A stretch of DNA of 48,307 bases from a virus. Of this stretch, positions 1 through 48,307 are shown piece by piece (position 1 is the stretch's first letter; each line of letters begins with the position of its first letter). The position numbers and the translations under genes were made by a program. The notes below the pieces were generated by a model that searched no databases, was not told where the DNA came from, and was given only the letters and a program-made list of their open reading frames with translations. The DNA lies in IMG/VR virus record IMGVR_UViG_3300009506_000099, positions 1 through 48,307 of that record; one strand, written 5' to 3'.

Positions 1-144
1 ACTGCGCCATCGACCAAGAGTGATACCTCTGGAGGTGGTACTCTCCTTTGTGTATCGAACTTCGCATCATCGAAGCCTCTCGTGGATAACGATACGCTTC
101 AGGTGACCTACACCAACACCACTCAGGATGATGGTGCTTAATCA
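1..144. repeat. Terminal overlap, copy A (identical to 48164..48307)
   Basis: Direct comparison: the first 144 nt repeat the last 144 nt exactly. This indicates a circular assembly overlap or a short direct terminal repeat. Confidence 0.9.
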
Positions 145-194
145 ATAGTTTGGGAAGGAAGGCTGTAGACTTCCCTTTTCCAAAGGAGATTGAA

Positions 195-443
195 ATGGGT
201 TTCGGGGCGAAAGTAGTCAGGAAGAACCTTACTGGAATTGATAGGCAGATTGAGGCGGCTCGTCATTCTATGCGCTCAGCCCAGTGGGGAGTAGATACGG
301 CGAGGAAAGCTGTGAATGATCAGATGAAGAATCTAAACATTGCTATAGAGACTCGTGATATGGTGAAGGCGAATCTCGAGTTTCTCCTAGAACAAAAGAG
401 GAAGGCCGAGGAAGAGAAGGAAAAAGAAGAGGAGATCAACTAA
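195..443 (+). CDS. Small coiled-coil-like virion-module protein (82 aa)
   Basis: The track ORF is 150..443 with a TTG start. An in-frame ATG at 195 has AAGGAG 7 nt upstream. The C-terminus is Lys/Glu-rich and the stop abuts the next gene's GTG. Confidence 0.5.
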   Translation: MGFGAKVVRKNLTGIDRQIEAARHSMRSAQWGVDTARKAVNDQMKNLNIAIETRDMVKANLEFLLEQKRKAEEEKEKEEEIN

Positions 444-1394
444 GTGGGACAGGTCGTCACTACTTATAGGCATCATATAGCCCCCCATAATCCTCCTGGA
501 GGTTCTACGGAGTATGGGGTGTTAAGTGATGGTATTAAGTGGGGAGATTACGTTGTTCCTAGTAATGATGCTCTATATTTCGATGACTGGGAGACACGAG
601 ATCTCTCATATGATGGAGGGGATGGTACCTTTCATTGGCATGGACTTAATCGAACCTCTCTAGTTATAGGAGATGGAGCTAATGATTGTTATGTAGTGTA
701 TAATGGTTCCCCTGTGATGCTTGGTCCTTATTCTGGGAAAGAATGGGAGAATGGACCAGGTACGGGGACCTGCGCTATGCGGTTCCGCTACCCTGCCAAT
801 GACAATCAGTCCGAACAGCGGTGGCACTTTGATGGAGGTTTATCAGAACTCTGGTTCGGATATTGGTGGAAGGTGCCCATCAACTTCTATCACGGCACCG
901 TGGGTAGTGGCTCCAATCAGAAACTTAATGCTCTCTGGATGGATGAATATGAGTTTCAAGGAGATGGTGTAGGGCCGACTTGGACTTGCCAGTTTCGACG
1001 TGCCGATACAAACGGCAGTAGTCGTTTATCTTGTTATCATATTAGTTCTGATCCAGGAGCGTCTAGTGGTGAAACTGGGCAGGTTGGGGGATCAAGCAAC
1101 TTAATTACTACTCCTGATGATAGGGGTAGATGGATGTTTCTTCTCTACTACATCAAGGCCGCAACTGGAATTGGTACACTTGATGGAGTAGCCAAGATCT
1201 ATAGGATGTGGGAGGGTGGATCTTCTTTCGAGCTATTGTGGGAAGACACAGATATGGACACATATGTTCCTGCTGGCCTTAGTGGATTTCATTATGGCTA
1301 TATCATGGGGTGGAATAATACCCTCTATGCCGAAGAGACCGAGTTCCTGATGGATGACTTTACAATCTGGAACTATAATCCAGGGCTGGTCTGA
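444..1394 (+). CDS. Tail-associated protein with ConA-like jelly-roll, polysaccharide-lyase-like domain (putative depolymerase)
   Basis: 316 aa. The pattern LWFGYWWKVPINF..GSNQKLNALW..RGRWMFLLYYIK..DGVAKIYRMW..FLMDDFTIW resembles polysaccharide-lyase/glucanase jelly-roll families. The N-terminus carries one SDGIKWGD unit shared with the 995-aa repeat protein. Confidence 0.5.
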   Translation: MGQVVTTYRHHIAPHNPPGGSTEYGVLSDGIKWGDYVVPSNDALYFDDWETRDLSYDGGDGTFHWHGLNRTSLVIGDGANDCYVVYNGSPVMLGPYSGKEWENGPGTGTCAMRFRYPANDNQSEQRWHFDGGLSELWFGYWWKVPINFYHGTVGSGSNQKLNALWMDEYEFQGDGVGPTWTCQFRRADTNGSSRLSCYHISSDPGASSGETGQVGGSSNLITTPDDRGRWMFLLYYIKAATGIGTLDGVAKIYRMWEGGSSFELLWEDTDMDTYVPAGLSGFHYGYIMGWNNTLYAEETEFLMDDFTIWNYNPGLV

Positions 1395-2128
1395 TGTCTA
1401 TTAGCGTTGTCTCAACAAGTGCACCACAGACGAACGGCAACAACTGGGTTGTTGTGGATCTGGACTCCACTCCTATCCTGGAGGACGATCTCATCATCCT
1501 CTGGTTTGAGGAACCAAATGACCTCGCCATCACGGCAGACCCAACTGGGTTCACTCCGGTCTGCGACGAAATCAATACCAGTACAGGTGACGACAGACAG
1601 AATGACGTCCAGTACATGTGGGCCTCTGGTGGCGAGGAGTCGAACTCCTACCACTGGGTCCTATCCAACTCTGGCCCTCACGTCCAGGGGTCCATCGTCC
1701 TACGCGGTGTAGATAGGTCTACTCCGTTCGATGTTACCCCAGTACACGCATCACACCATCTAACTGGTCTGGATAATACCACTCCAGCTTGCGCATCAAT
1801 AGTTACTGTTACTCCTGGTGCTCTGATTATAGAACTTTCCTTCATCACTGGGGGTAATTCATCTGATGCATACTCTAGTAATGGATCGGCCACAGAGTTT
1901 GTGAACTTCCACAACCAGACAGCCAACCCGCTGTCTGGCATGAGTGTCCTGGGAACCTATTACGAGAAGGCGACGGCAGGAGCCTATACTGGATCTACTC
2001 ATACTTATGTAGATGGGGTATCTACTAACGACTATATCAATATCATCCTAGCATTCAGACCGGCTCAGGATGCAACTCCTCCTGGCGAATTGGTGACGAC
2101 GAAGTATCATGACATCGCTTATCCCTGA
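1394..2128 (+). CDS. Hypothetical virion/tail protein (244 aa)
   Basis: Long ORF whose start overlaps the upstream stop (ATGA-type junction), in the tail-gene block. No motif recognised. Confidence 0.6.
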   Translation: MSISVVSTSAPQTNGNNWVVVDLDSTPILEDDLIILWFEEPNDLAITADPTGFTPVCDEINTSTGDDRQNDVQYMWASGGEESNSYHWVLSNSGPHVQGSIVLRGVDRSTPFDVTPVHASHHLTGLDNTTPACASIVTVTPGALIIELSFITGGNSSDAYSSNGSATEFVNFHNQTANPLSGMSVLGTYYEKATAGAYTGSTHTYVDGVSTNDYINIILAFRPAQDATPPGELVTTKYHDIAYP

Positions 2129-2435
2129 CTGGACTCTGTGGTATGATGATGAAACAGTATTCACATCCTTGGATGGGGAGCCTAATGACTCGCCAAGATG
2201 GGGAGTAGTATGTGTGACTCAGCCAGGAAAGGCGAAGGATGTACTTTGGAACGAGTGGGCTTACATCTACCACGAAGATATGGAAATATGGACACAGCAT
2301 GACCTAGTAGGTTTCATAGATCAGCAGGTACACTTCTCACCAATGATTACCTGTGTACGTATTGGTAGAGATATGCTCACAGGGAGGTTCAAGGAGATCG
2401 TGGAAAGAGCTACGAAAGAGGCTAGAGGTCTCTAA
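2109..2435 (+). CDS. Hypothetical protein (108 aa)
   Basis: ORF packed between tail genes. Its stop overlaps the start of the next gene. Confidence 0.5.
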   Translation: MTSLIPDWTLWYDDETVFTSLDGEPNDSPRWGVVCVTQPGKAKDVLWNEWAYIYHEDMEIWTQHDLVGFIDQQVHFSPMITCVRIGRDMLTGRFKEIVERATKEARGL

Positions 2436-5422
2436 TGGGTAATCCGGTCACCGGCTTTCTGCATTGGCGTCTATACGCTGATGATAATGCAGATGTTGAT
2501 TCTCAGACACCAATCGGTAATGAGGACAGCGTTACTGAGGTCGTGACTAAAGGATCTAAGTACCATTTTAGGTTTAGCCAGTATAACGATAATAGTGCTG
2601 CATTCAATGGATCTTTCCAGCTTAGAGCTAGGAAGAACGGTGGCTCATGGTTCGATGTCACTAATGTATCTTCTGATATTTCTATAGCTGATGGGACACC
2701 AGATACGAGTGGCGGGGATCTAAACTGTGATACACAGATTCTGACTTCCCATCCTACGTTCTCTTGGGAGGCTGATGGTTATTATGAGGAGACCGATGGA
2801 AATACTCCATCATCTGCACACGCAAAGAGCACGTTCTGGGAGGACCAGTGGTGCATCCTAATAGGTAATGCGTTATCTGGAGGTGATTATTTCGAGTTCG
2901 ATATCACCACGGATGACGGGACTAGGGATACTCCAGGTACGTTCCCTAAGATTACGGTAGCATCTGGTGGAACGACTGAGCAAGTATCACCTTCTGATGG
3001 AATCAAATGGGGAGATCAGGTCACTGGAGAGGCTACTGTACTTGGTAGTATCTCTGATGGGTGGAAGATAGGAGATATTCTCTCTAGTAAGGCTGAAGCT
3101 AAGGTAGGATTAACTGATGGTTGGAAGTTCGGGGATATCCTTCTAGCAATCAATCAAGTCTCTCTAAGTGATGGGATTAAATGGGGTGAGGCTCTCACTG
3201 TCCTGGTTGGGGGAGTAGCTGATCTAACCGATGGATGGAAGATCGGTGAGGATATTGATACAGTTACCTATGAGCAATTCTCCGGTGACGGTATCAAGTG
3301 GGGAGATCTAGTAGATCCTCGAATAGATTTTCTTGAGTATCTAACGGATGGATGGAAGCTGGGAGACTTAAGTGAGGCTATCCTCCTCATCATTGAATCA
3401 GCTTCAGATGGTATCAAGTGGGGAGATACTGCCTCAGTATCCACCAAGTATCCTGTATCCTCAATAGATGGTATCAAGTGGGGTGATTCTCTATCCATTC
3501 AGATAGTCTATGAGACTACCCTAACGGATGGAATTAAGTGGGGTGATCTAGCTGAGGGGCAGGCTGATGAGGGAGAGAGTGTATCAGTATCCGATGGGAT
3601 ACTATGGGGAGATTCTCTCGATGTAAGTGCAACAGTTCCAGTCTCCGCATCAGACGGGATAAAGTGGGGTGACCTAGCGGAAGCTGATTCAGGGGCATTT
3701 GAATCTATATCTGATGGTATCCTATGGGGAGATCAGGTAGTTAGTGAAGCGAATGTTCCTGTATCAATAAGTGACGGTATCCTATGGGGAGATCGTCTGG
3801 CATTCCCCATAGCTGGATTAATAGATGACTTTAATGGTCCTTCTCTTGATACAAGTCTATGGTCTAAGAGTGAAGGTGGAGGAGCTACAGTAACATATAT
3901 TGGAGGAGTAATAGAGTTCTATATTACTTCTCCGGATATCGGAACTGGGGATCTTACTAGTGTATATGAGTATGATCTCAGGAATAGTTCCATATATGTA
4001 AAGTTCGATCTTACTGATTTTATATCTAGTTCCTGGGGATGGGCTATGTTCTTCCTCGGAGACTTGACTAATGGGCTTGGTGTTTATCATGGAGGTACTA
4101 CTTATAAGACATTCAGTAAGAAGAACGGTAGTGAAGCCAATCATATCATAACTCATTCCAGGTATACCTATCCTTGGTGGAGGATTAGAGAAACTGGAGG
4201 AACGGTATACTGGGATTGTGCTCAGGATAATGGAGGATCTCCTGGATCATGGGAGAATGAGTGGACTAGAGATGTAGATCTATGCTCAGTCCTATCTGGA
4301 TTGCTCGTTAACTTTAGGATATATAGAGGTAATACTCAAGCTTACAATCTTGATTTCTATATTGATGGAGTTAATACAGATGCCAACCCAATCCTCACTG
4401 ATGGTATAAAGTGGGGCGATTCGGTAGAGGCTTCCTTTGTTCTCTCTGATGGAATAATATGGGGAGATTCATTAGGAGTAAAAGTAGGATTCAAGACTGA
4501 AATAGTAGATGGATGGATATTAGGGGATCTTGCATCTGCCGGAGCGGAGTATGTATCTCTGACAGATGGGATACTCTGGGGTGAAGATATTGATACCATC
4601 ACTTATGAGAGTTTCCCAGGTGATGGAATTAAGTGGGGCGATTCGGTCTTTGCATACTCTGGAGAGAGTGCTCATCTTACAGATGGAATACTTTGGGGCG
4701 AGGATTTCGATATCACTATCATCGAGACTTTCGATGATGAGTGTATCCTCTGGGGAGATTCGGTATCTGTTCATGTAAATCTCTCTGACTCTCTCCAGGA
4801 TGGTATTAAGTGGGGGGATATCCCAACTCCAGCTATCTCTATATCAGAAGATCTGACAGATGGGATTAAGTGGGGAGATATAGTGGCTGGGGATAATTCA
4901 GTCCCAGCTTTCCTTCAAGATGGAGTGAAATGGGGAGATACTTTAACTCCTATCCAGAAGATCCAGGTATCTATATCTGATGGATTTATCTGGGGAGATC
5001 AAGTAGATGGAGAGACATCTGACTTCTTCCCAGTATCGGTGCAGGATAAGATACTTTGGGGAGACTCTATCAGTGAGGATGTTACTTATCCAGCTTCTGT
5101 GTCAGACGGTATAAAGTGGGGGGATTCCATATCTACTCAGACTGATTACCATATCAGTCAAACTGATGGGATAAGATGGGGAGATTCAGCAGTTGGATCT
5201 TTAGGTGGGGTGACTCTCGTTGGTGTAGAAGATGGTATAAAGTGGGGAGATTATTCTACTGTATTAGCGGCTGGAGGAGTCATACAAGATGATCGGTTGA
5301 ATATGGATGCTTATATGACTCAACTCTATTCCATGAGATCTTCTCTAAATAGTAGGTTGACGATGGATCCTGATGATATAGAAGGTAGAATGCACATAGA
5401 TGTAAGGATAGATAATGTCTAA
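2435..5422 (+). CDS. Tail fibre / receptor-binding protein: 29 xDGIKWGD-type repeats flanking a central LamG/ConA-like domain
   Basis: 995 aa. 14 repeats lie upstream and 15 downstream of a domain that starts DDFNGPSLDTSLWSK, a typical opening for a ConA-like lectin/glucanase fold. Confidence 0.8.
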   Translation: MGNPVTGFLHWRLYADDNADVDSQTPIGNEDSVTEVVTKGSKYHFRFSQYNDNSAAFNGSFQLRARKNGGSWFDVTNVSSDISIADGTPDTSGGDLNCDTQILTSHPTFSWEADGYYEETDGNTPSSAHAKSTFWEDQWCILIGNALSGGDYFEFDITTDDGTRDTPGTFPKITVASGGTTEQVSPSDGIKWGDQVTGEATVLGSISDGWKIGDILSSKAEAKVGLTDGWKFGDILLAINQVSLSDGIKWGEALTVLVGGVADLTDGWKIGEDIDTVTYEQFSGDGIKWGDLVDPRIDFLEYLTDGWKLGDLSEAILLIIESASDGIKWGDTASVSTKYPVSSIDGIKWGDSLSIQIVYETTLTDGIKWGDLAEGQADEGESVSVSDGILWGDSLDVSATVPVSASDGIKWGDLAEADSGAFESISDGILWGDQVVSEANVPVSISDGILWGDRLAFPIAGLIDDFNGPSLDTSLWSKSEGGGATVTYIGGVIEFYITSPDIGTGDLTSVYEYDLRNSSIYVKFDLTDFISSSWGWAMFFLGDLTNGLGVYHGGTTYKTFSKKNGSEANHIITHSRYTYPWWRIRETGGTVYWDCAQDNGGSPGSWENEWTRDVDLCSVLSGLLVNFRIYRGNTQAYNLDFYIDGVNTDANPILTDGIKWGDSVEASFVLSDGIIWGDSLGVKVGFKTEIVDGWILGDLASAGAEYVSLTDGILWGEDIDTITYESFPGDGIKWGDSVFAYSGESAHLTDGILWGEDFDITIIETFDDECILWGDSVSVHVNLSDSLQDGIKWGDIPTPAISISEDLTDGIKWGDIVAGDNSVPAFLQDGVKWGDTLTPIQKIQVSISDGFIWGDQVDGETSDFFPVSVQDKILWGDSISEDVTYPASVSDGIKWGDSISTQTDYHISQTDGIRWGDSAVGSLGGVTLVGVEDGIKWGDYSTVLAAGGVIQDDRLNMDAYMTQLYSMRSSLNSRLTMDPDDIEGRMHIDVRIDNV
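2993..3793 (+). repeat. Intragenic repeat array 1: 14 units of [STG]DG[IW][KIL][WILF]G[DE], period about 19-22 aa
   Basis: Counted in the translation (SDGIKWGD, SDGWKIGD, TDGWKFGD ... SDGILWGD). Nucleotide strings such as gatggtatcaagtgggg and ggtatcctatggggagatc recur. Confidence 0.9.
4397..5251 (+). repeat. Intragenic repeat array 2: 15 units of the same motif
   Basis: Units run from TDGIKWGDS to EDGIKWGDY. LTDGILWGEDIDTITYESFPGDGIKWGD here mirrors LTDGWKIGEDIDTVTYEQFSGDGIKWGD in array 1. Confidence 0.9.
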
Positions 5423-5717
5423 GATTCATCTGGCTCTTCCGTATAAGACTGACTCCCTGTTCAAGATTCTCCTTAGGAACAATGAGGGAGTTGTACAGAC
5501 AGGAGCTACAGGGACATATATAGTAGAGGATATTGATGGAGGGACTGTTCAGAGTGGATCTATGTCAGAGTTGTCAGCTGGGTATTATTATTTCGCTATC
5601 CCAGATGATATATCTGTTAGTCCGGGAGATATATTGACCGCTAAGGTCACTATGCTCAAGGGTGGCTATCAGTGCTATGGAGAGTATGAACTATTCGTCG
5701 AAGTCGACAGGAGGTAG
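5415..5717 (+). CDS. Hypothetical protein (100 aa)
   Basis: ORF overlaps the upstream stop by 8 nt. It sits in the virion module. Confidence 0.55.
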   Translation: MSKIHLALPYKTDSLFKILLRNNEGVVQTGATGTYIVEDIDGGTVQSGSMSELSAGYYYFAIPDDISVSPGDILTAKVTMLKGGYQCYGEYELFVEVDRR

Positions 5718-5719
5718 AG

Positions 5720-5890
5720 ATGCCAAAGCTTAGGACTGTTACTCATTCTAGTACTGCCCAAGTATTTACAGAGAGGCAGGGAGTTCCTCAGGTGAAGGAG
5801 GAGGAAAGTCTCCTCGATACGATCGAGCCCTCTATTGAAGAAATCAAGGCTGAGGAGAAGGCCGAAGAGTCTGAGACTGAAGAGAGCTAA
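5720..5890 (+). CDS. Small acidic protein (56 aa), absent from the ORF track
   Basis: ATG at 5720 with GACAGGAGG upstream. It fills the gap to the portal gene exactly and has a Glu-rich C-terminus. Confidence 0.35.
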   Translation: MPKLRTVTHSSTAQVFTERQGVPQVKEEESLLDTIEPSIEEIKAEEKAEESETEES

Positions 5891-5892
5891 GC

Positions 5893-7971
5893 ATGGAGAA
5901 AGTTCTTGAGCAAGACGAGGTAAGGGCAGAGGTTGTTGATTCTCCCTCTGATGATGGAGGAAATACAGTCTCTGATCCTATCCTTTCTTCTATCCCATCA
6001 GCTTTCTGGGATAAGATTAAGGATAACCTTGCCTTATATCTGGAGGAGGAGCTTCAAGAAGCAGAGGCTGAGAGGGGAGACTTCATTGATAATCTGGCTA
6101 GGTGGAAGGTTGTATACGCAGCTCCTAAACCAGATAGGCCCAAGAACTTTCCATTCACCAATGCTTCTAACCTAACAATCCCAGTAGTGAAGGAGACCGT
6201 TAATACCCTGGCTGCTCAGATTGCTCAGGCGACAGGGACTGTCAGGCCGAGGTGGGTATTTGATGATCTCGCCCCTGAGTGGAATCCATTCACTAATGAA
6301 CTGCAAGAGTTCCTCGACATCTCATCTGATAGGGAGCTAGGTTTTGAGGAGAAGACCACCGAGGGAGTTATTGCGAAGACGAAGTATGGTACAGCTATAT
6401 ACGAAGTCGGTCATGAGGTGGTTGAGAGGAAGTACTATCGCTACTCAAATGATGGGAAGAAAGTATATCCTAAGACGGTCATCGTCAAGGATGGGCCATC
6501 ATTGAGGTTGATACCTCTTCAGAAGTTCTGGATTCGCTTTGTAGAGGAAGGGATTCAAGAGGCTGCTTGGGTAGCGAAAGAGCTTGACTTTACTGAGCAT
6601 GAGCTTCGTATCAGAGCGGCACAAGGGGAGTTCTTCAATGTCGAAGAGATCATCAAGGGAGGAGGGCAGACCTACACTGATGAGGCTACCGAGGAAGAAG
6701 AGGCTGTTGAGGATAAGGAGCCTATCAGGAGAACATTCAAATGCTTCGAGATTTGGTTATCCTATGATGTTGATGGTCTGGGGGATCTCGAGGAGATAAA
6801 GGTCTTGTTTCACCGTGAAACGAGAAAATTCCTCTATGCTCGTTTCAATCCCTATGATCATGGGCAGAGGCCATTTGTAAAGGATGGATTCTTCCCTGTT
6901 GATGGTAGGTTCTATGATATGGGCTTGTGTGAGATGCTGGAGCAGATTCAGGATGCTATCTCCCTCAAGCATAATCATAGGAATGATAATGAGACCTTGG
7001 CCAATATGAAGATGTTCCTCAAGAGGAAATTGGTTAAAGGTCTCCAGCCAGGAGATCCCCTCTATCCTGGGAAACAGATCGAGGTTACGGATATCTGGAA
7101 TGATATCAGAGAGTTCTCCCTTAGTGAGATCTATCCTTCGACTGTTCAGGAAGAGATGCTTCTTCGCCAGGTTGCGGAACGCTTGACTGGGACGAATGAA
7201 GGAGTTGCTGGAGCTGCGATGCCAGTCACTCGAACAGGGACTGGCGCACAACTCGCACTTCTTCAAGAGCAGTCAAAGAGGATTGATATTCCTGTTAAGG
7301 CCACAAGGAGAGCCATCAATGAGATTGGTTGGTTCTCCTTGATGATGTATATGCAATTTGGCACTAATGGGAAAGCTCTTGCATGGATGGGAGAGAAAGG
7401 TAGGATTGTCGAGAGTGTCTTCTCTCTTCCAAGGAGAGTTGTAGAACTGGGTCTCGGCATAAGAGCCAATGCTCCAACATCTATGCAGAATATGCAGGTT
7501 AGGAGAGAGAATGCTATCGCTATGTTCAATCTCCTTGTCCAGATTCACGAGAAGCTAGCACCTATGGCGCAGATGTTGGCTCCTCAACAGTTAGGAGAAT
7601 TCGTTCATGCTATGGTTCGGTCGGCTAAGCACTATGCTCAGAACGTACTGGAGACGTTTGACGAGCCTGATCCGGACTCTGTGCTTGCGGGTCTTAGTGC
7701 ACTGGAGAGGCTATTACCTAGACCGGAGGATCTCGGTGGATTGGAAGCTTTCGAAAGAGGAGCTGACTCAGCTGAAGTCATTGAAGGCATCAGAAGGTTG
7801 GAAAGTCTATATGCGGAAGCTGAAGGAGCTCTCGAAGGACGCAGAAGAGTATCTGATGAGCGCAGAAACGGAGAAGGAACTCTTTCGGCGTCAAGGAGTG
7901 GTGAGAGGAATTTCGGTAATCTTGAGCTTGGAGGAGAATCTTACCTTAAGTCAAGAGTACAGCCAGGATGA
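5893..7971 (+). CDS. Portal protein
   Basis: 692 aa, lying immediately upstream of the scaffold/decoration/capsid genes. Size and position are typical of portals. No catalytic motif is expected. Confidence 0.7.
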   Translation: MEKVLEQDEVRAEVVDSPSDDGGNTVSDPILSSIPSAFWDKIKDNLALYLEEELQEAEAERGDFIDNLARWKVVYAAPKPDRPKNFPFTNASNLTIPVVKETVNTLAAQIAQATGTVRPRWVFDDLAPEWNPFTNELQEFLDISSDRELGFEEKTTEGVIAKTKYGTAIYEVGHEVVERKYYRYSNDGKKVYPKTVIVKDGPSLRLIPLQKFWIRFVEEGIQEAAWVAKELDFTEHELRIRAAQGEFFNVEEIIKGGGQTYTDEATEEEEAVEDKEPIRRTFKCFEIWLSYDVDGLGDLEEIKVLFHRETRKFLYARFNPYDHGQRPFVKDGFFPVDGRFYDMGLCEMLEQIQDAISLKHNHRNDNETLANMKMFLKRKLVKGLQPGDPLYPGKQIEVTDIWNDIREFSLSEIYPSTVQEEMLLRQVAERLTGTNEGVAGAAMPVTRTGTGAQLALLQEQSKRIDIPVKATRRAINEIGWFSLMMYMQFGTNGKALAWMGEKGRIVESVFSLPRRVVELGLGIRANAPTSMQNMQVRRENAIAMFNLLVQIHEKLAPMAQMLAPQQLGEFVHAMVRSAKHYAQNVLETFDEPDPDSVLAGLSALERLLPRPEDLGGLEAFERGADSAEVIEGIRRLESLYAEAEGALEGRRRVSDERRNGEGTLSASRSGERNFGNLELGGESYLKSRVQPG
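6807..6821. promoter_or_regulatory. parS/OB-like palindrome, perfect: GTTTCAC-C-GTGAAAC
   Basis: Read directly from the sequence. It lies inside the portal CDS, encoding LFHRET. Confidence 0.6.
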
Positions 7972-8051
7972 GATTATGGAAATGAGATTGAGGGAAATCT
8001 TCGGAGGTACCGAGGATTTGTTGAGAGTCCTACCCCAATGAGGAGGGATAT

Positions 8052-8822
8052 ATGAACTGGTGGAAAACTATGCAGAGGTTTTCCTTTCGGGAAACAGATG
8101 ATGACCCTGGTCTCGAGGAGGATCCGACTCTAGATGAGGGTGATGATCCTGCGGATGGAGGAGGTGATCCAGCTCCAGCGGTTTCAGGGATTTCGAGAGA
8201 AGCTCTCCCCGAAGAGCTCAGGAATCTTCCTGAAGCTGAAGTCAAGTTCCATCTAAATCAGATGGTGTCAGGCTTCAGGAATCAACATTCTCAGGTTGGA
8301 AAGCTGAGAGAGGAGTTGGAAGAACTAAGGAGAAGATCTTATCAAGAGGAAGCTAAGCCGAAGGAACCAGATCGTCCTCTCGAGGAAGAGATTCTGGATG
8401 ATCCAGAAAATGCTGTGATGAGGGTCCTTGAGAAGAGAGGTCTTGTCCAACGATTTAACCGGCTTGAGCAGGATGTTGGAGAGAGTGCTATATCCATGGT
8501 AGCCTCTCAGATTCCTGACTTCAAGGAGTATGAAGGGGAGGTAAGAGAAATTCTAAAGCAGACTGGTGTCCCTATGACGGTCGATGCTATTCATGGAGCT
8601 CTCCAAATGGCAATAGGAAGGAAGTATCTATCCGATGGTGGGAGGGAGAGAAGGAAACAACATAAGGTTGACTCTCCCAAACCAGAGGCTCCAAAGAAGA
8701 CTAGTAAGTATGGAGAGTTGAGTGGCCTCGAAGCTGAGATCTTTCAGTCTTCTGGAATGTCAAGAGAAGAGTGGGAGAAGAACAAGAATCCTGATTTCGA
8801 TATTGAGGTGCCTACATCATGA
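8052..8822 (+). CDS. Scaffolding protein (putative)
   Basis: 256 aa between the portal and capsid genes, with an acidic N-terminus and a charged helical, coiled-coil-like composition. Confidence 0.55.
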   Translation: MNWWKTMQRFSFRETDDDPGLEEDPTLDEGDDPADGGGDPAPAVSGISREALPEELRNLPEAEVKFHLNQMVSGFRNQHSQVGKLREELEELRRRSYQEEAKPKEPDRPLEEEILDDPENAVMRVLEKRGLVQRFNRLEQDVGESAISMVASQIPDFKEYEGEVREILKQTGVPMTVDAIHGALQMAIGRKYLSDGGRERRKQHKVDSPKPEAPKKTSKYGELSGLEAEIFQSSGMSREEWEKNKNPDFDIEVPTS

Positions 8823-9334
8823 CTGCCGCCACGAAGAAGGGTGCCAAATCTCCCTCGATCAATGTGAGAGCGAGGGGAAGGATCAATGCGGTCCTAGACC
8901 AGCTTGGTCAGCTGTATAAGGAGAAGTATCCAGACAGAGATTGTAGATGGGTGTATGCTCCTACCCACAAGCCCGAGCTTTCGAATGTGCTCGGAAGAAG
9001 GGCACAGGGGTATGTTGAGGTCAAGCTAGGAGAGCTAGAAGATGCTGGTGATCTTATGCCTGGCCTCGGTCCCGACGATGTTGTCAGAGTTGCGGACGTT
9101 GTCCTCATGTCCATTGAAGCGGAAGTAAGGGATATGTTTAAGGAGGATCTACACGAGGCCGCCAAGGAGCAGGGGGAGCGTGTAGGGAGAAAGTACTACG
9201 AAGCCCTCATGGAGGAAGAGGCTATGGGTCCTGGAGGGACTCGACACGTTGCAGTAGGACGCGGTCAGGCTTCTATCGAAGAGAGGGAATTCGAGTACGA
9301 AATTGAACAGCGAACCTCAGAAGAGGAGGGATAA
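8819..9334 (+). CDS. Head-morphogenesis-module protein (171 aa), function unknown
   Basis: Linked to both neighbours by ATGA-type overlaps. Charged C-terminus. Confidence 0.5.
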   Translation: MTAATKKGAKSPSINVRARGRINAVLDQLGQLYKEKYPDRDCRWVYAPTHKPELSNVLGRRAQGYVEVKLGELEDAGDLMPGLGPDDVVRVADVVLMSIEAEVRDMFKEDLHEAAKEQGERVGRKYYEALMEEEAMGPGGTRHVAVGRGQASIEEREFEYEIEQRTSEEEG

Positions 9335-9774
9335 TGGCTTACCTGCCAGCAATCCCCAATGAGGGTCGCATCGTCCGTAGGTATCCTCTTGCTAGTGGTG
9401 AGACCCCCCTTGAGGGAGGCGCAGTTTATCTCGTCACTGGAGAGATCACGGTATGTGGTGCAGATCCGGCTACTATTCTTGGATTTGCGGCGCACGATTA
9501 CCCTGGTGCCTTGGAGATCGACCCCTATAATGGGGATATGTTGGTGTATGTCGCTGGTCCTGACAGCACGTTCTGGATGCAGGCCTCGACTACGCCGACA
9601 GACTATTCGTATGTAGGAACGGCCTATGGAGTCGCTCATGAGGCGACTACTGAGGTCACCTACGTTGACATCACGGATACTACCAATACTTGCGTTACGG
9701 TCGAAGATGTTGACCTGACTAGAGGTTTGGTCCTGGTGTCTATCCTTGATTCCGTACGCCAACTCTTGGCCTAG
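9334..9774 (+). CDS. Head decoration-like protein (putative)
   Basis: 146 aa directly upstream of the major capsid gene, the position of lambda D relative to E. Composition is beta-rich and Gly/Val/Thr-rich. Confidence 0.4.
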   Translation: MAYLPAIPNEGRIVRRYPLASGETPLEGGAVYLVTGEITVCGADPATILGFAAHDYPGALEIDPYNGDMLVYVAGPDSTFWMQASTTPTDYSYVGTAYGVAHEATTEVTYVDITDTTNTCVTVEDVDLTRGLVLVSILDSVRQLLA

Positions 9775-9788
9775 AAAGGAGGAGTTCG

Positions 9789-10715
9789 ATGCCTGTCGTA
9801 CGAGGACAGTGGGATGAGCTCCTGCGACCTGGAGCCAACAAGGTGTTCCTTGATGAATATCCTCAGCTTCCTTCTCTTTACACGAAGATTTTCTCTGTTG
9901 AGACTTCGGGTAAGAGCTTTGAGGATGACCTGGTAGCCACTGGTCTGCCGATTGCCGTGAGCAAGCCCGAAGGTGAGCCAATCGCCTTCGACCGACCGAA
10001 GTACCGTGGGAAGGTTCGGTACCTCCATGCCGGATATGGGCTTGGTTACGAGATCACTCGGGAGGCCGTTGAGGATGATGTCTATAAGGCTCTCAATAGT
10101 AAGGGAGCCGCAAACCTGGCTTGGTCCCTGAGGGAGGCTGAGGAGGTTACTGCTTGGAACATCATCAATCTCTCGTTCACCACAGTTCAGGCTTATGATG
10201 GGGTTGCTCTCTGCTACGATGCTCACCCCACTGTTACCAGCACGCTGGCTAATAGACCTGGAACTGATGAGGATCTCTCTACTGCGGCTCTGAAGGCTAG
10301 CATGGAGAGATGGTGGGCTCTCACTACTGATCGAGGCCTGAAGATCCAGATTCTTCCCACTATGCTCTTGGTGGGGAATGCGAACTTCTGGGCCGCTCAG
10401 GAGATTCTCCAGACTCAGTATATCACTGGTGCAGCCACTGGTGGTGAGGTTGATACCATCGTGTCTGAGAGGGTCCCGAATATGGTTGGGAAGCTCGGCC
10501 TGACTCCGATGCGTTCCAACTATATCACCGATGATGATGCCTGGTGGACTCTTGGAAGTAAGGGAGTTCACAAGCTCCGGTTCTATTGGAGGACCAAGCC
10601 TCAGAGTGTTGATGGTTTGGATAAGAGGCGTCAGATCTTCTGGTATGGGATCTTCGCTCGTTGGAGCGCTGGTGTCACTGACTGGAGAGGTATTGACGGC
10701 TCTACTGGAGCCTAA
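9789..10715 (+). CDS. Major capsid protein
   Basis: 308 aa with strong RBS AAAGGAGGAG upstream. It follows the portal, scaffold and decoration-like genes. Confidence 0.7.
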   Translation: MPVVRGQWDELLRPGANKVFLDEYPQLPSLYTKIFSVETSGKSFEDDLVATGLPIAVSKPEGEPIAFDRPKYRGKVRYLHAGYGLGYEITREAVEDDVYKALNSKGAANLAWSLREAEEVTAWNIINLSFTTVQAYDGVALCYDAHPTVTSTLANRPGTDEDLSTAALKASMERWWALTTDRGLKIQILPTMLLVGNANFWAAQEILQTQYITGAATGGEVDTIVSERVPNMVGKLGLTPMRSNYITDDDAWWTLGSKGVHKLRFYWRTKPQSVDGLDKRRQIFWYGIFARWSAGVTDWRGIDGSTGA

Positions 10716-10724
10716 GGAGCTATC

Positions 10725-10991
10725 GTGCGAAAGCGAATGATTGCCGTTCTCGTTGATGCCAGAAAGCCTGGTTCTACTGGATGGGCCGCTGTGAGGTCCA
10801 CCAGTAGGATTAGGGTTAAGGGACTAGCCTGTGGAATGATGGAGATTCATTTCTTCGGAAATGGAATGGCTCATAAACCTCTTAATATCCTAGGGGATGG
10901 AGAGTTTAATATCCCTCGAGGCGCGACAAGATTGAGAGTGAAACTTCTAGAGGTAGGGAAGGGCTCAAGAGTCTTTGTTGATATGGAGTGA
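10725..10991 (+). CDS. Hypothetical protein (88 aa)
   Basis: ORF fills the gap between the capsid and neck genes. Confidence 0.45.
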   Translation: MRKRMIAVLVDARKPGSTGWAAVRSTSRIRVKGLACGMMEIHFFGNGMAHKPLNILGDGEFNIPRGATRLRVKLLEVGKGSRVFVDME

Positions 10992-10994
10992 TAT

Positions 10995-11630
10995 ATGGGA
11001 CTGCTTACCCTAGTAGATTTTCGAGATGAACTTGATATTACTTTCGGGGAGAGAGGTATCGAAGAGCCTACTCTCAATAGGTGGATTCACTTCGCTTATT
11101 TAGACTTATGTAGCTCAGTGGATTTTGAGATCCTTGATGAGGAGGACTCTTTCAGTACGGTCTCAGGGACTAGAGCATATAATGATCCAGCAGATGAGTA
11201 TATGCTCATCAAACATATAAGGGATACAACAAGTGATTTTGGCTTGTCTTGGATTCCTAAGGAAGATTTCTTCAGACTGACTGCGGCTGATACTGGACAA
11301 CCGAAGAGATGGACTCTCCACAAGGATAAGATCTATTTCTATCCTAAACCTGACGCGGCGTATGCCTTAAAGGTTATCTACAAGAAAGTTCCAGATGTTC
11401 TTGATGAGGCAGATGTGACTGTCCTGCCTCCCCAGTGGGATCAAGCTATCAGTATGTTCGCTGTCCATTATGGCTATATGGCTATGGGAGAGGAGAATAG
11501 AGGGATTGCTTGGTATAATAGAGCAGTCTCTTATATTCAGACTAGGATGACAGAAGGAGATATGATGAAAGGTCCTGGCCTTCTCTCTTCCTTTAATATG
11601 GGAGATCAGTATGGGGTACCTAACTCTTAA
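10995..11630 (+). CDS. Neck / head-tail adaptor-like protein, paralog 1
   Basis: 211 aa. MGLLTLVDFRDELD..LNRWIHFAYLDL and later blocks align with the next ORF. It lies just downstream of the capsid gene. Confidence 0.45.
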   Translation: MGLLTLVDFRDELDITFGERGIEEPTLNRWIHFAYLDLCSSVDFEILDEEDSFSTVSGTRAYNDPADEYMLIKHIRDTTSDFGLSWIPKEDFFRLTAADTGQPKRWTLHKDKIYFYPKPDAAYALKVIYKKVPDVLDEADVTVLPPQWDQAISMFAVHYGYMAMGEENRGIAWYNRAVSYIQTRMTEGDMMKGPGLLSSFNMGDQYGVPNS

Positions 11631-12261
11631 AGATTTCAGGGATGAGCTTAATCTCTCCCTCGGAGATCATAGGCAAACATCTAACGAGCGTCTAGATCGT
11701 TGGATAAATCTTGGGTATCTCCAAGCAGTTAATGAGAGCTGGTTTGAGGGTATCAAAGAAGTTGCTACAACTAGCACAGTCGCAGATCAGAGAAAATATG
11801 ATGTTCCTACTGATCTTATGGCAATCGTAGGGATAGCTGATCTCACGAGTAAGCATAGACTTATCAAGAGATCTTGGGCCAATTTTCAACTTCTTGATAG
11901 AGATGTAACTGGAGAGCCTAGGTTCTATTGTAGGAGAAGGAGATCCCTCTACCTGTGGCCTGTCCCAGATGATGTGTATGAGCTAGAGATTAACTACCTT
12001 GAGGAGATCTGTCCTATGATTGAGGATACAGATAGGACTGTTCTTCCACAAGCATATGACCCGTGGATTATCCATCTATCTAAGGTTCAGGCTTGGGGAG
12101 CCTTGGGGAATGAACAAAAGCAGGGGTACTATACTCAACTTGCCTCTAGAGAATTTGGTAGACTCCCTACTGATACTTTCTCCATGGATGAGCTTGGTGA
12201 AGGTGTGGATATTGCGAGGAGCTTTGAGGATCTAACTGAAATGAGGACTGAGATTCCATGA
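11611..12261 (+). CDS. Neck / head-tail adaptor-like protein, paralog 2
   Basis: 216 aa. MGYLTLKDFRDELN..LDRWINLGYLQ, PRFY..LYLWPVPDDVYELEINY and TVLPQAYD parallel paralog 1. Confidence 0.45.
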   Translation: MGYLTLKDFRDELNLSLGDHRQTSNERLDRWINLGYLQAVNESWFEGIKEVATTSTVADQRKYDVPTDLMAIVGIADLTSKHRLIKRSWANFQLLDRDVTGEPRFYCRRRRSLYLWPVPDDVYELEINYLEEICPMIEDTDRTVLPQAYDPWIIHLSKVQAWGALGNEQKQGYYTQLASREFGRLPTDTFSMDELGEGVDIARSFEDLTEMRTEIP

Positions 12262-14195
12262 CTGTTTGGACGCCAGAACCTTCCAATTCAGCTAGTTATG
12301 ATGATTCTCAAGATGAGGATAGCTGGGATCCTCACTCAGAGGATGATGTATGGGAGTCAGATACTGAAGGTCCTTGTTGTGCGGATGAGAGATCAGATAT
12401 CCTATGGGTAGTCACTGATCTTCCATCTTTCATGTGGGCCGCTTTCAGTGATGAGCCTTACTCATGGATAAGGACATGGTTGCCAGACTCTAATGATGTA
12501 TGGAATACATACTATGTTCCAGGATATGAGAATGATCCAGGAGTAGGACCATGGGAGGGATATAGTTCTCACTATCCCTGGTATCATAACGATCCAGGAT
12601 CTACTCCCCCTAATGACTATGGGCATGGGAGATTTAATAATATAGGAGTCAGCTACGATCATGTTAATAAGAAGCTGACATTCATGCAGTTCGATGATGT
12701 GGCTTATAATGAATATAGGTATAATCTCCAAGTCACTGAGATAGACTTCTCTGATCTTGATAATCCAGTTATCAGTAAGGTGAAGGATTGGGGAGATGCG
12801 TGGACCTGGTATTCACCTTTCTGGGAAGGAATCGAGGTTCAGAACACTGGCCTTCTTGGGGCTTGCAGATATTGCTATCCAGGAGCTGATGGTCAGCCAG
12901 TTCTTGTCATATCTTCTTGGTATGGAGATATAGGTGTAAGCTACGATAATGGTGCTACTTGGATTCACCGACCGGACTTAGGGCATAATTATCTCGGTCC
13001 TGGAGTATATAGTCTGTCAGAAAATCATAATTACTATTCCATTGAGTATGGCCCTCCAGGATCTGATACGATAGCTCTCGTGGGCACTTGGACTATATGG
13101 AAGAGTAGTAATCTTGGAGATACTTGGGAAATCTCATGGGTATCCTATGGGGCAGGAGATTTTTCAGATCCTGATGGATCAACTTATGGTCCTCTAGAGA
13201 ATGGCAGGTTCTATGAGACATATGCGATAGGGTGTAACAAGAAGCCTGATCCTGACTGCGTATGGATGACTATTGGTTGGAGAGACTCAGAATTAGATCA
13301 AGGAATTGTTCAGAGGAATCTATCCCCAACTCTTGAATATGAGAGTTGGGAGAATACATCTTATAGATTAGTCTCCGCAGAATATGAGTTGGATATCTTC
13401 GAGAGTACAGTTGTCTATCCAAATGATTGGATTGTACCTTCTCAACGAGGACAGCCTTTCATAGTAAGATGTATACCTACGGCTATTAAGTACTTCCCGG
13501 GTAGTGGTAGATGGTGGGCTTTCTGTTTCAGAGAGAATCTTACCTTGTGTAATCCTAATGACTCAAACTTCCTCATCTTTTCAGATGATGATGGACTCAC
13601 TTGGAGTAAGATTCTATGTGATCATCTTAATGAGGAGAACTGGCCAAGTATGCACCCGTTCTTCTCCCCAAGAGCATGGCCTTTCTCTGAGGTAGATGAT
13701 GGATGGACTCAGTGCGTGGCTATGAATTACACTGGATTCGGAGCAGTCTGTGATATTGTTGAGCATCCAGATGATCCTAATATCATTGTCACTGTTGGCT
13801 ATCATTGGCTAAGGGCTCCAGGAACTTGGGATGACCCAGCTGGAAGAGGGGATGGAACTGTATCGTTTGTAGCTCCTTCCGTCACTGCTCAAGAGTTAGC
13901 TGATAATCCCCAGTATGGACCAGGTCTTAGGTCTCTAGGGAATTACAAGGCAGTCTACTGTGTGTCGATGGATGGAGGTCTTACCTGGGGAGACGTAAGT
14001 TGTGTGATGCCTACATGGGCATACCCTTATGCAGATTACGAGACTGGTGAGTTCTATACTAACTATTACTACAGTGCTAATCCTAATGCCTTCAGAATCT
14101 TCCCAATCGTTGGAGCTGTTGAAGGAGGAGAGGCAACTGGTCACGAACCAGGATGGAACCCCGCTGAGGATGATGGAACGTGGACTCAGGAATAA
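12258..14195 (+). CDS. BNR/Asp-box beta-propeller protein (sialidase-like tail spike candidate)
   Basis: Four Asp-boxes of the form SxDxGxTW: SYDNGATW, SSNLGDTW, SDDDGLTW, SMDGGLTW. 645 aa. Confidence 0.7.
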   Translation: MTVWTPEPSNSASYDDSQDEDSWDPHSEDDVWESDTEGPCCADERSDILWVVTDLPSFMWAAFSDEPYSWIRTWLPDSNDVWNTYYVPGYENDPGVGPWEGYSSHYPWYHNDPGSTPPNDYGHGRFNNIGVSYDHVNKKLTFMQFDDVAYNEYRYNLQVTEIDFSDLDNPVISKVKDWGDAWTWYSPFWEGIEVQNTGLLGACRYCYPGADGQPVLVISSWYGDIGVSYDNGATWIHRPDLGHNYLGPGVYSLSENHNYYSIEYGPPGSDTIALVGTWTIWKSSNLGDTWEISWVSYGAGDFSDPDGSTYGPLENGRFYETYAIGCNKKPDPDCVWMTIGWRDSELDQGIVQRNLSPTLEYESWENTSYRLVSAEYELDIFESTVVYPNDWIVPSQRGQPFIVRCIPTAIKYFPGSGRWWAFCFRENLTLCNPNDSNFLIFSDDDGLTWSKILCDHLNEENWPSMHPFFSPRAWPFSEVDDGWTQCVAMNYTGFGAVCDIVEHPDDPNIIVTVGYHWLRAPGTWDDPAGRGDGTVSFVAPSVTAQELADNPQYGPGLRSLGNYKAVYCVSMDGGLTWGDVSCVMPTWAYPYADYETGEFYTNYYYSANPNAFRIFPIVGAVEGGEATGHEPGWNPAEDDGTWTQE

Positions 14196-14593
14196 GTAGA
14201 GAAGAAGCTACTCGGATTATCAGGAGAGCGTGTGGAGATACTCTTCCTCGTCAAGGAGATCTCCTTGTTCTCGATGAAAGAGGAGGTTTCAGGTTCCTCC
14301 CCTTTGGCCTTGTTCCTACGAGTGATGTAGATGATAATTACGATGTTCGGGGAAGAGACGTTCTTATCCTCGGTAATGCTTCAGGAGGAGCGTTCTCAGT
14401 ATATCTCCCCCCTGCAGAGAGTGCAGTGTATAGGCTATTGGTTATCAAGAAGATAGATGCCTCTGCTAATGCTATCACTGTTGATCCAGATGGAGCAGAG
14501 ACTATTGATGGATCTAGTTCATATTCGTTGAGCTCTCAATGGGACTTTTTGATAATAGTCAGCGATGGATCCTCGTGGTATAGGATAGGATAG
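14180..14593 (+). CDS. Hypothetical virion protein (137 aa)
   Basis: ORF overlaps the upstream gene by 16 nt. Beta-rich C-terminus ending ..DGSSWYRIG. Confidence 0.5.
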   Translation: MDSGISREEATRIIRRACGDTLPRQGDLLVLDERGGFRFLPFGLVPTSDVDDNYDVRGRDVLILGNASGGAFSVYLPPAESAVYRLLVIKKIDASANAITVDPDGAETIDGSSSYSLSSQWDFLIIVSDGSSWYRIG

Positions 14594-14600
14594 GATAGGA
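14581..14600. repeat. Pentanucleotide microsatellite (TAGGA)x4
   Basis: taggataggataggatagga spans the stop codon at 14591..14593 and reaches the first base of the holin start codon at 14600. Confidence 0.9.
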
Positions 14601-15094
14601 TGAGAGAACTAGCAATTAAAGACATTATTGATATGCCAAGTTCAGGAGTATCTTACCTAAAGAGCGTTGTGTCTGGAGGTATTCTTAAGTGGATACCAGC
14701 TTCTCTAATCGCGGTGCTAGTTGATATCCAGGATGCCTTTGGTGCCCTCTTTTGGATAGTTGGAATCATGTGGATGTGTGATTTCATCATAGGAACATCA
14801 AAAGCTTGGATGGAGGACCCTTCTCAATTAGAGTGGTCTAAATCCTTCAGGTCAGTCATCAAACTATTTGTAATGGGCTTCGGGGTTCTCTCTATTCATC
14901 TAATAGAACATATGCTTTTGGAGACAGGAGTTAATGTAGAAGGTAAGTTAACAGGAGCGGCTCTCCTCATCATTGGGAGTACTGAGGCTATCTCAATAAT
15001 GGATAATCTTTCGTACTTCTTTCCTGGGTTAGATACACTGACGAGTAGGATCAAGGAACTTTTGAGTAAGGGGAGAAAAAATGGCGGCGATTAA
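14600..15094 (+). CDS. Holin (phage_holin_4-like)
   Basis: 164 aa with several hydrophobic helices. CDFIIGTSKAW and STEAISIMDNL resemble the D-x-ITG and E-x-ISIxEN signatures of that holin family. It lies next to the endolysin. Confidence 0.7.
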   Translation: MRELAIKDIIDMPSSGVSYLKSVVSGGILKWIPASLIAVLVDIQDAFGALFWIVGIMWMCDFIIGTSKAWMEDPSQLEWSKSFRSVIKLFVMGFGVLSIHLIEHMLLETGVNVEGKLTGAALLIIGSTEAISIMDNLSYFFPGLDTLTSRIKELLSKGRKNGGD

Positions 15095-15335
15095 TGAACT
15101 AGATCTGGGGAGGCAGATTCATAACAAGGTAGATATATCTCTGCCTTGGGGAGATCTTCTTGACCAGATCGTAGAGGCGGCGAGGAGTGCAATCGCTGAT
15201 GATATGTGGAGATGGTACAACGAGAATAAGAATGTATCTATTCTCAAGATCAAGAAGTGGATTTTCTCCTGGACCTTGAAAGTGAAGGATACAAGGTTCT
15301 TGTTCGAGCTCTTATTTGGGCCGGAAAATGCCTAG
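15081..15335 (+). CDS. Hypothetical protein in the lysis cassette (84 aa)
   Basis: ORF between the holin and endolysin, overlapping both. No transmembrane segment is evident. Confidence 0.4.
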   Translation: MAAINELDLGRQIHNKVDISLPWGDLLDQIVEAARSAIADDMWRWYNENKNVSILKIKKWIFSWTLKVKDTRFLFELLFGPENA

Positions 15336-15801
15336 ATTCTCCTCTATATCCAAGGAGTCTATAGGGACGTGTCATCCCCTTATCAAGATGCTCCTTTACT
15401 CAGCTATCGAGTATTGGGATTTCATTATCCTCTATGGATTCAGGGATAAGGAGAAGCAGGATTATTTCTACGCGGAGGGAGTGTCGAAGGTCAGGTGGCC
15501 TAATTCCAAGCACAATCACCTCTCCACACAAGAGGATGTTGATGCTGGATGGGCAGAAGGTACTGATGAGCCGCTCTCCCTGGCCTTCGACTTCGCTCCG
15601 TGGCACTCAACTGGGAAGCATATTAGATGGAATGAGAAAAGGGAGTTCTATCACATGGCAGGTCTTCTCCTAGGCATGGGAGAGAGGATAGTAACTCCGA
15701 CAGAGTATAAGTGGAGGTATGGGGGAGACTGGGATTCAGACCAGGATCTCGGGGATCAGACTTTCTTGGATCTCGGGCATATTGAACTCGTTGAACGGTG
15801 A
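15316..15801 (+). CDS. Endolysin, peptidase M15 (VanY / L-Ala-D-Glu peptidase-like)
   Basis: NSKHNH ... LAFDFAPW ... DLGHIEL matches the H..D...H zinc-ligand layout of M15 peptidases. It lies next to the holin. Confidence 0.7.
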   Translation: MGRKMPRFSSISKESIGTCHPLIKMLLYSAIEYWDFIILYGFRDKEKQDYFYAEGVSKVRWPNSKHNHLSTQEDVDAGWAEGTDEPLSLAFDFAPWHSTGKHIRWNEKREFYHMAGLLLGMGERIVTPTEYKWRYGGDWDSDQDLGDQTFLDLGHIELVER

Positions 15802-15804
15802 AAC
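15790..15804. promoter_or_regulatory. parS/OB-like site GTTGAAC-G-GTGAAAC
   Basis: It covers the endolysin stop codon and ends 3 nt before the ATG at 15808. Its reverse complement is identical to the site at 44777. Confidence 0.55.
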
Positions 15805-15807
15805 GAG

Positions 15808-16563
15808 ATGAGCGATACTCTTAGGCGTCCTACGTTAGAAGGCGATCTTATCTCTAGACCTGATGCTCTCTCAGTAGCTAGGAGAGGAGATAGATTCGTA
15901 CCTGGTACGAGTCCAGGGCCAGAAACATATCCCATGAGAGGACAGAACACTATACAGAATCTTCTCCTGGCGGCGAATGAGGGACTTACTGTTCCCCTCT
16001 CGAATTTCGGAATCGAAGGTGGACTTCCAGAGAAGGTATGGGACCCTCGCTTGTTAGGACTCATCGCAGGTATAACTGCTATACTTGAGCCTGGGCCTGG
16101 AGGAGAAGCTAAAGTAAGTAAGGAAGCTCTTGAAGAATCAAAAGGAATAGCTGGTGCTGCTATAAGATTGAGTGATGGAAGAATAGCTATTGGTAGGCCA
16201 ACTCATATGCAAGCCGCTAAGAGTGCGATGGAGCATGGTGGGACAGAGATAAGAGACTTAATTCCAAATGCTTATAGTCCAGAGACATTTGGATTTGTTA
16301 CTGTCGAAGGTCATTATGTAACTCCTCAACAAGCAGGGGAGATAGCCGAGAGAGCAGGACAGCTTCATCCAAATACTATTATTAGGCGGAAAGGAAATAA
16401 AGGAAAGTATATAGATCTATGGTCTGAAGATTTAGCAGCAAGTTATAAAGATCTAGATAAAAACGTTAAGACTGTTGATCTTATGTCTGGTAATGAAGCC
16501 TTACAAAGAACAGAGGATGAAGTTAAGGCTAGTATATTGAGACATAAGGAGAGAGGAAGATGA
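15808..16563 (+). CDS. Hypothetical virion protein (251 aa)
   Basis: Long ORF. Its ATG lies 3 nt after a parS-like site and there is no obvious SD sequence. Confidence 0.55.
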   Translation: MSDTLRRPTLEGDLISRPDALSVARRGDRFVPGTSPGPETYPMRGQNTIQNLLLAANEGLTVPLSNFGIEGGLPEKVWDPRLLGLIAGITAILEPGPGGEAKVSKEALEESKGIAGAAIRLSDGRIAIGRPTHMQAAKSAMEHGGTEIRDLIPNAYSPETFGFVTVEGHYVTPQQAGEIAERAGQLHPNTIIRRKGNKGKYIDLWSEDLAASYKDLDKNVKTVDLMSGNEALQRTEDEVKASILRHKERGR

Positions 16564-18491
16564 ACAAATATAAAGGATCAAGTCCTCTCTCTTCCGAGGG
16601 AGCACCAGTCGCAGACTATGTGGGATCTCTCGATCTAACCAAAGGCTTGGTTAGAAACGTCTCTCCTCGAGAGATAGATCTCGGTGCGACTCCTCTTATC
16701 GAGAATGTCCGGTTCGAGAGAACAGGGATTCGGAAAGACTTTGGGGATCGAGCCCTTGGAAGTGCGGCTCCGTCTCGAGTCCTCTGTATTGTGGAGCACA
16801 AGTTCATCGACGCTAACGGGGATAAGTATTCCCGTCTCATTCGATTAATGAGGCATACTGATGGAAGGGCGAGAACGGAGATCTGGAATGTCGATACAGA
16901 AGCCTGGCAACTTGATGCTCTCACGGTCACGCAGACTATCGACGATGCTTTCGTTCGAGCGATCTCTGTGCGAGGCGTTCTTCTCTTCGCTTGCTTTGGA
17001 TCTCCTATTCTCCAAAGGGAGGAGACGACTCTCTGGCTTGATGAGTATGATGACTTCACAGCAGGTAACTCTCTTGATGCAGCTGGAGAAGAGATATCTG
17101 TTGCTGTTGCTCCGACTGATGTAGTACAGAGTGATGAGTATACAGTATACTATGATGTTGATCTTACTCTCTCGAGTGGAGGTTGGGATCTCATTGTGAC
17201 AGTAGGTCTCTATGTAGATGGAGAGTTTATTGCATCAGAAGAATATACACAAGCTATCGTTGGCTCCTCATCTTATGACAACAATACTTTTGTATTCCAG
17301 AATGAGGGGCTAGCTGAGGGTGGGAATGTCACCCTGAAAGTAGAAGATGTACAGGTTAGCGGAACAACTCCAAGGACTACCCCGATAACTGACCAAGGTT
17401 CAGCCACTCCTCGTTATCAAGCGACAAAGAGTCTAGCGGCAGAAGCGTATAATGATATCTATACCCTATCCTTCACCTTATCGGTGGAGAGTGGGGATGG
17501 AACACCAGGATATGGAATCTGGATTGGCTTCTATTATGATAGTGGGAGTGGATGGATTAAAGCAGGAGAGGAATTCTATCCAGAAGATTTCTATGGGGAA
17601 GTAGAGTATCAGTTCTTCCTCGATGGTATGGGATCTGGTACTAAGTTCGGCTTCCATGTAGAGAGTATGATAGGAGTAGAGGGAGGCCTGGTTGAGAATG
17701 GAGAGCAGGTAGCTTGGGAGGAGAGTACAGCGGTCTACTCCTTCTCAGTCCATGGACATAATGTGCCTATTGATGCTGACACTAATCACGGCGTGGAGTA
17801 TAAGGTAGATGGTGGACAGACAGTTATCTTAGCCCCTATAAGTGGAGCGCCAAATGCTTCTTGGATCGAGAGCTTTGGGGATAGGATCATTGCTCTCCAG
17901 GATGGAGGAGATACACAGAAATTCTCGGCCTCAGCAGATGGTACGCATGATAACTGGACCACCCTTGATTCAGTAGAGACTCTTCTGGTTGATACGAGGA
18001 ATGACCCAGTCGATGATCTAATGTGTGCAGGACCCCTTGCCGCCAATATTCTTGCAGTGATTCGAAGTCGCTCTATAATGAAGGCGTTTGAGACAGGCAA
18101 CTATGATCTGGCAGTAGGGGTGACGCATTGGTTAGAAGGTGTAGGCACTGAGAGTCCTCACTCTATATCAATAACTCCAGCAGGGTTGGTTTTCCTCGGC
18201 CATGATTATATGGTTTATCTGTTATCCGAATCTGGGATACTCCCTATTGGTCAGGCAATCTCACAAGAGCTCATCGAAACTCTTACTAGTAATCTGGATA
18301 GAGTAGATGGAATATATGATCCAATCTATCAGGAATATTGGCTTGGTATCCCTGAGGATGGTGCTGAGTATATGACAGCTACTTATATCCTAGACGTTGG
18401 GAAGTTTATCTCTTCACGAGGAGAGATTGTAAGGTGGAGGAAGCGAGTGCAGAATGTCCAACGATACTCAGTTATAAGTAGTGAGGTATAA
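16560..18491 (+). CDS. Large tail/virion structural protein (643 aa)
   Basis: ATGA overlap with the upstream gene. Size and position suit a tail tube/nozzle-type protein. No motif recognised. Confidence 0.55.
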   Translation: MNKYKGSSPLSSEGAPVADYVGSLDLTKGLVRNVSPREIDLGATPLIENVRFERTGIRKDFGDRALGSAAPSRVLCIVEHKFIDANGDKYSRLIRLMRHTDGRARTEIWNVDTEAWQLDALTVTQTIDDAFVRAISVRGVLLFACFGSPILQREETTLWLDEYDDFTAGNSLDAAGEEISVAVAPTDVVQSDEYTVYYDVDLTLSSGGWDLIVTVGLYVDGEFIASEEYTQAIVGSSSYDNNTFVFQNEGLAEGGNVTLKVEDVQVSGTTPRTTPITDQGSATPRYQATKSLAAEAYNDIYTLSFTLSVESGDGTPGYGIWIGFYYDSGSGWIKAGEEFYPEDFYGEVEYQFFLDGMGSGTKFGFHVESMIGVEGGLVENGEQVAWEESTAVYSFSVHGHNVPIDADTNHGVEYKVDGGQTVILAPISGAPNASWIESFGDRIIALQDGGDTQKFSASADGTHDNWTTLDSVETLLVDTRNDPVDDLMCAGPLAANILAVIRSRSIMKAFETGNYDLAVGVTHWLEGVGTESPHSISITPAGLVFLGHDYMVYLLSESGILPIGQAISQELIETLTSNLDRVDGIYDPIYQEYWLGIPEDGAEYMTATYILDVGKFISSRGEIVRWRKRVQNVQRYSVISSEV

Positions 18492-18940
18492 TGCCATACT
18501 TTCCTCCTTCAGTAGATGATCTACCTGCAACTAGGTTCATCTTATTCTCGGATGCTAATAACAAAACGAGGATCATTGATGAGTCTGAGGTATTAAGGCA
18601 GGGGTTATTCTCTTTTACCGGAAAGTGGGAGAGTCCTACTCTCAATAGAAAGGATCCGACTAAGATCTATACCCTACGGAAGGTTATGATCTTATACGAA
18701 TCCAGTGCGAATACTACTATCTCTATATACCCTACCGGTGATGGAGGAGAGACCTATGGGAGAGTGAGAACATTAGATGTATTGGAGACATCTGGCAGTT
18801 CAATGAGGAGGGGAGTAGTAGGTTTCAATACAAGTGGTTTTGATCTTCGCTTCCGCATAGACCTAGATACCGATGAGGTGGTGACTATCTATGGATACAA
18901 AGGAACGGTTGTTGAGCGCTCTGACATCTTCATTTCCTGA
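18491..18940 (+). CDS. Hypothetical virion protein (149 aa)
   Basis: Start overlaps the upstream stop. Confidence 0.55.
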   Translation: MPYFPPSVDDLPATRFILFSDANNKTRIIDESEVLRQGLFSFTGKWESPTLNRKDPTKIYTLRKVMILYESSANTTISIYPTGDGGETYGRVRTLDVLETSGSSMRRGVVGFNTSGFDLRFRIDLDTDEVVTIYGYKGTVVERSDIFIS

Positions 18941-19655
18941 GATTGCTAGGGTTAAGTTTACTGATCGAGGGGGAGAGAGGGATGTCTCTGTGAGAGTCCT
19001 TCAAGGTTTAGGGACAGCCTCGAAGTATCTTACTCCTAATAAGATTCGAGAACTCTGGCTTGAGTACTCGAAGCATGATGTTCTCTTTTCAGATTATACA
19101 AGAGGGAAGGTTGAGCCCTTTATCACTTCTATCCTTAACCCAAGGAGCTTTTGGTTTGAGCTATTTGATAATGAGAGCTCGAGGCCTATAGGGATTGCCT
19201 CGATAACAGATATTATTCCTAAGTATGATGCAAAGGGGCATTTCGCTTTCTGGGATCGTATAGGGTCAGGAAGAGAGAAATTGATATGGACTCTCATGGA
19301 TATCTGCTTCCAGGAGTTCGACTTGCATCGGATGAGTGCAGAGATTCCTGCTTATCAAAGGGGAACGATTCGGTCGACTAAGAGATTGGGGTTCTCCCAG
19401 GAAGGTGAGAAGAAGGAGTCTATCTTCCATAAGGGAGCCTGGATGAATACTATCATATTTGGTATCACCGTAGATGAGTTCAAGGAGGTAACAAATGTCG
19501 GATACCCTATTCGGGGGAGAGAAGTCAGGAACTCCGATCGAGACCAGGAAGGCAACGAAGAACACAGCGAACTCGATCAATCAGCTCCTGATGAGGGGGA
19601 CAGGTCCATTAGCGAGCATGGAATCGCAGAGCTTGATGAACCTGCTGGGGTTTGA
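18891..19655 (+). CDS. GNAT-family N-acetyltransferase (RimJ/RimL-like)
   Basis: IGIASITDI..GHFAFWD..GREKLIWTLMDICFQEFDLHRMSAEIPAYQRGTIRSTKRLGFSQEG..NTIIFGI is a typical GNAT core. The ORF overlaps neighbours by 50 nt at its 5' end and 161 nt at its 3' end. Confidence 0.65.
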   Translation: MDTKERLLSALTSSFPEIARVKFTDRGGERDVSVRVLQGLGTASKYLTPNKIRELWLEYSKHDVLFSDYTRGKVEPFITSILNPRSFWFELFDNESSRPIGIASITDIIPKYDAKGHFAFWDRIGSGREKLIWTLMDICFQEFDLHRMSAEIPAYQRGTIRSTKRLGFSQEGEKKESIFHKGAWMNTIIFGITVDEFKEVTNVGYPIRGREVRNSDRDQEGNEEHSELDQSAPDEGDRSISEHGIAELDEPAGV

Positions 19656-20097
19656 TCCCTCGACAATCGGATTCGAGAGTGCCGCAACTTCGGCTCTAGC
19701 TGATCCAACAGATGTAACGGCTGGTCTCTTCCGTGCTCTCCGGCCTTTTGAGGAAAGGTACACTAACCAAGCTACGACTGAGCAAGTTGGTGCATTCGGG
19801 CAGCTCGGAGGTAGGTTCTCCCGTAACGCTCTTGATGCTGATACAAGGTTGAGAGGAGAACTTGGTAACCAATTCGAGGTTGCTAGGCAGAATGCTCTCC
19901 TCACTGCGAATGAGCAGAGGAACAATGCTCTTGCCGCTCTCCTCACAGCAGTAGCAAATGCTGGTCAGGTTGGAAATCAGAGGACAGCTAACTATCTATC
20001 CTTCCTGAGTCCTGGTTCTCCGAATTGGCAGACTGGAATCATGGGAGATCTTATCGAAGCAGCTGGTAATGTTATCGCTGCAGGCGTAGGAGGATAA
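19495..20097 (+). CDS. Internal virion / ejection protein-like (200 aa)
   Basis: AGGAGG RBS upstream. It is the first of three ORFs of increasing size (200/467/1473 aa), reminiscent of the T7 gp14-15-16 order. Confidence 0.45.
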   Translation: MSDTLFGGEKSGTPIETRKATKNTANSINQLLMRGTGPLASMESQSLMNLLGFDPSTIGFESAATSALADPTDVTAGLFRALRPFEERYTNQATTEQVGAFGQLGGRFSRNALDADTRLRGELGNQFEVARQNALLTANEQRNNALAALLTAVANAGQVGNQRTANYLSFLSPGSPNWQTGIMGDLIEAAGNVIAAGVGG

Positions 20098-20098
20098 A

Positions 20099-21502
20099 AT
20101 GGCTAATGGTGGAGGGAATATCTGGCCATCTGCCACTCAAGGAGGATTAGCTAGAGGTACAGCGGCTGTCTATAATGCTATCATTAAGAAGAGAGAGCTT
20201 GAGCAGGTTGATAGACAACTAGGGCAGATTGATAGACAGCTGGATATTACAGAGAACGTGGAAGCATTTAAGCGATTCATGGGACTCCTCCCCTTTCTCC
20301 CTCATGGTCCTGTTAGTCAGCTTACTGGTATCCAAGATCTAGTCGGGAAAGCATTTCCAGAACTAGATCTTAATGATCCTATCCTAGCTACTATGGACCT
20401 TAATCCAGAGACCATCCAGAGTGTCGTAGGGGATTTGGCTCTGAAACGGATGGAGGAGTATCAGAATACGCCTGAAGGTAGGGCGTCTATTGATCGCTTC
20501 ATCAATCAGATAACTGCTGGTCGTGGTACGACGAGTGATGTTCTGAAGGCAGAAGAAGGTGTTCAGTTAGGACAAGCTGAGCTTATCAATAATGCCTGGG
20601 ATTACTTGAGGAAAGATCCCGAGGCTATGAATGCTCTCTATCGTGTATCAGCTGGCCTGCAACAGCCTGTTACTTTCCAAGTTGGGGAAAATAGGTATAC
20701 CTTTGACACAGCTACTGGCGCCACTCTTACTGCTGAGCTGATGAAGCACTTCTCTTTGCTGGATCTTGAGTTCGAGAAGCTAGCTACCAGTGAGCAGACT
20801 GATATCGTCAAGGAGCTTATGACTCAGCTCAAGGATAAAGATATCACTATCGGGAGAGCATCTGCCACCAGGATTATTTCCTCTCTCTATAATCAAGCTA
20901 GGGGAAGTTATGGGGAGGGAGAAGGTCCTTGGTATGATCTATATAGGGAGTTCTCTCAGAGACCAGACTCAACGGAGCTACTGACAGCCATGGCAGTAGC
21001 TGAGGGTGCTCTTAGGTCTGGCACTCAAACGATCATGGATCAGTTGTATGAGACTCCAGAAGGTATGCAACTCCTCTTCACAGGGGAGATAGGTAATATG
21101 GTAGCAGGTATCTATGGCACCAGCGATCCAGATAAGAATCAAGCTCTTGTACAATCTATCATGGAGAGATTTGCTCCTATAATGGGGGTTGAGCTGAAAG
21201 ATCCTCGGATTGGCAAGCCCAGATATGAGTTCAATTCTCCTATCTTCATCGGGGGAGAAGACAGAGAGCAAGGATCGGGGAGATTCGAAACAGTCCCTGA
21301 TGCTTCAAGTGTAGACCCTGGAGCGAGAGTAGGATCCTCAGTAGGCATTGATGAGAATGATGCTGTTGCTATCAGTAATGTATTGAAAGCTGATGGTAGA
21401 GCATATCAAGCTGGAGATATCACCCTTGCTCAATTGAAGGAGAAGTACAATCCTCTCGTTGTACAAGTTATTCTTAAGAGCTATCCTCGGGGTGGGAAAT
21501 GA
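20099..21502 (+). CDS. Internal virion / ejection protein-like (467 aa)
   Basis: GGAGG RBS upstream. Helical composition. Middle member of the trio. Confidence 0.45.
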   Translation: MANGGGNIWPSATQGGLARGTAAVYNAIIKKRELEQVDRQLGQIDRQLDITENVEAFKRFMGLLPFLPHGPVSQLTGIQDLVGKAFPELDLNDPILATMDLNPETIQSVVGDLALKRMEEYQNTPEGRASIDRFINQITAGRGTTSDVLKAEEGVQLGQAELINNAWDYLRKDPEAMNALYRVSAGLQQPVTFQVGENRYTFDTATGATLTAELMKHFSLLDLEFEKLATSEQTDIVKELMTQLKDKDITIGRASATRIISSLYNQARGSYGEGEGPWYDLYREFSQRPDSTELLTAMAVAEGALRSGTQTIMDQLYETPEGMQLLFTGEIGNMVAGIYGTSDPDKNQALVQSIMERFAPIMGVELKDPRIGKPRYEFNSPIFIGGEDREQGSGRFETVPDASSVDPGARVGSSVGIDENDAVAISNVLKADGRAYQAGDITLAQLKEKYNPLVVQVILKSYPRGGK

Positions 21503-24500
21503 GTAAGAGAGAAGATGAGGTCTTAGAGTTTGTAAGGAATAATCCAGATTTGTTCCTTCCTCAAGAGGCTCAGAGGGATCAGAATATATTAGAGTTTGTC
21601 AAGGGTAATCCTGAGCTCTTTCAGAATGAGGGAGAGGATGGATTCCTTAAAAGATATGGTTCTGCTTTCCTAGATCTGTTTAAGCACTCTGCCATGCCAG
21701 CTCTTCAACAAAGGGAAGATGTAGCTAGATCTTCTATGACTGGAGCTGGAATCTTGGAGTCTGCTATTGTCACTCCGATAGAGGGAGTAGCTGGTGCAGC
21801 TGCAGATGTGTCAGAGTTTATCCAAGGTCTCCCTGGGATAAGGAATGTACCATCTCTGAAGTTTGGACAAGGGGAAGAAGGACAGGAATATAGATCTGTA
21901 TTCCGAGCCATAGAGGATTTCGCTCATCGCTTTAGAGAAGGAACTCTTACTGATCTTGAGGTGGATGCCCTTAATGCTGGGATGACTCCACAAGAGATTG
22001 CTACAGCTAAGGGATTGGGGCACTTCATTGGATTCACAGTTCCACTCATGGCTTCTTTTGGGGCTACTAGGGTTCTCTTCAATGTTCCCCAGGTAGCTAC
22101 CAGATATCCATGGCTTACAGGGGTACTCTATGGAGCCCCCCAAGAGCTTGTTGCAGGAGCTATCTATGGAGGCTTGTTCGAGCCAGCTGGAGGAGCTACA
22201 CAGAGACTAAAACATATGCTCAATGGATCTGCGCTCTTTGGAGTCAGCAGACTCATGCTTAATGGATTAGCTTTTCCTGTAGCAGGGGCACTGAGTAAGA
22301 GAGCTAATCTTAAGATTGCCAGGGATAACCTGGATAATATGATAGAGAGGATGAGGAATGGGGAGGAAGTGGTTGTTGGAGAACAGGAGGCGGCAGCTCT
22401 AGGTTCCCTCCTCACTGAGGAAGAATATATTGTATCCTCTCTCAAGGCTCAAAGCTTGATTGAGAAGAACAAGGCTAGGGAGAGTCTAGTTCAAGCTATC
22501 ATAGATTCCAGTGGAGCTAAGGATAATTCAGGTATTGTCAGGAATCTTCCTCTCACCTTTACTGAAGTCTCTAAGCTAGTAGGAGATTATAGGGCTGAGT
22601 TTCCAAAACTTAAGTTCGATGTGGTTGCTGGAGACTCAGGCTACCATGTTGTTTTCGGAACTAGGGGATTGTCCAACTTCCAGAAGAGCCAGCTTAAGAA
22701 AACTGGAAGATTCACAGGTTTGATGGTTGAGAAGGGTGGTAGTAAGTATGTGTATGTATCTGAGGCCGGGACTCCTAAGGGAGATAATGTGCCTTGGATT
22801 AATGTTGTCACTATGAGTGAGAAAGTTACTAAGATTAAGGATGAGGGAGTCACTGATCTCTTCACATACAGAGAGACATTCGAGCCAGATAACATCCTCA
22901 ATGATTTATTCGATGACTTCTTCACTACCATTGAGAGAGAGAAGAGTCAGTTCCTTACGGAAGGGACTAGGACTGAAGCAGATATCATTAAGGGGATTAG
23001 AGAGGGAACTATAGAACTATCTCCTGATGCTAGAAGAGCATTTAATGTAGATGGAGCTATCATCAATCCAGAAGAGATTGGCCTCAGGACTAGTGGACCA
23101 GAGTCCGTCACTGGGATTACGTTCTCCAAAGAGGGAAGAGTTGGTAGACTCCAGAGGGTTGAGGATGGTGGATCATGGAGCTTTGTAGAATTCCCTAAGA
23201 ATCCTAGTGATCCCCCTAATAGAATCGTAACGATAGGTGAGGACCTGACCAAAGCTGTAGATAAGATGGAGAAGGGTGGATGGAAGGGAGAAGAGATTAG
23301 ATATGTAACTCCCCGAGGAGAGGAAGTTGCTCAGGATATTATGAGAGAGGGTACCTTAGCTGGTGGCCTAATGAAGGACTCCTTCTCTTATGTTACTCTA
23401 GATGATCTAATGGAAGGCTGGGCTAAGGTCAGGGGAATCCCCAATGACACTCCTGACTGGCCAGCCATGAAGGGATACTTTACGCAGGAGACTAGGAAGA
23501 GACTGTGGAAGTCAGTACCTGAAGCAGATAGAAAGATATTCACTGAGATTCAAGATGAAGCTATTAGGCTTGCCAATGAGGGAGAGATTCCTATTAAGGC
23601 TCAGGCTCATAATAAGGGACTCCAGTGGATAGAGGGGGAGGATGGAAAGATCACTCTCAGAGATATTAGGACTGGAGCTACAGTTACATTTCAGAATGAA
23701 GTATCTGCTAAGGATGCTCTCAAGCATATCCATAGACCAGATAAGGATATGGTGGATACCTTAGTGCCCTTTGATACTCCTGGGATGAGTGGAATGACAG
23801 GGGGATGGGAGGCTCCAGGAGCCATGCTCTTCTTTGATGAGAAGTTTGATCCCAAGATTTTCCTTGATGATCTTAACTCCCCCACTCTGATGAAGGTAAG
23901 AAACGTTAGGGATCTCTTCCTATTCATTGAGAGAAAGACTGGGTTCGGTCTATTCACTGAGGTATTTGATAAGATCGACTTAGGCATATCTAGTATGAGG
24001 AGGAATCTGGAACCTCTAGCTATTAAGGTAGATCAAGCCTTCAAGGGACTCAGTCGGAAAGGAAGAGGATCTAGAACTGAGTTGGTAAATTGGTGGACAG
24101 AGATTGAGGGATCAAATCTTTCTATGAAGGAGGCTATAAAGTATCTCAAGGAAAGAGGAGCTACCACTAAGCAACAGGTTGCATATAGGAAAGCCAGAGA
24201 GATCTGGGACTATATGTTCAAACTATCTGGCATTGAGCAAGGAAGATACATCCATCACTACTACTCTCGTATCAGGCCTTGGGTTGAAGAGCATGGCGTG
24301 GCCCCAGATCTTGAGATAATCTATGGTGGCAAAGATAAGATTCCCCCAGAGTTCAGGTTTTGGGCAGAGCAGACTAGGACAGGCGAGCTTGCAATGATTG
24401 AGACAGATCCTCTAGCAGTTATGCAGAGGTATGCTCGATCTCTCATGTTTAAGCTAGAGGTAGAACCTCATTACGCTAGGGCTCTTAAGCTCCTCGATGA

Positions 24501-25920
24501 CAAGACAGCTCCTAGGATCAGGGACTTTCCTAAGGATCTTAGGGATGAGATACTAGCCTCCTCTCCTAGAGCACATCCAGATGATCCTATCCTCCCTCCA
24601 TCAGTTAGGGATATCCTCAAGGAATATCTAGCAATCATCAGGGGGACACCAGAAGCTAGTGTTGAAGGACTCAGGAAATTCACAAAGAAGTTCTTTAACT
24701 CTATGGGGATAGATGCAAATCCTAGAACTCTAGAGACCTTCATCGACATCCATATATCTAATATGTATGGAGCGGCTATGGGATTAAGAGCTTCCCTTAC
24801 CGCTCGTAATGCAACACAGACAATATGGACTCTCTACACTCGGCTCGGAGGCAGATGGGGAGGACCAGCTCTCGAGAGATCTATGACACATGAGGGATAT
24901 GCCGAGCCGTTAGCCGCTGGAGCTATCAGGAGTCAGACAGCTGGTCTACCTTATGGCGATGTCCTCAATGATATCCAGCTTGAGGAAGGTATGGTACATG
25001 GTAGGAATGCGGCAAGTAAGGCATTGGCATCTGTTCTTCGATTAGGGATGAGAGTAGGCTATGGTCTCAATAGAGCCTCGAGGAAGATGCTCATACCTTA
25101 TTCTTCAACTGATGACTTGAATAGGGCTTGGGCATACTGGTGGCAGAAACTCCATGCGCAGGAATTCTTGGAGAAGTATGAGAAGGGGAAGATACCTTGG
25201 GATAAGGTTATAGAAGATGGTCTCCCATTCTTCCCTAAGCCTATACACGATAAGTTCCAGAAACTCTATAGAGAGAATGGAGCTGAGACTGCACTTCGTT
25301 GGATAGGAAAGATGGGAGCAGATGAAGCTCACTGGATCTATGGTATTGGGGCACAGCCAGCCCTAATGCAGAAGCCAGTTGGCAGGTATGTTGGAATGTT
25401 TGGCACATGGCCTCTGTGGGCATCCGAGCTATACTTTCAGAGGACCAAGCACGCCACTTTTAAGCAACAAGCGGCTCTCTTTGTGAGGACAGCAGCTCTT
25501 ATTGGGGCTTATGGGAATATGATAGCCCAAACAGGCTATGATCTCTGGAAGTGGATAGCCCCAGCATCTGTCATGACTTGGTCTGGTGGACCTATCGTAG
25601 ATGTAGCGATAGCCGCCAAAGATCTAATTGAGGCAGAGAATACTCTAGAAGCTAAAGGTAGAGCACTCAAGCACTTAGCTAGGAATTCTTTCTCTCTTGG
25701 CTATCCTGGCCAGTACTTCATCAGAGATCTAGGATACTCTCTGGATTCTAGAGATCCTGTTGAGGGGGCTATCAAGATGATCCTTGGTAGAAATGTAGAT
25801 GATAAGAACATAGCATTCGATATGCTCTATCGTCCTACTAATCTACAAAATCTTCAGATGTTCAACAGGAATCCAGTATATGTTCCACCAGCTAAGATAT
25901 CACTGGGCGGTACCAGATAG
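21499..25920 (+). CDS. Large internal virion / ejection protein (1473 aa)
   Basis: Largest ORF and the last gene of the plus arm. No SLT, M23 or RNAP motifs seen. The call rests on size and position only. Confidence 0.5.
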   Translation: MSKREDEVLEFVRNNPDLFLPQEAQRDQNILEFVKGNPELFQNEGEDGFLKRYGSAFLDLFKHSAMPALQQREDVARSSMTGAGILESAIVTPIEGVAGAAADVSEFIQGLPGIRNVPSLKFGQGEEGQEYRSVFRAIEDFAHRFREGTLTDLEVDALNAGMTPQEIATAKGLGHFIGFTVPLMASFGATRVLFNVPQVATRYPWLTGVLYGAPQELVAGAIYGGLFEPAGGATQRLKHMLNGSALFGVSRLMLNGLAFPVAGALSKRANLKIARDNLDNMIERMRNGEEVVVGEQEAAALGSLLTEEEYIVSSLKAQSLIEKNKARESLVQAIIDSSGAKDNSGIVRNLPLTFTEVSKLVGDYRAEFPKLKFDVVAGDSGYHVVFGTRGLSNFQKSQLKKTGRFTGLMVEKGGSKYVYVSEAGTPKGDNVPWINVVTMSEKVTKIKDEGVTDLFTYRETFEPDNILNDLFDDFFTTIEREKSQFLTEGTRTEADIIKGIREGTIELSPDARRAFNVDGAIINPEEIGLRTSGPESVTGITFSKEGRVGRLQRVEDGGSWSFVEFPKNPSDPPNRIVTIGEDLTKAVDKMEKGGWKGEEIRYVTPRGEEVAQDIMREGTLAGGLMKDSFSYVTLDDLMEGWAKVRGIPNDTPDWPAMKGYFTQETRKRLWKSVPEADRKIFTEIQDEAIRLANEGEIPIKAQAHNKGLQWIEGEDGKITLRDIRTGATVTFQNEVSAKDALKHIHRPDKDMVDTLVPFDTPGMSGMTGGWEAPGAMLFFDEKFDPKIFLDDLNSPTLMKVRNVRDLFLFIERKTGFGLFTEVFDKIDLGISSMRRNLEPLAIKVDQAFKGLSRKGRGSRTELVNWWTEIEGSNLSMKEAIKYLKERGATTKQQVAYRKAREIWDYMFKLSGIEQGRYIHHYYSRIRPWVEEHGVAPDLEIIYGGKDKIPPEFRFWAEQTRTGELAMIETDPLAVMQRYARSLMFKLEVEPHYARALKLLDDKTAPRIRDFPKDLRDEILASSPRAHPDDPILPPSVRDILKEYLAIIRGTPEASVEGLRKFTKKFFNSMGIDANPRTLETFIDIHISNMYGAAMGLRASLTARNATQTIWTLYTRLGGRWGGPALERSMTHEGYAEPLAAGAIRSQTAGLPYGDVLNDIQLEEGMVHGRNAASKALASVLRLGMRVGYGLNRASRKMLIPYSSTDDLNRAWAYWWQKLHAQEFLEKYEKGKIPWDKVIEDGLPFFPKPIHDKFQKLYRENGAETALRWIGKMGADEAHWIYGIGAQPALMQKPVGRYVGMFGTWPLWASELYFQRTKHATFKQQAALFVRTAALIGAYGNMIAQTGYDLWKWIAPASVMTWSGGPIVDVAIAAKDLIEAENTLEAKGRALKHLARNSFSLGYPGQYFIRDLGYSLDSRDPVEGAIKMILGRNVDDKNIAFDMLYRPTNLQNLQMFNRNPVYVPPAKISLGGTR

Positions 25921-27103
25921 TACCTCCCTCATCCTTACGAACGATTGAGCCCATCTGGACTAACATAAGGAGCATCTTACCTAGATCTTGTATATCTCCC
26001 ATTGCATAGAATTCTTTATGCACCTGGACAGCAGTCATTCCTCCTTCTTTCCTTATCCGAAGGAGGATTCTCTCCAAGTTGTTAGCGTGCTCATACTTAC
26101 CAACAGCAGAGAAAGTCTTGCCCATGTCTCTCTCCACAATCTGAAGGATGTCCCATGCAGTCTCGAGATCCACTTTCCTTAGGATAAGATCATCACTCTC
26201 ACTGATAGAGAGGAGCATGGCCACTTTCAGGATATGTATCTTCTTCCGATTATGGAATCCTTCAAGCCTGTAATCATCTGGGATCTTTCCTGCTAGATCC
26301 TCATACATTACGGAGTAAGTTTCTTTAGCTCCTTCCCCCCATGTGAAGTCTCCTTCGATCCTAGAGATATGGTCAAGATCGTTGATGAGGTCTCGCACGA
26401 GGTTATCTGAAGGCTCTCCAGGGAAAGGTTTGAGATATCTTGGCTTTTCTCCGTAAACGAAAATAACTCTTGCAGTAAATCCGTGACCCAAGACATCCGA
26501 TGGAAGTCCTTCCGCAATCCAGCTAGGGGTAGTGCCAGCGAGGATATTGAGCACTGGATTCTCAATAGTATCTCGACCTGATGTTTTCGTTGAGTGTCTC
26601 CACTTGTAGTCGCCATCATAGATATCCGTTAAGAACTGAATCATCTTTATACCACTCGGCTCGATTAAAGAACTTAACTCAGTCGAGTGGAGGGTAATCG
26701 CGCTCTGTCTTCTATTATGCCCAGCCTTAGACATCACCCTTATTAATTCTTCCCGGGTGACTGAGTCCGGGCCAAATAGAATATCATTCACCCCGAGGAG
26801 AAGTTTACGTCCGAGGCGGATCGTCGTACTCTTGGCTACCTTACCAGGTGGACCAACAAGTATGACAAACATATTGGGAAAGAGAACGTATATCCCCTGA
26901 TTGATCCACACATTTCTGCGGACGGCAGAGGCTAATACACTTAGTCCTGTCCAAAGATGGAACTGCTCAGGTGACTCGCTCTCCTTCGTATACTCGTTAT
27001 ATGCAAGCAGCCAATTACTTAGAGTCCTGTCCGTTGAGACTTCTCCATCCGATTGAGAGACACTTTCTCCAGATGGTTGCTTGCCTGAGCCCAGTTTGAC
27101 CAC
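25892..27103 (-). CDS. P-loop NTPase, DUF3987 / VirE / D5-like helicase
   Basis: Walker A VGPPGKVAKST. NWLLAYNEY..PEQFHLWTGLSVLASAV and DIYDG..W are typical of DUF3987-type phage replicative NTPases. GTG start. Confidence 0.6.
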   Translation of the reverse strand: MVKLGSGKQPSGESVSQSDGEVSTDRTLSNWLLAYNEYTKESESPEQFHLWTGLSVLASAVRRNVWINQGIYVLFPNMFVILVGPPGKVAKSTTIRLGRKLLLGVNDILFGPDSVTREELIRVMSKAGHNRRQSAITLHSTELSSLIEPSGIKMIQFLTDIYDGDYKWRHSTKTSGRDTIENPVLNILAGTTPSWIAEGLPSDVLGHGFTARVIFVYGEKPRYLKPFPGEPSDNLVRDLINDLDHISRIEGDFTWGEGAKETYSVMYEDLAGKIPDDYRLEGFHNRKKIHILKVAMLLSISESDDLILRKVDLETAWDILQIVERDMGKTFSAVGKYEHANNLERILLRIRKEGGMTAVQVHKEFYAMGDIQDLGKMLLMLVQMGSIVRKDEGGTIWYRPVIS

Positions 27104-27215
27104 AGAAGTCCCTTATCTCTTCACTAAGTTCTCTAGGGATACGAATGGTATGAGCCACCATGGCTTCCACGTTATACTGCTCTCTCCTTAACTGCTTAAT
27201 AGTTTCGTTGTCCAT
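27015..27215 (-). CDS. Ribbon-helix-helix (CopG/Arc-like) DNA-binding protein
   Basis: 66 aa. HTIRIPRELSEEIRDFCGQTGLRQATIWRKCL fits a strand-helix-helix layout. The ATG lies 3 nt after a parS-like site. It overlaps the helicase ORF by 89 nt. Confidence 0.5.
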   Translation of the reverse strand: MDNETIKQLRREQYNVEAMVAHTIRIPRELSEEIRDFCGQTGLRQATIWRKCLSIGWRSLNGQDSK

Positions 27216-27218
27216 GTT

Positions 27219-27233
27219 GTTTAACCGTGAAAC
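27219..27233. promoter_or_regulatory. parS/OB-like site GTTTAAC-C-GTGAAAC
   Basis: It covers the polymerase stop codon (TFHG*). On the minus strand it ends 3 nt before the ATG of the RHH gene. Confidence 0.55.
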
Positions 27234-29557
27234 GTCTTCATGTTCTTCCAGTCCATACCTACCTTGATCTCAATAGGGATCTCAAGAACTTGAGTATCGA
27301 CTGGCATTTCTCTCACAGCGGCTTCCTGTATAATTTCTACCGTCGCATCGAGATCCTCCTCTCTTACTTGTAGTAGACATCCATCGTGCATATGGGCTAG
27401 GATATGGGCTTCCTCGCCATAGCCAGTTGCCTTATCAACATCAGCAATCGCTAGGGTAGTGAGATCACTCACTGAACTTTGAGGCTCGAAAGCAATACAA
27501 TCTCTATGTTCATGGGTGAATCTGTATATACGTCCGAGGATATTCCTCCGCCTACCCCAAGCGTTCTCCATATACCCATTGGAGAGGGCAGAGTTATATA
27601 CTATATCCCACCATGCTGGTAGTCCAGGATGTAGGTCTATGTAGGCTTGGTGAAGCTCTTTGGCCTCAGCCGCATTGATGCCAACTCCAGTATCCAAGTA
27701 GTTCTCATTAACTGTTCTCTTAAGGCCTAGCCATGATAGATAGTAATTCATAGCGTGGCGGCAGGTCTTGGCTAGGTATCTCTCCTCAACACTATCCTTC
27801 CCCTTCTCTAGAATCATTTCCATCAGCTCTTCATATGAGTAGCCGAATGGAAGCATCGAGGCTAGCTTTGTATGAATGTCAATACCTTCTGCCATATCAT
27901 CGAGAAGATCCCAGTCCCTCGTCTTGACTGCAACGTATCGAGCCTCGGCTTGTTCGTAGTCCCATCCAACAAAGACATATCCTGGGTCTGGGATACAGAT
28001 TTCTCTGGCATCATTAGGTACAGTTTGAAGCGGTAGACCTGGCCACCAGGGCTTATTAGCGGAGAACCTGCCGTTTCGAGTTCCATTAAGTCGCCAGTTA
28101 GTTCTAATACGTCCATCCCTATCAACGACTTTTTCTTTGGTGAGGTATCGGGATACAATATTACGGTTCTCCCTTGCCCGTATGATCTTCGTGAGGACAG
28201 TTTTCGCATCGCCTTCCTTTTCCGAAGCGGCTATGTCCATCAGATAGTCCTTGGCCGTAGTTCGCTTCTTGTATCTTTTCCCAAATCCAAGGAGATCGAA
28301 CACAATCTCTGCTGTCTGTTGGGAGGAACGGGGGTTAAAGGAGCGACCTACAATATCTTCAATCTCACTTTCAATCTCATCTGCTTTAACTGTATGCTTT
28401 ATATATAGTTCTTCGAGCTTATCTGTATCACACCTTATCCCCATCTTCGATGAGCGTATGAAGGTATCCATCACGCTCATCGTTATATCATATCCTCGTC
28501 GGCCACCAGCGATATTGAATTCAGTTGCCTCTATCTCCCCCATCACTTCGTAAGTAACAGCGGCATCCTTACCGGCATACTCCTGACCACGCTCATCTTG
28601 TCCTACGAACTCAAGCTCTTCCTTATAGTATGGTTCTCTCGTGAGGACAGATGACATATGGTTAAGCTTGTTGGACTTCAGGTCTCCCCAACAAGCCCAC
28701 CATGCTATCATCGTATCATGTTTGATATTAGATACCTTGATCCCAATACGATCGAAAGCAACTGTATCGAACAGAGCGTTCTGCATTACCTTTGGTACAT
28801 CAGAGGATAGAATCTCCTTGTATGCACGGTAGGCTTGCATTGAGTTGGGAGGTATTACTACCGCAAAATCAGGAGAATCGCTGAAACTAATATAAGCCAG
28901 AGAATTAGGATTATACCACTCAGAGTCAACAGAGAGCAGATCAGCCTTCTTATATCGTATGATGGCATCTTCTATCTCCTCCGGAGTTGGGTCAGTTACT
29001 ATTGTTCTTTGAGGGAGGATTATCTCAGGACTCTTACTCTCCTCCTTGACTCGCTTCCAATCCCATTCGAGGAAAGGAATCAGGTGATATTGGCGAGAGT
29101 GGAGGATGTAAGCTGGGTGGATGATAGGGATTACCTTCAATCCTTTCACCAGGGTAGACTCAAGGATTGAGCCTCGCCAGTTAAGGATTCCCCAATTCTG
29201 GGTGAGCGCCCAGAGAGCATAGTTCCCCAGGGCAACGACTACGTTGGGTTGAACTTCTTTAATCTCCTCAAGGACTTCAAGGATTCCTTCCATGTATTCA
29301 GAGGAAGGAGTGTTATCTTTAAGGAAGAAGAACTTATGTTTATCCTCACCACCAGGAGGGTAGTACTTGTATGTGTTAGAGATATAGATATCCCCTCGAT
29401 CGAGACCGACAGCAGAGAGGAGTTTATCCAGTTCTTTCCCAGAAGTTCCAACGAAAGGAGTGCGGGCCCAGACCTCTTCCTTCCCAGGACTCTCACCTAG
29501 AACAAAGATGTCCGCGTCCTCCGGCCCGATGGCAGGGACTCGGATGTCACCCAGCAT
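27221..29557 (-). CDS. UDG-like (family 4) domain fused to family A DNA polymerase with 3'-5' exonuclease
   Basis: UDG motifs: GESPGKEE..PFVGTSG and IIHPAYIL. Exo I DSE, Exo II NALFD, Exo III YAGKD. Pol motif A DYEQAEARY, motif B RYLAKTCRHAMNY, GRRR, motif C HMHDG. Confidence 0.9.
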   Translation of the reverse strand: MLGDIRVPAIGPEDADIFVLGESPGKEEVWARTPFVGTSGKELDKLLSAVGLDRGDIYISNTYKYYPPGGEDKHKFFFLKDNTPSSEYMEGILEVLEEIKEVQPNVVVALGNYALWALTQNWGILNWRGSILESTLVKGLKVIPIIHPAYILHSRQYHLIPFLEWDWKRVKEESKSPEIILPQRTIVTDPTPEEIEDAIIRYKKADLLSVDSEWYNPNSLAYISFSDSPDFAVVIPPNSMQAYRAYKEILSSDVPKVMQNALFDTVAFDRIGIKVSNIKHDTMIAWWACWGDLKSNKLNHMSSVLTREPYYKEELEFVGQDERGQEYAGKDAAVTYEVMGEIEATEFNIAGGRRGYDITMSVMDTFIRSSKMGIRCDTDKLEELYIKHTVKADEIESEIEDIVGRSFNPRSSQQTAEIVFDLLGFGKRYKKRTTAKDYLMDIAASEKEGDAKTVLTKIIRARENRNIVSRYLTKEKVVDRDGRIRTNWRLNGTRNGRFSANKPWWPGLPLQTVPNDAREICIPDPGYVFVGWDYEQAEARYVAVKTRDWDLLDDMAEGIDIHTKLASMLPFGYSYEELMEMILEKGKDSVEERYLAKTCRHAMNYYLSWLGLKRTVNENYLDTGVGINAAEAKELHQAYIDLHPGLPAWWDIVYNSALSNGYMENAWGRRRNILGRIYRFTHEHRDCIAFEPQSSVSDLTTLAIADVDKATGYGEEAHILAHMHDGCLLQVREEDLDATVEIIQEAAVREMPVDTQVLEIPIEIKVGMDWKNMKTFHG

Positions 29558-29817
29558 CAGTTGACTACCTTCGCTACAGGTATCTCTTTCTCTCTTACGA
29601 ACATCACGAGGTAGAGGTGGATAATCCCATGCCTGGTCTTGTCCCCCTTCGCTGTGAGAACCTGGCCAGGAGCATTAGAGACCTCTATATTACCTGACCA
29701 GATTAGATGAGAGAGATTAAACCCATCAGTTTCATTCTCCTTTATACACATAGCCAGCTCATGAGGACCTTTGACGATGAAGAACTTCCTCTCAATCTGT
29801 ACTGTTTTCTCTCTCAT
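29557..29817 (-). CDS. Hypothetical protein (86 aa)
   Basis: TGATG junction with the polymerase start. Confidence 0.5.
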   Translation of the reverse strand: MREKTVQIERKFFIVKGPHELAMCIKENETDGFNLSHLIWSGNIEVSNAPGQVLTAKGDKTRHGIIHLYLVMFVREKEIPVAKVVN

Positions 29818-29992
29818 TATCAGTCTCTCTCCTTACTACGACTAGAAGTTCATATCCTAAGCAGACCATCATGGCTGCTCCGTCATTCATCTTCTTAATA
29901 TTATCACAGTCTAAGTCATTAAGGTAGACTGTTACCTTATTCTTTATCGTCCCTTTTGGATGGTCCAGTTTAACTTGCATAAACATGCTCAC
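29792..29992 (-). CDS. Hypothetical small protein (66 aa or shorter)
   Basis: ORF overlaps both neighbours. Internal Met starts are possible. Confidence 0.3.
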   Translation of the reverse strand: MSMFMQVKLDHPKGTIKNKVTVYLNDLDCDNIKKMNDGAAMMVCLGYELLVVVRRETDNERENSTD

Positions 29993-31304
29993 TTAGGATA
30001 AGATTACCAAGCTCCGCTCTTTCTTTATCAAGCTCGTATCCCACATACTCACACTGAAGATCAAGTGCCCCCAAGCCTGTTGATCCAACACCTGCAAAGG
30101 GATCGAGGATTCTTCCACCACCAAGGGAGATCATAGAGATTACTTCCTTACAGAGATCCCTTGGCATCTGCATAGCGAAGTCTCTCTCACTCGGATTCAG
30201 GGTGTCATAGATAAATATGTCCTGCTTTCCTTGTTTGAGAAGAACAGCGTCTCCCTTCGAAGCAAAGACCATAGCCTCATAGGAGACAATCATGCCTTTC
30301 CTTGGATCGCCTATTATCCCTTGTGTCTTGTTGGGCTTCACCCAGATAGGAGGAACGAGGGTTACATAAGAGAACCCTACATCCTCGAGCCAGAAGGCTA
30401 GGCCCATTGAGTCATATAGAAGCTTCTGATCAATCGAGGTCCTTCCTTCTAGCTTCTTATACAACTCTCTTTGCATATTGTTGTATGTTATCTTCCTCAC
30501 ATCGAACCAGGCTACCAGCCAACTGTCATCCTTGAGGACTCTATAAGCTTCTCGAATAACGTCTTGAACCAGTCCATTAATGTACCCCTCTTCATCCTCA
30601 TATACTTTCTTTCCTCCCTTCAATTCAAAGTCTACACCGAATGGGAAGTTAGTGACGACAGCATCGAAGCTCTCATCTTCCTCTTCCTTGATAAGATCTC
30701 TGGCATCCCCAGCCTTGATAATAGCAGGGATGGAAGGGGCCTTACCTTTCTTCTTCCTTTCTATCTCCTTCTTCCGCTTCGATATCTTCTTATCAGTATC
30801 CCTTTTACTGAGAGCACCACGGAGAGTCTTCTCTTGTTTCAGGGATGGATCTTCTTTCATTGCCTTCGAGAGATCCACGCTTTTCGATACAGTCGCCTTG
30901 CTCTTTCCTACCATTGCCGCAGTCTTTGCCATGCTCCATTCTGGATCCTCCTCCTGTTTGAGGTCATGGATCTCAGCGATGGCGGCAGCCTCTTCATACC
31001 ACTCAAGCTGTTTCCGTCTGATGTTCTCCTCGAGTTCTATTTCCTTCTGTTCGATAACAGATAGCTCCTCTTTGAACTTGGCATCAATGTTCTTCCAACC
31101 AAGTTTGAGGGCTCCCATTATCCGAGTGAAGCCAGCGACAAGTTCGATCTCTCCATCTTCATTCCTGTTAACTACGATGGTGGAGAGCTGGCCGAACTTC
31201 TTGAGAGACTCAGCCATTGTATTAATGTCTTCGTCTGTCAACTCTTTCCTCTGTCGAGGCTTAATCTTTATGTCCTTGATACTTACATTAGGCATCCTCT
31301 TCAC
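29970..31304 (-). CDS. ParB/Srx N-domain + ParB-type HTH fused to an N6/N4 DNA methyltransferase
   Basis: ParB box: IKIKPRQRKEL..FGQLSTIVV..ELVAGFTRIMGA. HTH: SMAKTAAMVGKSKATVSKSV. Basic linker: KKISKRKKEIERKKKGK. MTase motif IV-like VVTNFPFG lies upstream of motif I DPFAGVGSTG (beta-type order). Confidence 0.85.
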   Translation of the reverse strand: MKRMPNVSIKDIKIKPRQRKELTDEDINTMAESLKKFGQLSTIVVNRNEDGEIELVAGFTRIMGALKLGWKNIDAKFKEELSVIEQKEIELEENIRRKQLEWYEEAAAIAEIHDLKQEEDPEWSMAKTAAMVGKSKATVSKSVDLSKAMKEDPSLKQEKTLRGALSKRDTDKKISKRKKEIERKKKGKAPSIPAIIKAGDARDLIKEEEDESFDAVVTNFPFGVDFELKGGKKVYEDEEGYINGLVQDVIREAYRVLKDDSWLVAWFDVRKITYNNMQRELYKKLEGRTSIDQKLLYDSMGLAFWLEDVGFSYVTLVPPIWVKPNKTQGIIGDPRKGMIVSYEAMVFASKGDAVLLKQGKQDIFIYDTLNPSERDFAMQMPRDLCKEVISMISLGGGRILDPFAGVGSTGLGALDLQCEYVGYELDKERAELGNLILSEHVYAS

Positions 31305-31402
31305 TCATCCTCTCATCAGGATTGGCGAGGGGATCGTCTCAACTATCACCATACGCAAGGCAGGGGGTCAGTCCTTGGTGGTTGAGGAGATCCTCCCCGC
31401 CG

Positions 31403-31963
31403 TTATCGGATAACTGCTTCTATCTCCCTCTCCTCAATCAAATAGTGGAGGACCTCTCGACCCTCATCATCCTCGAGGGAGAACATCCTCGTGTTAACAT
31501 ACCTTAGCTTCTGAACTGAGCTTACTTGGAGATTGGCAGGGCCAAAGGCGATTACATCACTCGCCAGGAATTTGTAGGCTACATCTGTTTGTATATCGAG
31601 GAGCTGAATCCACCTATCATTCTCAGTGGGACTCTTCTCATACTCCTTCATTTGATCATGGAAGATAGGTTCAACCTCGATATCAACGAAGATCTCCACA
31701 TCCTCAAGCCCATCCCTAAGGATGACGGAGAAGAAATCGGCATAGGTATTCGGTGCGTCGAACATCTCGGTTGAGAAGACAGCGATATCTCCTTCCCTAA
31801 TATCCTCCCGTACATCTGGACCTATATTAACTACTCTCCCAATAAACGGATATCGTTCTTGCGCCTCAGGGGGGATAGCTAGTCCTCCAGGTGTCTCCTC
31901 TATGAAGAGGGCCTCAGCGAGGACGAGGCGTTTGGATGGTTTCAATCTGTCCCTTCTTAACAT
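31403..31963 (-). CDS. GroES/Cpn10-like domain protein with a C-terminal extension of about 100 aa
   Basis: LKPSKRLVLAE...TPGGLAIPPEAQE..FIGRVVNIGPDV..IREGDIAVFS parallels GroES (I-P-L-x-DRVLV, GGI-x-P, G-x-V-x-A-x-G, GD-x-V). Confidence 0.55.
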   Translation of the reverse strand: MLRRDRLKPSKRLVLAEALFIEETPGGLAIPPEAQERYPFIGRVVNIGPDVREDIREGDIAVFSTEMFDAPNTYADFFSVILRDGLEDVEIFVDIEVEPIFHDQMKEYEKSPTENDRWIQLLDIQTDVAYKFLASDVIAFGPANLQVSSVQKLRYVNTRMFSLEDDEGREVLHYLIEEREIEAVIR

Positions 31964-32053
31964 TGGTTCTCCAAGATGAGAGTCGAGGGTCTTGTATCTA
32001 TCCTTTCCCTCAACAAGTCGGGCGTCGCGATCTTCGGATAGACCCGAGAGTGA

Positions 32054-32473
32054 TTACTTCTTCTTGCCCTTCTTGGCAGGGGCCTCAGAAGGAACGACCC
32101 GCTTGATCTGGGAACGCATATCCCCAGAACCCTCGGGGTACTCCTCCTGCTTGAGGATGATACCGCACTCCTCACCAATCAGATCATCGGTATCAATATC
32201 GAGTGCATCCAGATCATCGACATCGAAGTCACTACCAGTGACTGTATTGATGAAGGCGATGGTGATACCAGCTCCCTTCCCTTCGAGGGGCAGGTTGTTG
32301 TAAAACTTCCGACCCTCGAACTCACCCTCAGAGATCTCGAGGATCGCTGGGATGTACTTAGACTTCGGACCCTGAGTCACATCCCCGAAGCCCTGGATAC
32401 GAGCAGGGTATGTTCCATCAGGGATCGGCTTAAGGCTCTCAGCCTCGGTCAGGTTCAGCGTTAGTGAAGGCAT
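32054..32473 (-). CDS. DUF669-type ssDNA-binding protein (putative)
   Basis: 139 aa. LKPIPDGTYPARI..SKYIPAILEISEGEFEGRKFY and an acidic then basic tail. It sits beside the Sak4-like ATPase, as in known phage recombination modules. Confidence 0.55.
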   Translation of the reverse strand: MPSLTLNLTEAESLKPIPDGTYPARIQGFGDVTQGPKSKYIPAILEISEGEFEGRKFYNNLPLEGKGAGITIAFINTVTGSDFDVDDLDALDIDTDDLIGEECGIILKQEEYPEGSGDMRSQIKRVVPSEAPAKKGKKK

Positions 32474-32482
32474 TTCTTACTC

Positions 32483-32791
32483 CTAGAATTCGCCAGTGTC
32501 TTCGCCCGTGAGTAGCTTCTTGAACCACTCAGGGATTCTCTCCACGTTGTCAACAGCCCAGTCGATATAAGTTGGATCTTCCTTCTTGACCTGTTCCCAG
32601 GTCTTACCTCTATACTTACCGAAACGTATAATGGATTTCCAACCCAGCTCCCAATCACTAGGGTAGGAAGGCTTATCTTTCTTGACCTTCTTCTCCCCTC
32701 TGATTGCATCGACTAGGAATTCGAGGAAGTCATCGTCAATCTCAAGAGCAGTTTCCTCTCCATCAATAGCGATGAGCCTTCCGATCTGCAT
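32483..32791 (-). CDS. DUF3820-like small protein
   Basis: FGKYRGKTWEQVKKEDPTYIDWAV matches the FGKYKG..DP.Y..W signature common in phage replication modules. Confidence 0.5.
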   Translation of the reverse strand: MQIGRLIAIDGEETALEIDDDFLEFLVDAIRGEKKVKKDKPSYPSDWELGWKSIIRFGKYRGKTWEQVKKEDPTYIDWAVDNVERIPEWFKKLLTGEDTGEF

Positions 32792-32833
32792 AACGGTCTC
32801 CTCCTTTGGTTAGAGTAACTATCTCAATCTGCT

Positions 32834-33799
32834 TTAGATTGTCACTGTCTCCTCCAGTTCTTCCTCTATGAGCGCGGCTCTCTCTTTCGCCGAATGAGCG
32901 GCCACCCATAGGGATTCAACAGGGATCTTGTAGAAGTCGGCGATCTTCTTCTTTATTGCCTCGAAGTCCGCTGGCTCGTCAGGATCAAGGCAACCAATGC
33001 GAGACCTGAGGCGGCGAAGAGGATCTGGTTGCGTCTGGAAAACACCCTGAGCTTGGTGTTTAGTTCCTTTAATCTTCGCATACCAGACCTCATCAAAGTC
33101 CTTGGGCAGATCTTGCCTGAGTTGCCCGATGACTTTGGGCTGAATGGAAAGTACGTTTCCATCTGAGTCTGTATCCATGTACTCGTGAGCGATTAGAACG
33201 AGGTTCTTCCCTGCGTTCCGACAGTAGGTTATGAACTTCATGAATAGAGTTGAGGCGGCCCCCCAGTCCTGGATCTTCATAGGTCTAAGACCACCCTTAA
33301 CCATGTTGCCCCAGGACTTAGAAATCCCTATCCTATTTGCCTCTCTTAATCCATGAATGATGGAGGCCTCAGTTAGAGCAGAGAGTGAGTCGATGATGAG
33401 GGTATCCCATTCCTTCTCATAGGGTCTATCCCACTCATCAGCAGGAGTCTCCTCTTCCTCTAGCCACTCGTCTACCTGATCCATGGCTTCCTGGAGGACA
33501 TTGTTCTTCTTATCATCAAGGTCGTGAGGAGGAAGGATCGTAGCGTAGACGATTTCCTCAAGTTTCTTATCCAGATTCCCTGAGAGAATAGCCCACTCGA
33601 CCGATTGCATACCATTATCGAGGTCGATTGTCCGAGTGCGTGGCATACCGTGAGCGTTCACAGTCTTCCACGTTCCTGGCGGGCCATATAGGAGGAGCTG
33701 TAATCTTCTTCCAGATCCAATAGCAGACAGGCCACTCTCTGCAAGAGTGGTTGTCTTCCCTACGGCCCGAGGTTTCTTTTTGAGAGTTGCCTTTTTCAA
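32834..33799 (-). CDS. Sak4-like / AAA_24 RecA-fold ATPase (recombination)
   Basis: Walker A LYGPPGTWKT and Walker B LIIDSLSAL. It lies between the PD-(D/E)xK nuclease and the DUF669 gene. Confidence 0.7.
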   Translation of the reverse strand: MKKATLKKKPRAVGKTTTLAESGLSAIGSGRRLQLLLYGPPGTWKTVNAHGMPRTRTIDLDNGMQSVEWAILSGNLDKKLEEIVYATILPPHDLDDKKNNVLQEAMDQVDEWLEEEETPADEWDRPYEKEWDTLIIDSLSALTEASIIHGLREANRIGISKSWGNMVKGGLRPMKIQDWGAASTLFMKFITYCRNAGKNLVLIAHEYMDTDSDGNVLSIQPKVIGQLRQDLPKDFDEVWYAKIKGTKHQAQGVFQTQPDPLRRLRSRIGCLDPDEPADFEAIKKKIADFYKIPVESLWVAAHSAKERAALIEEELEETVTI

Positions 33800-34716
33800 T
33801 CTTCGTCTCCTTCTGGATTCCTAGGATCCCAACGCTTCACTTGATAATCGTTGGAGAGGATGCGGAGTCTCGTGTCACCCCTTGGTGCTATGTTGTGTAC
33901 GCCTAGGAACATACAAGGACCATAGCGAGTGCACTCATTCCAATTCAAGCTCCAAGCACTTGGATTATACAAGTGATTGTCGAGTAGTCTTTCCATATCT
34001 CCGACAATATTAGAGACATTCTTGACCCACTCAGCCTTGCGGAACTCATCGTATCGGAAGGTGCGACGGAAGAAGTCGAAACTAGCGGAGACCATATACA
34101 TAACGTCTACCGTTATATCTTCGACTTCCTCTCCAGGAACAAGAAGATTCCCTGCCCAAACGTAGCCAGGGAATTGGAAGCCCATTTCATGTGAGGTGAA
34201 GTAATACTCACCCATTGCTGAGGAGGTCTTGAAGTCCCAGATTCTCAGCTTCCCATTCCTCTTCCTCCTCCTGATCTGATCCATCCTACCTGCCCACCTG
34301 AGATCATCCTCCTCTGAGTATACGTCAAAGAACTGTTCATTCCTGAGGATATCAAACTCATCATCATTCTCTTGCCACTTCTCAGTGAAAGCGAAGAAGG
34401 CCTCTGCCATCCTATCCTTGCTCCTCTTCTTCTTATCCGTTGAGGGCTGGATATAGTTGGGGTACTTCTCCTCCATCGCTATAAGACCGTCCTTAACTGA
34501 GCGACCATTGGCATAGTAAGCATCCATCACCTCATGCCAACAGGTACCCCAATCAAACTTAGCACTCTCCACATTGTCTCGGACAGATCGGACAAGGCCT
34601 AGGACATAGCGGAGATAGAACTTGCTCCGACAGTCTACGAATGTTCTGAGCATGGATGAGTCGATGACCTCAGGCCTTCGTGGTACGAGGCCATACTTCT
34701 CCAAGATGTCTCTCAT
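33796..34716 (-). CDS. PD-(D/E)xK Cas4/RecB-like exonuclease
   Basis: FVDCRSKFYLRYV, GRMDQI, IWDFKTS (the D...DxK core) and a C-terminal CTRYGPC. Confidence 0.7.
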   Translation of the reverse strand: MRDILEKYGLVPRRPEVIDSSMLRTFVDCRSKFYLRYVLGLVRSVRDNVESAKFDWGTCWHEVMDAYYANGRSVKDGLIAMEEKYPNYIQPSTDKKKRSKDRMAEAFFAFTEKWQENDDEFDILRNEQFFDVYSEEDDLRWAGRMDQIRRRKRNGKLRIWDFKTSSAMGEYYFTSHEMGFQFPGYVWAGNLLVPGEEVEDITVDVMYMVSASFDFFRRTFRYDEFRKAEWVKNVSNIVGDMERLLDNHLYNPSAWSLNWNECTRYGPCMFLGVHNIAPRGDTRLRILSNDYQVKRWDPRNPEGDED

Positions 34717-34907
34717 GCTGACTCATCCGGCTGTTCTGGGGGAGGGAGAGGCTCCCAGAGCCTTGCATCACTGATCTCCAGATCATTATCATGGAAGCAT
34801 CTACCATCCTTCAGGTAGACCATAGCTCCTCTTCCATATCCATCATCAGAGATGATAGCAGATACATCATCCATCTCGAGGATAGAGCTACGAAACTTGA
34901 CTTTCAT
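34713..34907 (-). CDS. Hypothetical protein (64 aa)
   Basis: ATGA-type overlap with the downstream nuclease gene. Confidence 0.45.
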   Translation of the reverse strand: MKVKFRSSILEMDDVSAIISDDGYGRGAMVYLKDGRCFHDNDLEISDARLWEPLPPPEQPDESA

Positions 34908-34924
34908 CTGTCTCCCCTTTCAAT

Positions 34925-35137
34925 CTAATTGTTCTGAGTAATGTCAGCGACTGCTTCAATAGCCGCCCTTCTCGCATATTCTGAGGGTGCTGGTATCCTC
35001 CCTTCTTCTATCATAGTACGAAGGTGCTCAAAGCAGGACTCAACAAATATCTGAATGAATCCGTAGGGAAATTCCTCCTTAATCCATGAGTGTAGATCTG
35101 AGTCTACTCGAGCATGGAGCATAGTCTTGCTCATCAA
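34925..35137 (-). CDS. Hypothetical small protein, possibly RHH-like (70 aa)
   Basis: An N-terminal MLHARVDSDLHSWIKEE strand-helix pattern. Weak call. Confidence 0.4.
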   Translation of the reverse strand: MMSKTMLHARVDSDLHSWIKEEFPYGFIQIFVESCFEHLRTMIEEGRIPAPSEYARRAAIEAVADITQNN

Positions 35138-35496
35138 CTCTCCAATATCTTCTGCATCATGTTTCTAGTAGCATCCTCTCTCAGAGTGGACTTCCGGTAT
35201 GCTCTACTCTTAGCATCCCACTGAAGGACATTACACTCTTTATGGAAGAGGAGCCATATCCAGATAGCAAGGACGTTGACCATAGGAGTACCAGATACTA
35301 GGACATAATCTTCCTTCCTAGCATACTTGATAACACCCTTTGCTATATGTTTGGCTAGGCGATCTACATGGTGAGGATTGATCTCGTTCTCGGTGAGATA
35401 AGAGAACTTGATATTGCTATCGAACAGGTCCCTTGCCTTCTCATAGTCATGACCTGCCTCATTAACTATCCAGATGGTTGTTGGTCTTTTACTCAT
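35134..35496 (-). CDS. Hypothetical protein (120 aa)
   Basis: First ORF downstream of the promoter at 35525..35553. Confidence 0.55.
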   Translation of the reverse strand: MSKRPTTIWIVNEAGHDYEKARDLFDSNIKFSYLTENEINPHHVDRLAKHIAKGVIKYARKEDYVLVSGTPMVNVLAIWIWLLFHKECNVLQWDAKSRAYRKSTLREDATRNMMQKILES

Positions 35497-35524
35497 CTAT
35501 CCCGCCCGGTTTAGGTCTAATGGG

Positions 35525-35553
35525 AATATAACAGAATATATCCCCGGTGTCAA
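35525..35553 (-). promoter_or_regulatory. Sigma70-type promoter: TTGACA, 17-nt spacer, TGtTATATT
   Basis: The minus strand reads TTGACAccggggatatattctgtTATATT, with a consensus -35 and an extended -10. Confidence 0.7.
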
Positions 35554-35575
35554 TAGAGAGGATTGCTGTTACCTT

Positions 35576-35590
35576 GTTTCACGGTGAAAC
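35576..35590. promoter_or_regulatory. parS/OB-like palindrome, perfect: GTTTCAC-G-GTGAAAC
   Basis: Its last base is the first base of the sulfotransferase-like gene's stop codon, and it lies 22 nt from the -35 of the promoter at 35525..35553. Confidence 0.6.
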
Positions 35591-36135
35591 TAGTAGGAGT
35601 ATCCAAGCTCCTTAATCTCCTCATGGAAGTAATAGCTTATCCATTGTCTTGATCCTTCAGAGTGTATCGACCTATAATCTTTTCCCTTCCTTTTCCTCCC
35701 TCCAACATGAGCAAGAGAAACATCCGGCAACTCGAACAGAGAGAGAAGAGTGTTGAGATCATCCTCGAGATTCTCAAACCTAATGCAGAGAGTCTCGGGA
35801 ACCTCTTTCCTGAAGTACCATAGTCGCTGAGGTACACAGTAGCTTCGTCTCCTTCTTATCTGTCTAAGAACCCATTGCTCCACCCATACATCAGTTAGGG
35901 AATTGTCTGTGTGATTGTTGGTCTTACTCATATACCAGGAGGCAAATGCATCCCAGTGGTTACGGACTACACAGAAGTAGCGGAGTCCTTCGAAGAGTTT
36001 ATCATACTTGATAGGCCCATAGTGATGACCTCTTAGATTACGGAAACCAATCTCCTTAAGTGCATCACTCACTGATCGTGAGGCAGTATGAGGATGAGCG
36101 AGATAAGCTAGGTTTACTCCTCGGTGGACGTACAT
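35590..36135 (-). CDS. Sulfotransferase-like protein with a degenerate PAPS loop (paralog of the next gene)
   Basis: YLAHPHTASRSV aligns with FLAHPKTGTQTV of the paralog (Lys to His, Gly to Ala). VVRNHWDAFASWY resembles the RNPxDxxxS 3'-PB motif. Confidence 0.5.
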   Translation of the reverse strand: MYVHRGVNLAYLAHPHTASRSVSDALKEIGFRNLRGHHYGPIKYDKLFEGLRYFCVVRNHWDAFASWYMSKTNNHTDNSLTDVWVEQWVLRQIRRRRSYCVPQRLWYFRKEVPETLCIRFENLEDDLNTLLSLFELPDVSLAHVGGRKRKGKDYRSIHSEGSRQWISYYFHEEIKELGYSY

Positions 36136-36764
36136 TCTATTTTCTCCACTACTTCATACCCGAGGCTTCTGATCTCCTCACCGTATATCCTAGCCATATA
36201 GTTCAACCCATTCTGTTTGAAGCAAGCGAGGGGTTCATCCCTTCTCTTATAAGGGTGACGACCTTTGTGGGGGAAGCGAGGTATGTCTTCCTTCTTATAT
36301 CCATAAGATAGGAGAACATCTCTCATTTCTTCTTCTAGATTCTCTAGCTTTACTATAGAGTCGAGACAGCCTGGGAGAGGATCATAGAGGAAGCGGAAGA
36401 TTCTGCCGATAGCTGAGTACGGATACCATTGTGGACTCTTACTGAAGATCTCCATGATACAGCGACCATCTATCCCGTCCCAATAGGCTTCCTGTAGTCT
36501 CTTCCCTGACCACCAGGTTACCACAAGATCGTAAGGATTCCTTACTGTACAGAACCAAGAGAACTCATCCTTCTCCTTAAGCGAGAGACAGTTCCACTTT
36601 GAAATCCAAGGCCCCATTAGGTTGGAGCATAAGTTATTAGGCCCATCATGGTGTCCGCCTACTGGCTTGAAGCCTAGATTTTCTGTGAGGATAGAGGAGA
36701 CTGTCTGTGTACCTGTCTTAGGATGAGCGAGGAAGCCCACCTTTCTTTGGAAGTCAATGTACAT
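36114..36764 (-). CDS. PAPS-dependent sulfotransferase-like protein
   Basis: HPKTGTQT resembles the 5'-PSB loop PKSGTT. TVRNPYDLVVTWW resembles the 3'-PB motif RNPKDxxVS. A conserved GGHH is a possible catalytic His. Confidence 0.6.
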   Translation of the reverse strand: MYIDFQRKVGFLAHPKTGTQTVSSILTENLGFKPVGGHHDGPNNLCSNLMGPWISKWNCLSLKEKDEFSWFCTVRNPYDLVVTWWSGKRLQEAYWDGIDGRCIMEIFSKSPQWYPYSAIGRIFRFLYDPLPGCLDSIVKLENLEEEMRDVLLSYGYKKEDIPRFPHKGRHPYKRRDEPLACFKQNGLNYMARIYGEEIRSLGYEVVEKIECTSTEE

Positions 36765-37012
36765 TACTTATTCCTTACCTTCCTGATGATGGGCCAAGCT
36801 ACCCAATGGAAGATGAGCCAGCATAGGACAAGTACGATCCCTGTGCCAAAGGTCTCTGGGTTACCCCAACTCTGATCGATAACTACTTGAGATAGAGGAT
36901 CAAGGTAGTTCTTTCCTATAATCTTCTCATCAAGGAGAGAAAAGAACTCAGCAGATAGCACGGCGACAAAAGCACCGAACCAGAACTTACGACTAAAGAG
37001 AGAAGGTTTCAT
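36764..37012 (-). CDS. Small membrane protein (82 aa)
   Basis: Two hydrophobic helices, FWFGAFVAVLSAEFF and GIVLVLCWLIFHWVAWPII. Confidence 0.5.
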   Translation of the reverse strand: MKPSLFSRKFWFGAFVAVLSAEFFSLLDEKIIGKNYLDPLSQVVIDQSWGNPETFGTGIVLVLCWLIFHWVAWPIIRKVRNK

Positions 37013-37437
37013 CCTTTACCTCCCAGGATGGCGCGAGCCTTGTTTTGTACCGACTGTGTGACCTTCCAGATGTTTGGTGATGCGGTCTTTCCGGTAGACC
37101 ATAGTCCCAGCACCCCAAGCAGTTCGGCAATCAGATCCTCCATCGCCTCCCGCTCCCGGCTCGGTGGGGTGAGGATAGTAACCTGAATCCATTCCTCTGT
37201 ATCGTCTGGTTCGAGAGTCATCCCCACGATCCAGTTAGGGTGCGCCATCAGGGTGTTCAGCCAATGTGAGGGCACCCATACCTCCATCCCCACCGGTTCC
37301 CCCTCGGGCTGGAGGAGGGTGTCAGCGATCCGTCTCATCCTGGCCGCGTTCACACACTCATAACCCACCTGTTCATCTATACCATCGGCCCAATTGCGAA
37401 GAAATTCAGCGTCTTCCACCCGCTCTCTCTCACTCAT
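37009..37437 (-). CDS. Hypothetical protein (142 aa), GC-rich island
   Basis: Long ORF. Its stop overlaps the start of the membrane-protein gene. Confidence 0.55.
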   Translation of the reverse strand: MSERERVEDAEFLRNWADGIDEQVGYECVNAARMRRIADTLLQPEGEPVGMEVWVPSHWLNTLMAHPNWIVGMTLEPDDTEEWIQVTILTPPSREREAMEDLIAELLGVLGLWSTGKTASPNIWKVTQSVQNKARAILGGKG

Positions 37438-37633
37438 CGCTCTCGCGCTCCACGATACGGTCCATCACTACATGGACGGTCTCGTTCAAAAGGTATTCCT
37501 CCCCGGCGACCACGATAACCGACCCCGCCTTCCTTGGGTCCGCTTCTACTACCGCATCTACCTTGCTGATGGGGAAGTAGATGGCTCTGGTGGTGCCTTC
37601 TATCGACAGTTGCACCCACCCCTTTCTACTCAT
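37430..37633 (-). CDS. Hypothetical protein (67 aa), GC-rich island
   Basis: Its ATG overlaps the stop of the upstream 59-aa ORF (ATGAGTAG). Confidence 0.5.
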   Translation of the reverse strand: MSRKGWVQLSIEGTTRAIYFPISKVDAVVEADPRKAGSVIVVAGEEYLLNETVHVVMDRIVERESDE

Positions 37634-37805
37634 CGCTCTCCTCCAGGGCTTGGATGGCGATCAATTGGGATTGAACTGACCAGAACAGTTCCAACGCCTC
37701 CCGCAGCTTCGCGTTCTCCTCCCGCAGCCAGTCGATCTCGGCTAGGAGGGTGGCGATGTCTGAGTCCCATGACCGCCGCTCCCGAATCTCTTCGATGTCA
37801 CTCAT
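37626..37805 (-). CDS. Small coiled-coil protein (59 aa), absent from the ORF track
   Basis: MSDIEEIRERRSWDSDIATLLAEIDWLREENAKLREALE... Both ends have ATGA-type overlaps. Confidence 0.45.
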   Translation of the reverse strand: MSDIEEIRERRSWDSDIATLLAEIDWLREENAKLREALELFWSVQSQLIAIQALEESDE

Positions 37806-38103
37806 CCTGTACCTCCAGGATCTGTTGCAGGGCGGCGGCGATTTGGTACAATTCCTTTGCCCCCTGGGGGAACTTGCTGGCCCGGATAGAATCGGCTCTT
37901 CTTCTTAGTGCCTTCACCATCCAAGGCTCAATCGGCCCGACGCCTTCGTCTGTGAAGGGGAGAATGGCGACCTTGGTTCGACCGATTATGTCATCCGGGT
38001 TCGCCCTCCAGGGGAGATAGCCATTCAGGGACACTCGCCCAGACACAGGATTGCCGAAGTCCATCGCCACTACGGCCCCCTTCATTACCTTCGGCTCACT
38101 CAT
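37798..38103 (-). CDS. Hypothetical protein (101 aa), GC-rich island
   Basis: The track ORF extends to 38355. An internal ATG at 38103 forms an ATGA overlap with the stop of the 81-aa ORF, which fits the coupling pattern of this island. Confidence 0.5.
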   Translation of the reverse strand: MSEPKVMKGAVVAMDFGNPVSGRVSLNGYLPWRANPDDIIGRTKVAILPFTDEGVGPIEPWMVKALRRRADSIRASKFPQGAKELYQIAAALQQILEVQDE

Positions 38104-38345
38104 CTCGCCCTCCAAAGAAGTAATTGCGTCAGTACCGGCGTCGCCAAATCCATCCAGCCATCGGTAGGCCAGCGGTCGGGAGGATTCCCCCGGTGGTCCG
38201 CATACCGCTCCCGGTAGTACCACATCGGGAGGAGCCCCCAGCCGGCCCAGGGGTCCACATGGAAGGCTCCCCACTGTATGGCACCATGGACGGTCCAGGT
38301 CAGCGGATGCCAGATGTACTTCGGGAGCCAACGGGGGCGATTCAT
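38100..38345 (-). CDS. Trp-rich hypothetical protein (81 aa)
   Basis: Trp-rich (about 12 Trp in 81 residues). ATGA-coupled to the downstream gene. Confidence 0.45.
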   Translation of the reverse strand: MNRPRWLPKYIWHPLTWTVHGAIQWGAFHVDPWAGWGLLPMWYYRERYADHRGNPPDRWPTDGWMDLATPVLTQLLLWRAR

Positions 38346-38351
38346 CTCTCC

Positions 38352-38573
38352 TCACTTTTCCTCCGGAAGTGGGAGATCCGCGAGATCAATGACGGCTCTG
38401 CTTAGTTCATCCTCGAAGACCGCACCGACTTCGTGTTCCTCGTCTATGATCTCATAGAGTTTATCGAAGGCTGTTCGTGCCAGGAAATCATACAGGTTGT
38501 AGACATCTCCTCTCTTCCTAGCTTCTTCCTTCAGTGCCTCGGAGATCTTATCCATCATCTCTCGATCTTTCAT
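38352..38573 (-). CDS. Hypothetical acidic protein (73 aa)
   Basis: The track start is 38597. Met9 at 38573 makes an ATGA overlap with the upstream stop. Confidence 0.5.
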   Translation of the reverse strand: MKDREMMDKISEALKEEARKRGDVYNLYDFLARTAFDKLYEIIDEEHEVGAVFEDELSRAVIDLADLPLPEEK

Positions 38574-38788
38574 CGTTGACCTCCTCTCCTCTTCCACTCC
38601 TCATCACAGTAGACACACCTATCGTTGTTCCGAAAGACCTCATCCAGATCACACACCTCCCCACAGTGATAGCACTCATCGAACTGCGGCTCACAGTCCT
38701 CCCAGGCCCACCGCTCTTGAGTAGTCTTACCTCCATGAGGATTGGCATCGAGGTATAGTTTATCTGTCATTTTCAGTCTCCTTATCAC
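38570..38788 (-). CDS. Zinc-ribbon small protein (72 aa)
   Basis: CYHCGEVC...CVYC, that is two CxxC pairs. Confidence 0.5.
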   Translation of the reverse strand: MIRRLKMTDKLYLDANPHGGKTTQERWAWEDCEPQFDECYHCGEVCDLDEVFRNNDRCVYCDEEWKRRGGQR

Positions 38789-38953
38789 ATACGTAGGTGA
38801 GTATTAACTTATCATCACTCGGCGTAGTGTAGGTGCCTACTGTCTTACAGTTGATAGGGATAGGGTAAGACCTTCCCTTCAAGGATATCATTCCTAGCGC
38901 TACTTATCATAGCTATGATGATCGCAGTGAAGATCATCGAGAATATGATGATG

Positions 38954-39337
38954 TCACCGTTCTTCTCCATCTTCATCCTCCTTAAGGATGCCCGAGTACT
39001 GCTCCCTGAGCCTCTTCCACCTATAGATCATAACATCACAGATCTCGAGCCACTCAACAGGAGTGAACTCTGGGTTATCGAAGTCTATATCTTGAGTCTT
39101 CTCGATGGCTATGGTATCGGGAAGATCTCCATCATATCCATACCCTGTGTTGAGATCAGCATTGATAGAGATGTGTCCTCCATAGGCATAGAATGCTCGA
39201 CCTGTATCCAGAAGATGATAGTACCTTCCAAATCCAGAAGGACGAAACTCGTTGGGGTCTCCAGCATCATTGAGGGCCTTCATCATATCATCCATCTTCA
39301 TACTCCTCTTCATCGAAAAGGTAGGATGGGAGAGCAC
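38954..39337 (-). CDS. Hypothetical protein (127 aa, or 113 aa from Met15 at 39295)
   Basis: A GAGGAG SD lies 7 nt before the ATG at 39295, which would reduce the overlap with the upstream gene to 8 nt. Confidence 0.5.
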   Translation of the reverse strand: MLSHPTFSMKRSMKMDDMMKALNDAGDPNEFRPSGFGRYYHLLDTGRAFYAYGGHISINADLNTGYGYDGDLPDTIAIEKTQDIDFDNPEFTPVEWLEICDVMIYRWKRLREQYSGILKEDEDGEER

Positions 39338-39737
39338 TCAGATAAATAGGGAACTCCTCTCCTGGATGACAGGAGCAGGTCAGATATTTCCCCGTGAAAC
39401 AAGGGTCCTTATGCTCTCTCATGAATTGAGCTAGATAATAATGACCTCGCTTGATTGAGAAGGATATGATACCCTCTTCATAATCAAGGAGGGGAGCTAT
39501 GATATCTCTTGGGTCTATGGGTGGAGTGAAGCGATAGAGATCAGAGAGTACCTGCTTAGGATCAAGACCTATATTAGATGATCGGGCGAGGTACTCAAAG
39601 ATAGAGGGAGAGACCTTGAATGTTACCTTCTCGAATCCTCCATAGACCCTCCTCTCCTGGAGGGAAGGATAGGTCTCTACCCTTCCCGTACCAGGGAGGA
39701 AGAATGAGAAAGGGCGGGATGAGTTTATTCGTCCCAC
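39288..39737 (-). CDS. Hypothetical protein (149 aa)
   Basis: Long ORF in the early arm. It contains the degenerate parS-like site at 39386. Confidence 0.5.
   Translation of the reverse strand: MGRINSSRPFSFFLPGTGRVETYPSLQERRVYGGFEKVTFKVSPSIFEYLARSSNIGLDPKQVLSDLYRFTPPIDPRDIIAPLLDYEEGIISFSIKRGHYYLAQFMREHKDPCFTGKYLTCSCHPGEEFPIYLSALPSYLFDEEEYEDG
39386..39400. promoter_or_regulatory. Degenerate parS-like site ATTTCCC-C-GTGAAAC
   Basis: The right half is perfect. The left half resembles a Noc-type ATTTCCC half-site. It lies inside a CDS. Confidence 0.35.
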
Positions 39738-39943
39738 TCTACCGTGACCCTGATGTTCGAGGGTACTCGACCTCGGAGGAGAGGGATCTTACCCAGATAT
39801 ACGGCCCGGAAGGGAGGATCTTTCTCCCCTGCCACTGAGTCATAGCGGATCGAGTACTTCTTCTCGCTGTTCAGTTTCATGTCTTGCTTGACCTCTGGCA
39901 TCTTTCGATCTCCGTCTAATTGATGATTGAGTTGACTACACAC
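39725..39943 (-). CDS. Hypothetical protein (72 aa)
   Basis: ORF overlaps the downstream gene by 13 nt. Confidence 0.4.
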   Translation of the reverse strand: MCSQLNHQLDGDRKMPEVKQDMKLNSEKKYSIRYDSVAGEKDPPFRAVYLGKIPLLRGRVPSNIRVTVEWDE

Positions 39944-39979
39944 ATCATGGTTAAGATGAATAGAAGGGTGAGGATGAAC

Positions 39980-40210
39980 CTAATAAGGTCTCTCATTGTA
40001 AGATTGCCTCACCTTAGAATGGTGGATGAGGAAGACTATAGTCCTCTCTCCTCTACCTGGGATGTTGTGAGAGAAGGGGACATAATCTATCGAGCCTGCA
40101 TTCTCCGATAGTTGAAAGGTTCGATTGCACTCGGTACATGAGACTACCTGCCCGAGTGCATTGAACTCCTCAACTTGGAGATAGTGGTGCTTACACCTTG
40201 CCAATCTCAC
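39980..40210 (-). CDS. Cys-containing small protein (76 aa), possible zinc ribbon
   Basis: CKHH...CTEC pattern. Confidence 0.4.
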   Translation of the reverse strand: MRLARCKHHYLQVEEFNALGQVVSCTECNRTFQLSENAGSIDYVPFSHNIPGRGERTIVFLIHHSKVRQSYNERPY

Positions 40211-40219
40211 TCTTCCTTT

Positions 40220-40588
40220 CTATCTCTTACAGATCTTTCCTAGCTTAAATGAATCAAGGAAAGAATCAAAGTCCTCGACTGTGCAGAGACGTTGGAGTTC
40301 ACAGATATGTGCCTTCGCCAGTTGTTTCTCCTTCTCAACGAGTCTAGCCTTCTCCTTCCTGGCTTGGTGAAGGAGTTGCCAATCGAGATTTATTATCCTA
40401 TCGACTAGGACCTCGAGGCTTATCCCCTCCTTGATTAAGGAAAGGCCAATCTCTATAGCGGAGTCATTGACCTTTATCCCTATGTCCTCGCGAACGAGGC
40501 AGATCTCCTGCCTGACAGGCTGTCCGAGAGCCGCACTACGTTTCTTGATGTAGGCAGAGAGGACAGTTTCCATCTCTTCAATCTTCAC
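40220..40588 (-). CDS. Hypothetical protein (122 aa)
   Basis: ORF in the early arm with helical composition. Confidence 0.5.
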   Translation of the reverse strand: MKIEEMETVLSAYIKKRSAALGQPVRQEICLVREDIGIKVNDSAIEIGLSLIKEGISLEVLVDRIINLDWQLLHQARKEKARLVEKEKQLAKAHICELQRLCTVEDFDSFLDSFKLGKICKR

Positions 40589-40611
40589 CTTTCCACCTTC
40601 CTATTTCAGTC

Positions 40612-41094
40612 TCAGTTCTGGTTGAACACTTGACTCCAATCGAACTTATCTTCACCCTCCATCAGATCAAGCTGTGCTTCCTTCTCCTTTCTCTCCTCGA
40701 GCTGTGCCTTGAGTTCTTCATATACCGAGTCGAAGATTTCCTTCGTCCCTCTCGATATGTGATCCCACTCAATCCTCTTTGCCTCGGGGATAGGCAGTCG
40801 AATGATGTCAGCGAGCATCATGACCTTGTTGAGTGCATCCCTTATATTGTTCGAGGCATCAATACAGAAGGTATGAATGGCAACCTTCGAGTCGAGGGAG
40901 GCGAAGGTAGAGTCAGTGTACTCTCTGCACTTCTCTCCTAGTATTTCATCGAGTCCAACAAGGAAGCTGACCTGTTCCTCGAAAGCCTTCTGATAATCCA
41001 TCTTCATTGTTCCTTCTCCTTTTGTGAAGAGAGGAAGGATGTACTCAGTTAGGGCATGAGGCAGGATAGAGGCCTCGGGTAGATCTGAGTACAT
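40612..41094 (-). CDS. Hypothetical protein (160 aa)
   Basis: Strong SD GGAGGAGG immediately upstream of the ATG. Confidence 0.55.
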   Translation of the reverse strand: MYSDLPEASILPHALTEYILPLFTKGEGTMKMDYQKAFEEQVSFLVGLDEILGEKCREYTDSTFASLDSKVAIHTFCIDASNNIRDALNKVMMLADIIRLPIPEAKRIEWDHISRGTKEIFDSVYEELKAQLEERKEKEAQLDLMEGEDKFDWSQVFNQN

Positions 41095-41110
41095 CCTCCT
41101 CCTTCATGTT

Positions 41111-41275
41111 TCAGTCTCGTTCTTCCTTCGGGGGATCAAGGGCGACAGCGAGTTCGAGTGCTGTCTTGAAGTCTGGGCAGATCACTAGGCCAGAGTCTAC
41201 TACCTCTGTCCTGTCTGCCTTGTCGAGGGAAAGGCGGATCGTGACCCGCTTATCCCTGCCTGATGGGTGTTTCAC
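41111..41275 (-). CDS. Small RHH-like protein (54 aa), absent from the ORF track
   Basis: GTG start overlapping the upstream TGA (GTGA), with an AGGAGAGG SD. KRVTIRLSLDKADRTEV looks like an RHH strand-helix. Confidence 0.4.
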   Translation of the reverse strand: MKHPSGRDKRVTIRLSLDKADRTEVVDSGLVICPDFKTALELAVALDPPKEERD

Positions 41276-41613
41276 TTTTCTTCCTCTCCTTTATACATCG
41301 GGGTTAGTGGGAAGTTGTCAATCAGATACTTAATCCCATCATCTCCGAAGATAGTGTAACGAGGATACCTATCCCATGTGATGAGGATGAGTCCATCTAC
41401 GTAGGAATCGGCTGGCCGGAGGAGGGCAACTTCAGTACCAAGATCATTGTAGATAGTGAGAAGATCGTAGACCTCGAGGTTATCCTCGAGGCCCATATCT
41501 TCTTGGTAAACTCCCCAATACTGAAGGAGTTCCTTGGTAGCTAGCTGAACCCAAGGAGGCCAGTCTCTTGGGTGGGTGTACTTGTTATGAGAATGTGGTT
41601 GATCAGGAGTCAC
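41272..41613 (-). CDS. Hypothetical protein (113 aa)
   Basis: ATGA-type overlap with the upstream gene. Confidence 0.5.
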   Translation of the reverse strand: MTPDQPHSHNKYTHPRDWPPWVQLATKELLQYWGVYQEDMGLEDNLEVYDLLTIYNDLGTEVALLRPADSYVDGLILITWDRYPRYTIFGDDGIKYLIDNFPLTPMYKGEEEK

Positions 41614-41813
41614 TTGATGCTCCTAACTATTCCTCCCTCGACCTCAGCCTGGCCGTACCAGGTGTGGGCGGCAGGGTAGTGAGGGCCTTCGACGAACACT
41701 TTGCCGTCTTGTGGACATGGGAAGGGACCAGGTGAGAAGACTTTAACCTCTTCTCCCTGCGAGAGGGCCTCTTTCAGGGCCTTCTTCGTCTTGAAGTTTG
41801 GGCTTACATACAT
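41610..41813 (-). CDS. Hypothetical protein (67 aa)
   Basis: First ORF downstream of the promoter at 41879..41907. Confidence 0.5.
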   Translation of the reverse strand: MYVSPNFKTKKALKEALSQGEEVKVFSPGPFPCPQDGKVFVEGPHYPAAHTWYGQAEVEGGIVRSIK

Positions 41814-41878
41814 GATAGGTACCTCCTGTCTCGGTCTAAGGTGATCGGTCGGCTTGCCCTGAATCCAACCGATGATAT

Positions 41879-41907
41879 AATATAACAGAATTAATGCCGA
41901 GAGTCAA
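41879..41907 (-). promoter_or_regulatory. Sigma70-type promoter: TTGACT, 17-nt spacer, TGtTATATT
   Basis: The minus strand reads TTGACTctcggcattaattctgtTATATT. It lies just downstream of the terminator at 41941..41986. Confidence 0.7.
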
Positions 41908-41932
41908 GAGAGTGGGGGGATTGGCGCTTGGA

Positions 41933-41986
41933 TATAAGAAAGGGGGATCAGATCCAGGAAAGGTGGAAAGTGGATCTGATCCCCCT
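41933..41986 (-). terminator. Rho-independent terminator after early paralog A
   Basis: A perfect 16-bp stem (AGGGGGATCAGATCCA / TGGATCTGATCCCCCT) with a 14-nt loop, followed on the minus strand by TTCTTAT. Confidence 0.65.
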
Positions 41987-41987
41987 C

Positions 41988-42002
41988 GTTTAACCGTGAA
42001 AC
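41988..42002. promoter_or_regulatory. parS/OB-like site GTTTAAC-C-GTGAAAC
   Basis: It lies between the stop of early paralog A and its terminator hairpin. The sequence is identical to the site at 27219. Confidence 0.55.
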
Positions 42003-42022
42003 AAGTTGGTTAAACGCTTCTC

Positions 42023-42385
42023 TTACCCTTCGATGGCGAAGCCAGCCGCCTTGAGGACTTCGAGCTGCTCGGCGGTGAACTTGCCCTTCTTCTGCATCTC
42101 CTTCGTGACAGGCTTGGCTCTCCTGCCGCCTCCACCACGACCAGACTTGTACTGGTAGGTGTCGACGTAGGATTGGACCGCATCCTCACCATCATCGAGA
42201 TATCCCCGGGCTCCAGCCTGCAGGGAGACACGGAGGGCCTTGAGTGCGAGGGTGTTGATGTCCTCGTCTGGATTCGAGACGATCTCATTCCATCTCTCAT
42301 CCTCGAGGTTCTCCGGCTCGTTGAACGTGACCTCTACTGAAGGTCCGCCTCGACGGGAGACAGTGAAGGTGGCTGCTTTCGACAT
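42023..42385 (-). CDS. Early protein, paralog A (120 aa)
   Basis: It has its own promoter (42443..42471) and terminator (41941..41986). It shares ATFTV, F..PE..EDE.W, DP..D...LA, Y...YKYG and FTA.Q with 44106..44447. Confidence 0.6.
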   Translation of the reverse strand: MSKAATFTVSRRGGPSVEVTFNEPENLEDERWNEIVSNPDEDINTLALKALRVSLQAGARGYLDDGEDAVQSYVDTYQYKSGRGGGGRRAKPVTKEMQKKGKFTAEQLEVLKAAGFAIEG

Positions 42386-42442
42386 CCTTTGCTCCTTTCA
42401 ATCTGGTTGCGTGAGTGGGGCTGGTTGCCCCGATTGCATTTG

Positions 42443-42471
42443 ATAATAACAGATGCTAACCCCATTGTCAA
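42443..42471 (-). promoter_or_regulatory. Sigma70-type promoter: TTGACA, 17-nt spacer, TGtTATTAT
   Basis: The minus strand reads TTGACAatggggttagcatctgtTATTAT. It drives early paralog A. Confidence 0.7.
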
Positions 42472-43004
42472 GAGTCTTGCTTCCTTAACAGGGCATTGAA
42501 TCCTGTTGTTTCCTCCTCCTCTATACGCTCGAAGGCATAGGTTAGTTTCTCTCCTTCCTCTCGACGGGTAGAGAGGTGCATGATCCAACCGAGAGAGGAG
42601 ACTTGTTCGGAGAAAAGGGTTTCATCGAAGGAGGAGGAGGGATAGAACTCAACGGGGACGAGGTTGCCCTTGTACTCGGAGAGGAAGACGAGTACCCATG
42701 CCTCTGTATTCCGAGGGAGGGATAGAGAAGCACTCGCTTTCCCTTTAGGTTGGATAGAGATGTGAGATCCTGTAGGGGAGGAGTGGATCTTCACATTTGA
42801 TCGGATAGAAGAGTATCTCCCTTGCTCGATGTCCGAGTACATCTGAGCTGCTTTCAGAATCCTGTTAAGTGAGTAAGCGATGGATGATATCTCATCAGGT
42901 GTTGAGGGAATGATTGTATCCTTCCCTTGCTTGAGGTTAGAGAGGATATCGTCGAGGAGATCGAGGTTCTGGAGAACGAGTTGACGATTGAGTGAGTAGC
43001 CCAT
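42468..43004 (-). CDS. Hypothetical protein (178 aa)
   Basis: Long ORF in the early arm. Confidence 0.55.
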   Translation of the reverse strand: MGYSLNRQLVLQNLDLLDDILSNLKQGKDTIIPSTPDEISSIAYSLNRILKAAQMYSDIEQGRYSSIRSNVKIHSSPTGSHISIQPKGKASASLSLPRNTEAWVLVFLSEYKGNLVPVEFYPSSSFDETLFSEQVSSLGWIMHLSTRREEGEKLTYAFERIEEEETTGFNALLRKQDS

Positions 43005-43007
43005 CTC

Positions 43008-43322
43008 TTATTCTCCTTCGAGGGAGGGAGTATGAGCTACGTCTGCATCTCCTTTCGATCCTCGTTCTTTATCGAGGTTGTCTGGGTCGACTCGTTCATC
43101 TGAGTCCTTGAGGAAGAGGGAGAAATCTCCGAGGCCTCGATCCCTGTCCTCGATGAAACAGGAGGGACAGAAGATTAGATCCTCTCCACTTGCTGAGACC
43201 TCAGAGGGCGAGGCGTATACATTCCTCGGATAGGTAGTAGGGGTGGTGAACTCCCTCATCCTTTCGGTGAGGGTGGAATCCCAACTCTTACCACAACGGG
43301 TACAGATGAGTGATGGGGGCAT
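43008..43322 (-). CDS. Zinc-ribbon early protein (104 aa)
   Basis: CTRCGKSW...CPSC. It follows the promoter at 43363..43391 and an AGAGGA RBS. Confidence 0.55.
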   Translation of the reverse strand: MPPSLICTRCGKSWDSTLTERMREFTTPTTYPRNVYASPSEVSASGEDLIFCPSCFIEDRDRGLGDFSLFLKDSDERVDPDNLDKERGSKGDADVAHTPSLEGE

Positions 43323-43362
43323 GAGCTTATTCCTCTGTTAGGGGACAACAATTGACAACATT

Positions 43363-43391
43363 AATTTAATGATAGGAGGGTGAGTTGTCAA
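43363..43391 (-). promoter_or_regulatory. Sigma70-type promoter: TTGACA, 17-nt spacer, TAAATT
   Basis: The minus strand reads TTGACAactcaccctcctatcatTAAATT, about 40 nt upstream of the ATG at 43322. Confidence 0.6.
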
Positions 43392-43454
43392 GTGAGAGGA
43401 CAATAACAAACAATAACATCATTAACTATTTTCCCTGAACGCGATTTGACAAAG

Positions 43455-43493
43455 CCTCTTCTTCCTTCCTCTTCTTCCTCTCTTCTCTTCTTC
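43455..43493. repeat. 39-nt pure polypyrimidine (C/T) tract
   Basis: cctcttcttccttcctcttcttcctctcttctcttcttc contains no purines. Confidence 0.9.
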
Positions 43494-43509
43494 AAGAATT
43501 ATATATAAG

Positions 43510-43530
43510 AAAAAAAAAAAAAAAAAAAAA
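43510..43530. repeat. A21 homopolymer
   Basis: 21 consecutive A residues, preceded by aattatatataag. Confidence 0.9.
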
Positions 43531-43639
43531 CAAGTATAGAAGCCTAACTGCTTGTCCCCAACTATGATTGTCAAATCGCGTTTCGAAGTTTTAGTTAATG
43601 ATGATGTTGTTGGTTGTTGTTGAGGGGGATATATAGAAG

Positions 43640-43715
43640 GAGACCTATATTTGATTCCTCTTCTTATCAAAGGAGGGGAGGAGAACGAGACATAGAGAGA
43701 CCTATATTTGATTCC
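43640..43715. repeat. Two copies of GAGACCTATATTTGATTCC, 57 bp apart
   Basis: Exact 19-mers at 43640..43658 and 43697..43715, with similar T-rich flanks ending in GGAGG. Confidence 0.85.
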
Positions 43716-43740
43716 CTTTTTTATTGAACAAGAGAGGAGG

Positions 43741-43776
43741 ATGAGAAAAGAAAAGGCCTCCCCGAAGGAAGGCCTT
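43741..43776 (-). terminator. Rho-independent terminator after 43791..44099
   Basis: AAGGCCT(CC)...(GG)AAGGCCTT stem, followed on the minus strand by TTCTTTTCTC. Confidence 0.65.
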
Positions 43777-43790
43777 CTCTCTTCTTTCTA

Positions 43791-44099
43791 TTAGTGGTCG
43801 AGTCTATCGTTTACGACAGCCTTGCTCACCCTCCAGATGCTTGCCTCGAAGCCGGCACTTCTGAGCTGGTCCAGTTCAAACATCGCCCTTTCAATCTTCC
43901 TCTCTTCGATGTCATCCTTGCTGACCTTGAAGGACTTGACGACCAGGAACAAATTGAGGTCGTTAGGCGAGACAATTCTCACCTCGATGGACGTGTACTC
44001 AACGGGGTCCTGGATTTCCACGAATCTCATGGTTCTCTCCTTTACCAAGGTTGTCAAAAAGCGAGAATGTTGCCTGACAACTGGGTTCCGGGAAGTCAT
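43791..44099 (-). CDS. Hypothetical early protein (102 aa)
   Basis: ORF followed by the terminator at 43753..43776. Confidence 0.55.
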   Translation of the reverse strand: MTSRNPVVRQHSRFLTTLVKERTMRFVEIQDPVEYTSIEVRIVSPNDLNLFLVVKSFKVSKDDIEERKIERAMFELDQLRSAGFEASIWRVSKAVVNDRLDH

Positions 44100-44105
44100 C
44101 CTACC

Positions 44106-44447
44106 TTACTTCGAGAGTTTGTAGTTGGTGCAAGTGGCACCGGTTGACTCGAGCTGGGCGATCTGCTGAGCCGTGAACTCGACTCCACCCAGGTCCATAA
44201 TGGTGATTCCACCCTTGGCCCCGTACTTGTAGGCCTCGAGGTATGCCTTGGCCGCTTCTGCGGTCTTCTGCTCCCTCATGCCAGGGGCGACCTTCACCTT
44301 CCAGTCATGCCAAGCCAGCGCCGAAACGTCCGTCTTGGGGTCCATGACCATTTGAGTCCAGAGCTCATCCTCCACATCTTTCGGCTCAGGATGCGAGAAC
44401 TCAGCACTCCACCCCCATTTTGGGGAAGTCACTGTGAACGTAGCCAT
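44106..44447 (-). CDS. Early protein, paralog B (113 aa)
   Basis: First gene of the minus arm and a homolog of 42023..42385. Its AGGTGG RBS lies in the 3' arm of a CCACCT/AGGTGG hairpin. Confidence 0.6.
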   Translation of the reverse strand: MATFTVTSPKWGWSAEFSHPEPKDVEDELWTQMVMDPKTDVSALAWHDWKVKVAPGMREQKTAEAAKAYLEAYKYGAKGGITIMDLGGVEFTAQQIAQLESTGATCTNYKLSK

Positions 44448-44511
44448 GTTGTTCCACCTTTCCAGGTGGACGGCTTCCCGGAACCCAGATTGTCAAACAA
44501 CACATTCGACC

Positions 44512-44598
44512 CCAACATGGTGCAAATAACGTGCCAACCAACATGGCCGGATTTCTTGGGGAATCCAACATGGGGAATGACATCTTGTCCCAACATGG
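44512..44598. repeat. Iteron-like array: four CCAACATGG mini-palindromes at 25-27 bp spacing
   Basis: Copies at 44512, 44538, 44565 and 44590. The fourth extends to TCCCAACATGGGA. Degenerate copies follow (ccacatatggg, ccatgccatgtggg). Confidence 0.8.
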
Positions 44599-44762
44599 GA
44601 CACCACATATGGGACAAGTTGTCCATGCCATGTGGGACCGAACAGATACCGAAAGGCCTTGATTCAACCCCGGGGGGTCCCCCCAAGGCGACGCCACCAC
44701 CAGAATAGCTCTCCGAGAATTTCTAGAATTTTGAAAAGTTATCCCTCTTGTTTAGAATAAGG

Positions 44763-44790
44763 ATTATCCCGAAGATGTTTCACCGTTCAA
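44763..44790 (-). promoter_or_regulatory. Candidate leftward promoter: TTGAAC, 16-nt spacer, GATAAT
   Basis: The minus strand reads TTGAACggtgaaacatcttcggGATAAT. The -35 and spacer lie inside the parS-like site. It implies a leader of about 300 nt. Confidence 0.4.
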
Positions 44791-44791
44791 C
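44777..44791. promoter_or_regulatory. parS/OB-like site GTTTCAC-C-GTTCAAC overlapping a leftward promoter
   Basis: It lies in the divergent control region. On the minus strand it supplies the TTGAAC -35 hexamer. Confidence 0.55.
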
Positions 44792-44904
44792 AAGTTTATA
44801 TTACTCTCTTCCTTATATTAGATTTCATTATCCAGAAAGGGACTATATAGGGAGACTCGTCCCTCGTTCTCGATGCTCTCCCCGATTCTCGATGAGGTTC
44901 GGGG

Positions 44905-44933
44905 TTGTATTCTGGCGAGAGTCGTTGTATAAT
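44905..44933 (+). promoter_or_regulatory. Candidate rightward promoter: TTGTAT, 17-nt spacer, TATAAT
   Basis: The plus strand reads TTGTATtctggcgagagtcgttgTATAAT, about 45 nt upstream of the ATG at 44977. Confidence 0.5.
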
Positions 44934-44976
44934 ATAGTGGAGGGTTGTATCCCTTTCCCCTTTCCAAAAGAAGAGA

Positions 44977-45498
44977 ATGAGTCGAGATCTCTTACCCACG
45001 CTCTCTCCAGAGAAGAGCTATCAACCTGAGAAGTGGACATCTCTTCACAGATATATGGTTCTCCTTGAGATAGCTGGGAAGAAACCTAAAGAGATCGCAG
45101 AGATCGTAGATATGTCGATCTCTAGGGTTTCAGTTATCCTCGGTGACCGCCGAGCAGAGATCGAACGGCTCTCCCTTGCAGAAAAACTCTCCGATCAGAT
45201 TACAGATATCCATACCAAGCTTCAACTCTATGCTCACGAGGCTCTCGAAACTGTTATTGATGAGATGAGAGCCCCGGAGAATAAGAGTGAACTTAGAGTG
45301 AAGGTAGGTTTCGGGATCCTCGATAGGGCAGGCTTTACCCCTGTTCAGAAGCAGGTAGTAGCTCATGCAGAGATTCCTGTAGAGATTGCTGAGAGAATGG
45401 AGATTGTCGCCTCAGAACTCAAGGAGAATAGGCCAGTTTATGAGAAGGTAAAGCCGAAGATTGACGAAGCTGAGTTCGAGGTTATGGAAGATGACTGA
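44977..45498 (+). CDS. HTH protein, small terminase subunit candidate
   Basis: 173 aa directly upstream of, and overlapping, the large terminase gene. KKPKEIAEIVDMSISRVSVILGD resembles a sigma-region-4/LuxR-type HTH. Confidence 0.5.
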   Translation: MSRDLLPTLSPEKSYQPEKWTSLHRYMVLLEIAGKKPKEIAEIVDMSISRVSVILGDRRAEIERLSLAEKLSDQITDIHTKLQLYAHEALETVIDEMRAPENKSELRVKVGFGILDRAGFTPVQKQVVAHAEIPVEIAERMEIVASELKENRPVYEKVKPKIDEAEFEVMEDD

Positions 45499-47200
45499 TC
45501 TCGACCTTGGTATGCTCGTCGAGGAGGTCTTTGAGCCCTCAGAGATTGAGAATCTACCATCTCTAAAGGGTTTGAAGAAGGCTCACGGCGATCTTACTGA
45601 GTCTCTTAGGCAGGGAATCCGCTCTCAGGCCCTCAAAAGTACCTATTTCCTAGCAAAAGTAGTCCTTGGATACACGAAACTCAACATCCGAGTCCACCTT
45701 CCGATGTGTGAGTTCATAGATCAGACAGAAGCCTACACTCGTAGGATGGCTCTGATGCCTAGGACTCACTTCAAGACGACTATTTGGACCATAGCTCACT
45801 CAATTAAGCTCGTCTGTAACAATCCGAATATAAGAATCCTCATGATAGCGGACACTGGGACTAACGCCAGCCGCTTTATGCAGGAAATCCAGCAGCACTT
45901 CGAGTTCAATGAAGTATTTCGATGGGTTTTCCAGGAGATTATCCCAGATAACTTCACAAAAACGCGTTGGAGCCAATATGAGATGGTCGTTAAGAGGTCT
46001 CTCATTGCCCGTGAGCCGACGATCGACGCTATTGGCGCACTGGGAGGCTCAGAATCTAGGCACTACGATTGGATCAAGGCGGATGACCTCGTTACTGAGA
46101 AGTGTATTCGCTCGGATGTGGAGATGGATAAGGTAATCCATTGGTCAGGGGGCCTCGAGAGCCTTCTCATCAATCAAAAAGGGGATCATATTGACTTTGT
46201 GGGGTCAAGAAAGAAGAAGGGAGATCTGTACGAGCACCAGGAGAAGATGTATAGCCTAGGGATGGAGAAAGTCGACATCGGACCCCATGCTTATGCGATA
46301 GGAGAGATGGCCGTCTTCACCCGTTCAGCGATTGAAGAAGGAGAAGTTATATTTCCTGAGCAGATCTCCCTTCGTTTCCTCATTCGTCTCCGTAAGACTG
46401 ATCCTCAACGCTACCACGCTCAGTATGCTAACTCCCCCAAAGGTACAGGTCTCAATACTTTCGATGTAAGGGATCTACGTTACTATACCTTTGATGGAGC
46501 TGGGAATATAATCTGTGTCCACAATAAAGATGTACTCCTCGAGGTATCACCATGGAGCCTTGACCGTATAGTTCTCTTCGATCCCTCGGTTGCCGAGAAG
46601 CAGGCTAACTCTCAACAGGCGATCATTGTAGTTGCTAAAGGCTCAGGGCCTTTTCGTATAGTGCTCGAGACTCACATTGGTCACTTTCTTCCAGATGAGG
46701 CCATTAAGCTACTTTTCGATATGGATAAGAAGTGGCATCCGTCAGTCGTCTCTATTGAGAAGAGAGGATTTCAGGGTTGGGTTAAGTATGGTCTCTCGGA
46801 GATTGCAGACCTTAAGGGAATCCCTTATCCTCCTATAGTCGAGTGGCCCCTAGAGGGAGCCTCGAACTCTCAGTGGAGTAAGGTCGAGCACATCAGAGCT
46901 ATGCAACCTATGATTAGGGCCAATTACCTTTGGGTACATGAGACTCAAGTGGATCTTATTGATCTCGTTGAATTCTATCCAAATGTGAGGTGGGATGATG
47001 GACTTGATGCTCTAGCCCAGGCGATGGACTACTGGCCTATGATGATGGATGAGCAAGAGGTTCAAGCTAAGAAGAGAGCTGAGGACGAGTTCCTCATGAA
47101 GAGTTTCCTCGGCTATTCTCCTCCTGAGGATAGCTGGGATGAGAGGGAGTTCCTCCGCTCATTCGATTATACAGGTTATAATCAGATATATGAAGCATAG
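45491..47200 (+). CDS. terL: Terminase large subunit
   Basis: MPRTHFKTT is Walker A-like, as in Terminase_6. DWIKADDL is Walker B-like. IVLFDPSVAEK opens an RNaseH-like nuclease domain. The track start is TTG 45461; ATG 45491 gives an ATGACTGA overlap with the upstream stop. Confidence 0.85.
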   Translation: MTDLDLGMLVEEVFEPSEIENLPSLKGLKKAHGDLTESLRQGIRSQALKSTYFLAKVVLGYTKLNIRVHLPMCEFIDQTEAYTRRMALMPRTHFKTTIWTIAHSIKLVCNNPNIRILMIADTGTNASRFMQEIQQHFEFNEVFRWVFQEIIPDNFTKTRWSQYEMVVKRSLIAREPTIDAIGALGGSESRHYDWIKADDLVTEKCIRSDVEMDKVIHWSGGLESLLINQKGDHIDFVGSRKKKGDLYEHQEKMYSLGMEKVDIGPHAYAIGEMAVFTRSAIEEGEVIFPEQISLRFLIRLRKTDPQRYHAQYANSPKGTGLNTFDVRDLRYYTFDGAGNIICVHNKDVLLEVSPWSLDRIVLFDPSVAEKQANSQQAIIVVAKGSGPFRIVLETHIGHFLPDEAIKLLFDMDKKWHPSVVSIEKRGFQGWVKYGLSEIADLKGIPYPPIVEWPLEGASNSQWSKVEHIRAMQPMIRANYLWVHETQVDLIDLVEFYPNVRWDDGLDALAQAMDYWPMMMDEQEVQAKKRAEDEFLMKSFLGYSPPEDSWDEREFLRSFDYTGYNQIYEA

Positions 47201-47202
47201 AT

Positions 47203-47217
47203 GTTTTACGGTGAAAC
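47203..47217. promoter_or_regulatory. parS/OB-like site GTTTTAC-G-GTGAAAC
   Basis: It starts 3 nt after the terL stop codon, upstream of the small basic gene. Confidence 0.55.
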
Positions 47218-47229
47218 AAGGGGGTCGAA

Positions 47230-47373
47230 GTGCCTGTTAGGAAGAGCGGAGGAGGATATAAGTGGGGAAGCAAGGGAAAGCTGTATAAAGGGAAAGGAGC
47301 GAAGAAGAAAGCGGCTAGGCAAGGAAGAGCGATCAAGGCCTCTCAAACAAGAAGGAGGAAAGGGAGGAGATGA
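47230..47373 (+). CDS. Small highly basic protein (47 aa), absent from the ORF track
   Basis: GTG start after AAGGGGG. Translation: MPVRKSGGGYKWGSKGKLYKGKGAKKKAARQGRAIKASQTRRRKGRR. ATGA overlap with the next gene. It competes with track ORF 47201..47398. Confidence 0.45.
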   Translation: MPVRKSGGGYKWGSKGKLYKGKGAKKKAARQGRAIKASQTRRRKGRR

Positions 47374-47684
47374 ACTCTCGGTACTACTCAAACTATGATA
47401 CCCTAGCTGTTGCCGCTACGCCGCAACGGTTAGCAGCTGGGGCAGAATCTACCACCTTCAAAGCCAGGGTAGGGAAGATCATCATCCTCTCTGTTTCTCA
47501 TGATGCTTACATTGCTAAGACATCAGCTCTTGTCAGTGCGGCGGCAGGGGGTGATGAGGATGATCGTATTCTCATTCAAGCCAATCAGCATATGGTTGAG
47601 ATTCCCTGGTTCTCCAACGATGTGTTCTTTCTCAACGCTCAGGCGGCTGAGACACCTACAATCTCCGTAATTGGGATTCCTTAA
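47370..47684 (+). CDS. Hypothetical virion-module protein (104 aa)
   Basis: GGGAGGAG RBS upstream. Confidence 0.55.
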   Translation: MNSRYYSNYDTLAVAATPQRLAAGAESTTFKARVGKIIILSVSHDAYIAKTSALVSAAAGGDEDDRILIQANQHMVEIPWFSNDVFFLNAQAAETPTISVIGIP

Positions 47685-47695
47685 AGGAGGAAAGG

Positions 47696-48304
47696 ATGTA
47701 CGAAGAGTTTGATCCTAGAGTTCCGCCTGGCGTGGACTCAATGGAGATGCTCCATCAGATGGCGAAGGACAATAGAGGTAAAGGTCCTTTCCGTCTGAGA
47801 GGGGCATTTCAGTTCGATCTGTATAGGCATGGATATCACATTGATAGGTGGTATCAGCCTAATATCGTTACTCAAGAAGGCCTAGAGTATGCTCTAGGTG
47901 TTGCTCTTATCAGTACCACTCAGATCACTGCTTGGTATATCCTCTTGAAGGATAATACCAATGATCCAGTTGATGGTACTGAGACATACGCCACACCTCT
48001 GTTCGTTGAAATCGCTGATTATGATGAGACGATCAGAGAAGCTTGGACTGGTGGTGCTATCTCTGGTACCACAACGAAGAGTGTGTCGAACTCTGGGACT
48101 CCTGCCGAGTTCACGATTAGCACGACTGTAACGATCTATGGTGCTGGACTTGTTGGTGGTGGGACTGCGCCATCGACCAAGAGTGATACCTCTGGAGGTG
48201 GTACTCTCCTTTGTGTATCGAACTTCGCATCATCGAAGCCTCTCGTGGATAACGATACGCTTCAGGTGACCTACACCAACACCACTCAGGATGATGGTGC
48301 TTAA
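47696..48304 (+). CDS. Hypothetical structural protein (202 aa)
   Basis: AAGGAGGAAAGG RBS upstream. Its 3' end is duplicated at 1..141 because of the terminal overlap. Confidence 0.6.
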   Translation: MYEEFDPRVPPGVDSMEMLHQMAKDNRGKGPFRLRGAFQFDLYRHGYHIDRWYQPNIVTQEGLEYALGVALISTTQITAWYILLKDNTNDPVDGTETYATPLFVEIADYDETIREAWTGGAISGTTTKSVSNSGTPAEFTISTTVTIYGAGLVGGGTAPSTKSDTSGGGTLLCVSNFASSKPLVDNDTLQVTYTNTTQDDGA

Positions 48305-48307
48305 TCA
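48164..48307. repeat. Terminal overlap, copy B (identical to 1..144)
   Basis: Same 144-nt string as the window start. It contains the 3' end and stop codon of CDS 47696..48304. Confidence 0.9.

Follow-up and report, generated by a model that had tools for sequence, protein, structure and literature searches.

Rope-and-bead fibres are known from only two phages with solved structures, the Ralstonia podophage GP4 (fibre I) and the Escherichia myophage Bas63 (collar and whiskers), in both of which they lie at the head-tail junction, and we found no rope sequence signature described. In Bas63, whisker dimers wrap the rope "such as beads on a string", and the rope completes each incomplete whisker sandwich (PMC12609058); in GP4, five Fiber-1 dimers sit on a rope that is a protein in its own right (PMC12609058). 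In Bas63 the Ig-like collar protein gp4 (PDB 9mt4) itself supplies the rope, as a short extension at its N-terminus that carries four whisker (gp5) monomers, is not detectably periodic and bears no globular cargo. The GP4 structure (PDB 8jou) contains 10 chains of gp80, the small beta-sandwich protein described by Pfam PF23140 (Gp80). In gp79, encoded by the adjoining gene, about 10 units built on the core phi-x-D/S-G-x-x-G follow one another every 20 aa, as seen in an autocorrelation that peaks at lag 20 (z about 5.6). A search of PDB sequences gave no match to gp79, and the rope gene of GP4 is not named in the literature that we found. Long (about 100 nm), beaded and flexible neck fibres ending in a distal carbohydrate-binding module also occur in the Anabaena myophage A-1(L) (gp82-gp81-gp80), where the beads are, in contrast, self-assembling trimers joined head to tail without a string protein, and no sequence relation to the present locus is expected.

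The stretch of DNA analysed here (the window) comprises the 48,307 nt of an IMG/VR virus record (IMGVR_UViG_3300009506_000099) and represents an SU10-type podovirus. One of its genes encodes a 995-aa protein in which a central domain separates two arrays of a short repeat (Table 1), and we read this protein as the string, or "rope", in a neck fibre of the beads-on-a-string kind, in which each repeat unit would dock one bead, a reading to which we give a probability of roughly 45%. With an architecture as in GP4 and Bas63, each 20-residue unit would consist of an amphipathic beta-strand of ~12 residues and an 8-residue connector, x-D-G-x-K-x-G-D; each molecule of the Gp80-like protein (ORF 47696..48304) would take up one such strand in its open beta-sandwich, and the connector would link that bead to its neighbour. 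The beads would form two runs, with 14 and 15 sites, on either side of the globular central domain, the N-terminal globular domain would occupy the far end, and attachment to the neck would fall to the conserved C-terminal tail. The fibre might allow the virus to adhere reversibly to surfaces, a role also suggested in GP4 and Bas63. It is the docking, its 1:1 stoichiometry, the neck location and the polarity of the rope that we infer from the observations set out below.

Table 1. Coordinates of the repeat gene, its parts and the associated genes in the window
Feature	Position (nt)	Strand	Description	Basis or conservation
316-aa protein	444..1394	+	One canonical unit YGVLSDGIKWGDYVVP (nt 516-563) at the N-terminus, then a globular domain	
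244-aa variable protein	1394..2128	+	C-terminal ~44 aa (…GELVTTKYHDIAYP)	Only this C-terminal part kept in L001
108-aa ORF	2109..2435	+	End meets the start of the repeat gene	45% in L001
995-aa repeat protein	2435..5422	+	Proposed rope (string) of a beaded neck fibre	ORF and translation
N-terminal globular domain	2435..2989	+	aa 1-185, beta-rich	No Pfam match
Repeat array A	2984..3796	+	aa 184-453, 14 units of ~20 aa	Regular expression, repeat analysis
Special unit	3245..3307 (further copies 4580-4642, 4697-4759)	+	GEDIDTVTYEQFSGDGIKWGD, 19-aa spacing	Repeat family D6
Central globular domain	3797..4393	+	aa 455-653, begins DDFNGPSLDTSLW	phrog_14065 match
Repeat array B	4388..5254	+	aa 652-940, 15 units	Regular expression, repeat analysis
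C-terminal tail	5255..5419	+	aa 941-995, strand-like mini-repeats of ~10 aa (RLNMD / LYSMR / RLTMD / RMHID)	Conserved
100-aa ORF	5415..5717	+	Overlaps the repeat gene stop; candidate collar/adaptor	Kept in all three close loci
202-aa Gp80-like protein	47696..48304	+	Proposed "bead" partner docking on the repeat units	phrog_8123

The sequence-only reading had described an open frame with 14 + 15 = 29 repeats, and this count holds: the regular expression D[GEK][IWVFC][KILR][WILF]G[DE] matches 28 times, a degenerate DECILWGD near aa 769 supplies the 29th unit of the consensus x-D-G-[IW]-K-[WI]-G-D, and 2000 residue shuffles of the protein give a mean of 0.004 matches and a maximum of 1. Fourteen motif sites lie at aa 188-453 (nt 2996..3793) and 15 at aa 656-939 (nt 4400..5251), spaced by 16-22 aa with a mode of 20 aa (16 of the 27 intervals). 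The two flavours noted earlier, DGIKWGD and DGWKIGD, are likewise both present, the latter in the wider form DGWK[IFL]G[DE]. Within the unit a hydrophobic residue stands at every even position, the strand is variable, and strong conservation is confined to the connector.

In their DNA the units have drifted far apart and are evidently old. Exact repeats reach no more than 19 nt, in a single pair, followed by four 18-mers (shuffles give at most 14 nt), and TRF detected no array. The near-identical 17-19-nt strings that had been proposed to drive expansion, contraction or cassette recombination do exist, but they are merely the codons of the conserved heptapeptide; outside these codons the units are 60-80% identical in DNA, with synonymous codons mixed. 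Recent duplication or cassette recombination was rejected on this divergence between units, and array expansion or contraction is likewise unsupported. A shared block of ~28 aa, taken earlier for an internal duplication, is real (78% nt identity between its first two copies, with a weaker third), but it corresponds to a special unit (GEDIDTVTYEQFxGDG...) that recurs in the homologues P0002, P0003 and P0122 and is therefore a conserved unit type, not the sign of a recent duplication. An assembly artefact, in which repeat misassembly made or inflated the array, is hardly credible: the relative scaffold L001 does carry a run of N inside array A, but given the divergence of the units and the lack of any exact string longer than 19 nt, a unique assembly should pose little difficulty; the frame is unbroken along its 2988 nt, the two ends of the contig overlap by 144 nt so that it closes on itself, and the same architecture appears in three independent assemblies and in hundreds of relatives.

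The repeat belongs to no named family, as had been supposed from its unfamiliar look. Pfam yielded no match to the whole protein (E<=1) or, searched to E<=10, to either array beyond noise (E>=0.17), PDB sequences contained no match to the repeat and a profile search of them gave nothing below E 0.14, and a literature search did not return the motif strings. It is, however, far from unique. Defining the family by at least 3 consecutive units, a strict period of ~20 aa and a match to a profile (A2), a definition under which the window protein falls, we obtained 466 relatives from 1.84 billion proteins at E<=1e-3 in an exhaustive profile search (242 at E<=1e-10; P0001 scored 565 bits over 15 matched stretches), with a strict 20-aa D-G-x-K-[LF]-G-D repeat. 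The Trp form is confined to about five proteins; the window repeat is the Trp-bearing branch of this 466-member family and not a peculiarity of the window protein. The relatives have 4 to 27 units per array and carry Laminin_G_3, DUF2341 and sialidase-like CBM domains. Full homologues of the 995-aa protein number only two among 5.8 billion proteins, and a locus search in IMG/VR, JGI contigs and GTDB genomes that started from the three-protein alignment returned no relative. Among 50,697 GenBank phages, tblastn matched only the central domain, in Streptomyces phages; the relatives P0012 and P0009 gave no match there, possibly owing to low-complexity masking, and P0009 alone as the query of a locus search led to one short contig. 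The arrays of 7 of the 10 relatives tested share a match to phrog_12240, whose function is not annotated, whereas the window protein does not reach it (E<=0.1) and has phrog_14065, through its central domain, as its sole PHROG match.

The globular parts of the protein are less uniform. The N-terminal domain is homologous to a fragment of L001 (ORF 8633-9349) and to the N-terminus of P0133, and varies across the repeat family. The C-terminal tail is kept in P0002, P0003 and P0072, a run of 3-5 mini-repeats, each of 10-11 aa, closes the sequence of nearly every relative, and we propose that the tail serves as the virion anchor. The central domain matches phrog_14065, which has no annotated function, and is 28% identical to aa ~420-610 of gp13, a "minor tail protein" of the Streptomyces phage Hiyaa, in which the domain is followed by an array of its own with a roughly 20-aa period; the Hiyaa motif differs from that of the window, and the function of those repeats is equally unassigned. 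The ConA/LamG-like core that the sequence-only reading saw here is no more than a possible fold: Pfam gave no match to the domain (E<=10), PDB searches with the sequence and with a profile of three sequences gave none either, and an AlphaFold2 (AF2) model of the region stayed below pLDDT 50.

The repeat gene lies between the terminase (TerL) and portal genes and not in the tail module, and the earlier label of a tail protein is not supported; in siphovirus-type loci it directly precedes the head-tail adaptor gene. A position in the head and packaging region is what one would see if the protein were a capsid fibre or decoration, its C-terminal tail bound to the capsid lattice and its repeats and lectin-like domains projecting outward in the manner of Hoc, with no relation to the neck. 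The location of the Hiyaa gp13 gene, between capsid and adaptor genes, and the Laminin_G_3, DUF2341 and sialidase-like CBM domains of the relatives agree with this. Position does not discriminate, however, as the collar and whisker genes of Bas63 adjoin the portal gene in the same way; the C-terminal tail shows no link to capsid proteins, and the sole family hint for the linked partner is to a neck fibre component. We consider a capsid fibre improbable.

Among the neighbouring genes, the 100-aa ORF at 5415..5717 is 52-53% identical in L001 and L002. It showed no similarity to the Ig-like adaptor gp77 of GP4 or to any PDB chain, so that an Ig-like collar or fibre-tail adaptor was not identified by these comparisons, and its weak similarity to the N-terminal part of P0122 (E 0.002, set of 150 sequences) was judged unconvincing. 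The product of 444..1394, whose L001 homologue is 27% identical, contains a DGIKWGD, a string that across all six frames turns up nowhere else except in the repeat gene.

What points to a rope is the linkage between the repeat gene and the gene for the Gp80-like protein. In 15 of the 25 related loci, which stand for 9 distinct phages besides the window and L001, a homologue of this protein lies beside the repeat gene or one gene away from it. The pairing holds in every related locus for which both flanks are available, with phmmer E-values of 1e-18 to 1e-40 to ORF 47696..48304 in the flanked IMG/VR loci. The module of bead and repeat gene is present in the window, where four genes stand between the two, as well as in its relative L001, and the linked loci include L008, a siphovirus with a tape-measure protein and a J-like fibre. 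This linkage suggests that partner molecules dock on the repeats along a rope, whether or not the repeats also act as the coils of an autonomous solenoid. Compared with the PDB, the profile of the partner family matches a "Structural protein" (26la_U/44nx, E 2e-21) that is ORF007 of Pseudomonas phage KPP25, which places the family in a virion. The Pfam model Gp80 (PF23140) gives full-length alignments to two family members, which score 25.1 bits (E 2.5e-5) and 17.8 bits, under its cut-off of 27; the window's own protein has no Pfam Gp80 match, and an hhalign comparison of the partner family with gp80 of GP4 was not significant. KPP25 and AP1 possess the partner gene with no obvious DGxKxGD protein beside it.

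The anatomy of the unit suits strand insertion, and an AF2 model of aa 281-453 (nine units, family alignment of 40 rows; pLDDT 81.9, pTM 0.77), all-beta throughout, assigns to each unit one 12-residue strand and a DG-IK-WGD connector. The same model also speaks against a rope, in that nine units fold alone (pLDDT 82), as a self-standing solenoid would. Each unit might then be one rung of a beta-solenoid or stacked-hairpin rod, with Gly/Asp turns and ladders of Trp or Leu; the rods would be rigid spacers holding the N-terminal and central domains off the virion, and the linked small protein would be an adaptor, cap or chaperone. The strict 20-aa period, the invariant glycines and the alternating hydrophobics are typical of solenoids, whose period of ~18-22 residues, Gly-rich turns and inward hydrophobics recall the arrays, and the nearest Foldseek neighbours, none significant, are beta-solenoids (left-handed beta-helices, ice-binding proteins, the curli-like FapC and tapirin). 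Against this, no fold match is significant (best E 0.07 in the PDB, with TM <=0.35, and 0.012 in BFVD), nor is there a significant sequence match, and the part conserved here is the connector and not the core strands. The confidence of the model may moreover be inflated by unit-to-unit couplings, as the alignment held several windows from the same arrays, and AF2 tends to stack strand-prone repeats. Nor does a solenoid explain the Gp80-like gene beside the repeat gene in every well-flanked locus. The sequence-only suggestion of a solenoid or beta-helix is thus allowed by the nine-unit model but not backed by any significant fold match, and a rod of this kind is to us the main rival of the rope, though less likely than it; should the arrays fold alone, they would represent a beta-repeat fold without a PDB counterpart. 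An outer-membrane beta-barrel, which amphipathic strands of 12 residues bounded on each side by Trp had brought to mind, was dropped because unit numbers run from 4 to 27 and Foldseek returns solenoids, not barrels. A full-length AF2 model (3 sequences, pLDDT 33.5) was useless.

Also counting against the rope-and-bead reading are the four genes between partner and repeat gene in the window, the KPP25 and AP1 loci, the lack of a Gp80 match for the window's own protein, the non-significant hhalign comparisons and the failure to identify an Ig-like collar. A further observation points the same way: bead dimers would predict a 40-aa super-period or even unit numbers, and neither was seen, with 83 even and 89 odd arrays and a similarity at lag 40 no higher than at lag 20. 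Set beside GP4 fibre I, the locus would share a small beta-sandwich gene linked to a gene of 20-aa periodicity and a rope that is a separate polypeptide; relatives of the partner are covered in full by the Gp80 model, and in GP4 the number of gp79 units (about 10) equals that of gp80 chains. It differs from GP4 in having 29 units, a far more conserved D-G-x-K-x-G-D connector, arrays interrupted and capped by globular domains, sub-threshold Pfam scores of the partner family, and neither sequence similarity to gp79 (hhalign of the repeat profile was not significant) nor an Ig-like adaptor found. With Bas63 it would share the completion of an open sandwich by a rope strand, besides the place of the genes directly at the portal, whereas the Bas63 rope is a short extension of the collar protein without detectable periodicity.

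More tentatively still, and possible rather than probable, the D-G-x-K-x-G-D unit may spell out a "bead-docking code" that is general to tailed phages and hitherto unrecognised, in which each unit recruits a single Gp80-like subunit and the unit count sets fibre length (29 units here, perhaps about 100 nm); single units such as that at the N-terminus of ORF 444..1394 would be clip-on tags, and gp79 would be the rope of GP4. If the unit does dock beads, a function could be assigned to hundreds of unannotated metagenomic proteins and to PHROGs 8123 and 12240, the sequence could tell how long a fibre is and how many beads it bears, and the module would be one that moves between podo-, sipho- and possibly archaeal viruses, providing a natural system for fibres of programmable length with lectin-like cargo. 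If the arrays instead fold alone, they would constitute an uncharacterised beta-repeat fold common in environmental phages.

The analysis of the 995-aa protein reveals 29 motif copies, 28 matching the motif regex and one degenerate (DECILWGD), against a mean of 0.004 matches in residue shuffles of the protein; both the array and the two flavours (DGIKWGD and DGWK[IFL]G[DE]) described in the sequence-only reading are thus borne out, and the interpretation given there is supported in part. The first array, of fourteen copies, spans aa 188-453 and the second, of fifteen, aa 656-939; the spacing is 16-22 aa with a mode of 20 aa. The DNA of the units is only 60-80% identical, exact repeats reach at most 19 nt, Tandem Repeats Finder detected no array, and the conserved motif residues are encoded by a mixture of synonymous codons; the repeats are therefore of old origin, and it is at the protein level that they are maintained. 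Array expansion by recombination, as had been suggested, finds no support in these values, and an assembly artefact is a very unlikely origin of the array. The block common to both arrays is real, but the special unit GEDIDTVTYEQFxGDG occurs in three copies here and also in the homologues P0002, P0003, and P0122; it is a conserved unit type and no sign of a recent duplication. Across all six frames of the window, DGIKWGD occurs outside the repeat gene at a single site, four genes upstream, as one exact unit that may serve as a clip-on docking tag; the homologue of this upstream protein in the related contig L001 carries a degenerate version (PVFSDGFESGVW). Moreover, a phi-T-(V/T)-T-Y signature recurs as QVVTTYRHHIA at the N-terminus of ORF 444..1394, as GELVTTKYHDIAYP in the conserved C-terminus of ORF 1394..2128, as EDIDTVTYEQF in the special units inside the arrays, and as GEIVITRYNDIE in a 112-aa ORF upstream of the repeat gene of the related contig L002; such segments could be docking or pairing strands.

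The repeat had been called unfamiliar, and this holds in that no Pfam model matches the 995-aa protein or its repeats, a PDB sequence search with the repeat gave no match, and the motif strings were not found in the literature searched; it is not, however, peculiar to this protein. A word-indexed search of 5.8 billion proteins returned only two homologues, but when 1.84 billion representatives were searched exhaustively by HMMER with a three-unit profile, 466 relatives emerged at E <= 1e-3, of which 242 passed E <= 1e-10. The family of 466 keeps a strict 20-aa period with the consensus [ST]-D-G-[ILV]-K-[LF]-G-D; only P0001 (the window protein), P0002, P0003, and, in part, P0018 and the fragment P0072 carry a Trp as the fifth motif residue. 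The relatives combine variable N-terminal globular domains (Laminin_G_3, DUF2341, sialidase-like CBM), arrays of 4-27 units, and a C-terminal tail made up of 3-5 mini-repeats, each 10-11 aa long. Almost all members among P0004-P0045 end in such mini-repeats (e.g., VTVTFTVKKTGTTFNVKKPSSTFTVKKPSATFTVK), the tail of the window protein (RLNMD…LYSMR…RLTMD…RMHID) resembles a variant of them, and they may interlock with a collar ring. Most relatives have arrays spanned by phrog_12240 (unknown function), which does not match the window protein. A three-unit DNA pattern matched 6 times in IMG/VR, 19 times in JGI metagenome contigs, and never in 185,579 GTDB species genomes. In sum, this is a genuine family of repeats, unnamed and widespread in environmental phages.

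The contig begins and ends with the same 144 nt; the genome, of 48,163 bp, is therefore circularly closed (or terminally redundant). It belongs to a tailed phage whose portal is of the SU10 type. In gene order, the repeat gene falls between those for terminase and portal and is not part of the block of tail genes; its designation as a tail protein is accordingly not upheld. This gene order is compatible with a capsid-fibre location, which we nevertheless consider improbable. Core genes are 67-75% identical to those of the two related contigs, the repeat protein only about 35%, and its upstream neighbours 27-45%; the repeat gene and its upstream neighbours form a fast-evolving accessory module. 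In L001, the closest relative, a scaffold gap (run of N, about 9300, inside array A) splits the repeat gene, so that P0002 (753 aa) represents this architecture in truncated form. In a 73-kb IMG/VR phage (L010), glycosyltransferase, aminotransferase, and acetyltransferase genes directly precede the repeat gene, which hints at sugar modification near the module.

Coordinates of features in the window and in the compared loci
Feature	Locus	Position	Strand	Remark
Repeat gene	window	2435..5422	+	ORF encoding 995 aa
Large terminase	window	45461..47200
Major capsid protein	window	9789..10715
Adaptor-like genes (two)	window			SU10_adaptor domains recorded for L002 counterparts
Bead-like gene	window	47696..48304	+	202 aa, phrog_8123
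Identical ends	window	1-144, 48164-48307
Single DGIKWGD unit	window	516-563		YGVLSDGIKWGDYVVP; N-terminus of 316-aa protein ORF 444..1394
phi-T-(V/T)-T-Y signature	window	450-482, 2084-2125, 3251-3283, 4586-4618
Hiyaa gp13	L003	4765-8097		1110 aa
Glycosyltransferase, aminotransferase, and acetyltransferase genes	L010	1-6846
MetMV bead-like homologue region	L011	6911-8988
AP1 second protein	L012	7485-7928		~147 aa
KPP25 ORF006	L013	7470-7913		~147 aa
GP4 gp79	L015	8948-9925	-	325 aa

The central domain had been read as a LamG-like core, an assignment without backing from Pfam or PDB sequence searches, neither of which gave a match; its only similarities are to phrog_14065 and to a domain of gp13 from Streptomyces phage Hiyaa (28% identity). 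The latter, a "minor tail protein" encoded between capsid and head-tail adaptor genes, shows a parallel architecture in which the common central domain is followed by an array of its own with a period of roughly 20 aa, although its motif (…G.A…..AH…..K.R) differs from that of the window protein.

A full-length AF2 model from three sequences was useless (pLDDT 33.5). Nine units (aa 281-453) modelled from a family alignment of 40 rows reached pLDDT 81.9 and pTM 0.77, values possibly inflated by several segments from the same arrays in the alignment. The predicted model is all-beta, each unit comprising one 12-residue strand and a compact DG-IK-WGD element. Along the unit, all even positions are hydrophobic and strong conservation is restricted to the connector. 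Foldseek found no significant match (best E 0.07 in PDB and 0.012 in BFVD), the weak neighbours being beta-solenoids. A self-standing solenoid formed by the arrays would agree with this model; we regard it as less probable than the rope reading set out below, and it does not account for the linkage of the repeat gene to a bead-like gene. Homologues of the latter lie beside or one gene from the repeat gene in all flanked IMG/VR loci and, with metagenome loci included, near it in 15 of 25 loci (nine distinct phages); the loci lacking one are short or cut on one side. Among the module carriers is a siphovirus that has a tape-measure protein and a J-like fibre; in it, the gene pair lies just before the head-tail adaptor gene.

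A seven-member bead-family profile matches the PDB "Structural protein" 26la_U/44nx (E 2e-21), the 26la_U chain being Pseudomonas phage KPP25 ORF007. Two bead-family members align over the full length of Pfam Gp80 ("Podophage GP4 fiber I protein"), at 25.1 and 17.8 bits (cut-off 27); this model does not match the window bead-like protein itself, and hhalign of the family profile against GP4 gp80 was not significant. After the bead homologue, KPP25 and AP1 encode a second protein whose N-terminal pattern is like that of gp80-type proteins; in both phages, a pair of paralogous bead proteins may exist in the absence of a DGxKxGD rope. The archaeal Methanosarcina virus MetMV has a 44%-identical bead-like homologue, followed by a 501-aa protein ending in a few degenerate DG-type units of ~20 aa; the module may be shared by bacterial and archaeal viruses.

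The whisker dimers of Bas63 surround an N-terminal rope, part of its collar protein, "such as beads on a string"; this rope passes through grooves and completes each incomplete sandwich, and the GP4 rope is a separate protein bearing five Fiber-1 dimers (PMC12609058). The Bas63 collar is gp4 (PDB 9mt4), whose gene adjoins the portal gene and is followed by the whisker gene gp5. Adjoining the GP4 bead gene gp80, gp79 has no Pfam family and no PDB entry by sequence, and holds about ten 20-aa units (lag-20 autocorrelation, z about 5.6) with the core phi-x-D/S-G-x-x-G; from its sequence, we propose it as a candidate for the GP4 rope. Its unit count agrees with the 10 gp80 chains in PDB 8jou.

In the best-supported reading, to which we assign a probability of 0.45, the 995-aa protein is the very long rope of a rope-and-bead fibre. 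Against this stand the sub-threshold family links, the four genes between the bead and repeat genes in the window genome, the absence of dimer-level periodicity in the arrays, and a search for a collar protein that identified none. In such a fibre, each unit would offer its strand as the docking site for one Gp80-like bead, with the conserved connector as the joint between docked beads; the globular domains would be carried along, and the C-terminal tail would be expected to anchor the fibre at the neck. If each unit spans roughly 3-4 nm, the fibre might, as a rough estimate, approach a length of 100 nm, similar to the beaded neck fibres of A-1(L), which lack a string. Most probably, the repeat family marks, at the sequence level, the "string" of rope-and-bead neck fibres.

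Follow-up and report, generated by a model that had tools for sequence, protein, structure and literature searches.

Dispersed parS-like palindromes as candidate recognition sites for a phage ParB-HTH-methyltransferase

Eight palindromes across a 48-kb phage genome

The window analysed here is a 48,307-nucleotide stretch of viral DNA (IMG/VR record IMGVR_UViG_3300009506_000099). This 48-kb phage genome contains eight copies of the 15-bp palindrome GTTTCAC-S-GTGAAAC, which consists of two parS half-sites and one extra central base, and a gene for a ParB-HTH-methyltransferase fusion protein. A motif search of the window reproduced exactly the eight sites, coordinates and mismatch counts reported in the first-pass annotation:

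Site 1, 6807..6821: GTTTCACCGTGAAAC, perfect; left flank CTT; within the portal gene 5893-7971
Site 2, 15790..15804: GTTGAACGGTGAAAC, 2 mismatches; spans the TGA stop of 15316-15801; 3 nt separate its end from the ATG at 15808
Site 3, 27219..27233: GTTTAACCGTGAAAC, 1 mismatch; includes the polA stop codon, with 3 nt between its end and the ATG of the small gene that follows
Site 4, 35576..35590: GTTTCACGGTGAAAC, perfect; left flank CTT; overlaps the stop of 35590-36135
Site 5, 39386..39400: ATTTCCCCGTGAAAC, 2 mismatches, the most degenerate; right flank AAG; within 39288-39737
Site 6, 41988..42002: GTTTAACCGTGAAAC, 1 mismatch; right flank AAG; intergenic
Site 7, 44777..44791: GTTTCACCGTTCAAC, 2 mismatches; in a divergent intergenic region
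Site 8, 47203..47217: GTTTTACGGTGAAAC, 1 mismatch; right flank AAG; begins 3 nt beyond the terL stop (47198-47200)

Neighbouring sites are at most 11.4 kb apart around the genome. Six of the eight lie at gene boundaries, as the earlier annotation had placed them, and two lie within genes: the portal gene and 39288-39737, a conserved minus-strand gene of 149 aa. The ORFs previously labelled 'endolysin' and 'sulfotransferase-like' have no Pfam match. An outward extension of the palindrome, GTGAAACAAG/CTTGTTTCAC, occurs five times in the window, and the earlier count of four sites sharing an extended flank is corrected accordingly.

Three sites are close to promoter-like hexamers, which are consensus matches only. 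Site 4 is about 25 bp upstream of a strong sigma70-like promoter on the minus strand (35553->35525) that serves the Pam3_gp32/PDDEXK/AAA_24 operon, and site 6 is about 80 bp upstream of another minus-strand promoter-like site (41907->41879). Site 7 coincides in part with TTGAAC, the -35-like hexamer of a leftward promoter-like site (44790->44763); a rightward one (44731->44758) is located just upstream of it.

The palindromes are real and non-random. Against the eight observed, 100 dinucleotide shuffles give an expected count of 0.04 and 1000 codon-permuted shuffles give 0.063, with a maximum of 1 in either case; the claimed enrichment thus withstands a codon-preserving control. A blind scan for any recurrent 7-N-7 palindrome returns GTTTCAC-S-GTGAAAC as the sole outlier, with a score of 15 versus a null maximum of 6. 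Chance or a compositional artefact could appeal to the degeneracy of three sites and nothing more. It is refuted by the shuffles, none of which exceeds one match, and the motif is also kept at syntenic places in the related phage L145, including the place of site 4; practically no weight remains on this explanation.

Clustering at gene ends would also fit RNA-level hairpins that act in termination, processing or translational coupling. Sites 2 and 3 occupy the ribosome-binding-site position, and site 1 folds at -10.1 kcal/mol (z = -3.5), but most sites fold weakly (-1.9 to -8.8 kcal/mol), no better than shuffles, and have no U tract. A terminator scan of 34000-48307, which spans five of the eight sites, calls none, and Rfam gives no match. 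In addition, the sites are kept as palindromes in either orientation of transcription; the central base, which is C or G in all eight window sites, is unconstrained in other elements. A role in RNA is thus highly improbable.

The ParB-HTH-methyltransferase fusion

The fusion gene is on the minus strand and encodes three recognisable parts:

29970..31304, minus strand: ParB-HTH-methyltransferase fusion; Pfam ParB_N and N6_N4_Mtase; PHROG ParB-like and MTase families
31020..31292, minus strand: ParB N-terminal NTPase fold, aa 5-95; box I PRQRK, box II GFTR (GxxR), box III ENIRR
30858..30938, minus strand: ParB/Noc-type helix-turn-helix (HTH), aa 123-149; WSMAKTAAMVGKSKATVSKSVDLSKAM
30009..30665, minus strand: beta-class N6/N4 DNA methyltransferase domain, aa 214-432; catalytic TNFPFG, AdoMet motif DPFAGVGSTG

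The protein has 444 aa, or 441 aa if it starts at the ATG at 31295. Box III comes directly after box II, and the RQR, GxxR and EN residues are invariant across 19 orthologues. Residues 7-182 align with Noc, Spo0J and ParB through the HTH in a PDB sequence search (E 1e-11 to 1e-7), and Foldseek superposes the N-terminal half of the AF2 model on 6t1f, the Caulobacter ParB-parS complex, with an rmsd of 2.6 A over 145 columns. The fusion protein has a ParB NTPase fold and a ParB-type HTH. In its C-terminal half, TNFPFG precedes DPFAGVGSTG, the motif order of beta-class amino-DNA methyltransferases, in which a (D/N/S)PP(Y/F)-type catalytic motif comes before FxGxG, and Foldseek matches the AF2 model of this half to CcrM (6pbd, E 1e-12), TTHA0409, M.BceJIV, MboIIA, RsrI and PvuII. 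Orthologues number at least 120; the majority combine the same two Pfam domains, and many are on contigs of 45-50 kb.

Several components of canonical ParB systems are missing. No ParA is found in the window by tblastn with two ParA queries, and no ORF scanned matches ParA, CbiA or AAA_31, AAA_24 being the sole ATPase there. The ParA-binding motif LG-R/K-GL is likewise absent, since the protein begins MKRMPNVSIKDIKIKPRQRK and contains no LG[RK]GL anywhere. Because it has neither ParA nor a ParA-binding motif, the phage system is not a partition system. The C-terminal dimerisation domain of ParB is also absent, with the N6_N4 methyltransferase occupying aa 214-432. Closure of a clamp would therefore require a methyltransferase dimer, and such dimerisation is inferred only, from the fold likeness to CcrM, MboIIA and RsrI.

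The fusion protein is the sole recognisable sequence-specific DNA-binding protein in the window, and a scan of 30 early ORFs revealed no further HTH or DNA-binding domain. Most early ORFs are ORFans without a Pfam match, which leaves room for a hidden reader: the palindromes could be operators for a different, unannotated dimeric DNA-binding protein of the phage, such as a small ORFan repressor or activator of the operons that begin at the site-bearing gene boundaries, with the ParB-methyltransferase unrelated to them. The gene-boundary positions of six sites and the three sites at or near sigma70-like promoters would suit operators. The in-gene sites in the portal gene and 39288-39737, and a conserved site within a tail gene in relatives, are odd for operators, however, and the half-site is that of parS in a genome whose only ParB-type HTH belongs to the fusion protein.

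Half-sites in related phages and other elements

Relatives of the phage had to be sought by alignment-based scans: megablast of 25 kb against GenBank phages gave no match, and single-protein scans of IMG/VR with terL and polA gave none. A metagenome_contigs scan contributed one close relative among the matches listed. The relatives are available only as pieces of 12-22 kb with one to four sites each.

As the first-pass annotation had proposed looking for, palindromes and ParB-methyltransferase genes do co-occur in syntenic phages, and the palindrome sequence covaries with the HTH helix. Fifteen syntenic relatives have 15-bp 7-N-7 palindromes at similar places, and the half-site varies by lineage (GTTTCAC, GTTTAAC, GTTCATC, GTTCAAT, GTACAAT, GTGCAAT). 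The polA-primase interval, the place of site 3, holds a site in most relatives whose fetched locus spans it. When the seven palindrome classes are tabulated for 16 syntenic loci, the resulting matrix is block-diagonal with respect to the HTH helix; the contigs of P0008, which has a further helix class, are short and contain one site only. The palindrome class can switch between close relatives, and an in-gene site that is homologous in the two phages is ctcGTTCATCAGTTGAACaag in L147 and ctcGTTTAACAGTTGAACgag in L316. This pattern indicates, from sequence comparison alone, that the half-site class follows the HTH recognition helix and not phage phylogeny.

Two lineages on GTTTAAC are the clearest instance. 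L316 carries the helix GVSKSTVSQA and is nearest to the GTTCATC phages L147 and L149 (polA 65-66%), whereas L315 carries GISKTQVSMS, is nearest to the GTTCAAT phages, and has a polA only 44% identical to that of L316. Two unrelated lineages with an S-K helix have thus both arrived at GTTTAAC, apparently by convergence. Any phage-encoded reader would co-evolve with its sites, so covariation alone would also suit an unannotated regulator. That the motif class tracks the helix of this particular protein across phylogenetically separate lineages is harder for such a regulator to accommodate.

More distant phages (polA 24-30% identity) keep the ParB-methyltransferase beside polA. No recurrent palindromes occur within +/-10 kb of it, and no convincing recurrent palindromes (arms 7-8 bp, gaps 0-3) were found in the distant sets L157-L257 (identity 22-30%) or L322-L372 (polA 24-30%). 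Specific sites are therefore no general requirement of ParB-methyltransferase fusions, and this absence counts in favour of a separate regulator. The palindrome outliers that did emerge in the distant phages were rejected as GC-rich codon-bias patterns.

The motif also occurs outside this phage family. In both L070 and L103, the plasmid-type (type Ia) parA-parB operon is followed directly by centromere-like arrays of GTTTCAC-S-GTGAAAC. In bacteria, the motif with the extra base is located tens to hundreds of bp from canonical GTTTCACGTGAAAC, either near parA/parB or in the origin-proximal rnpA-yidC-mnmE locus. These occurrences show that parS variants with one added base belong naturally to centromere regions on plasmids and chromosomes. 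The plasmid ParB of L103, next to the GTTTCAC arrays, shares G.SKAT[VI][ST]K with the helix of the window protein and is 32% identical to it over 112 aa (E 2e-7). The same helix residues in a plasmid ParB beside the same motif, in an unrelated element, are a further point against a separate regulator. A search with a local ParB-N HMM across the motif-rich loci L002, L003, L010 and those of Oscillospiraceae, Pseudomonas, Halorhodospira and Stutzerimonas recovered the L070 ParB only. The only family common to the window and these loci is terL, so the motif is not explained there by a small reader protein shared among them. An unannotated phage regulator cannot be excluded as the reader in the window, but we regard it as unlikely.

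Host ParB, chromosomal or plasmid-borne, is another conceivable reader, recruited to position or segregate the phage DNA or titrated by it. The class A (GTTTCAC) half-sites are identical to those of canonical parS, and the presence of the variant among canonical parS near parAB and origin-proximal genes implies that some cellular ParBs may tolerate the added base. The window, however, contains no canonical 14- or 16-bp parS within 2 mismatches, as opposed to eight sites with the extra base. The GTTCATC, GTTCAAT, GTACAAT and GTGCAAT half-sites of the relatives do not fit the highly conserved chromosomal parS, and the class switches between close relatives. We consider this explanation improbable.

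The reading that we favour, with reasonable though limited confidence and in the absence of binding data, is that the palindromes are cis-acting, parS-like loading sites recognised by the HTH of the phage's own ParB-HTH-methyltransferase. This was the core proposal of the first-pass annotation, and it gains support from the ParB-linked motif in other elements, the alignment with Noc, Spo0J and ParB, the superposition on 6t1f and the covariation of site and helix.

Related systems and a proposed mechanism

Chromosomal parS and Noc-binding sites (NBS) are even-length palindromes of 16 and 14 bp. The phage half-site GTTTCAC is identical to that of parS, and the N-terminal domain and HTH of the fusion are homologous to those of ParB and Noc, with E 1e-11 for Noc. 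The phage sites differ by one extra central base, and the phage protein differs in having no ParA, ParA-binding motif, C-terminal dimerisation domain or membrane-targeting helix. Phage N15 has inverted repeats that are reportedly dispersed in its genome, in accounts attributed to Ravin and Lane (1999) and Grigoriev and Lobocka (2001). Like the window, N15 places several separate palindromic sites for a ParB-family protein, SopB (centromere IR1-4; PMC7205306), in a phage genome without a single array. N15 is a plasmid prophage that uses SopA/SopB for partition, whereas the present phage has no ParA and its ParB fold is fused to a methyltransferase. The ParB2-parS2 system of Vibrio cholerae combines a plasmid-type ParB with a 15-bp inverted-repeat centromere at about ten dispersed sites, but its half-site is TGTAAA and it is a true partition system with ParA2 (PMC3688505).

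Precedents come from KorB/OB and BisD/bisS, in which a ParB-fold protein with a non-canonical effector loads at palindromes of odd length on the element that encodes it (PMC11790492, PMC12409273). KorB of plasmid RK2 has a ParB-family NTPase fold and an HTH, and its operator, TTTAGC-G-GCTAAA, is an odd-length palindrome with a central S, which bears out the form TTTAGC-S-GCTAAA given in the first-pass annotation (PMC11790492). Multiple copies of this operator are spread through the replicon, both at promoters and far from them, and KorB forms a CTP-dependent sliding clamp (PMC11790492). KorB is both a repressor and a partition protein; it keeps its C-terminal dimerisation domain and partners IncC (a ParA) and KorA. 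The phage C-terminus is instead a DNA methyltransferase, with no ParA and no KorA-like partner identified.

BisD of ICEclc is a hybrid ParB: a non-canonical effector is joined to its NTPase fold and DNA-binding region, and the protein loads at a small number of odd-length palindromes within the mobile element that carries its gene (11-bp inverted repeat, central n; PMC12409273). Its effector domain is needed for clamp formation, and BisD spreads about 50 kb (PMC12409273). In BisD the effector is a non-enzymatic transcription-activator domain that works with BisC; there are two bisS sites versus eight here, and the sequences are unrelated. On our best reading, the phage locus is a new variant of the KorB/BisD-type ParB networks.

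The same architecture, PF02195 plus PF01555, appears in a survey of ParB-fold proteins as the phage ParB-CTPase-N6N4 methyltransferase fusion (PMC12704722). In the portion of the survey available to us, this architecture is frequent in phages and prophages, is among the commonest ParB-like phage architectures, and is given neither a function nor cognate DNA sites (PMC12704722). Relative to that portion, the new elements are the set of sites and its covariation with the HTH, and the phage family supplies concrete candidate DNA targets. The accessible part of the survey also reports that only 11 of 28 purified ParB-fold proteins bind NTP, and it names no N6N4-MTase fusion among the binders (PMC12704722). 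On these partial data, clamp behaviour of the fusion remains unproven.

By inference, a dimer of the fusion protein would dock at each palindrome, with one HTH per 7-bp half-site and one spacer base between them. If the analogy with ParB, KorB and BisD applies, the N-terminal domains would then close as nucleotide binds, and the protein would leave the site and spread on neighbouring DNA. Because the sites are at most 11.4 kb apart around the genome, the methyltransferase would be concentrated on phage rather than host DNA. The predicted outcome is fast self-methylation, for instance against restriction, the methylation itself being inferred, as are NTP use and the coupling of methylation to sliding. 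A second, non-exclusive output may be a KorB-like effect on the promoters adjacent to 35576, 41988 and 44777.

A more speculative version, which we hold only tentatively and would not expect to stand in full, unites these steps. About eight private sites would load a ParB-type nucleotide-gated clamp with a methyltransferase as cargo; the clamp would slide over the 2-11 kb between sites while methylating and give the phage rapid self-protection without modification of the host; and the site/HTH pairs would diversify into orthogonal specificities like those of incompatibility groups. If true, clamp-delivered methylation would be a new means by which a virus distinguishes its own DNA from that of its host, and enzymatic cargo would join partition, nucleoid occlusion, repression and activation as outputs of the ParB-type switch.

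The phage family forms a natural specificity series that matches seven half-site classes to defined variants of the recognition helix, among them the S-K helix with GTTT.AC. It also serves as a compact model for the re-coding of specificity by ParB-family HTHs, and the combination of targets and helix variants makes the function of the fusion directly testable.

Within the window, the two arms of the palindrome are not always equally kept. Several sites have one degenerate half, a point against the loading-site reading, and the right half-site is the better kept in five of the six imperfect sites, an asymmetry judged not significant. The left half of site 5 recalls the Noc-binding half-site ATTTCCC, a resemblance that we take to be coincidental.

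Palindromes of the window and their placement

The palindrome GTTTCAC-S-GTGAAAC occurs eight times in the window with two or fewer mismatches, starting at 6807, 15790, 27219, 35576, 39386, 41988, 44777, and 47203. A mismatch-tolerant scan exactly reproduced these copies, which had been listed in the first-pass annotation. Dinucleotide shuffles of the window gave 0.04 expected copies, and the enrichment also held against 1000 shuffles permuting codons within genes (0.063 expected, maximum 1). In a blind search of the window for any recurrent 7-N-7 palindrome, this motif was the sole outlier. The set is real and non-random. Its longer form is CTTGTTTCAC-S-GTGAAACAAG, with GTGAAACAAG present five times in the window, and neighbouring sites are separated by 2.4-11.4 kb on a circular map.

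The degenerate left half of the site at 39386, ATTTCCC (39386-39392), equals the Noc-binding-site half, a likeness that is probably coincidental. The window sites have canonical parS half-sites plus one extra central base, and no canonical even-spaced parS is present in the window. Odd length is shared with KorB OB (PMC11790492), BisD bisS (PMC12409273), and the 15-bp parS2 (PMC3688505).

The window is a 48,307-bp contig in the database and hence probably a complete phage genome. Three blocks emerge from gene calls and Pfam/PHROG searches: structural (rightward), replication and early (leftward, with many ORFans), and terminase (rightward). The leftward block also contains a DUF3987 primase/helicase and AAA_24, PD-(D/E)XK, and Pam3_gp32-like genes.

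Principal genes of the window
5893-7971, rightward, SU10-type portal
9789-10715, rightward, capsid
14600-15094, rightward, holin
21499-25920, rightward, large tail gene
27221-29557, minus strand, UDG-PolA fusion (UDG-superfamily domain, 3'-5' exonuclease, and family A polymerase)
29970-31304, minus strand, ParB_N and N6_N4_Mtase fusion
45461-47200, rightward, terL

Gene boundaries hold six of the eight sites; a stop codon is overlapped by three of the six, and in two the palindrome stops exactly 3 nt short of a downstream ATG. The sites at 6807 and 39386 lie within the portal gene and a conserved small gene, respectively. Sigma70-like promoters, identified by consensus matches only, adjoin the sites at 35576 and 41988 and overlap that at 44777.

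At the two sites preceding an ATG (window 15805-15810 and 27213-27218), the palindrome fills the ribosome-binding-site position, and no Shine-Dalgarno sequence is evident. Near-consensus minus-strand sigma70 promoters dot the leftward early region (35525-35553, 42443-42471, 43363-43391, 41879-41907) with the pattern TTGACA-17-TATATT/TATTAT and, in several, an extended -10 TG, which suggests that the host uses standard sigma70 promoters.

The fusion protein and its recognition helix

The palindromes are judged, with moderate confidence and without experiments, to be the recognition sites of the 29970-31304 product, a ParB-HTH-methyltransferase. Its residues 7-182 align with Noc, Spo0J, and ParB over the NTPase fold and HTH (E down to 1e-11), and 19 orthologues show no change in RQR of box I, GxxR of box II, or EN of box III. 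Structure matches to its AF2 model (pLDDT 81) fall into two groups: the N-terminal half matches Noc and the Caulobacter ParB-parS complex 6t1f (rmsd 2.6 A), and the C-terminal half matches the beta-class amino-methyltransferases CcrM, TTHA0409, M.BceJIV, MboIIA, RsrI, and PvuII. The protein lacks the LG-R/K-GL motif and the canonical C-terminal dimerisation domain, and no ParA was found in the window. Thirty early ORFs, most of them ORFans, yielded no further HTH or DNA-binding domain.

More than 100 orthologues (34-72% identity) exist, many on 45-50 kb contigs. Fifteen syntenic loci were fetched, with relatives seen only as 12-22 kb pieces; their common gene order is Pam3_gp32 - PDDEXK - AAA_24 - ... 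- ParB-MTase - ... - polA - primase - tail gene. Among these loci, conservation of the motif extends only to the closest relative, L145 (72% identity), which carries it at the end of a homologous 181-aa gene and in the polA-primase interval; no GTTTCAC-class motif occurs in more distant syntenic relatives. In comparable positions these instead hold 15-bp 7-N-7 palindromes of other sequence. Most lineages have them in the polA-primase interval; further positions are beside Pam3_gp32/PDDEXK, behind AAA_24, and, in three loci, within the tail gene. The half-sites of these palindromes are GTTTAAC, GTTCATC, GTTCAAT, GTACAAT, GTGCAAT, and, at one site, GGTCAAT. Tabulating loci against motif classes gives a block-diagonal matrix whose blocks coincide with recognition-helix class.

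Recognition helix and half-site class
GKSK[AT]TVS[KR]S: GTTTCAC
G[IV]SK[TS].VS..: GTTTAAC
GEALGT[VI]SQS: GTTCATC
G.S[VL]GTV[SQ]QS: GTTCAAT
NVSRQTVYNS: GTACAAT
GLSRRTVYNA: GTGCAAT

Specificity encoded in the helix would predict this pattern, for which neither common descent alone nor a conserved host factor readily accounts. By pairwise identity, the two GTTTAAC phages, L315 and L316, are not each other's nearest relatives: L316 is closest to GTTCATC phages (polA 65-66%, methyltransferase part 68-72%), L315 to GTTCAAT phages (polA 56-58%), and their polA identity to each other is only 44%. Both share S-K at helix positions 3-4, as do the window, L145, and the unrelated plasmid ParB of Halorhodospira scaffold L103, all with GTTTCAC. 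Within the tail gene, the left half of a homologous site is GTTCATC in L147 and GTTTAAC in L316. The coincidence of half-site class and recognition helix supports the core of the first-pass reading, namely parS/KorB-operator-like sites paired with the phage's own ParB-HTH protein.

Proposed mechanism and extent of the network

Conserved NTPase-fold residues, dispersed spacing, and the KorB and BisD precedents suggest that binding may be followed by nucleotide-gated loading and spreading; in that case the methyltransferase would become concentrated on phage DNA. Its fold resembles that of enzymes that act as dimers, and dimerisation of this domain could replace the missing C-terminal dimerisation. 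KorB-like influence on adjacent promoters would be an equally possible output. The system falls outside the ParABS partition family; it fits best among the ParB-type site/clamp systems, as a new variant whose effector is a methyltransferase.

No recurrent palindromes were found either within 10 kb to each side in distant phages keeping ParB-MTase beside polA or in unrelated ParB-MTase phages, so the site network characterises this clade rather than such fusions in general. The architecture is common in phages according to the portions consulted of a survey, which give neither function nor DNA sites for it (PMC12704722). No description of cognate sites of ParB-MTase fusions was found in the literature.

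The ParB-MTase-polA neighbourhood is kept even where polA identity is only 24-30% (phages L322-L372). Directly upstream of the fusion gene, a 186-aa ORF (31403-31963, minus strand) has a weak Cpn10 match (E 0.002) as its sole Pfam match; a 160-210 aa ORF abuts or overlaps the fusion gene at the same position in fetched syntenic relatives. The 186-aa product may be a functional partner.

The motif in other elements

In scans of public collections, the +1-spaced parS variant proves to be a real ParB-associated element. In Stutzerimonas contig L070 and Halorhodospira scaffold L103, a type Ia parA-parB operon is followed directly by 4-7 copies. Pseudomonas MAG contig L135 (JAWWDH010000071, 1-900) packs nine copies into 700 bp, several of them spaced by 37 bp, in what looks like a centromere or iteron array; three ORFs tested beside the array had no Pfam match. 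Canonical GTTTCACGTGAAAC sites occur within tens to hundreds of bp of the variant in L049, L092, L088, L131, L077, and L082, with ParA-like genes close by in the last four. Rhodothermales/Salinibacteraceae chromosomes (L049, L092, L086, L060) carry variants in the origin-proximal rnpA-yidC-mnmE locus; those of Rhodothermales L049 (3365, 3829, 5837, 6261) lie in and just after mnmE. The L049 and L092 variants have canonical even-spaced parS as neighbours, so both spacings may be tolerated or used by cellular ParBs.

Phage contigs L002/L005 (IMGVR_UViG_3300042556_000729) and L003 (IMGVR_UViG_3300012005_000014), a T7-like podovirus and a GATase/amidoligase-carrying phage (both ~43 kb, GC 57-62%), each hold 5-6 intergenic copies of the same palindrome, GTTTCAC-N-GTGAAACA, close to the terminase and early region. 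The fetched parts showed no ParB-like gene, and the only other likeness of these contigs to the window is a weak terminase match. Firmicute mobile elements with a serine recombinase and RepA_N (L091/L125, Oscillospiraceae contig CANQRQ010000013; L089/L066/L133; L136), in whose visible 8-16 kb no ParB was found, carry 5-9 dispersed intergenic copies of the longer palindrome TGTGTTTCAC-S-GTGAAACACA; a GTCTCAC variant is also present in L136.

Follow-up and report, generated by a model that had tools for sequence, protein, structure and literature searches.

How a phage protein that joins a ParB-like module to a DNA methyltransferase (MTase) relates to a set of dispersed palindromes on the same chromosome is the question raised by the viral record IMGVR_UViG_3300009506_000099, whose 48,307 nucleotides form the window analyzed here. 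An earlier note on this DNA had offered three hypotheses for the protein, i.e., (a) an MTase nucleated on phage-specific parS-like sites, (b) a KorB-like global regulator with a tethered or inactivated MTase, and (c) a genome organizer or partitioner. The window has a 144-bp terminal repeat, carries genes for a small terminase, PolA, a primase, SSB, and Sak4, and is syntenic in its layout with two deposited phages, Desulfofustis phage LS06-2018-MD01 and the cultured Microcystis phage Mel-JY34. The ParB-MTase gene is conserved in the replication module of a clade of uncultured phages of about 42 to 50 kb. A blastn search of positions 29000-32500 against GenBank phages returned no match, and a protein-mode scan of IMG/VR found no close relative, while a profile-mode scan of the same database recovered one close relative and several distant ones. 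Since a metagenome scan added only three members to a family of about 200 in all and none was found among 185,579 GTDB species genomes, these scans gave no clue to a host or a prophage state.

The open reading frame (ORF) described in the earlier note is real and occupies 29970..31304 on the minus strand, where a GTG start at 31304 yields 444 residues. However, an identical database protein (P0001) and its homologues begin (MPNV...) at an ATG located three codons downstream (31295), so the gene more likely spans 29970..31295 and encodes 441 residues. All motifs quoted previously are present at verified coordinates, and the three-module architecture is borne out by Pfam, NCBIfam, and fold matches. 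Judging from its sequence and structural model, the protein is made of four parts: a ParB/Srx N-terminal domain, a ParB/Noc-type helix-turn-helix (HTH), a lysine-rich helix, and a beta-class N6_N4 MTase. The Lys/Arg-rich linker (residues 161-194; 30723..30824, minus strand) contains 14 lysines or arginines in 34 residues, and the AF2 model places a helix at residues 161-188. PHROG 67 is matched over the whole length of the protein (E 2.6e-27), and PHROG 498 is matched as well. The family invariants given below are drawn from 38 sequences that share 35-72% identity with the protein of the window.

The ParB/Srx domain (residues 5-95; 31020..31292, minus strand) is supported by these invariants and by Pfam ParB_N (PF02195, 34.6 bits against a cut-off of 26.3, E 2e-8); like the MTase profile discussed below, it scores above its gathering threshold in the HMM check that the earlier note had proposed. 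The best PDB sequence matches, over residues 7-183, are Noc and Spo0J. Box I (PRQRK, 31245-31259, minus strand) contains Q18 and R19, both invariant in the family. Box II (ELVAGFTRIMGA, residues 54-65; 31110-31145, minus strand) reads G58-F-T-R61-I-M and departs from the canonical GERRxR(A). The arginine patch had been described as absent, which overstates the case: the glutamate and the first arginine are indeed gone, but G58 and R61 are kept and are invariant across the family, and deeper relatives read GGRR or GERR. By sequence comparison, the reduced box II (G-F-T-R) is a lineage trait, and the loss of the glutamate and first arginine could impair nucleotide handling. Box III (ELEENIRR, 31014-31037, minus strand) retains the ENxxR pattern, with E90, E93, and N94 invariant and R97 at least 90% conserved. 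Among ParB-fold proteins, nucleotide specificity was not predicted by sequence or AlphaFold3, and 17 of the 28 proteins tested bound no NTP (PMC12704722).

The nature of this domain also bears on whether the protein could be a site-specific nickase or nuclease, in which the ParB/Srx domain would cut or nick the palindromes or the DNA close to them, to initiate replication or to package the genome, while methylation protects or marks the sites. Nicking has been reported for the ParB-methylase BCE_0392 (PMC5512222), and the gene lies in the replication module. However, the reported activity is nonspecific, no nuclease active site is indicated by the sequence, and the N-domain is nearest to the DNA-clamp proteins ParB and Noc, making such a role very improbable.

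The HTH (residues ~100-160; 30825..31007, minus strand) was delineated from NCBIfam TIGR00180 (parB_part, residues 7-147, 60.0 bits against a cut-off of 58.45), the alignment to Noc, fold matches, and model confidence, the block-mean pLDDT being 84-88 across residues 101-160. The HTH motif SMAKTAAMVGKSKATVSKSV corresponds to residues 124-143, and the recognition helix GKSKATVSKSVDLSKA (30861-30908, minus strand) aligns to GKGQSTIANKLRLLKL of Noc. Foldseek superimposes the model on the Caulobacter ParB-parS complex (6t1f) with an rmsd of 2.5 A over 144 columns and also matches Noc-NBS (7nfu) and KorB (8qa9). The region thus models as a ParB DNA-binding domain, the point on which the earlier note had staked its reading. 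When the HTH region alone was compared to PDB sequences, the match was marginal (E 0.27), and the likeness reaches significance only when the N-domain is included or folds are compared. In ParB, a G-K-S triad contacts DNA and R173 is specific for parS, whose half-site is G1TTTCAC7 (PMC7383237). The triad is retained here as G133-K134-S135, and Lys136 occupies the position of R173. Pfam leaves 120-170 residues blank between both domains in all seven fusions checked, and in the protein of the window this blank stretch holds the ParB/Noc-type HTH.

The MTase domain (residues 195-444; 29973..30722, minus strand) lies C-terminal to ParB_N and matches N6_N4_Mtase (PF01555) over residues 214-432 with 63.7 bits against a cut-off of 26.7 (E 3e-17). 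Foldseek matches it to TTHA0409, CcrM, M.BceJIV, N4CMT, M1.HpyAVI, PvuII, MboIIA, and RsrI at E values of 1e-12 to 3e-8, the first four being the top matches at about 1e-12. Because these fold matches share only 14-21% identity with the domain (21% for the best PDB match), which is too distant, MTase specificity was not transferred from them. Motif IV (TNFPFG, residues 218-223; 30636-30653, minus strand) precedes motif I (residues 401-407, in DPFAGVGSTG at residues 401-410; 30075-30104, minus strand). This is simply the usual order of the beta-class fold. Motif IV itself, N-F-P-F, does depart from the canonical (D/N/S)-P-P-(Y/F/W), as claimed, but is better described as a lineage trait derived from NPPF within the family than as an oddity. 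The family consensus is N-[F/L/P/A/C]-P-F, in which the N, the second P, the F, and the following G are invariant; NPPF is present in P0085, P0095, P0097, P0108, P0111, P0115, and P0120, and the distantly related protein of the Desulfofustis phage has a parallel D-F-P-Y. Positions invariant in the 38 sequences comprise N219, P221, F222, G223, K323-P324-K326 (within KPNK, 30318-30341, minus strand), F403, and G405, and the FxGxG pattern of the SAM-binding motif I is found with F403, G405, and G410 invariant. Since the remaining catalytic and SAM motifs are invariant, the suggestion of an inactivated MTase is unlikely to apply, although the phenylalanine that replaces the first proline of motif IV could impair catalysis. 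Based on its sequence, the domain is probably an NPPF-derived MTase with N6-adenine specificity.

The sites that such a protein might read were searched for with GTTTCACSGTGAAAC at up to three mismatches, which gave eight occurrences in the window against 0.46 expected, a number reached in none of 100 shuffles. Their consensus, GTTTCAC-S-GTGAAAC, is a 15-bp odd palindrome (7+1+7; 21-bp form, CTTGTTTCACCGTGAAACAAG) in which each arm is identical to the canonical parS half-site GTTTCAC. The arms are fixed among copies while the central base is variable. Two copies have no mismatch: GTTTCACCGTGAAAC at 6807..6821, within a 692-aa ORF (5893-7971), and GTTTCACGGTGAAAC at 35576..35590, whose last base is shared with the stop codon of ORF 35590-36135. 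On the minus strand, a strong promoter-like site (35553..35525) has its -35 hexamer 23 bp downstream of this second copy. One mismatch is found in GTTTAACCGTGAAAC, which occurs both at 27219..27233, in the UDG-PolA/RHH junction with the RHH start codon (27215) 4 bp downstream, a position syntenic in relatives, and at 41988..42002, 8 bp past the stop of ORF 42010-42300, where it adjoins a hairpin with a 13-bp stem (41943-41985) and lies about 80 bp upstream of a promoter-like site (41907..41879). A single mismatch is also present in GTTTTACGGTGAAAC at 47203..47217, 3 bp past the stop of a 579-aa ORF (45461-47200), a putative large terminase by position. The copies with two mismatches are GTTGAACGGTGAAAC at 15790..15804, which overlaps the stop of ORF 15316-15801 and ends 4 bp before ORF 15808; GTTTCACCGTTCAAC at 44777..44791, in the intergenic region from which the early (minus-strand) and packaging (plus-strand) modules diverge; and the weakest copy, ATTTCCCCGTGAAAC at 39386..39400, within the mechanically called ORF 39288-39737. 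Most of the eight copies are at gene junctions, and they are spaced more evenly than random (minimum-gap P 0.027).

Proximity to stop codons, within about 10 bp for five of the eight copies, could suggest RNA-level elements, such as terminators or stabilizing hairpins, unrelated to the protein, and some copies do fold well (-10.1 kcal/mol at 6807). However, folding energies span -0.4 to -10.1 kcal/mol, three sites do not fold into the hairpin, mismatches are uncompensated, and no U-tract follows the sites. In addition, the sequence and not merely the pairing is conserved among copies, with arms that stay fixed as the central base changes. The hairpin or terminator reading was rejected on the folding energies, the uncompensated mismatches, and the missing U-tract, and we give it next to no weight.

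Whether the protein is the reader of these palindromes was further examined in related phages. The 17 relative loci contain 27 GTT....N....AAC palindromes against 3.7 expected, and the 15-bp odd (7+1+7) palindromes of the related phages include at least five further sequence classes, each matched by its own HTH recognition helix. Helix xSK[ATS].VS pairs with GTTT[C/A]AC in four genomes, EALGT[VI]SQS with GTTCATC in three, and xS[VLR]G with GTTCAAW in five. Independent lineages repeat this pattern: the Desulfofustis phage carries nine copies of CTATGTCCCAA-N-TTGGGACATAG, located on annotated gene boundaries or no more than about 20 bp away and more evenly spaced than random (maximum-gap P 0.006), while four copies each of GTGCAAW-N-WTTGCAC and GTTCATT-N-AATGAAC are found in loci L088 and L009, respectively. 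When the HTH was masked for tree building, P0029 (class A) came out as the sister of the P0010/P0013 group (class B), indicating that motif class follows the helix and not overall phylogeny. As the relatives were gathered via the protein itself, the co-occurrence of sites and protein is partly by construction, and only the covariation and a reverse test from site to protein are informative. In the reverse test, the ParB-HTH-MTase was present in 3 of the 19 IMG/VR stretches with at least two Desulfofustis-type or window-type sites and in none of the 108 single-site stretches. The covariation rests on few evolutionary transitions and on partial loci, and no clear recurrent palindrome was found in L001, L084, L090, L095, or Mel-JY34. 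Mapping it onto the specificity residues of Jalal 2020 was partly successful: the residue at position 173 varies by class, whereas its base G1 is constant. The G at half-site position 1, which R173 reads in ParB, does not differ between classes, and the residue-to-base mapping is therefore unexplained. Taken together, the identity to the parS half-site, the helix/motif covariation, and the reverse test support the protein as the reader that the earlier note had proposed.

These comparisons also weigh on a rival explanation, in which the protein is an ordinary orphan anti-restriction MTase with a short, site-independent target, its fused ParB module providing only nonspecific DNA affinity or nucleotide regulation, and the palindromes are read by a host ParB, another phage protein, or the RHH protein. 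Fusions of ParB to N6_N4 MTases are common in phages, where a link to anti-defense has been proposed (PMC12704722), and one of them shows only nonspecific nicking (PMC5512222). In addition, six copies of the motif of the window are present in L118, a stretch of an unrelated IMG/VR contig, with no fusion in the 15 kb covered of its 42.7 kb, and the conserved RHH gene begins directly beside one site. On the other hand, motif class tracks the recognition helix of the ParB-MTase protein, while the putatively DNA-facing threonine and arginine of RHH are constant between classes. RHH is also missing from the complete Desulfofustis genome, despite its nine sites, and from L082, L085, and L092, and it occurs in three loci without detected sites. 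The RHH protein was rejected as the palindrome reader on this co-occurrence and the absence of covariation. As for a host ParB, its preference would be expected to go to a 16-bp site lacking the extra central base, and the window has no such site; canonical 14/16-bp parS without the central base is not enriched there, with two weak matches against 0.94 expected. We consider this explanation improbable.

A further rival is a KorB-like global regulator, which would bind the palindromes mainly for transcription control at operon boundaries, with the MTase as an independent passenger activity or an epigenetic co-regulator. This regulation would cover the operon of its own gene and the RHH-primase genes, whose start the PolA-junction site abuts. 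The operator of KorB, TTTTAGC-G-GCTAAAA, is likewise an odd palindrome with 7+1+7 geometry (PMC11790492), and the predicted structure matches KorB of plasmid RK2 (8qa9), a CTP clamp and global repressor. The replication operon is headed by the promoter-like element next to site 35576, and site 44777 falls within the early/late divergent control region, adjacent to a promoter-like site at 44731..44758. In all seven loci that have both, the PolA-junction site precedes the RHH start codon by at most 16 bp. The association with promoters is nonetheless only partial. Three or four of the eight sites are near sigma-70-like matches and the others are not, on a sigma-70 consensus that may not be that of the host; promoter-like signals are lacking at several sites that fall within or between structural genes; no site is close to the third copy of the strong promoter repeat (42443-42479); and the syntenic site is downstream, not upstream, of Pam3_gp32 in L089 and L092. 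Moreover, no KorA- or TrbA-like partner was recognized here, the C-terminal dimerization domain is absent and an enzymatic domain is fused instead, and the invariant catalytic motifs show that the MTase is under selection. Regulation as the main role appears unlikely to us, though less so than the orphan MTase. KorB has about a dozen operators, which are scattered across a replicon of comparable size and differ in their distance from promoters.

The N-domain and HTH, both of ParB type, and the scatter of parS-like sites suggest a role in partition or genome organization during a plasmid-like prophage state. No ParA, integrase, or repressor was detected when 20 proteins encoded in the replication and early regions of the window were scanned against PHROG, or in the Pfam calls for the neighboring genes in 12 related loci. 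The protein has neither a ParA-interaction motif nor a C-terminal dimerization domain, no family member was found in the GTDB genomes, and the sites are dispersed and not clustered. As no ParA is present among the proteins scanned and the ParB C-terminal domain is missing, hypothesis (c) is very unlikely.

Hypothesis (a) is the one we favor among the three, with somewhat better than even confidence: judging from sequence and models, the HTH would tether an active MTase to parS-like sites on the phage chromosome, making it a site-addressed MTase. Two copies of the protein, one per half-site, would bind each palindrome via their HTH, thereby tethering a catalytically competent MTase to addresses existing on the phage chromosome. 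Postreplicative methylation would then be concentrated on phage DNA, leading to self-marking or anti-restriction. The conserved nucleotide-pocket residues and the presence of an MTase in place of the ParB C-terminal dimerization domain suggest an NTP-dependent step, which may free the enzyme from the site to act on flanking DNA, and binding at operon junctions may also modulate transcription. A more speculative form of the site-addressed MTase, which we regard as rather doubtful, is an NTP-gated sliding clamp that would load at the approximately eight evenly spaced sites, close its N-gate, use a dimeric MTase as the second ring closure, diffuse, and methylate processively, with an address code diversified into at least five classes by co-evolution of helix and half-site. 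If so, a promiscuous or short-target MTase would be confined to phage DNA, and the address label would decide between self and non-self.

Comparison with known systems places the protein in a familiar class with an added element. Fusions of a ParB-CTPase fold to an N6_N4 MTase are frequent in phages and prophages and of unknown function (PMC12704722), so the fusion as such is already known and the predicted cognate site is what is new. Members of this class (PF02195 plus PF01555; PHROG 67 and 498; e.g., Bacillus cereus BCE_0392) share the domain pair, its order, and the phage context, but PMC12704722 and PMC5512222 mention no cognate DNA site, whereas the genome of the window has matching dispersed palindromes; the protein of the window further differs by its derived box II (GFTR) and motif IV (NFPF). 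Chromosomal ParB/Spo0J and Noc, DNA clamps that depend on CTP and load at parS or NBS, are the nearest sequence and structural relatives of residues 1-160, and the parS half-site GTTTCAC, the G-K-S triad, and the box III ENxxR are all kept. In contrast to them, an MTase (residues 195-444) replaces the C-terminal dimerization domain, only G-F-T-R is left of GERRxR, the 20 window proteins scanned included no ParA, and the sites, which contain one additional base pair in the center, are scattered over the genome instead of clustering at an origin. The beta-class MTases CcrM, M.BceJIV, TTHA0409, M1.HpyAVI, M.RsrI, M.MboIIA, and M.PvuII have the same fold and IV...I order; several of these enzymes form dimers, and CcrM depends on an additional DNA-binding domain. 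The protein of the window differs from them by its N-F-P-F motif IV and by an accessory module that is of ParB type and predicted to be sequence specific. The phage 5mYOX-associated ParB, which activates thymine dioxygenases, is likewise a phage ParB-fold protein that enables a postreplicative DNA-modifying enzyme on double-stranded DNA, but it is a separate protein with no obvious DNA-binding domain, keeps the C-terminal dimerization domain, and has no known cognate sites (PMC13229309).

The analysis supplies the ParB-MTase family with a predicted cognate DNA site, which was previously missing for experiments. This site has several naturally occurring specificity classes, every one of which goes with a variant of the recognition helix. 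If the site-addressed reading is true, phages would use a centromere-like address to bring a DNA-modifying enzyme to their own chromosome. This would be a new way of telling phage from host DNA as well as a natural template for site-nucleated methylation tools, and the ParB logic of loading at a site and acting on flanking DNA would have been taken over for an enzyme in place of segregation or repression.

The fusion gene lies on the minus strand at 29970-31304 and encodes 444 aa if counted from a GTG codon. As judged from its relatives, a gene at 29970-31295 (441 aa) is more likely, because the identical database protein and the homologues begin at an ATG three codons downstream (MPNV...). 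All motifs quoted in the earlier note were found and their coordinates verified, and the two domains it had named both exceeded the curated Pfam cut-offs, ParB_N at residues 5-95 (E 2e-8) and N6_N4_Mtase at residues 214-432 (E 3e-17). The NCBIfam ParB/RepB/Spo0J model TIGR00180 matched residues 7-147, narrowly over its cut-off, and Noc and Spo0J were the top PDB sequence matches, reaching residue 183. The AlphaFold2 model of the fusion had a mean pLDDT of 84.5, and structure comparison superposed its C-terminal domain on beta-class N6A/N4C methyltransferases (TTHA0409, CcrM, M.BceJIV, N4CMT, M1.HpyAVI, PvuII, MboIIA, and RsrI). Since superposition matched the first ~160 residues to the ParB-parS complex of Caulobacter (6t1f; 144 columns at rmsd 2.5 A), to Noc-NBS, and to KorB, the HTH proposed earlier does fit a ParB DNA-binding domain. 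The protein belongs to the known class of ParB::N6_N4 methyltransferase fusions. Such a fusion is not new as such, because it is already described in the literature: a 2025 survey of the ParB-CTPase fold placed the N6_N4 methyltransferase among the commonest fused domains in phages and prophages, offering for the function of these fusions nothing past “perhaps anti-defense” (PMC12704722), and non-specific DNA nicking was reported for the ParB-methylase BCE_0392 (PMC5512222). Thymine dioxygenases are activated on double-stranded DNA by a separate phage ParB (PMC13229309). The 120 to 170 residues between the two Pfam domains were unannotated in all seven fusions checked, and the HTH therefore escapes domain-based surveys. 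With residues 1-195 alone as a query against 1.84 billion cluster representatives, 1,093 relatives were recovered at E <= 1e-10; judging by length, the ParB and HTH module is mainly found in fusion-sized proteins, since ~80% of the best 150 relatives are 400 to 500 aa long and match at their N terminus.

The entire architecture is common to ~200 homologues. In an alignment of 38 sequences (35 to 72% identity to the window's protein), box II reads G-[F/G/R/Y]-x-R, becoming GGRR in the most divergent members; more distant IMG/VR fusions carry GHRR, GGRR, or GERR. The arginine patch, earlier described as absent, has thus lost the Glu and first Arg of GERR but keeps an invariant Gly and last Arg. 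Because these two residues, Q18 and R19 of box I, and E90, E93, and N94 of box III (ELEENxxR) are all invariant, the nucleotide pocket, although degraded at two positions, is by this alignment clearly still under selection. The odd motif IV reported earlier, N-F-P-F, is present, yet it extends as N-[F/L]-P-F across the window's clade, with canonical NPPF in the deepest family members; it reads D-F-P-Y in the distantly related Desulfofustis phage protein. The placement of TNFPFG ahead of DPFAGVGSTG, also pointed out earlier, is simply the normal order of motifs IV and I in beta-class methyltransferases. Conservation in the family extends to the residues flanking motif IV, to motif I (DPFAGxG), and to KPNK, which is invariant; such retention would be unexpected for a dead enzyme.

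Eight copies of GTTTCAC-S-GTGAAAC (at most 3 mismatches) are present in the window versus 0.46 expected, at positions 6807, 15790, 27219, 35576, 39386, 41988, 44777, and 47203, six of them at gene junctions. The conserved motif reaches ~21 bp (CTYGTTTCACSGTGAAACRAG). Both arms are identical to the canonical parS half-site, numbered G1TTTCAC7 (PMC7383237), of which TGTTTCACGTGAAACA is the full site in use in the ParB literature; the window's palindrome differs from it by one additional central base pair between the arms, and the spacer-less version showed no enrichment in the window. The same 7+1+7 geometry is found in the KorB operator TTTTAGC-G-GCTAAAA (PMC11790492), and the fusion might chiefly regulate transcription in a KorB-like manner. 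Strong promoter-like elements lie close to the copies at 35576 and 44777 and ~80 bp from that at 41988; other copies are not close to such elements. Each copy of a 37-nt repeat (35525-35561, 41879-41915, and 42443-42479) contains a promoter-like site on the minus strand that is close to consensus (TTGACA-17-TATATT or TATTAT, extended -10 TG), and these are probably early or middle promoters of leftward genes. A terminator function for the palindromes is unlikely given highly uneven RNA folding (-0.4 to -10.1 kcal/mol), three copies that do not form the hairpin, uncompensated mismatches, and the absence of a U-tract after the palindromes, which look more like protein-binding sites. A perfect 13-bp-stem hairpin (GGGGATCAGATCC...GGATCTGATCCCC) at 41943-41985, directly adjoining the palindrome at 41988, could serve as the terminator that separates two leftward operons.

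The ParB/Noc DNA-contacting triad G170-K171-S172 is retained in the fusion as G133-K134-S135, and Lys136 occupies the position of the parS-specific R173. Across 17 loci, odd palindromes of the form GTT....N....AAC numbered 27 versus 3.7 expected. Three pairings of recognition helix and half-site were found: xSK[A/T/S].VS with GTTT[C/A]AC (class A; the window, L081, L089, and L092), EALGT[V/I]SQS with GTTCATC (class B; L082, L093, and L094), and xS[V/L/R]G with GTTCAAW (class C; L083, L085, L086, L087, and L091). On these sequences, the motif tracks the recognition helix and not overall relatedness, because a tree computed with the HTH masked scatters class A proteins over three subclades and places one of them, P0029, as sister of the class B group. 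Independent lineages show a like arrangement. The complete genome of the Desulfofustis phage LS06-2018-MD01 (L106, OP947158.1; 30% identity) carries nine copies of a 23-bp palindrome, CTATGTCCCAA-N-TTGGGACATAG, at 249, 2251, 7688, 15474, 23059, 29970, 37113, 41281, and 42977, evenly distributed and on or within ~20 bp of annotated gene boundaries. In that record the palindromes are unannotated and the fusion is labeled merely “ParB-like partition protein”. Sites were somewhat more even than random in both phages (minimum-gap P 0.027 and maximum-gap P 0.10 in the window; 0.034 and 0.006 in the Desulfofustis phage), which is loosely compatible with a coverage function. Four copies each of GTGCAAW-N-WTTGCAC and GTTCATT-N-AATGAAC were found in the related loci L088 (35% identity) and L009 (28% identity; canonical GERR), respectively. 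Several of the loci compared are partial, and no clear recurrent motif was found in four loci or in Microcystis phage Mel-JY34. As the relatives were collected through the protein, bare co-occurrence with sites holds by construction; the reverse test began from IMG/VR stretches with exact matches to the motif, and among these 3 of 19 with at least two sites coded for a protein related to the Desulfofustis fusion, versus 0 of 108 with a single site.

As a caveat to the fusion being the reader, six copies of the window's motif in the form tGTTTCACSGTGAAACa (2713, 6450, 8745, 9646, 9683, and 10910) occur in 15 kb of a different phage contig carrying amidoligase, glutamine amidotransferase, and terminase genes (L118, IMGVR_UViG_3300012005_000014). 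No ParB-methyltransferase was found within the 15 kb examined; either the gene lies within the remaining 28 kb or this “parS+1” site is also used by a different protein. Dense clusters of GTCCCAA-N-TTGGGAC were seen in three IMG/VR stretches, with 10 in ~3 to 6 kb (L169), 5 in 2.2 kb (L157), and 6 in 3.3 kb (L205), and no ParB-methyltransferase match in the portions examined; such clustering resembles a centromere or iteron array more than does the scatter of sites over the window.

The palindromes could also be read by a conserved ribbon-helix-helix (RHH)-like protein (66 aa, …HTIRIPRELSEEIRDF…) encoded between PolA and primase (27015-27215, minus strand), whose start codon lies at most 16 bp downstream of the PolA-junction palindrome in all seven loci having both. 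However, profile search did not find it in the Desulfofustis genome, L082, L085, L088, or L092, all site-bearing; L084, L090, and L095 encode it, yet no sites were found there; and its putatively DNA-facing Thr and Arg are the same in classes A and C, so it was rejected as the class-specific reader. The tight adjacency of palindrome and RHH start suggests that binding at the PolA-junction site affects RHH-primase gene expression.

The first and last 144 bp of the window (1-144 and 48164-48307) form an exact direct repeat, from either terminal redundancy or circular assembly overlap, and the window is a complete phage genome of ~48.16 kb. The fusion gene sits in a replication/recombination module with primase/helicase, UDG-fused PolA, GroES-like, SSB, Sak4-like annealing protein, and PDDEXK exonuclease genes, whose order is kept out to two deposited phages. 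PolA (27221-29557, minus strand) has an N-terminal uracil-DNA-glycosylase-like domain (GESPGKEE...), and Pfam called both UDG and DNA_pol_A in its orthologue in every related locus. The gene directly upstream of the fusion (31403-31963, minus strand) has a weak GroES/Cpn10-like N terminus (PHROG 3188, E 7e-4); its syntenic counterpart in L088 has a likewise weak Cpn10 match. Elsewhere, a plus-strand 995-aa ORF (2435-5422) is built from a 60-nt unit imperfectly repeated ~20 times (core GATGGTATCAAGTGGGGAGAT, encoding D-G-I-K-W-G-D), and its product is probably a tail-fibre or beta-helix protein of repetitive type; a further copy of the motif lies at 526-574, within a 316-aa ORF (444-1394). In the early region, the arms of a 29-nt inverted repeat (ACAATAACAAACAATAACATCATTAACTA; 43400-43428 and 43592-43620, 86% complementary, 163 nt apart) overlap both ends of a small ORF (43422-43670).

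The partition role raised earlier is unlikely, since scans of 20 window proteins turned up neither a ParA nor an integrase or repressor, and GTDB genomes contained no family member. Nor is the fusion a canonical ParB clamp, because its box II and C-terminal domain depart from one and no ParA partner was seen among those proteins. The residues at the DNA-contact positions, the covariation, the independent lineages, and the site-to-protein test point to the fusion as the reader of the palindromes. Of the earlier proposals, a methyltransferase nucleated on parS-like sites is favoured: by a modest margin, the most likely reading is that the HTH holds an active methyltransferase at sites on the phage chromosome that work as centromere-like addresses. 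Once tethered, the protein might spread along DNA, given the partly kept nucleotide pocket and the replacement of the dimerisation domain by a methyltransferase, or it might methylate only locally. Within the literature searched, it is new for such a fusion to be paired with 7+1+7 parS-like sites that are dispersed and co-evolving, and this pairing opens the function of the widespread fusion class to direct testing.

Follow-up and report, generated by a model that had tools for sequence, protein, structure and literature searches.

The phage genome analysed here, a stretch of 48,307 nucleotides that we refer to as the window, carries on its minus strand two overlapping genes whose products are likely to be PAPS-dependent O-sulfotransferases drawing on host PAPS, with one gene (paralog B) the resident and the other (paralog A) an extra copy. 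Homology at the profile level only places both proteins, as far as sequence comparison can, in the PAPS-dependent sulfotransferase fold/superfamily. The family that they represent comprises proteins of about 180 amino acids, is found on phage contigs only, and has no Pfam or NCBIfam name. The kind is already known, if uncharacterised, from small sulfotransferase-fold proteins annotated in cultured phages; the novelty lies in a large subfamily, seen in metagenomes alone and without a curated model, together with a His variant of the 5'-phosphosulfate (PSB) loop. Also new is the polarity of the pair, in which the textbook-looking copy, A, is the derived one and the typical B the ancestral one.

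Paralog A (36114..36764, minus strand; 216 amino acids) is a divergent, lineage-specific mini-sulfotransferase by sequence, and paralog B (35590..36135, minus strand; 181 amino acids) a typical family member bearing the His variant of the loop. The two proteins align at 25% identity over 203 columns (BLASTP E 1e-13) and score 137.6 and 194.6 bits, respectively, against the family HMM. An earlier interpretation of this DNA, the sequence-only reading, had proposed two tandem sulfotransferase-like paralogs; the ORF boundaries, the BLASTP match and the presence of PSB, His and 3'-phosphate-binding (3'-PB) elements in both proteins bear this out, and the three motifs that it quoted (HPKTGTQT, RNPYDLVVT and HPHTASRS) translate exactly at their sites. 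The ATG of B, at 36135, overlaps the 3' end of A by 22 nt and is preceded at a distance of 8 nt by a GGAG Shine-Dalgarno sequence (36144..36147, minus strand) that lies within the 3' end of A. Because the MY..LAHP N-terminus is kept in all B orthologs, this ATG is the correct start. A and B are not chance ORFs, given their some 100 homologs, confidently predicted folds and translationally coupled start codons. A hydropathy scan revealed a hydrophobic segment in neither protein, so that both are presumably cytoplasmic.

Immediately upstream of A lies mem82 (36764..37012, minus strand), an ORF call whose 82-residue product is a small hydrophobic protein by hydropathy, and whose stop codon overlaps the A start as TAATG. 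Its Kyte-Doolittle profile (19-residue window) has one clearly transmembrane-like segment close to the C-terminus, with a mean of 2.17, and a less pronounced hydrophobic segment at the N-terminus (about 1.5). The suggestion that a small membrane protein gene abuts the pair is thus sound as to the overlap and the hydrophobic segment, but the gene is not conserved in the related phage loci L017-L019; given this missing counterpart, we set mem82 aside as a candidate functional partner of A or B.

Searches with the single proteins returned little. A Pfam scan of A alone gave no match and that of B alone a Sulfotransfer_1 match that stayed under the threshold (E 0.027; 14.3 bits, where the gathering cut-off is 22), so that neither protein singly reached a Pfam gathering score; A as a single phmmer query against the PDB was uninformative, the NCBIfam scan yielded no informative match, and PADLOC returned no hits. 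Matches to phrog_3347 were likewise weak for the single proteins (E 0.087 for A and 0.0035 for B). Within a database of 5.8 billion proteins A is a singleton, whereas four orthologs of B were retrieved, 33-49% identical to it. A profile made from A/B-type sequences recovers 109 proteins, about 100 of them of ~180 amino acids and without a Pfam domain, and with a tail that bears PF03567 (Sulfotransfer_2); an exhaustive profile search with a cut-off of E<=1e-10, in which family clusters were defined at 50% identity, found 1,177 cluster representatives. When 99 members were scanned individually against Pfam (E<=0.1), 34 matched Sulfotransfer_1 and 17 Sulfotransfer_2, the Stf0 family (PF09037) was absent, and, Sulfotransfer_3 aside, no competing family appeared in more than one member. 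The HMM search that the sequence-only reading had called for is therefore below threshold for A and B themselves in Pfam, yet leads by way of the individually scanned family members to Sulfotransfer_1/2 and, Sulfotransfer_3 aside, to no family matched by more than one member.

Comparison of the family profile with PDB sequences gave the same class, the best 36 matches all being sulfotransferases (top E 1.6e-5). These alignments cover the 3'-PB block, the YE(D/N)L strand and the residues between them, and place the 3'-PB motif of SULT1A3 on the family 3'-PB block. Aligned by hhalign to its PF03567-bearing relatives, the core family matches over 180 columns (99.75% probability, E 3e-27) with all motifs in register. 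The sole PHROG matched by the family is phrog_3347, 'Galactose-3-O-sulfotransferase', to which 42 of the 99 members match at E<=1e-3 (best E 5.6e-14). The member-by-member Pfam scan, the PDB comparison, the hhalign match and the PHROG result thus link the family to PAPS-dependent sulfotransferases in four independent ways.

Structure prediction, also proposed at the outset, likewise returned a sulfotransferase fold for both proteins. AlphaFold models of A and B (pLDDT 84.9 and 95.6) contain a predicted strand at residues 9-12 followed by a helix at 19-28, and for each model the best 50 Foldseek matches in the PDB are all PAPS sulfotransferases. TM-scores to the PDB entries are only 0.3-0.55 (best E 3.9e-4 and 3.5e-3 for the two models), modest values that are as expected from a core-only version of the fold. 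The viral structural matches, with TM-scores of up to 0.69, are annotated phage and giant-virus sulfotransferases.

Counting conservation in 102 aligned members (B numbering) shows that a set of motifs is kept despite wide divergence, the mean column identity of the family being 15%. Near the N-terminus the conserved positions are M1, Y2, L12-A-H-P-R-T-A-S19 and L26; further along are a His pair (H37, 96%; H38, 100%), a 3'-PB block consisting of R58 (100%), N59, D62, S66 (96%) and W67, and the later positions R119-(Y/F)-E121, R149, E173 and Y179, with D62 and E121 each conserved in at least 95% of members. Within the PSB loop, whose consensus is L-A-H-P-R-T-A-S, Arg occurs in 91 of 102 members and Ala in 94 of 102. 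The A loop, HPKTGTQT (36702..36725, minus strand), has Lys16, Gly18 and Thr19. Its counterpart in B, HPHTASRS (36073..36096, minus strand), agrees with the consensus at Ala18 and Ser19 and has His16 where the family has Arg, a residue that falls outside the Lys/Arg definition of the sulfotransferase superfamily. The proposal that B had lost the loop Lys and Gly is accordingly right with respect to A, in which both are present, but not with respect to the family, where the Gly position is Ala in the 94 members just noted.

The His pair lies at 36648..36653 in A (His38-His39, minus strand) and at 36022..36027 in B (His37-His38, minus strand), and is separated from the 3'-PB Arg by 20 residues in B and about 36 in A. 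We infer from its near-invariance and placement that this pair would provide the catalytic base; the catalytic His of estrogen sulfotransferase presumably precedes its own 3'-PB Arg by a similar distance. The 3'-phosphate-binding motif of B, RNHWDAFAS (35938..35964, minus strand; R58-D62-S66), is an exact RxxxDxxxS, and that of A, RNPYDLVVT (36516..36542, minus strand; R75-D79-T83), replaces Ser with Thr, as do 3 other members. RXXXDXXXS is the consensus 3'-phosphate motif for PF00685 (PMC11625862), and the active Stf0 enzyme of Mycobacterium tuberculosis bears Arg and Ala on its PSB loop (PMC11625862), which constitutes a precedent for the PRTAS loop of the family. Paralog A further contains a 16-residue insertion of low pLDDT, CSNLMGPWISKWNCLS (36582..36629, minus strand), between the HH motif and the 3'-PB motif, which suggests an altered acceptor site and is a candidate determinant of one.

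Among characterised proteins, the closest to the family by full-length homology are the Sulfotransfer_2 (PF03567) carbohydrate sulfotransferases, in which the PSB loop, the His, a VRNxxDxxxS block and an LRYExL strand all align. Those enzymes are 250-350 residues long as opposed to about 180, and carry a PKxGGT loop in place of the Arg/Ala-containing PRTAS; the core family, unlike PF03567 proteins, has no precomputed Pfam domain, is soluble, and is phage-encoded. Trehalose 2-sulfotransferase, Stf0 (PDB 1TEX), shares the Arg and Ala of the PSB loop, and like the family has a reduced central sheet (PMC11625862). It is a cytoplasmic enzyme that acts on a sugar hydroxyl, and is absent among the PDB sequence and fold matches listed for the family, A and B. 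Stf0 is also larger than the family proteins. The best PDB matches in both sequence and fold are cytosolic SULTs (SULT1A3, 1CJM; SULT2A1, 1OV4; estrogen sulfotransferase, 1AQU), whose RNxKDxxVS has the same R-to-S spacing as RNHWDAFAS of B and is followed by a YE(D/N)(L/M) strand; the SULTs, however, are about 290 residues long, and their TM-scores to the A and B models fall in the low range given above. SULTs also possess substrate-gating loops.

The nearest counterparts in size and fold come from cultured marine phages: P-SSM7 E3SP23 (196 amino acids), SIO1 Gp5.1 (188 amino acids) and a protein of ACG-2014f resemble B with TM-scores of 0.60-0.69, but at only 15-18% identity and without any tblastn match from A, B, P0035 or P0109. 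ORF232 of the Ralstonia phage phiRSL1 (285 amino acids), a distant relative, is a structural match to B as well. The P-SSM7 protein is annotated as a 'sulfotransferase family protein', those of ACG-2014f and phiRSL1 are annotated too, and SIO1 Gp5.1 is unannotated; the role of phage sulfotransferases 'remains unclear' (PMC10580990). The remark that sulfotransferases are uncommon in phages must be qualified in this light: although neither megablast of the region nor tblastn of A, B, P0035 and P0109 matched anything in 50,697 GenBank phage records, the family itself has more than a thousand metagenomic cluster representatives, and small phage proteins of this type had already been annotated. A loop-pattern scan of 185,579 GTDB species genomes produced 19 pattern matches and no confirmed member, and every context recovered has a phage-like character, terminase, portal and capsid genes lying close by.

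To compare the two copies, we scored their divergence at the 23 columns conserved in at least 80% of members. B deviates at one column (Arg16 to His) and A at four (Lys16, Gly18, Thr19 and Thr83), all of them conservatively, a result that turns around the description of the B loop as degenerate: measured against the consensus HPRTAS, it is A that has moved further. The loop His is common to the B orthologs P0003-P0005 (42-50% identity with B), and two unrelated members, P0094 and P0101, have it as well. Its retention and recurrence fit a tolerated or selected variant rather than decay, and B shows none of the accumulated change expected of a pseudoenzyme, having a single substitution with a conserved replacement and standing solo in related phages. 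To our knowledge, no sulfotransferase with His at the basic position of the PSB loop is known, and the substitution could leave B weakened or inactive; as judged from its other positions, B is probably active despite the change from Arg to His.

Gene order in related phages provides the polarity. Contigs L017 and L018/L019 share with the window the succession B ortholog, Pam3_gp32-like gene, small ORF and PD-(D/E)XK nuclease, and contain no A-type gene. These phages carry B alone, which makes B the ancestral gene of the lineage and A the addition. A Zn-ribbon ORF sits ~200 nt upstream of the B ortholog in L017; the window has a homolog of this ORF (38570..38788; E 7e-11), located 2.4 kb upstream of B, a displacement indicating that A and the intervening ORFs are specific to the window phage. 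The neighbouring genes in L017-L019 are 67-76% identical to those of the window, and the B orthologs 42-45%; such unusually fast divergence of B relative to its flanks would fit a host-interaction role.

These observations bear directly on the idea, raised by the sequence-only reading, of an active/degenerate heterodimer, here taken as one in which A is the enzyme and B a catalytically dead structural or regulatory partner. His in B at a position where known sulfotransferases carry Lys or Arg would agree with such an arrangement, as would the overlap and translational coupling of the two genes and the recurrence of tandem pairs in another phage lineage (L002/L003, L007 and L020/L021). Both copies in each of those pairs, however, have the canonical PRTAS, so that a dead partner is not required for a phage to have two copies; related phages retain B without its supposed active half, which makes an obligatory heterodimer unlikely in particular; B matches 22 of the 23 conserved columns, every other catalytic position included; its His is conserved among orthologs and arose independently elsewhere; and the singleton is A, not B. 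We thus regard a dead B as improbable, and the two-enzyme reading, with B resident and A added, as the better account. Taken most simply, A would be a second enzyme of altered acceptor specificity, its insertion lying beside the putative catalytic His.

The window is a complete genome, as its ends overlap by an exact 144 bp. Its plus strand encodes a terminase (45461..47200), an SU10-type portal (5893..7971) and a capsid protein (9789..10715), and it also bears a long tail arm. The minus-strand arm extends from about 44.4 to 25.9 kb and begins with ~20 small ORFs without homologs, followed by mem82, A, B, a promoter match and the replication genes; assignment of the pair to an early arm is reasonable on these grounds. 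Downstream of B are the Pam3_gp32-like gene, the PD-(D/E)XK nuclease, an AAA_24 gene, an ExoX-like ORF, a ParB-methylase fusion, a UDG-PolA fusion and a DUF3987 gene. The sigma-70-like promoter match (35525..35553, minus strand; TTGACA-17-TATATT with TG, 11/12), strong as a consensus match, falls between the B stop codon and the Pam3_gp32-like gene; a promoter there would make A and B the last genes of the upstream early unit.

No PAPS-pathway gene was found in the complete genome, part of which was searched solely by phmmer against the PDB, and the combination of a complete genome and no PAPS-synthesis gene implies host PAPS as the donor. Nor did the genome contain a detectable glycosyltransferase, pyrimidine hydroxymethylase or DNA-hypermodification cassette. 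The phiRSL1 relative differs in this respect: the cassette that holds ORF232 also encodes an APS kinase, along with three glycosyltransferases, two enzymes of sugar-nucleotide metabolism and a protein of the thymidylate-synthase family. Some phages thus provide PAPS themselves for a glycan- or DNA-type modification, an arrangement not transferable to the window phage.

Taken together with the conserved core, this context suggests how the proteins may work. A and B would be soluble cytoplasmic enzymes from a family of minimal, ~180-residue proteins, and keep the PAPS-binding core: a strand-loop-helix 5'-phosphosulfate loop (HPRTAS in the family, HPKTGT in A, HPHTAS in B), an invariant His-His at the place that the catalytic base occupies in cytosolic sulfotransferases, RxxxDxxxS/T, the (R/K)-(Y/F/L)-E-x-L strand, and finally a basic residue late in the chain. 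The two genes are translationally coupled and come last in the early block. Each enzyme would bind host-made PAPS, its His would deprotonate the acceptor hydroxyl, and the Lys, Arg or His of the loop would stabilise the leaving PAP.

We looked to the surroundings of relatives for the likely acceptor. Across 13 loci, all-vs-all BLASTP of neighbours disclosed lineage-level synteny only and no conserved partner gene, from which it follows that the acceptor is probably a host-derived molecule. The position of the gene varies among loci and includes head-gene modules (L006). When 97 ORFs that neighbour the gene at 12 loci were matched to Pfam, GT41 came up three times, each of PD-(D/E)XK, RNA ligase, AAA_33, radical SAM and AAA_24 twice, and ThyX, RNR and dUTPase once each, and no sulfate-activation gene occurred among the 25 of 41 matched neighbour families listed; the neighbourhoods consist mostly of nucleic-acid metabolism and structural genes. 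In L013 two GT41 genes are found within 6 kb of the sulfotransferase gene, and L013 and L015 both read GT41, GT41, RNA ligase, unknown, sulfotransferase, unknown, AAA_33 kinase; L012 places its sulfotransferase gene directly after ThyX. By analogy with distant relatives, the acceptor may, tentatively, be a hydroxyl group on a sugar, whether of a glycan, of a glycolipid or of a metabolite that contains sugar. This reading is weakly favoured, as the annotated relatives all act on carbohydrates or glycolipids, and the glycosyltransferase/APS kinase cassette of phiRSL1 and the GT41 pair of L013 lean the same way.

The same neighbourhoods can be read in favour of a nucleotide or nucleic-acid target (a DNA base or sugar, an RNA end, or a defence signalling nucleotide), on which sulfate would act as a mask or a leaving group in anti-defence or genome modification. 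The Pam3_gp32, PD-(D/E)XK, AAA_24, methylase and PolA genes near the pair in the window, the adjacency to ThyX in L012, the location in L013/L015, with an RNA ligase on one side and an AAA_33 P-loop kinase on the other, and the phiRSL1 relative, two genes from a thymidylate-synthase-family gene and with APS kinase nearby, all agree with such a target, as does the faster evolution of B than of its neighbours, a common property of arms-race genes. Accessory genes are nevertheless often located in early and replication regions whatever their function, and some members reside among head genes. The absence of hydroxymethylase, DNA glycosyltransferase or similar genes from the complete window genome and the lack of PADLOC hits also speak against it, and our literature search gave neither a link between sulfotransferases and phage DNA hypermodification nor one between phiRSL1 and sulfotransferases. 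Values of pI across the family (median 6.7) are not basic throughout, and a charge signature of nucleic-acid binding is thus not supported. We judge this reading unlikely, and consider it equally unlikely that the phage-only family acts on nucleotides or nucleic acids with the His-loop B and the Lys-loop A representing two specificities retained in a single phage; a sulfated RNA or DNA end, modified base or immune signalling nucleotide would be examples, each similarly doubtful.

Whether the proteins transfer sulfate at all might also be questioned, given that scores against curated models are sub-threshold, that structural similarity is modest, and that a chain ~100 residues shorter than characterised sulfotransferases leaves scant room for an acceptor site. 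A sulfotransferase fold of this kind could instead serve as a binder of PAP, PAPS or CoA, a sponge, a regulator, or another enzyme of 3'-phosphorylated nucleotides. The His-His pair, however, would have no role in nucleotide binding alone and is nearly invariant across ~100 members, and loop, base and 3'-PB residues are all kept in a family whose columns have otherwise diverged so widely. We therefore consider a non-transferase very unlikely, and return to sulfate transfer from host PAPS as the preferred function.

Several uses follow. The presence of natural His and Lys loop variants in one genome offers a ready comparison of the role of this residue, and B, with its high-confidence model, is a small, well-folding test protein for an acceptor search. 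Were the acceptor a host envelope sugar, the pair would bear on receptor remodelling; were it a nucleotide, it would represent a new counter-defence chemistry. As the family is unnamed in Pfam and NCBIfam and absent from GenBank phages, its members pass as hypothetical proteins in viromes, and we suggest as an annotation rule the combination of an HPRTAS loop, an HH pair, RNxxDxxxSW and RYExL. Gene starts deserve equal attention in this respect: the public call for B, P0002, begins at an internal GTG (V22) and encodes 160 amino acids, a call that, by comparison with the conserved N-terminus of the orthologs, is too short and would remove the PSB loop of B.

The public gene call (P0002) for B, the shorter of the two sulfotransferase-like paralogs (35590..36135, minus strand), is a 160-aa product that starts at an internal GTG (Val22), a placement that removes the conserved N-terminal strand of the protein together with its 5'-phosphosulfate-binding (PSB) loop. 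The ATG at 36135 is supported as the start instead, both by homologs and by a GGAG site. Comparison of window positions 33796..36135 with three contigs of related phages that encode a B ortholog (L017-L019) shows that the B orthologs are 42-45% identical, whereas the adjacent Pam3_gp32-like and PD-(D/E)XK genes retain 67-76% identity. As judged from these alignments, sulfotransferase B is diverging much faster than its neighbor genes.

The 93-nt gap that separates B from the Pam3_gp32-like gene contains a near-consensus sigma-70-like promoter match on the minus strand (35525..35553; TTGACA-17-TATATT, with an extended -10 TG), which may mark the start of a replication-gene transcription unit. 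On its other side, B is set apart from a Zn-ribbon ORF (38570..38788) by the longer paralog, A, and by a block of approximately 1.8 kb on the minus strand (36764..38570); in L017, a homolog of the Zn-ribbon ORF neighbors the B ortholog. The block comprises ORFs for the small hydrophobic protein mem82 and for products of 142, 67, 59, 185 and 81 aa, and family searches returned no match for any of these six.

Mini-sulfotransferases of this family also occur in other phages. In two large phage contigs of 93-177 kb (L013, 25..7326; L015, 424..7493), the gene is flanked by an RNA ligase on one side and an AAA_33 P-loop kinase on the other, two neighbors that together look like an RNA-repair pair. 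One or more GT41 glycosyltransferase genes lie upstream, and in L013 two of these are confirmed. Two family members, P0027 and P0037, share a 29-kb phage contig, L001, with a long plus-strand ORF (5958..8228) that shows Hint/pretoxin-HINT domain matches and is possibly an intein-containing or polymorphic-toxin-like gene. A more distant relative, the sulfotransferase-like ORF232, resides in the ORF230-238 cassette of Ralstonia phage phiRSL1 (NC_010811.2, 160456..171088), where it follows a thymidylate-synthase-family gene and a hypothetical gene, and precedes three glycosyltransferases (annotated as glucosyl-HMC transferases), a nucleotidyl transferase, an NDP-sugar pyrophosphorylase-like gene and an APS kinase. 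The product of this cassette, on which a literature search found no paper, may be either a glycan or a DNA hypermodification, sulfated in both cases.

The two ends of the window contig (1..144 and 48164..48307) are identical, and this exact 144-bp overlap indicates that the contig is a complete phage genome of ~48.16 kb, either circularly closed or terminally redundant. No tRNA genes were found across the whole contig. Among its other genes, a single 778-aa ORF (27221..29557, minus strand) joins an N-terminal uracil-DNA-glycosylase-superfamily domain to a 3'-5' exonuclease domain and DNA polymerase A; a UDG-fused phage PolA subfamily is described in a 2025 bioRxiv preprint (10.1101/2025.03.26.645540). 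A second fusion, a 444-aa ORF on the same strand (29970..31304), couples the N-terminal domain of ParB to an N6/N4 DNA methylase. Within the tail-gene arm, a 254-aa plus-strand ORF (18891..19655) bears a weak likeness to RimJ-type GNAT N-acetyltransferases (PDB 3IGR, E 5e-4, with a concatenated query).
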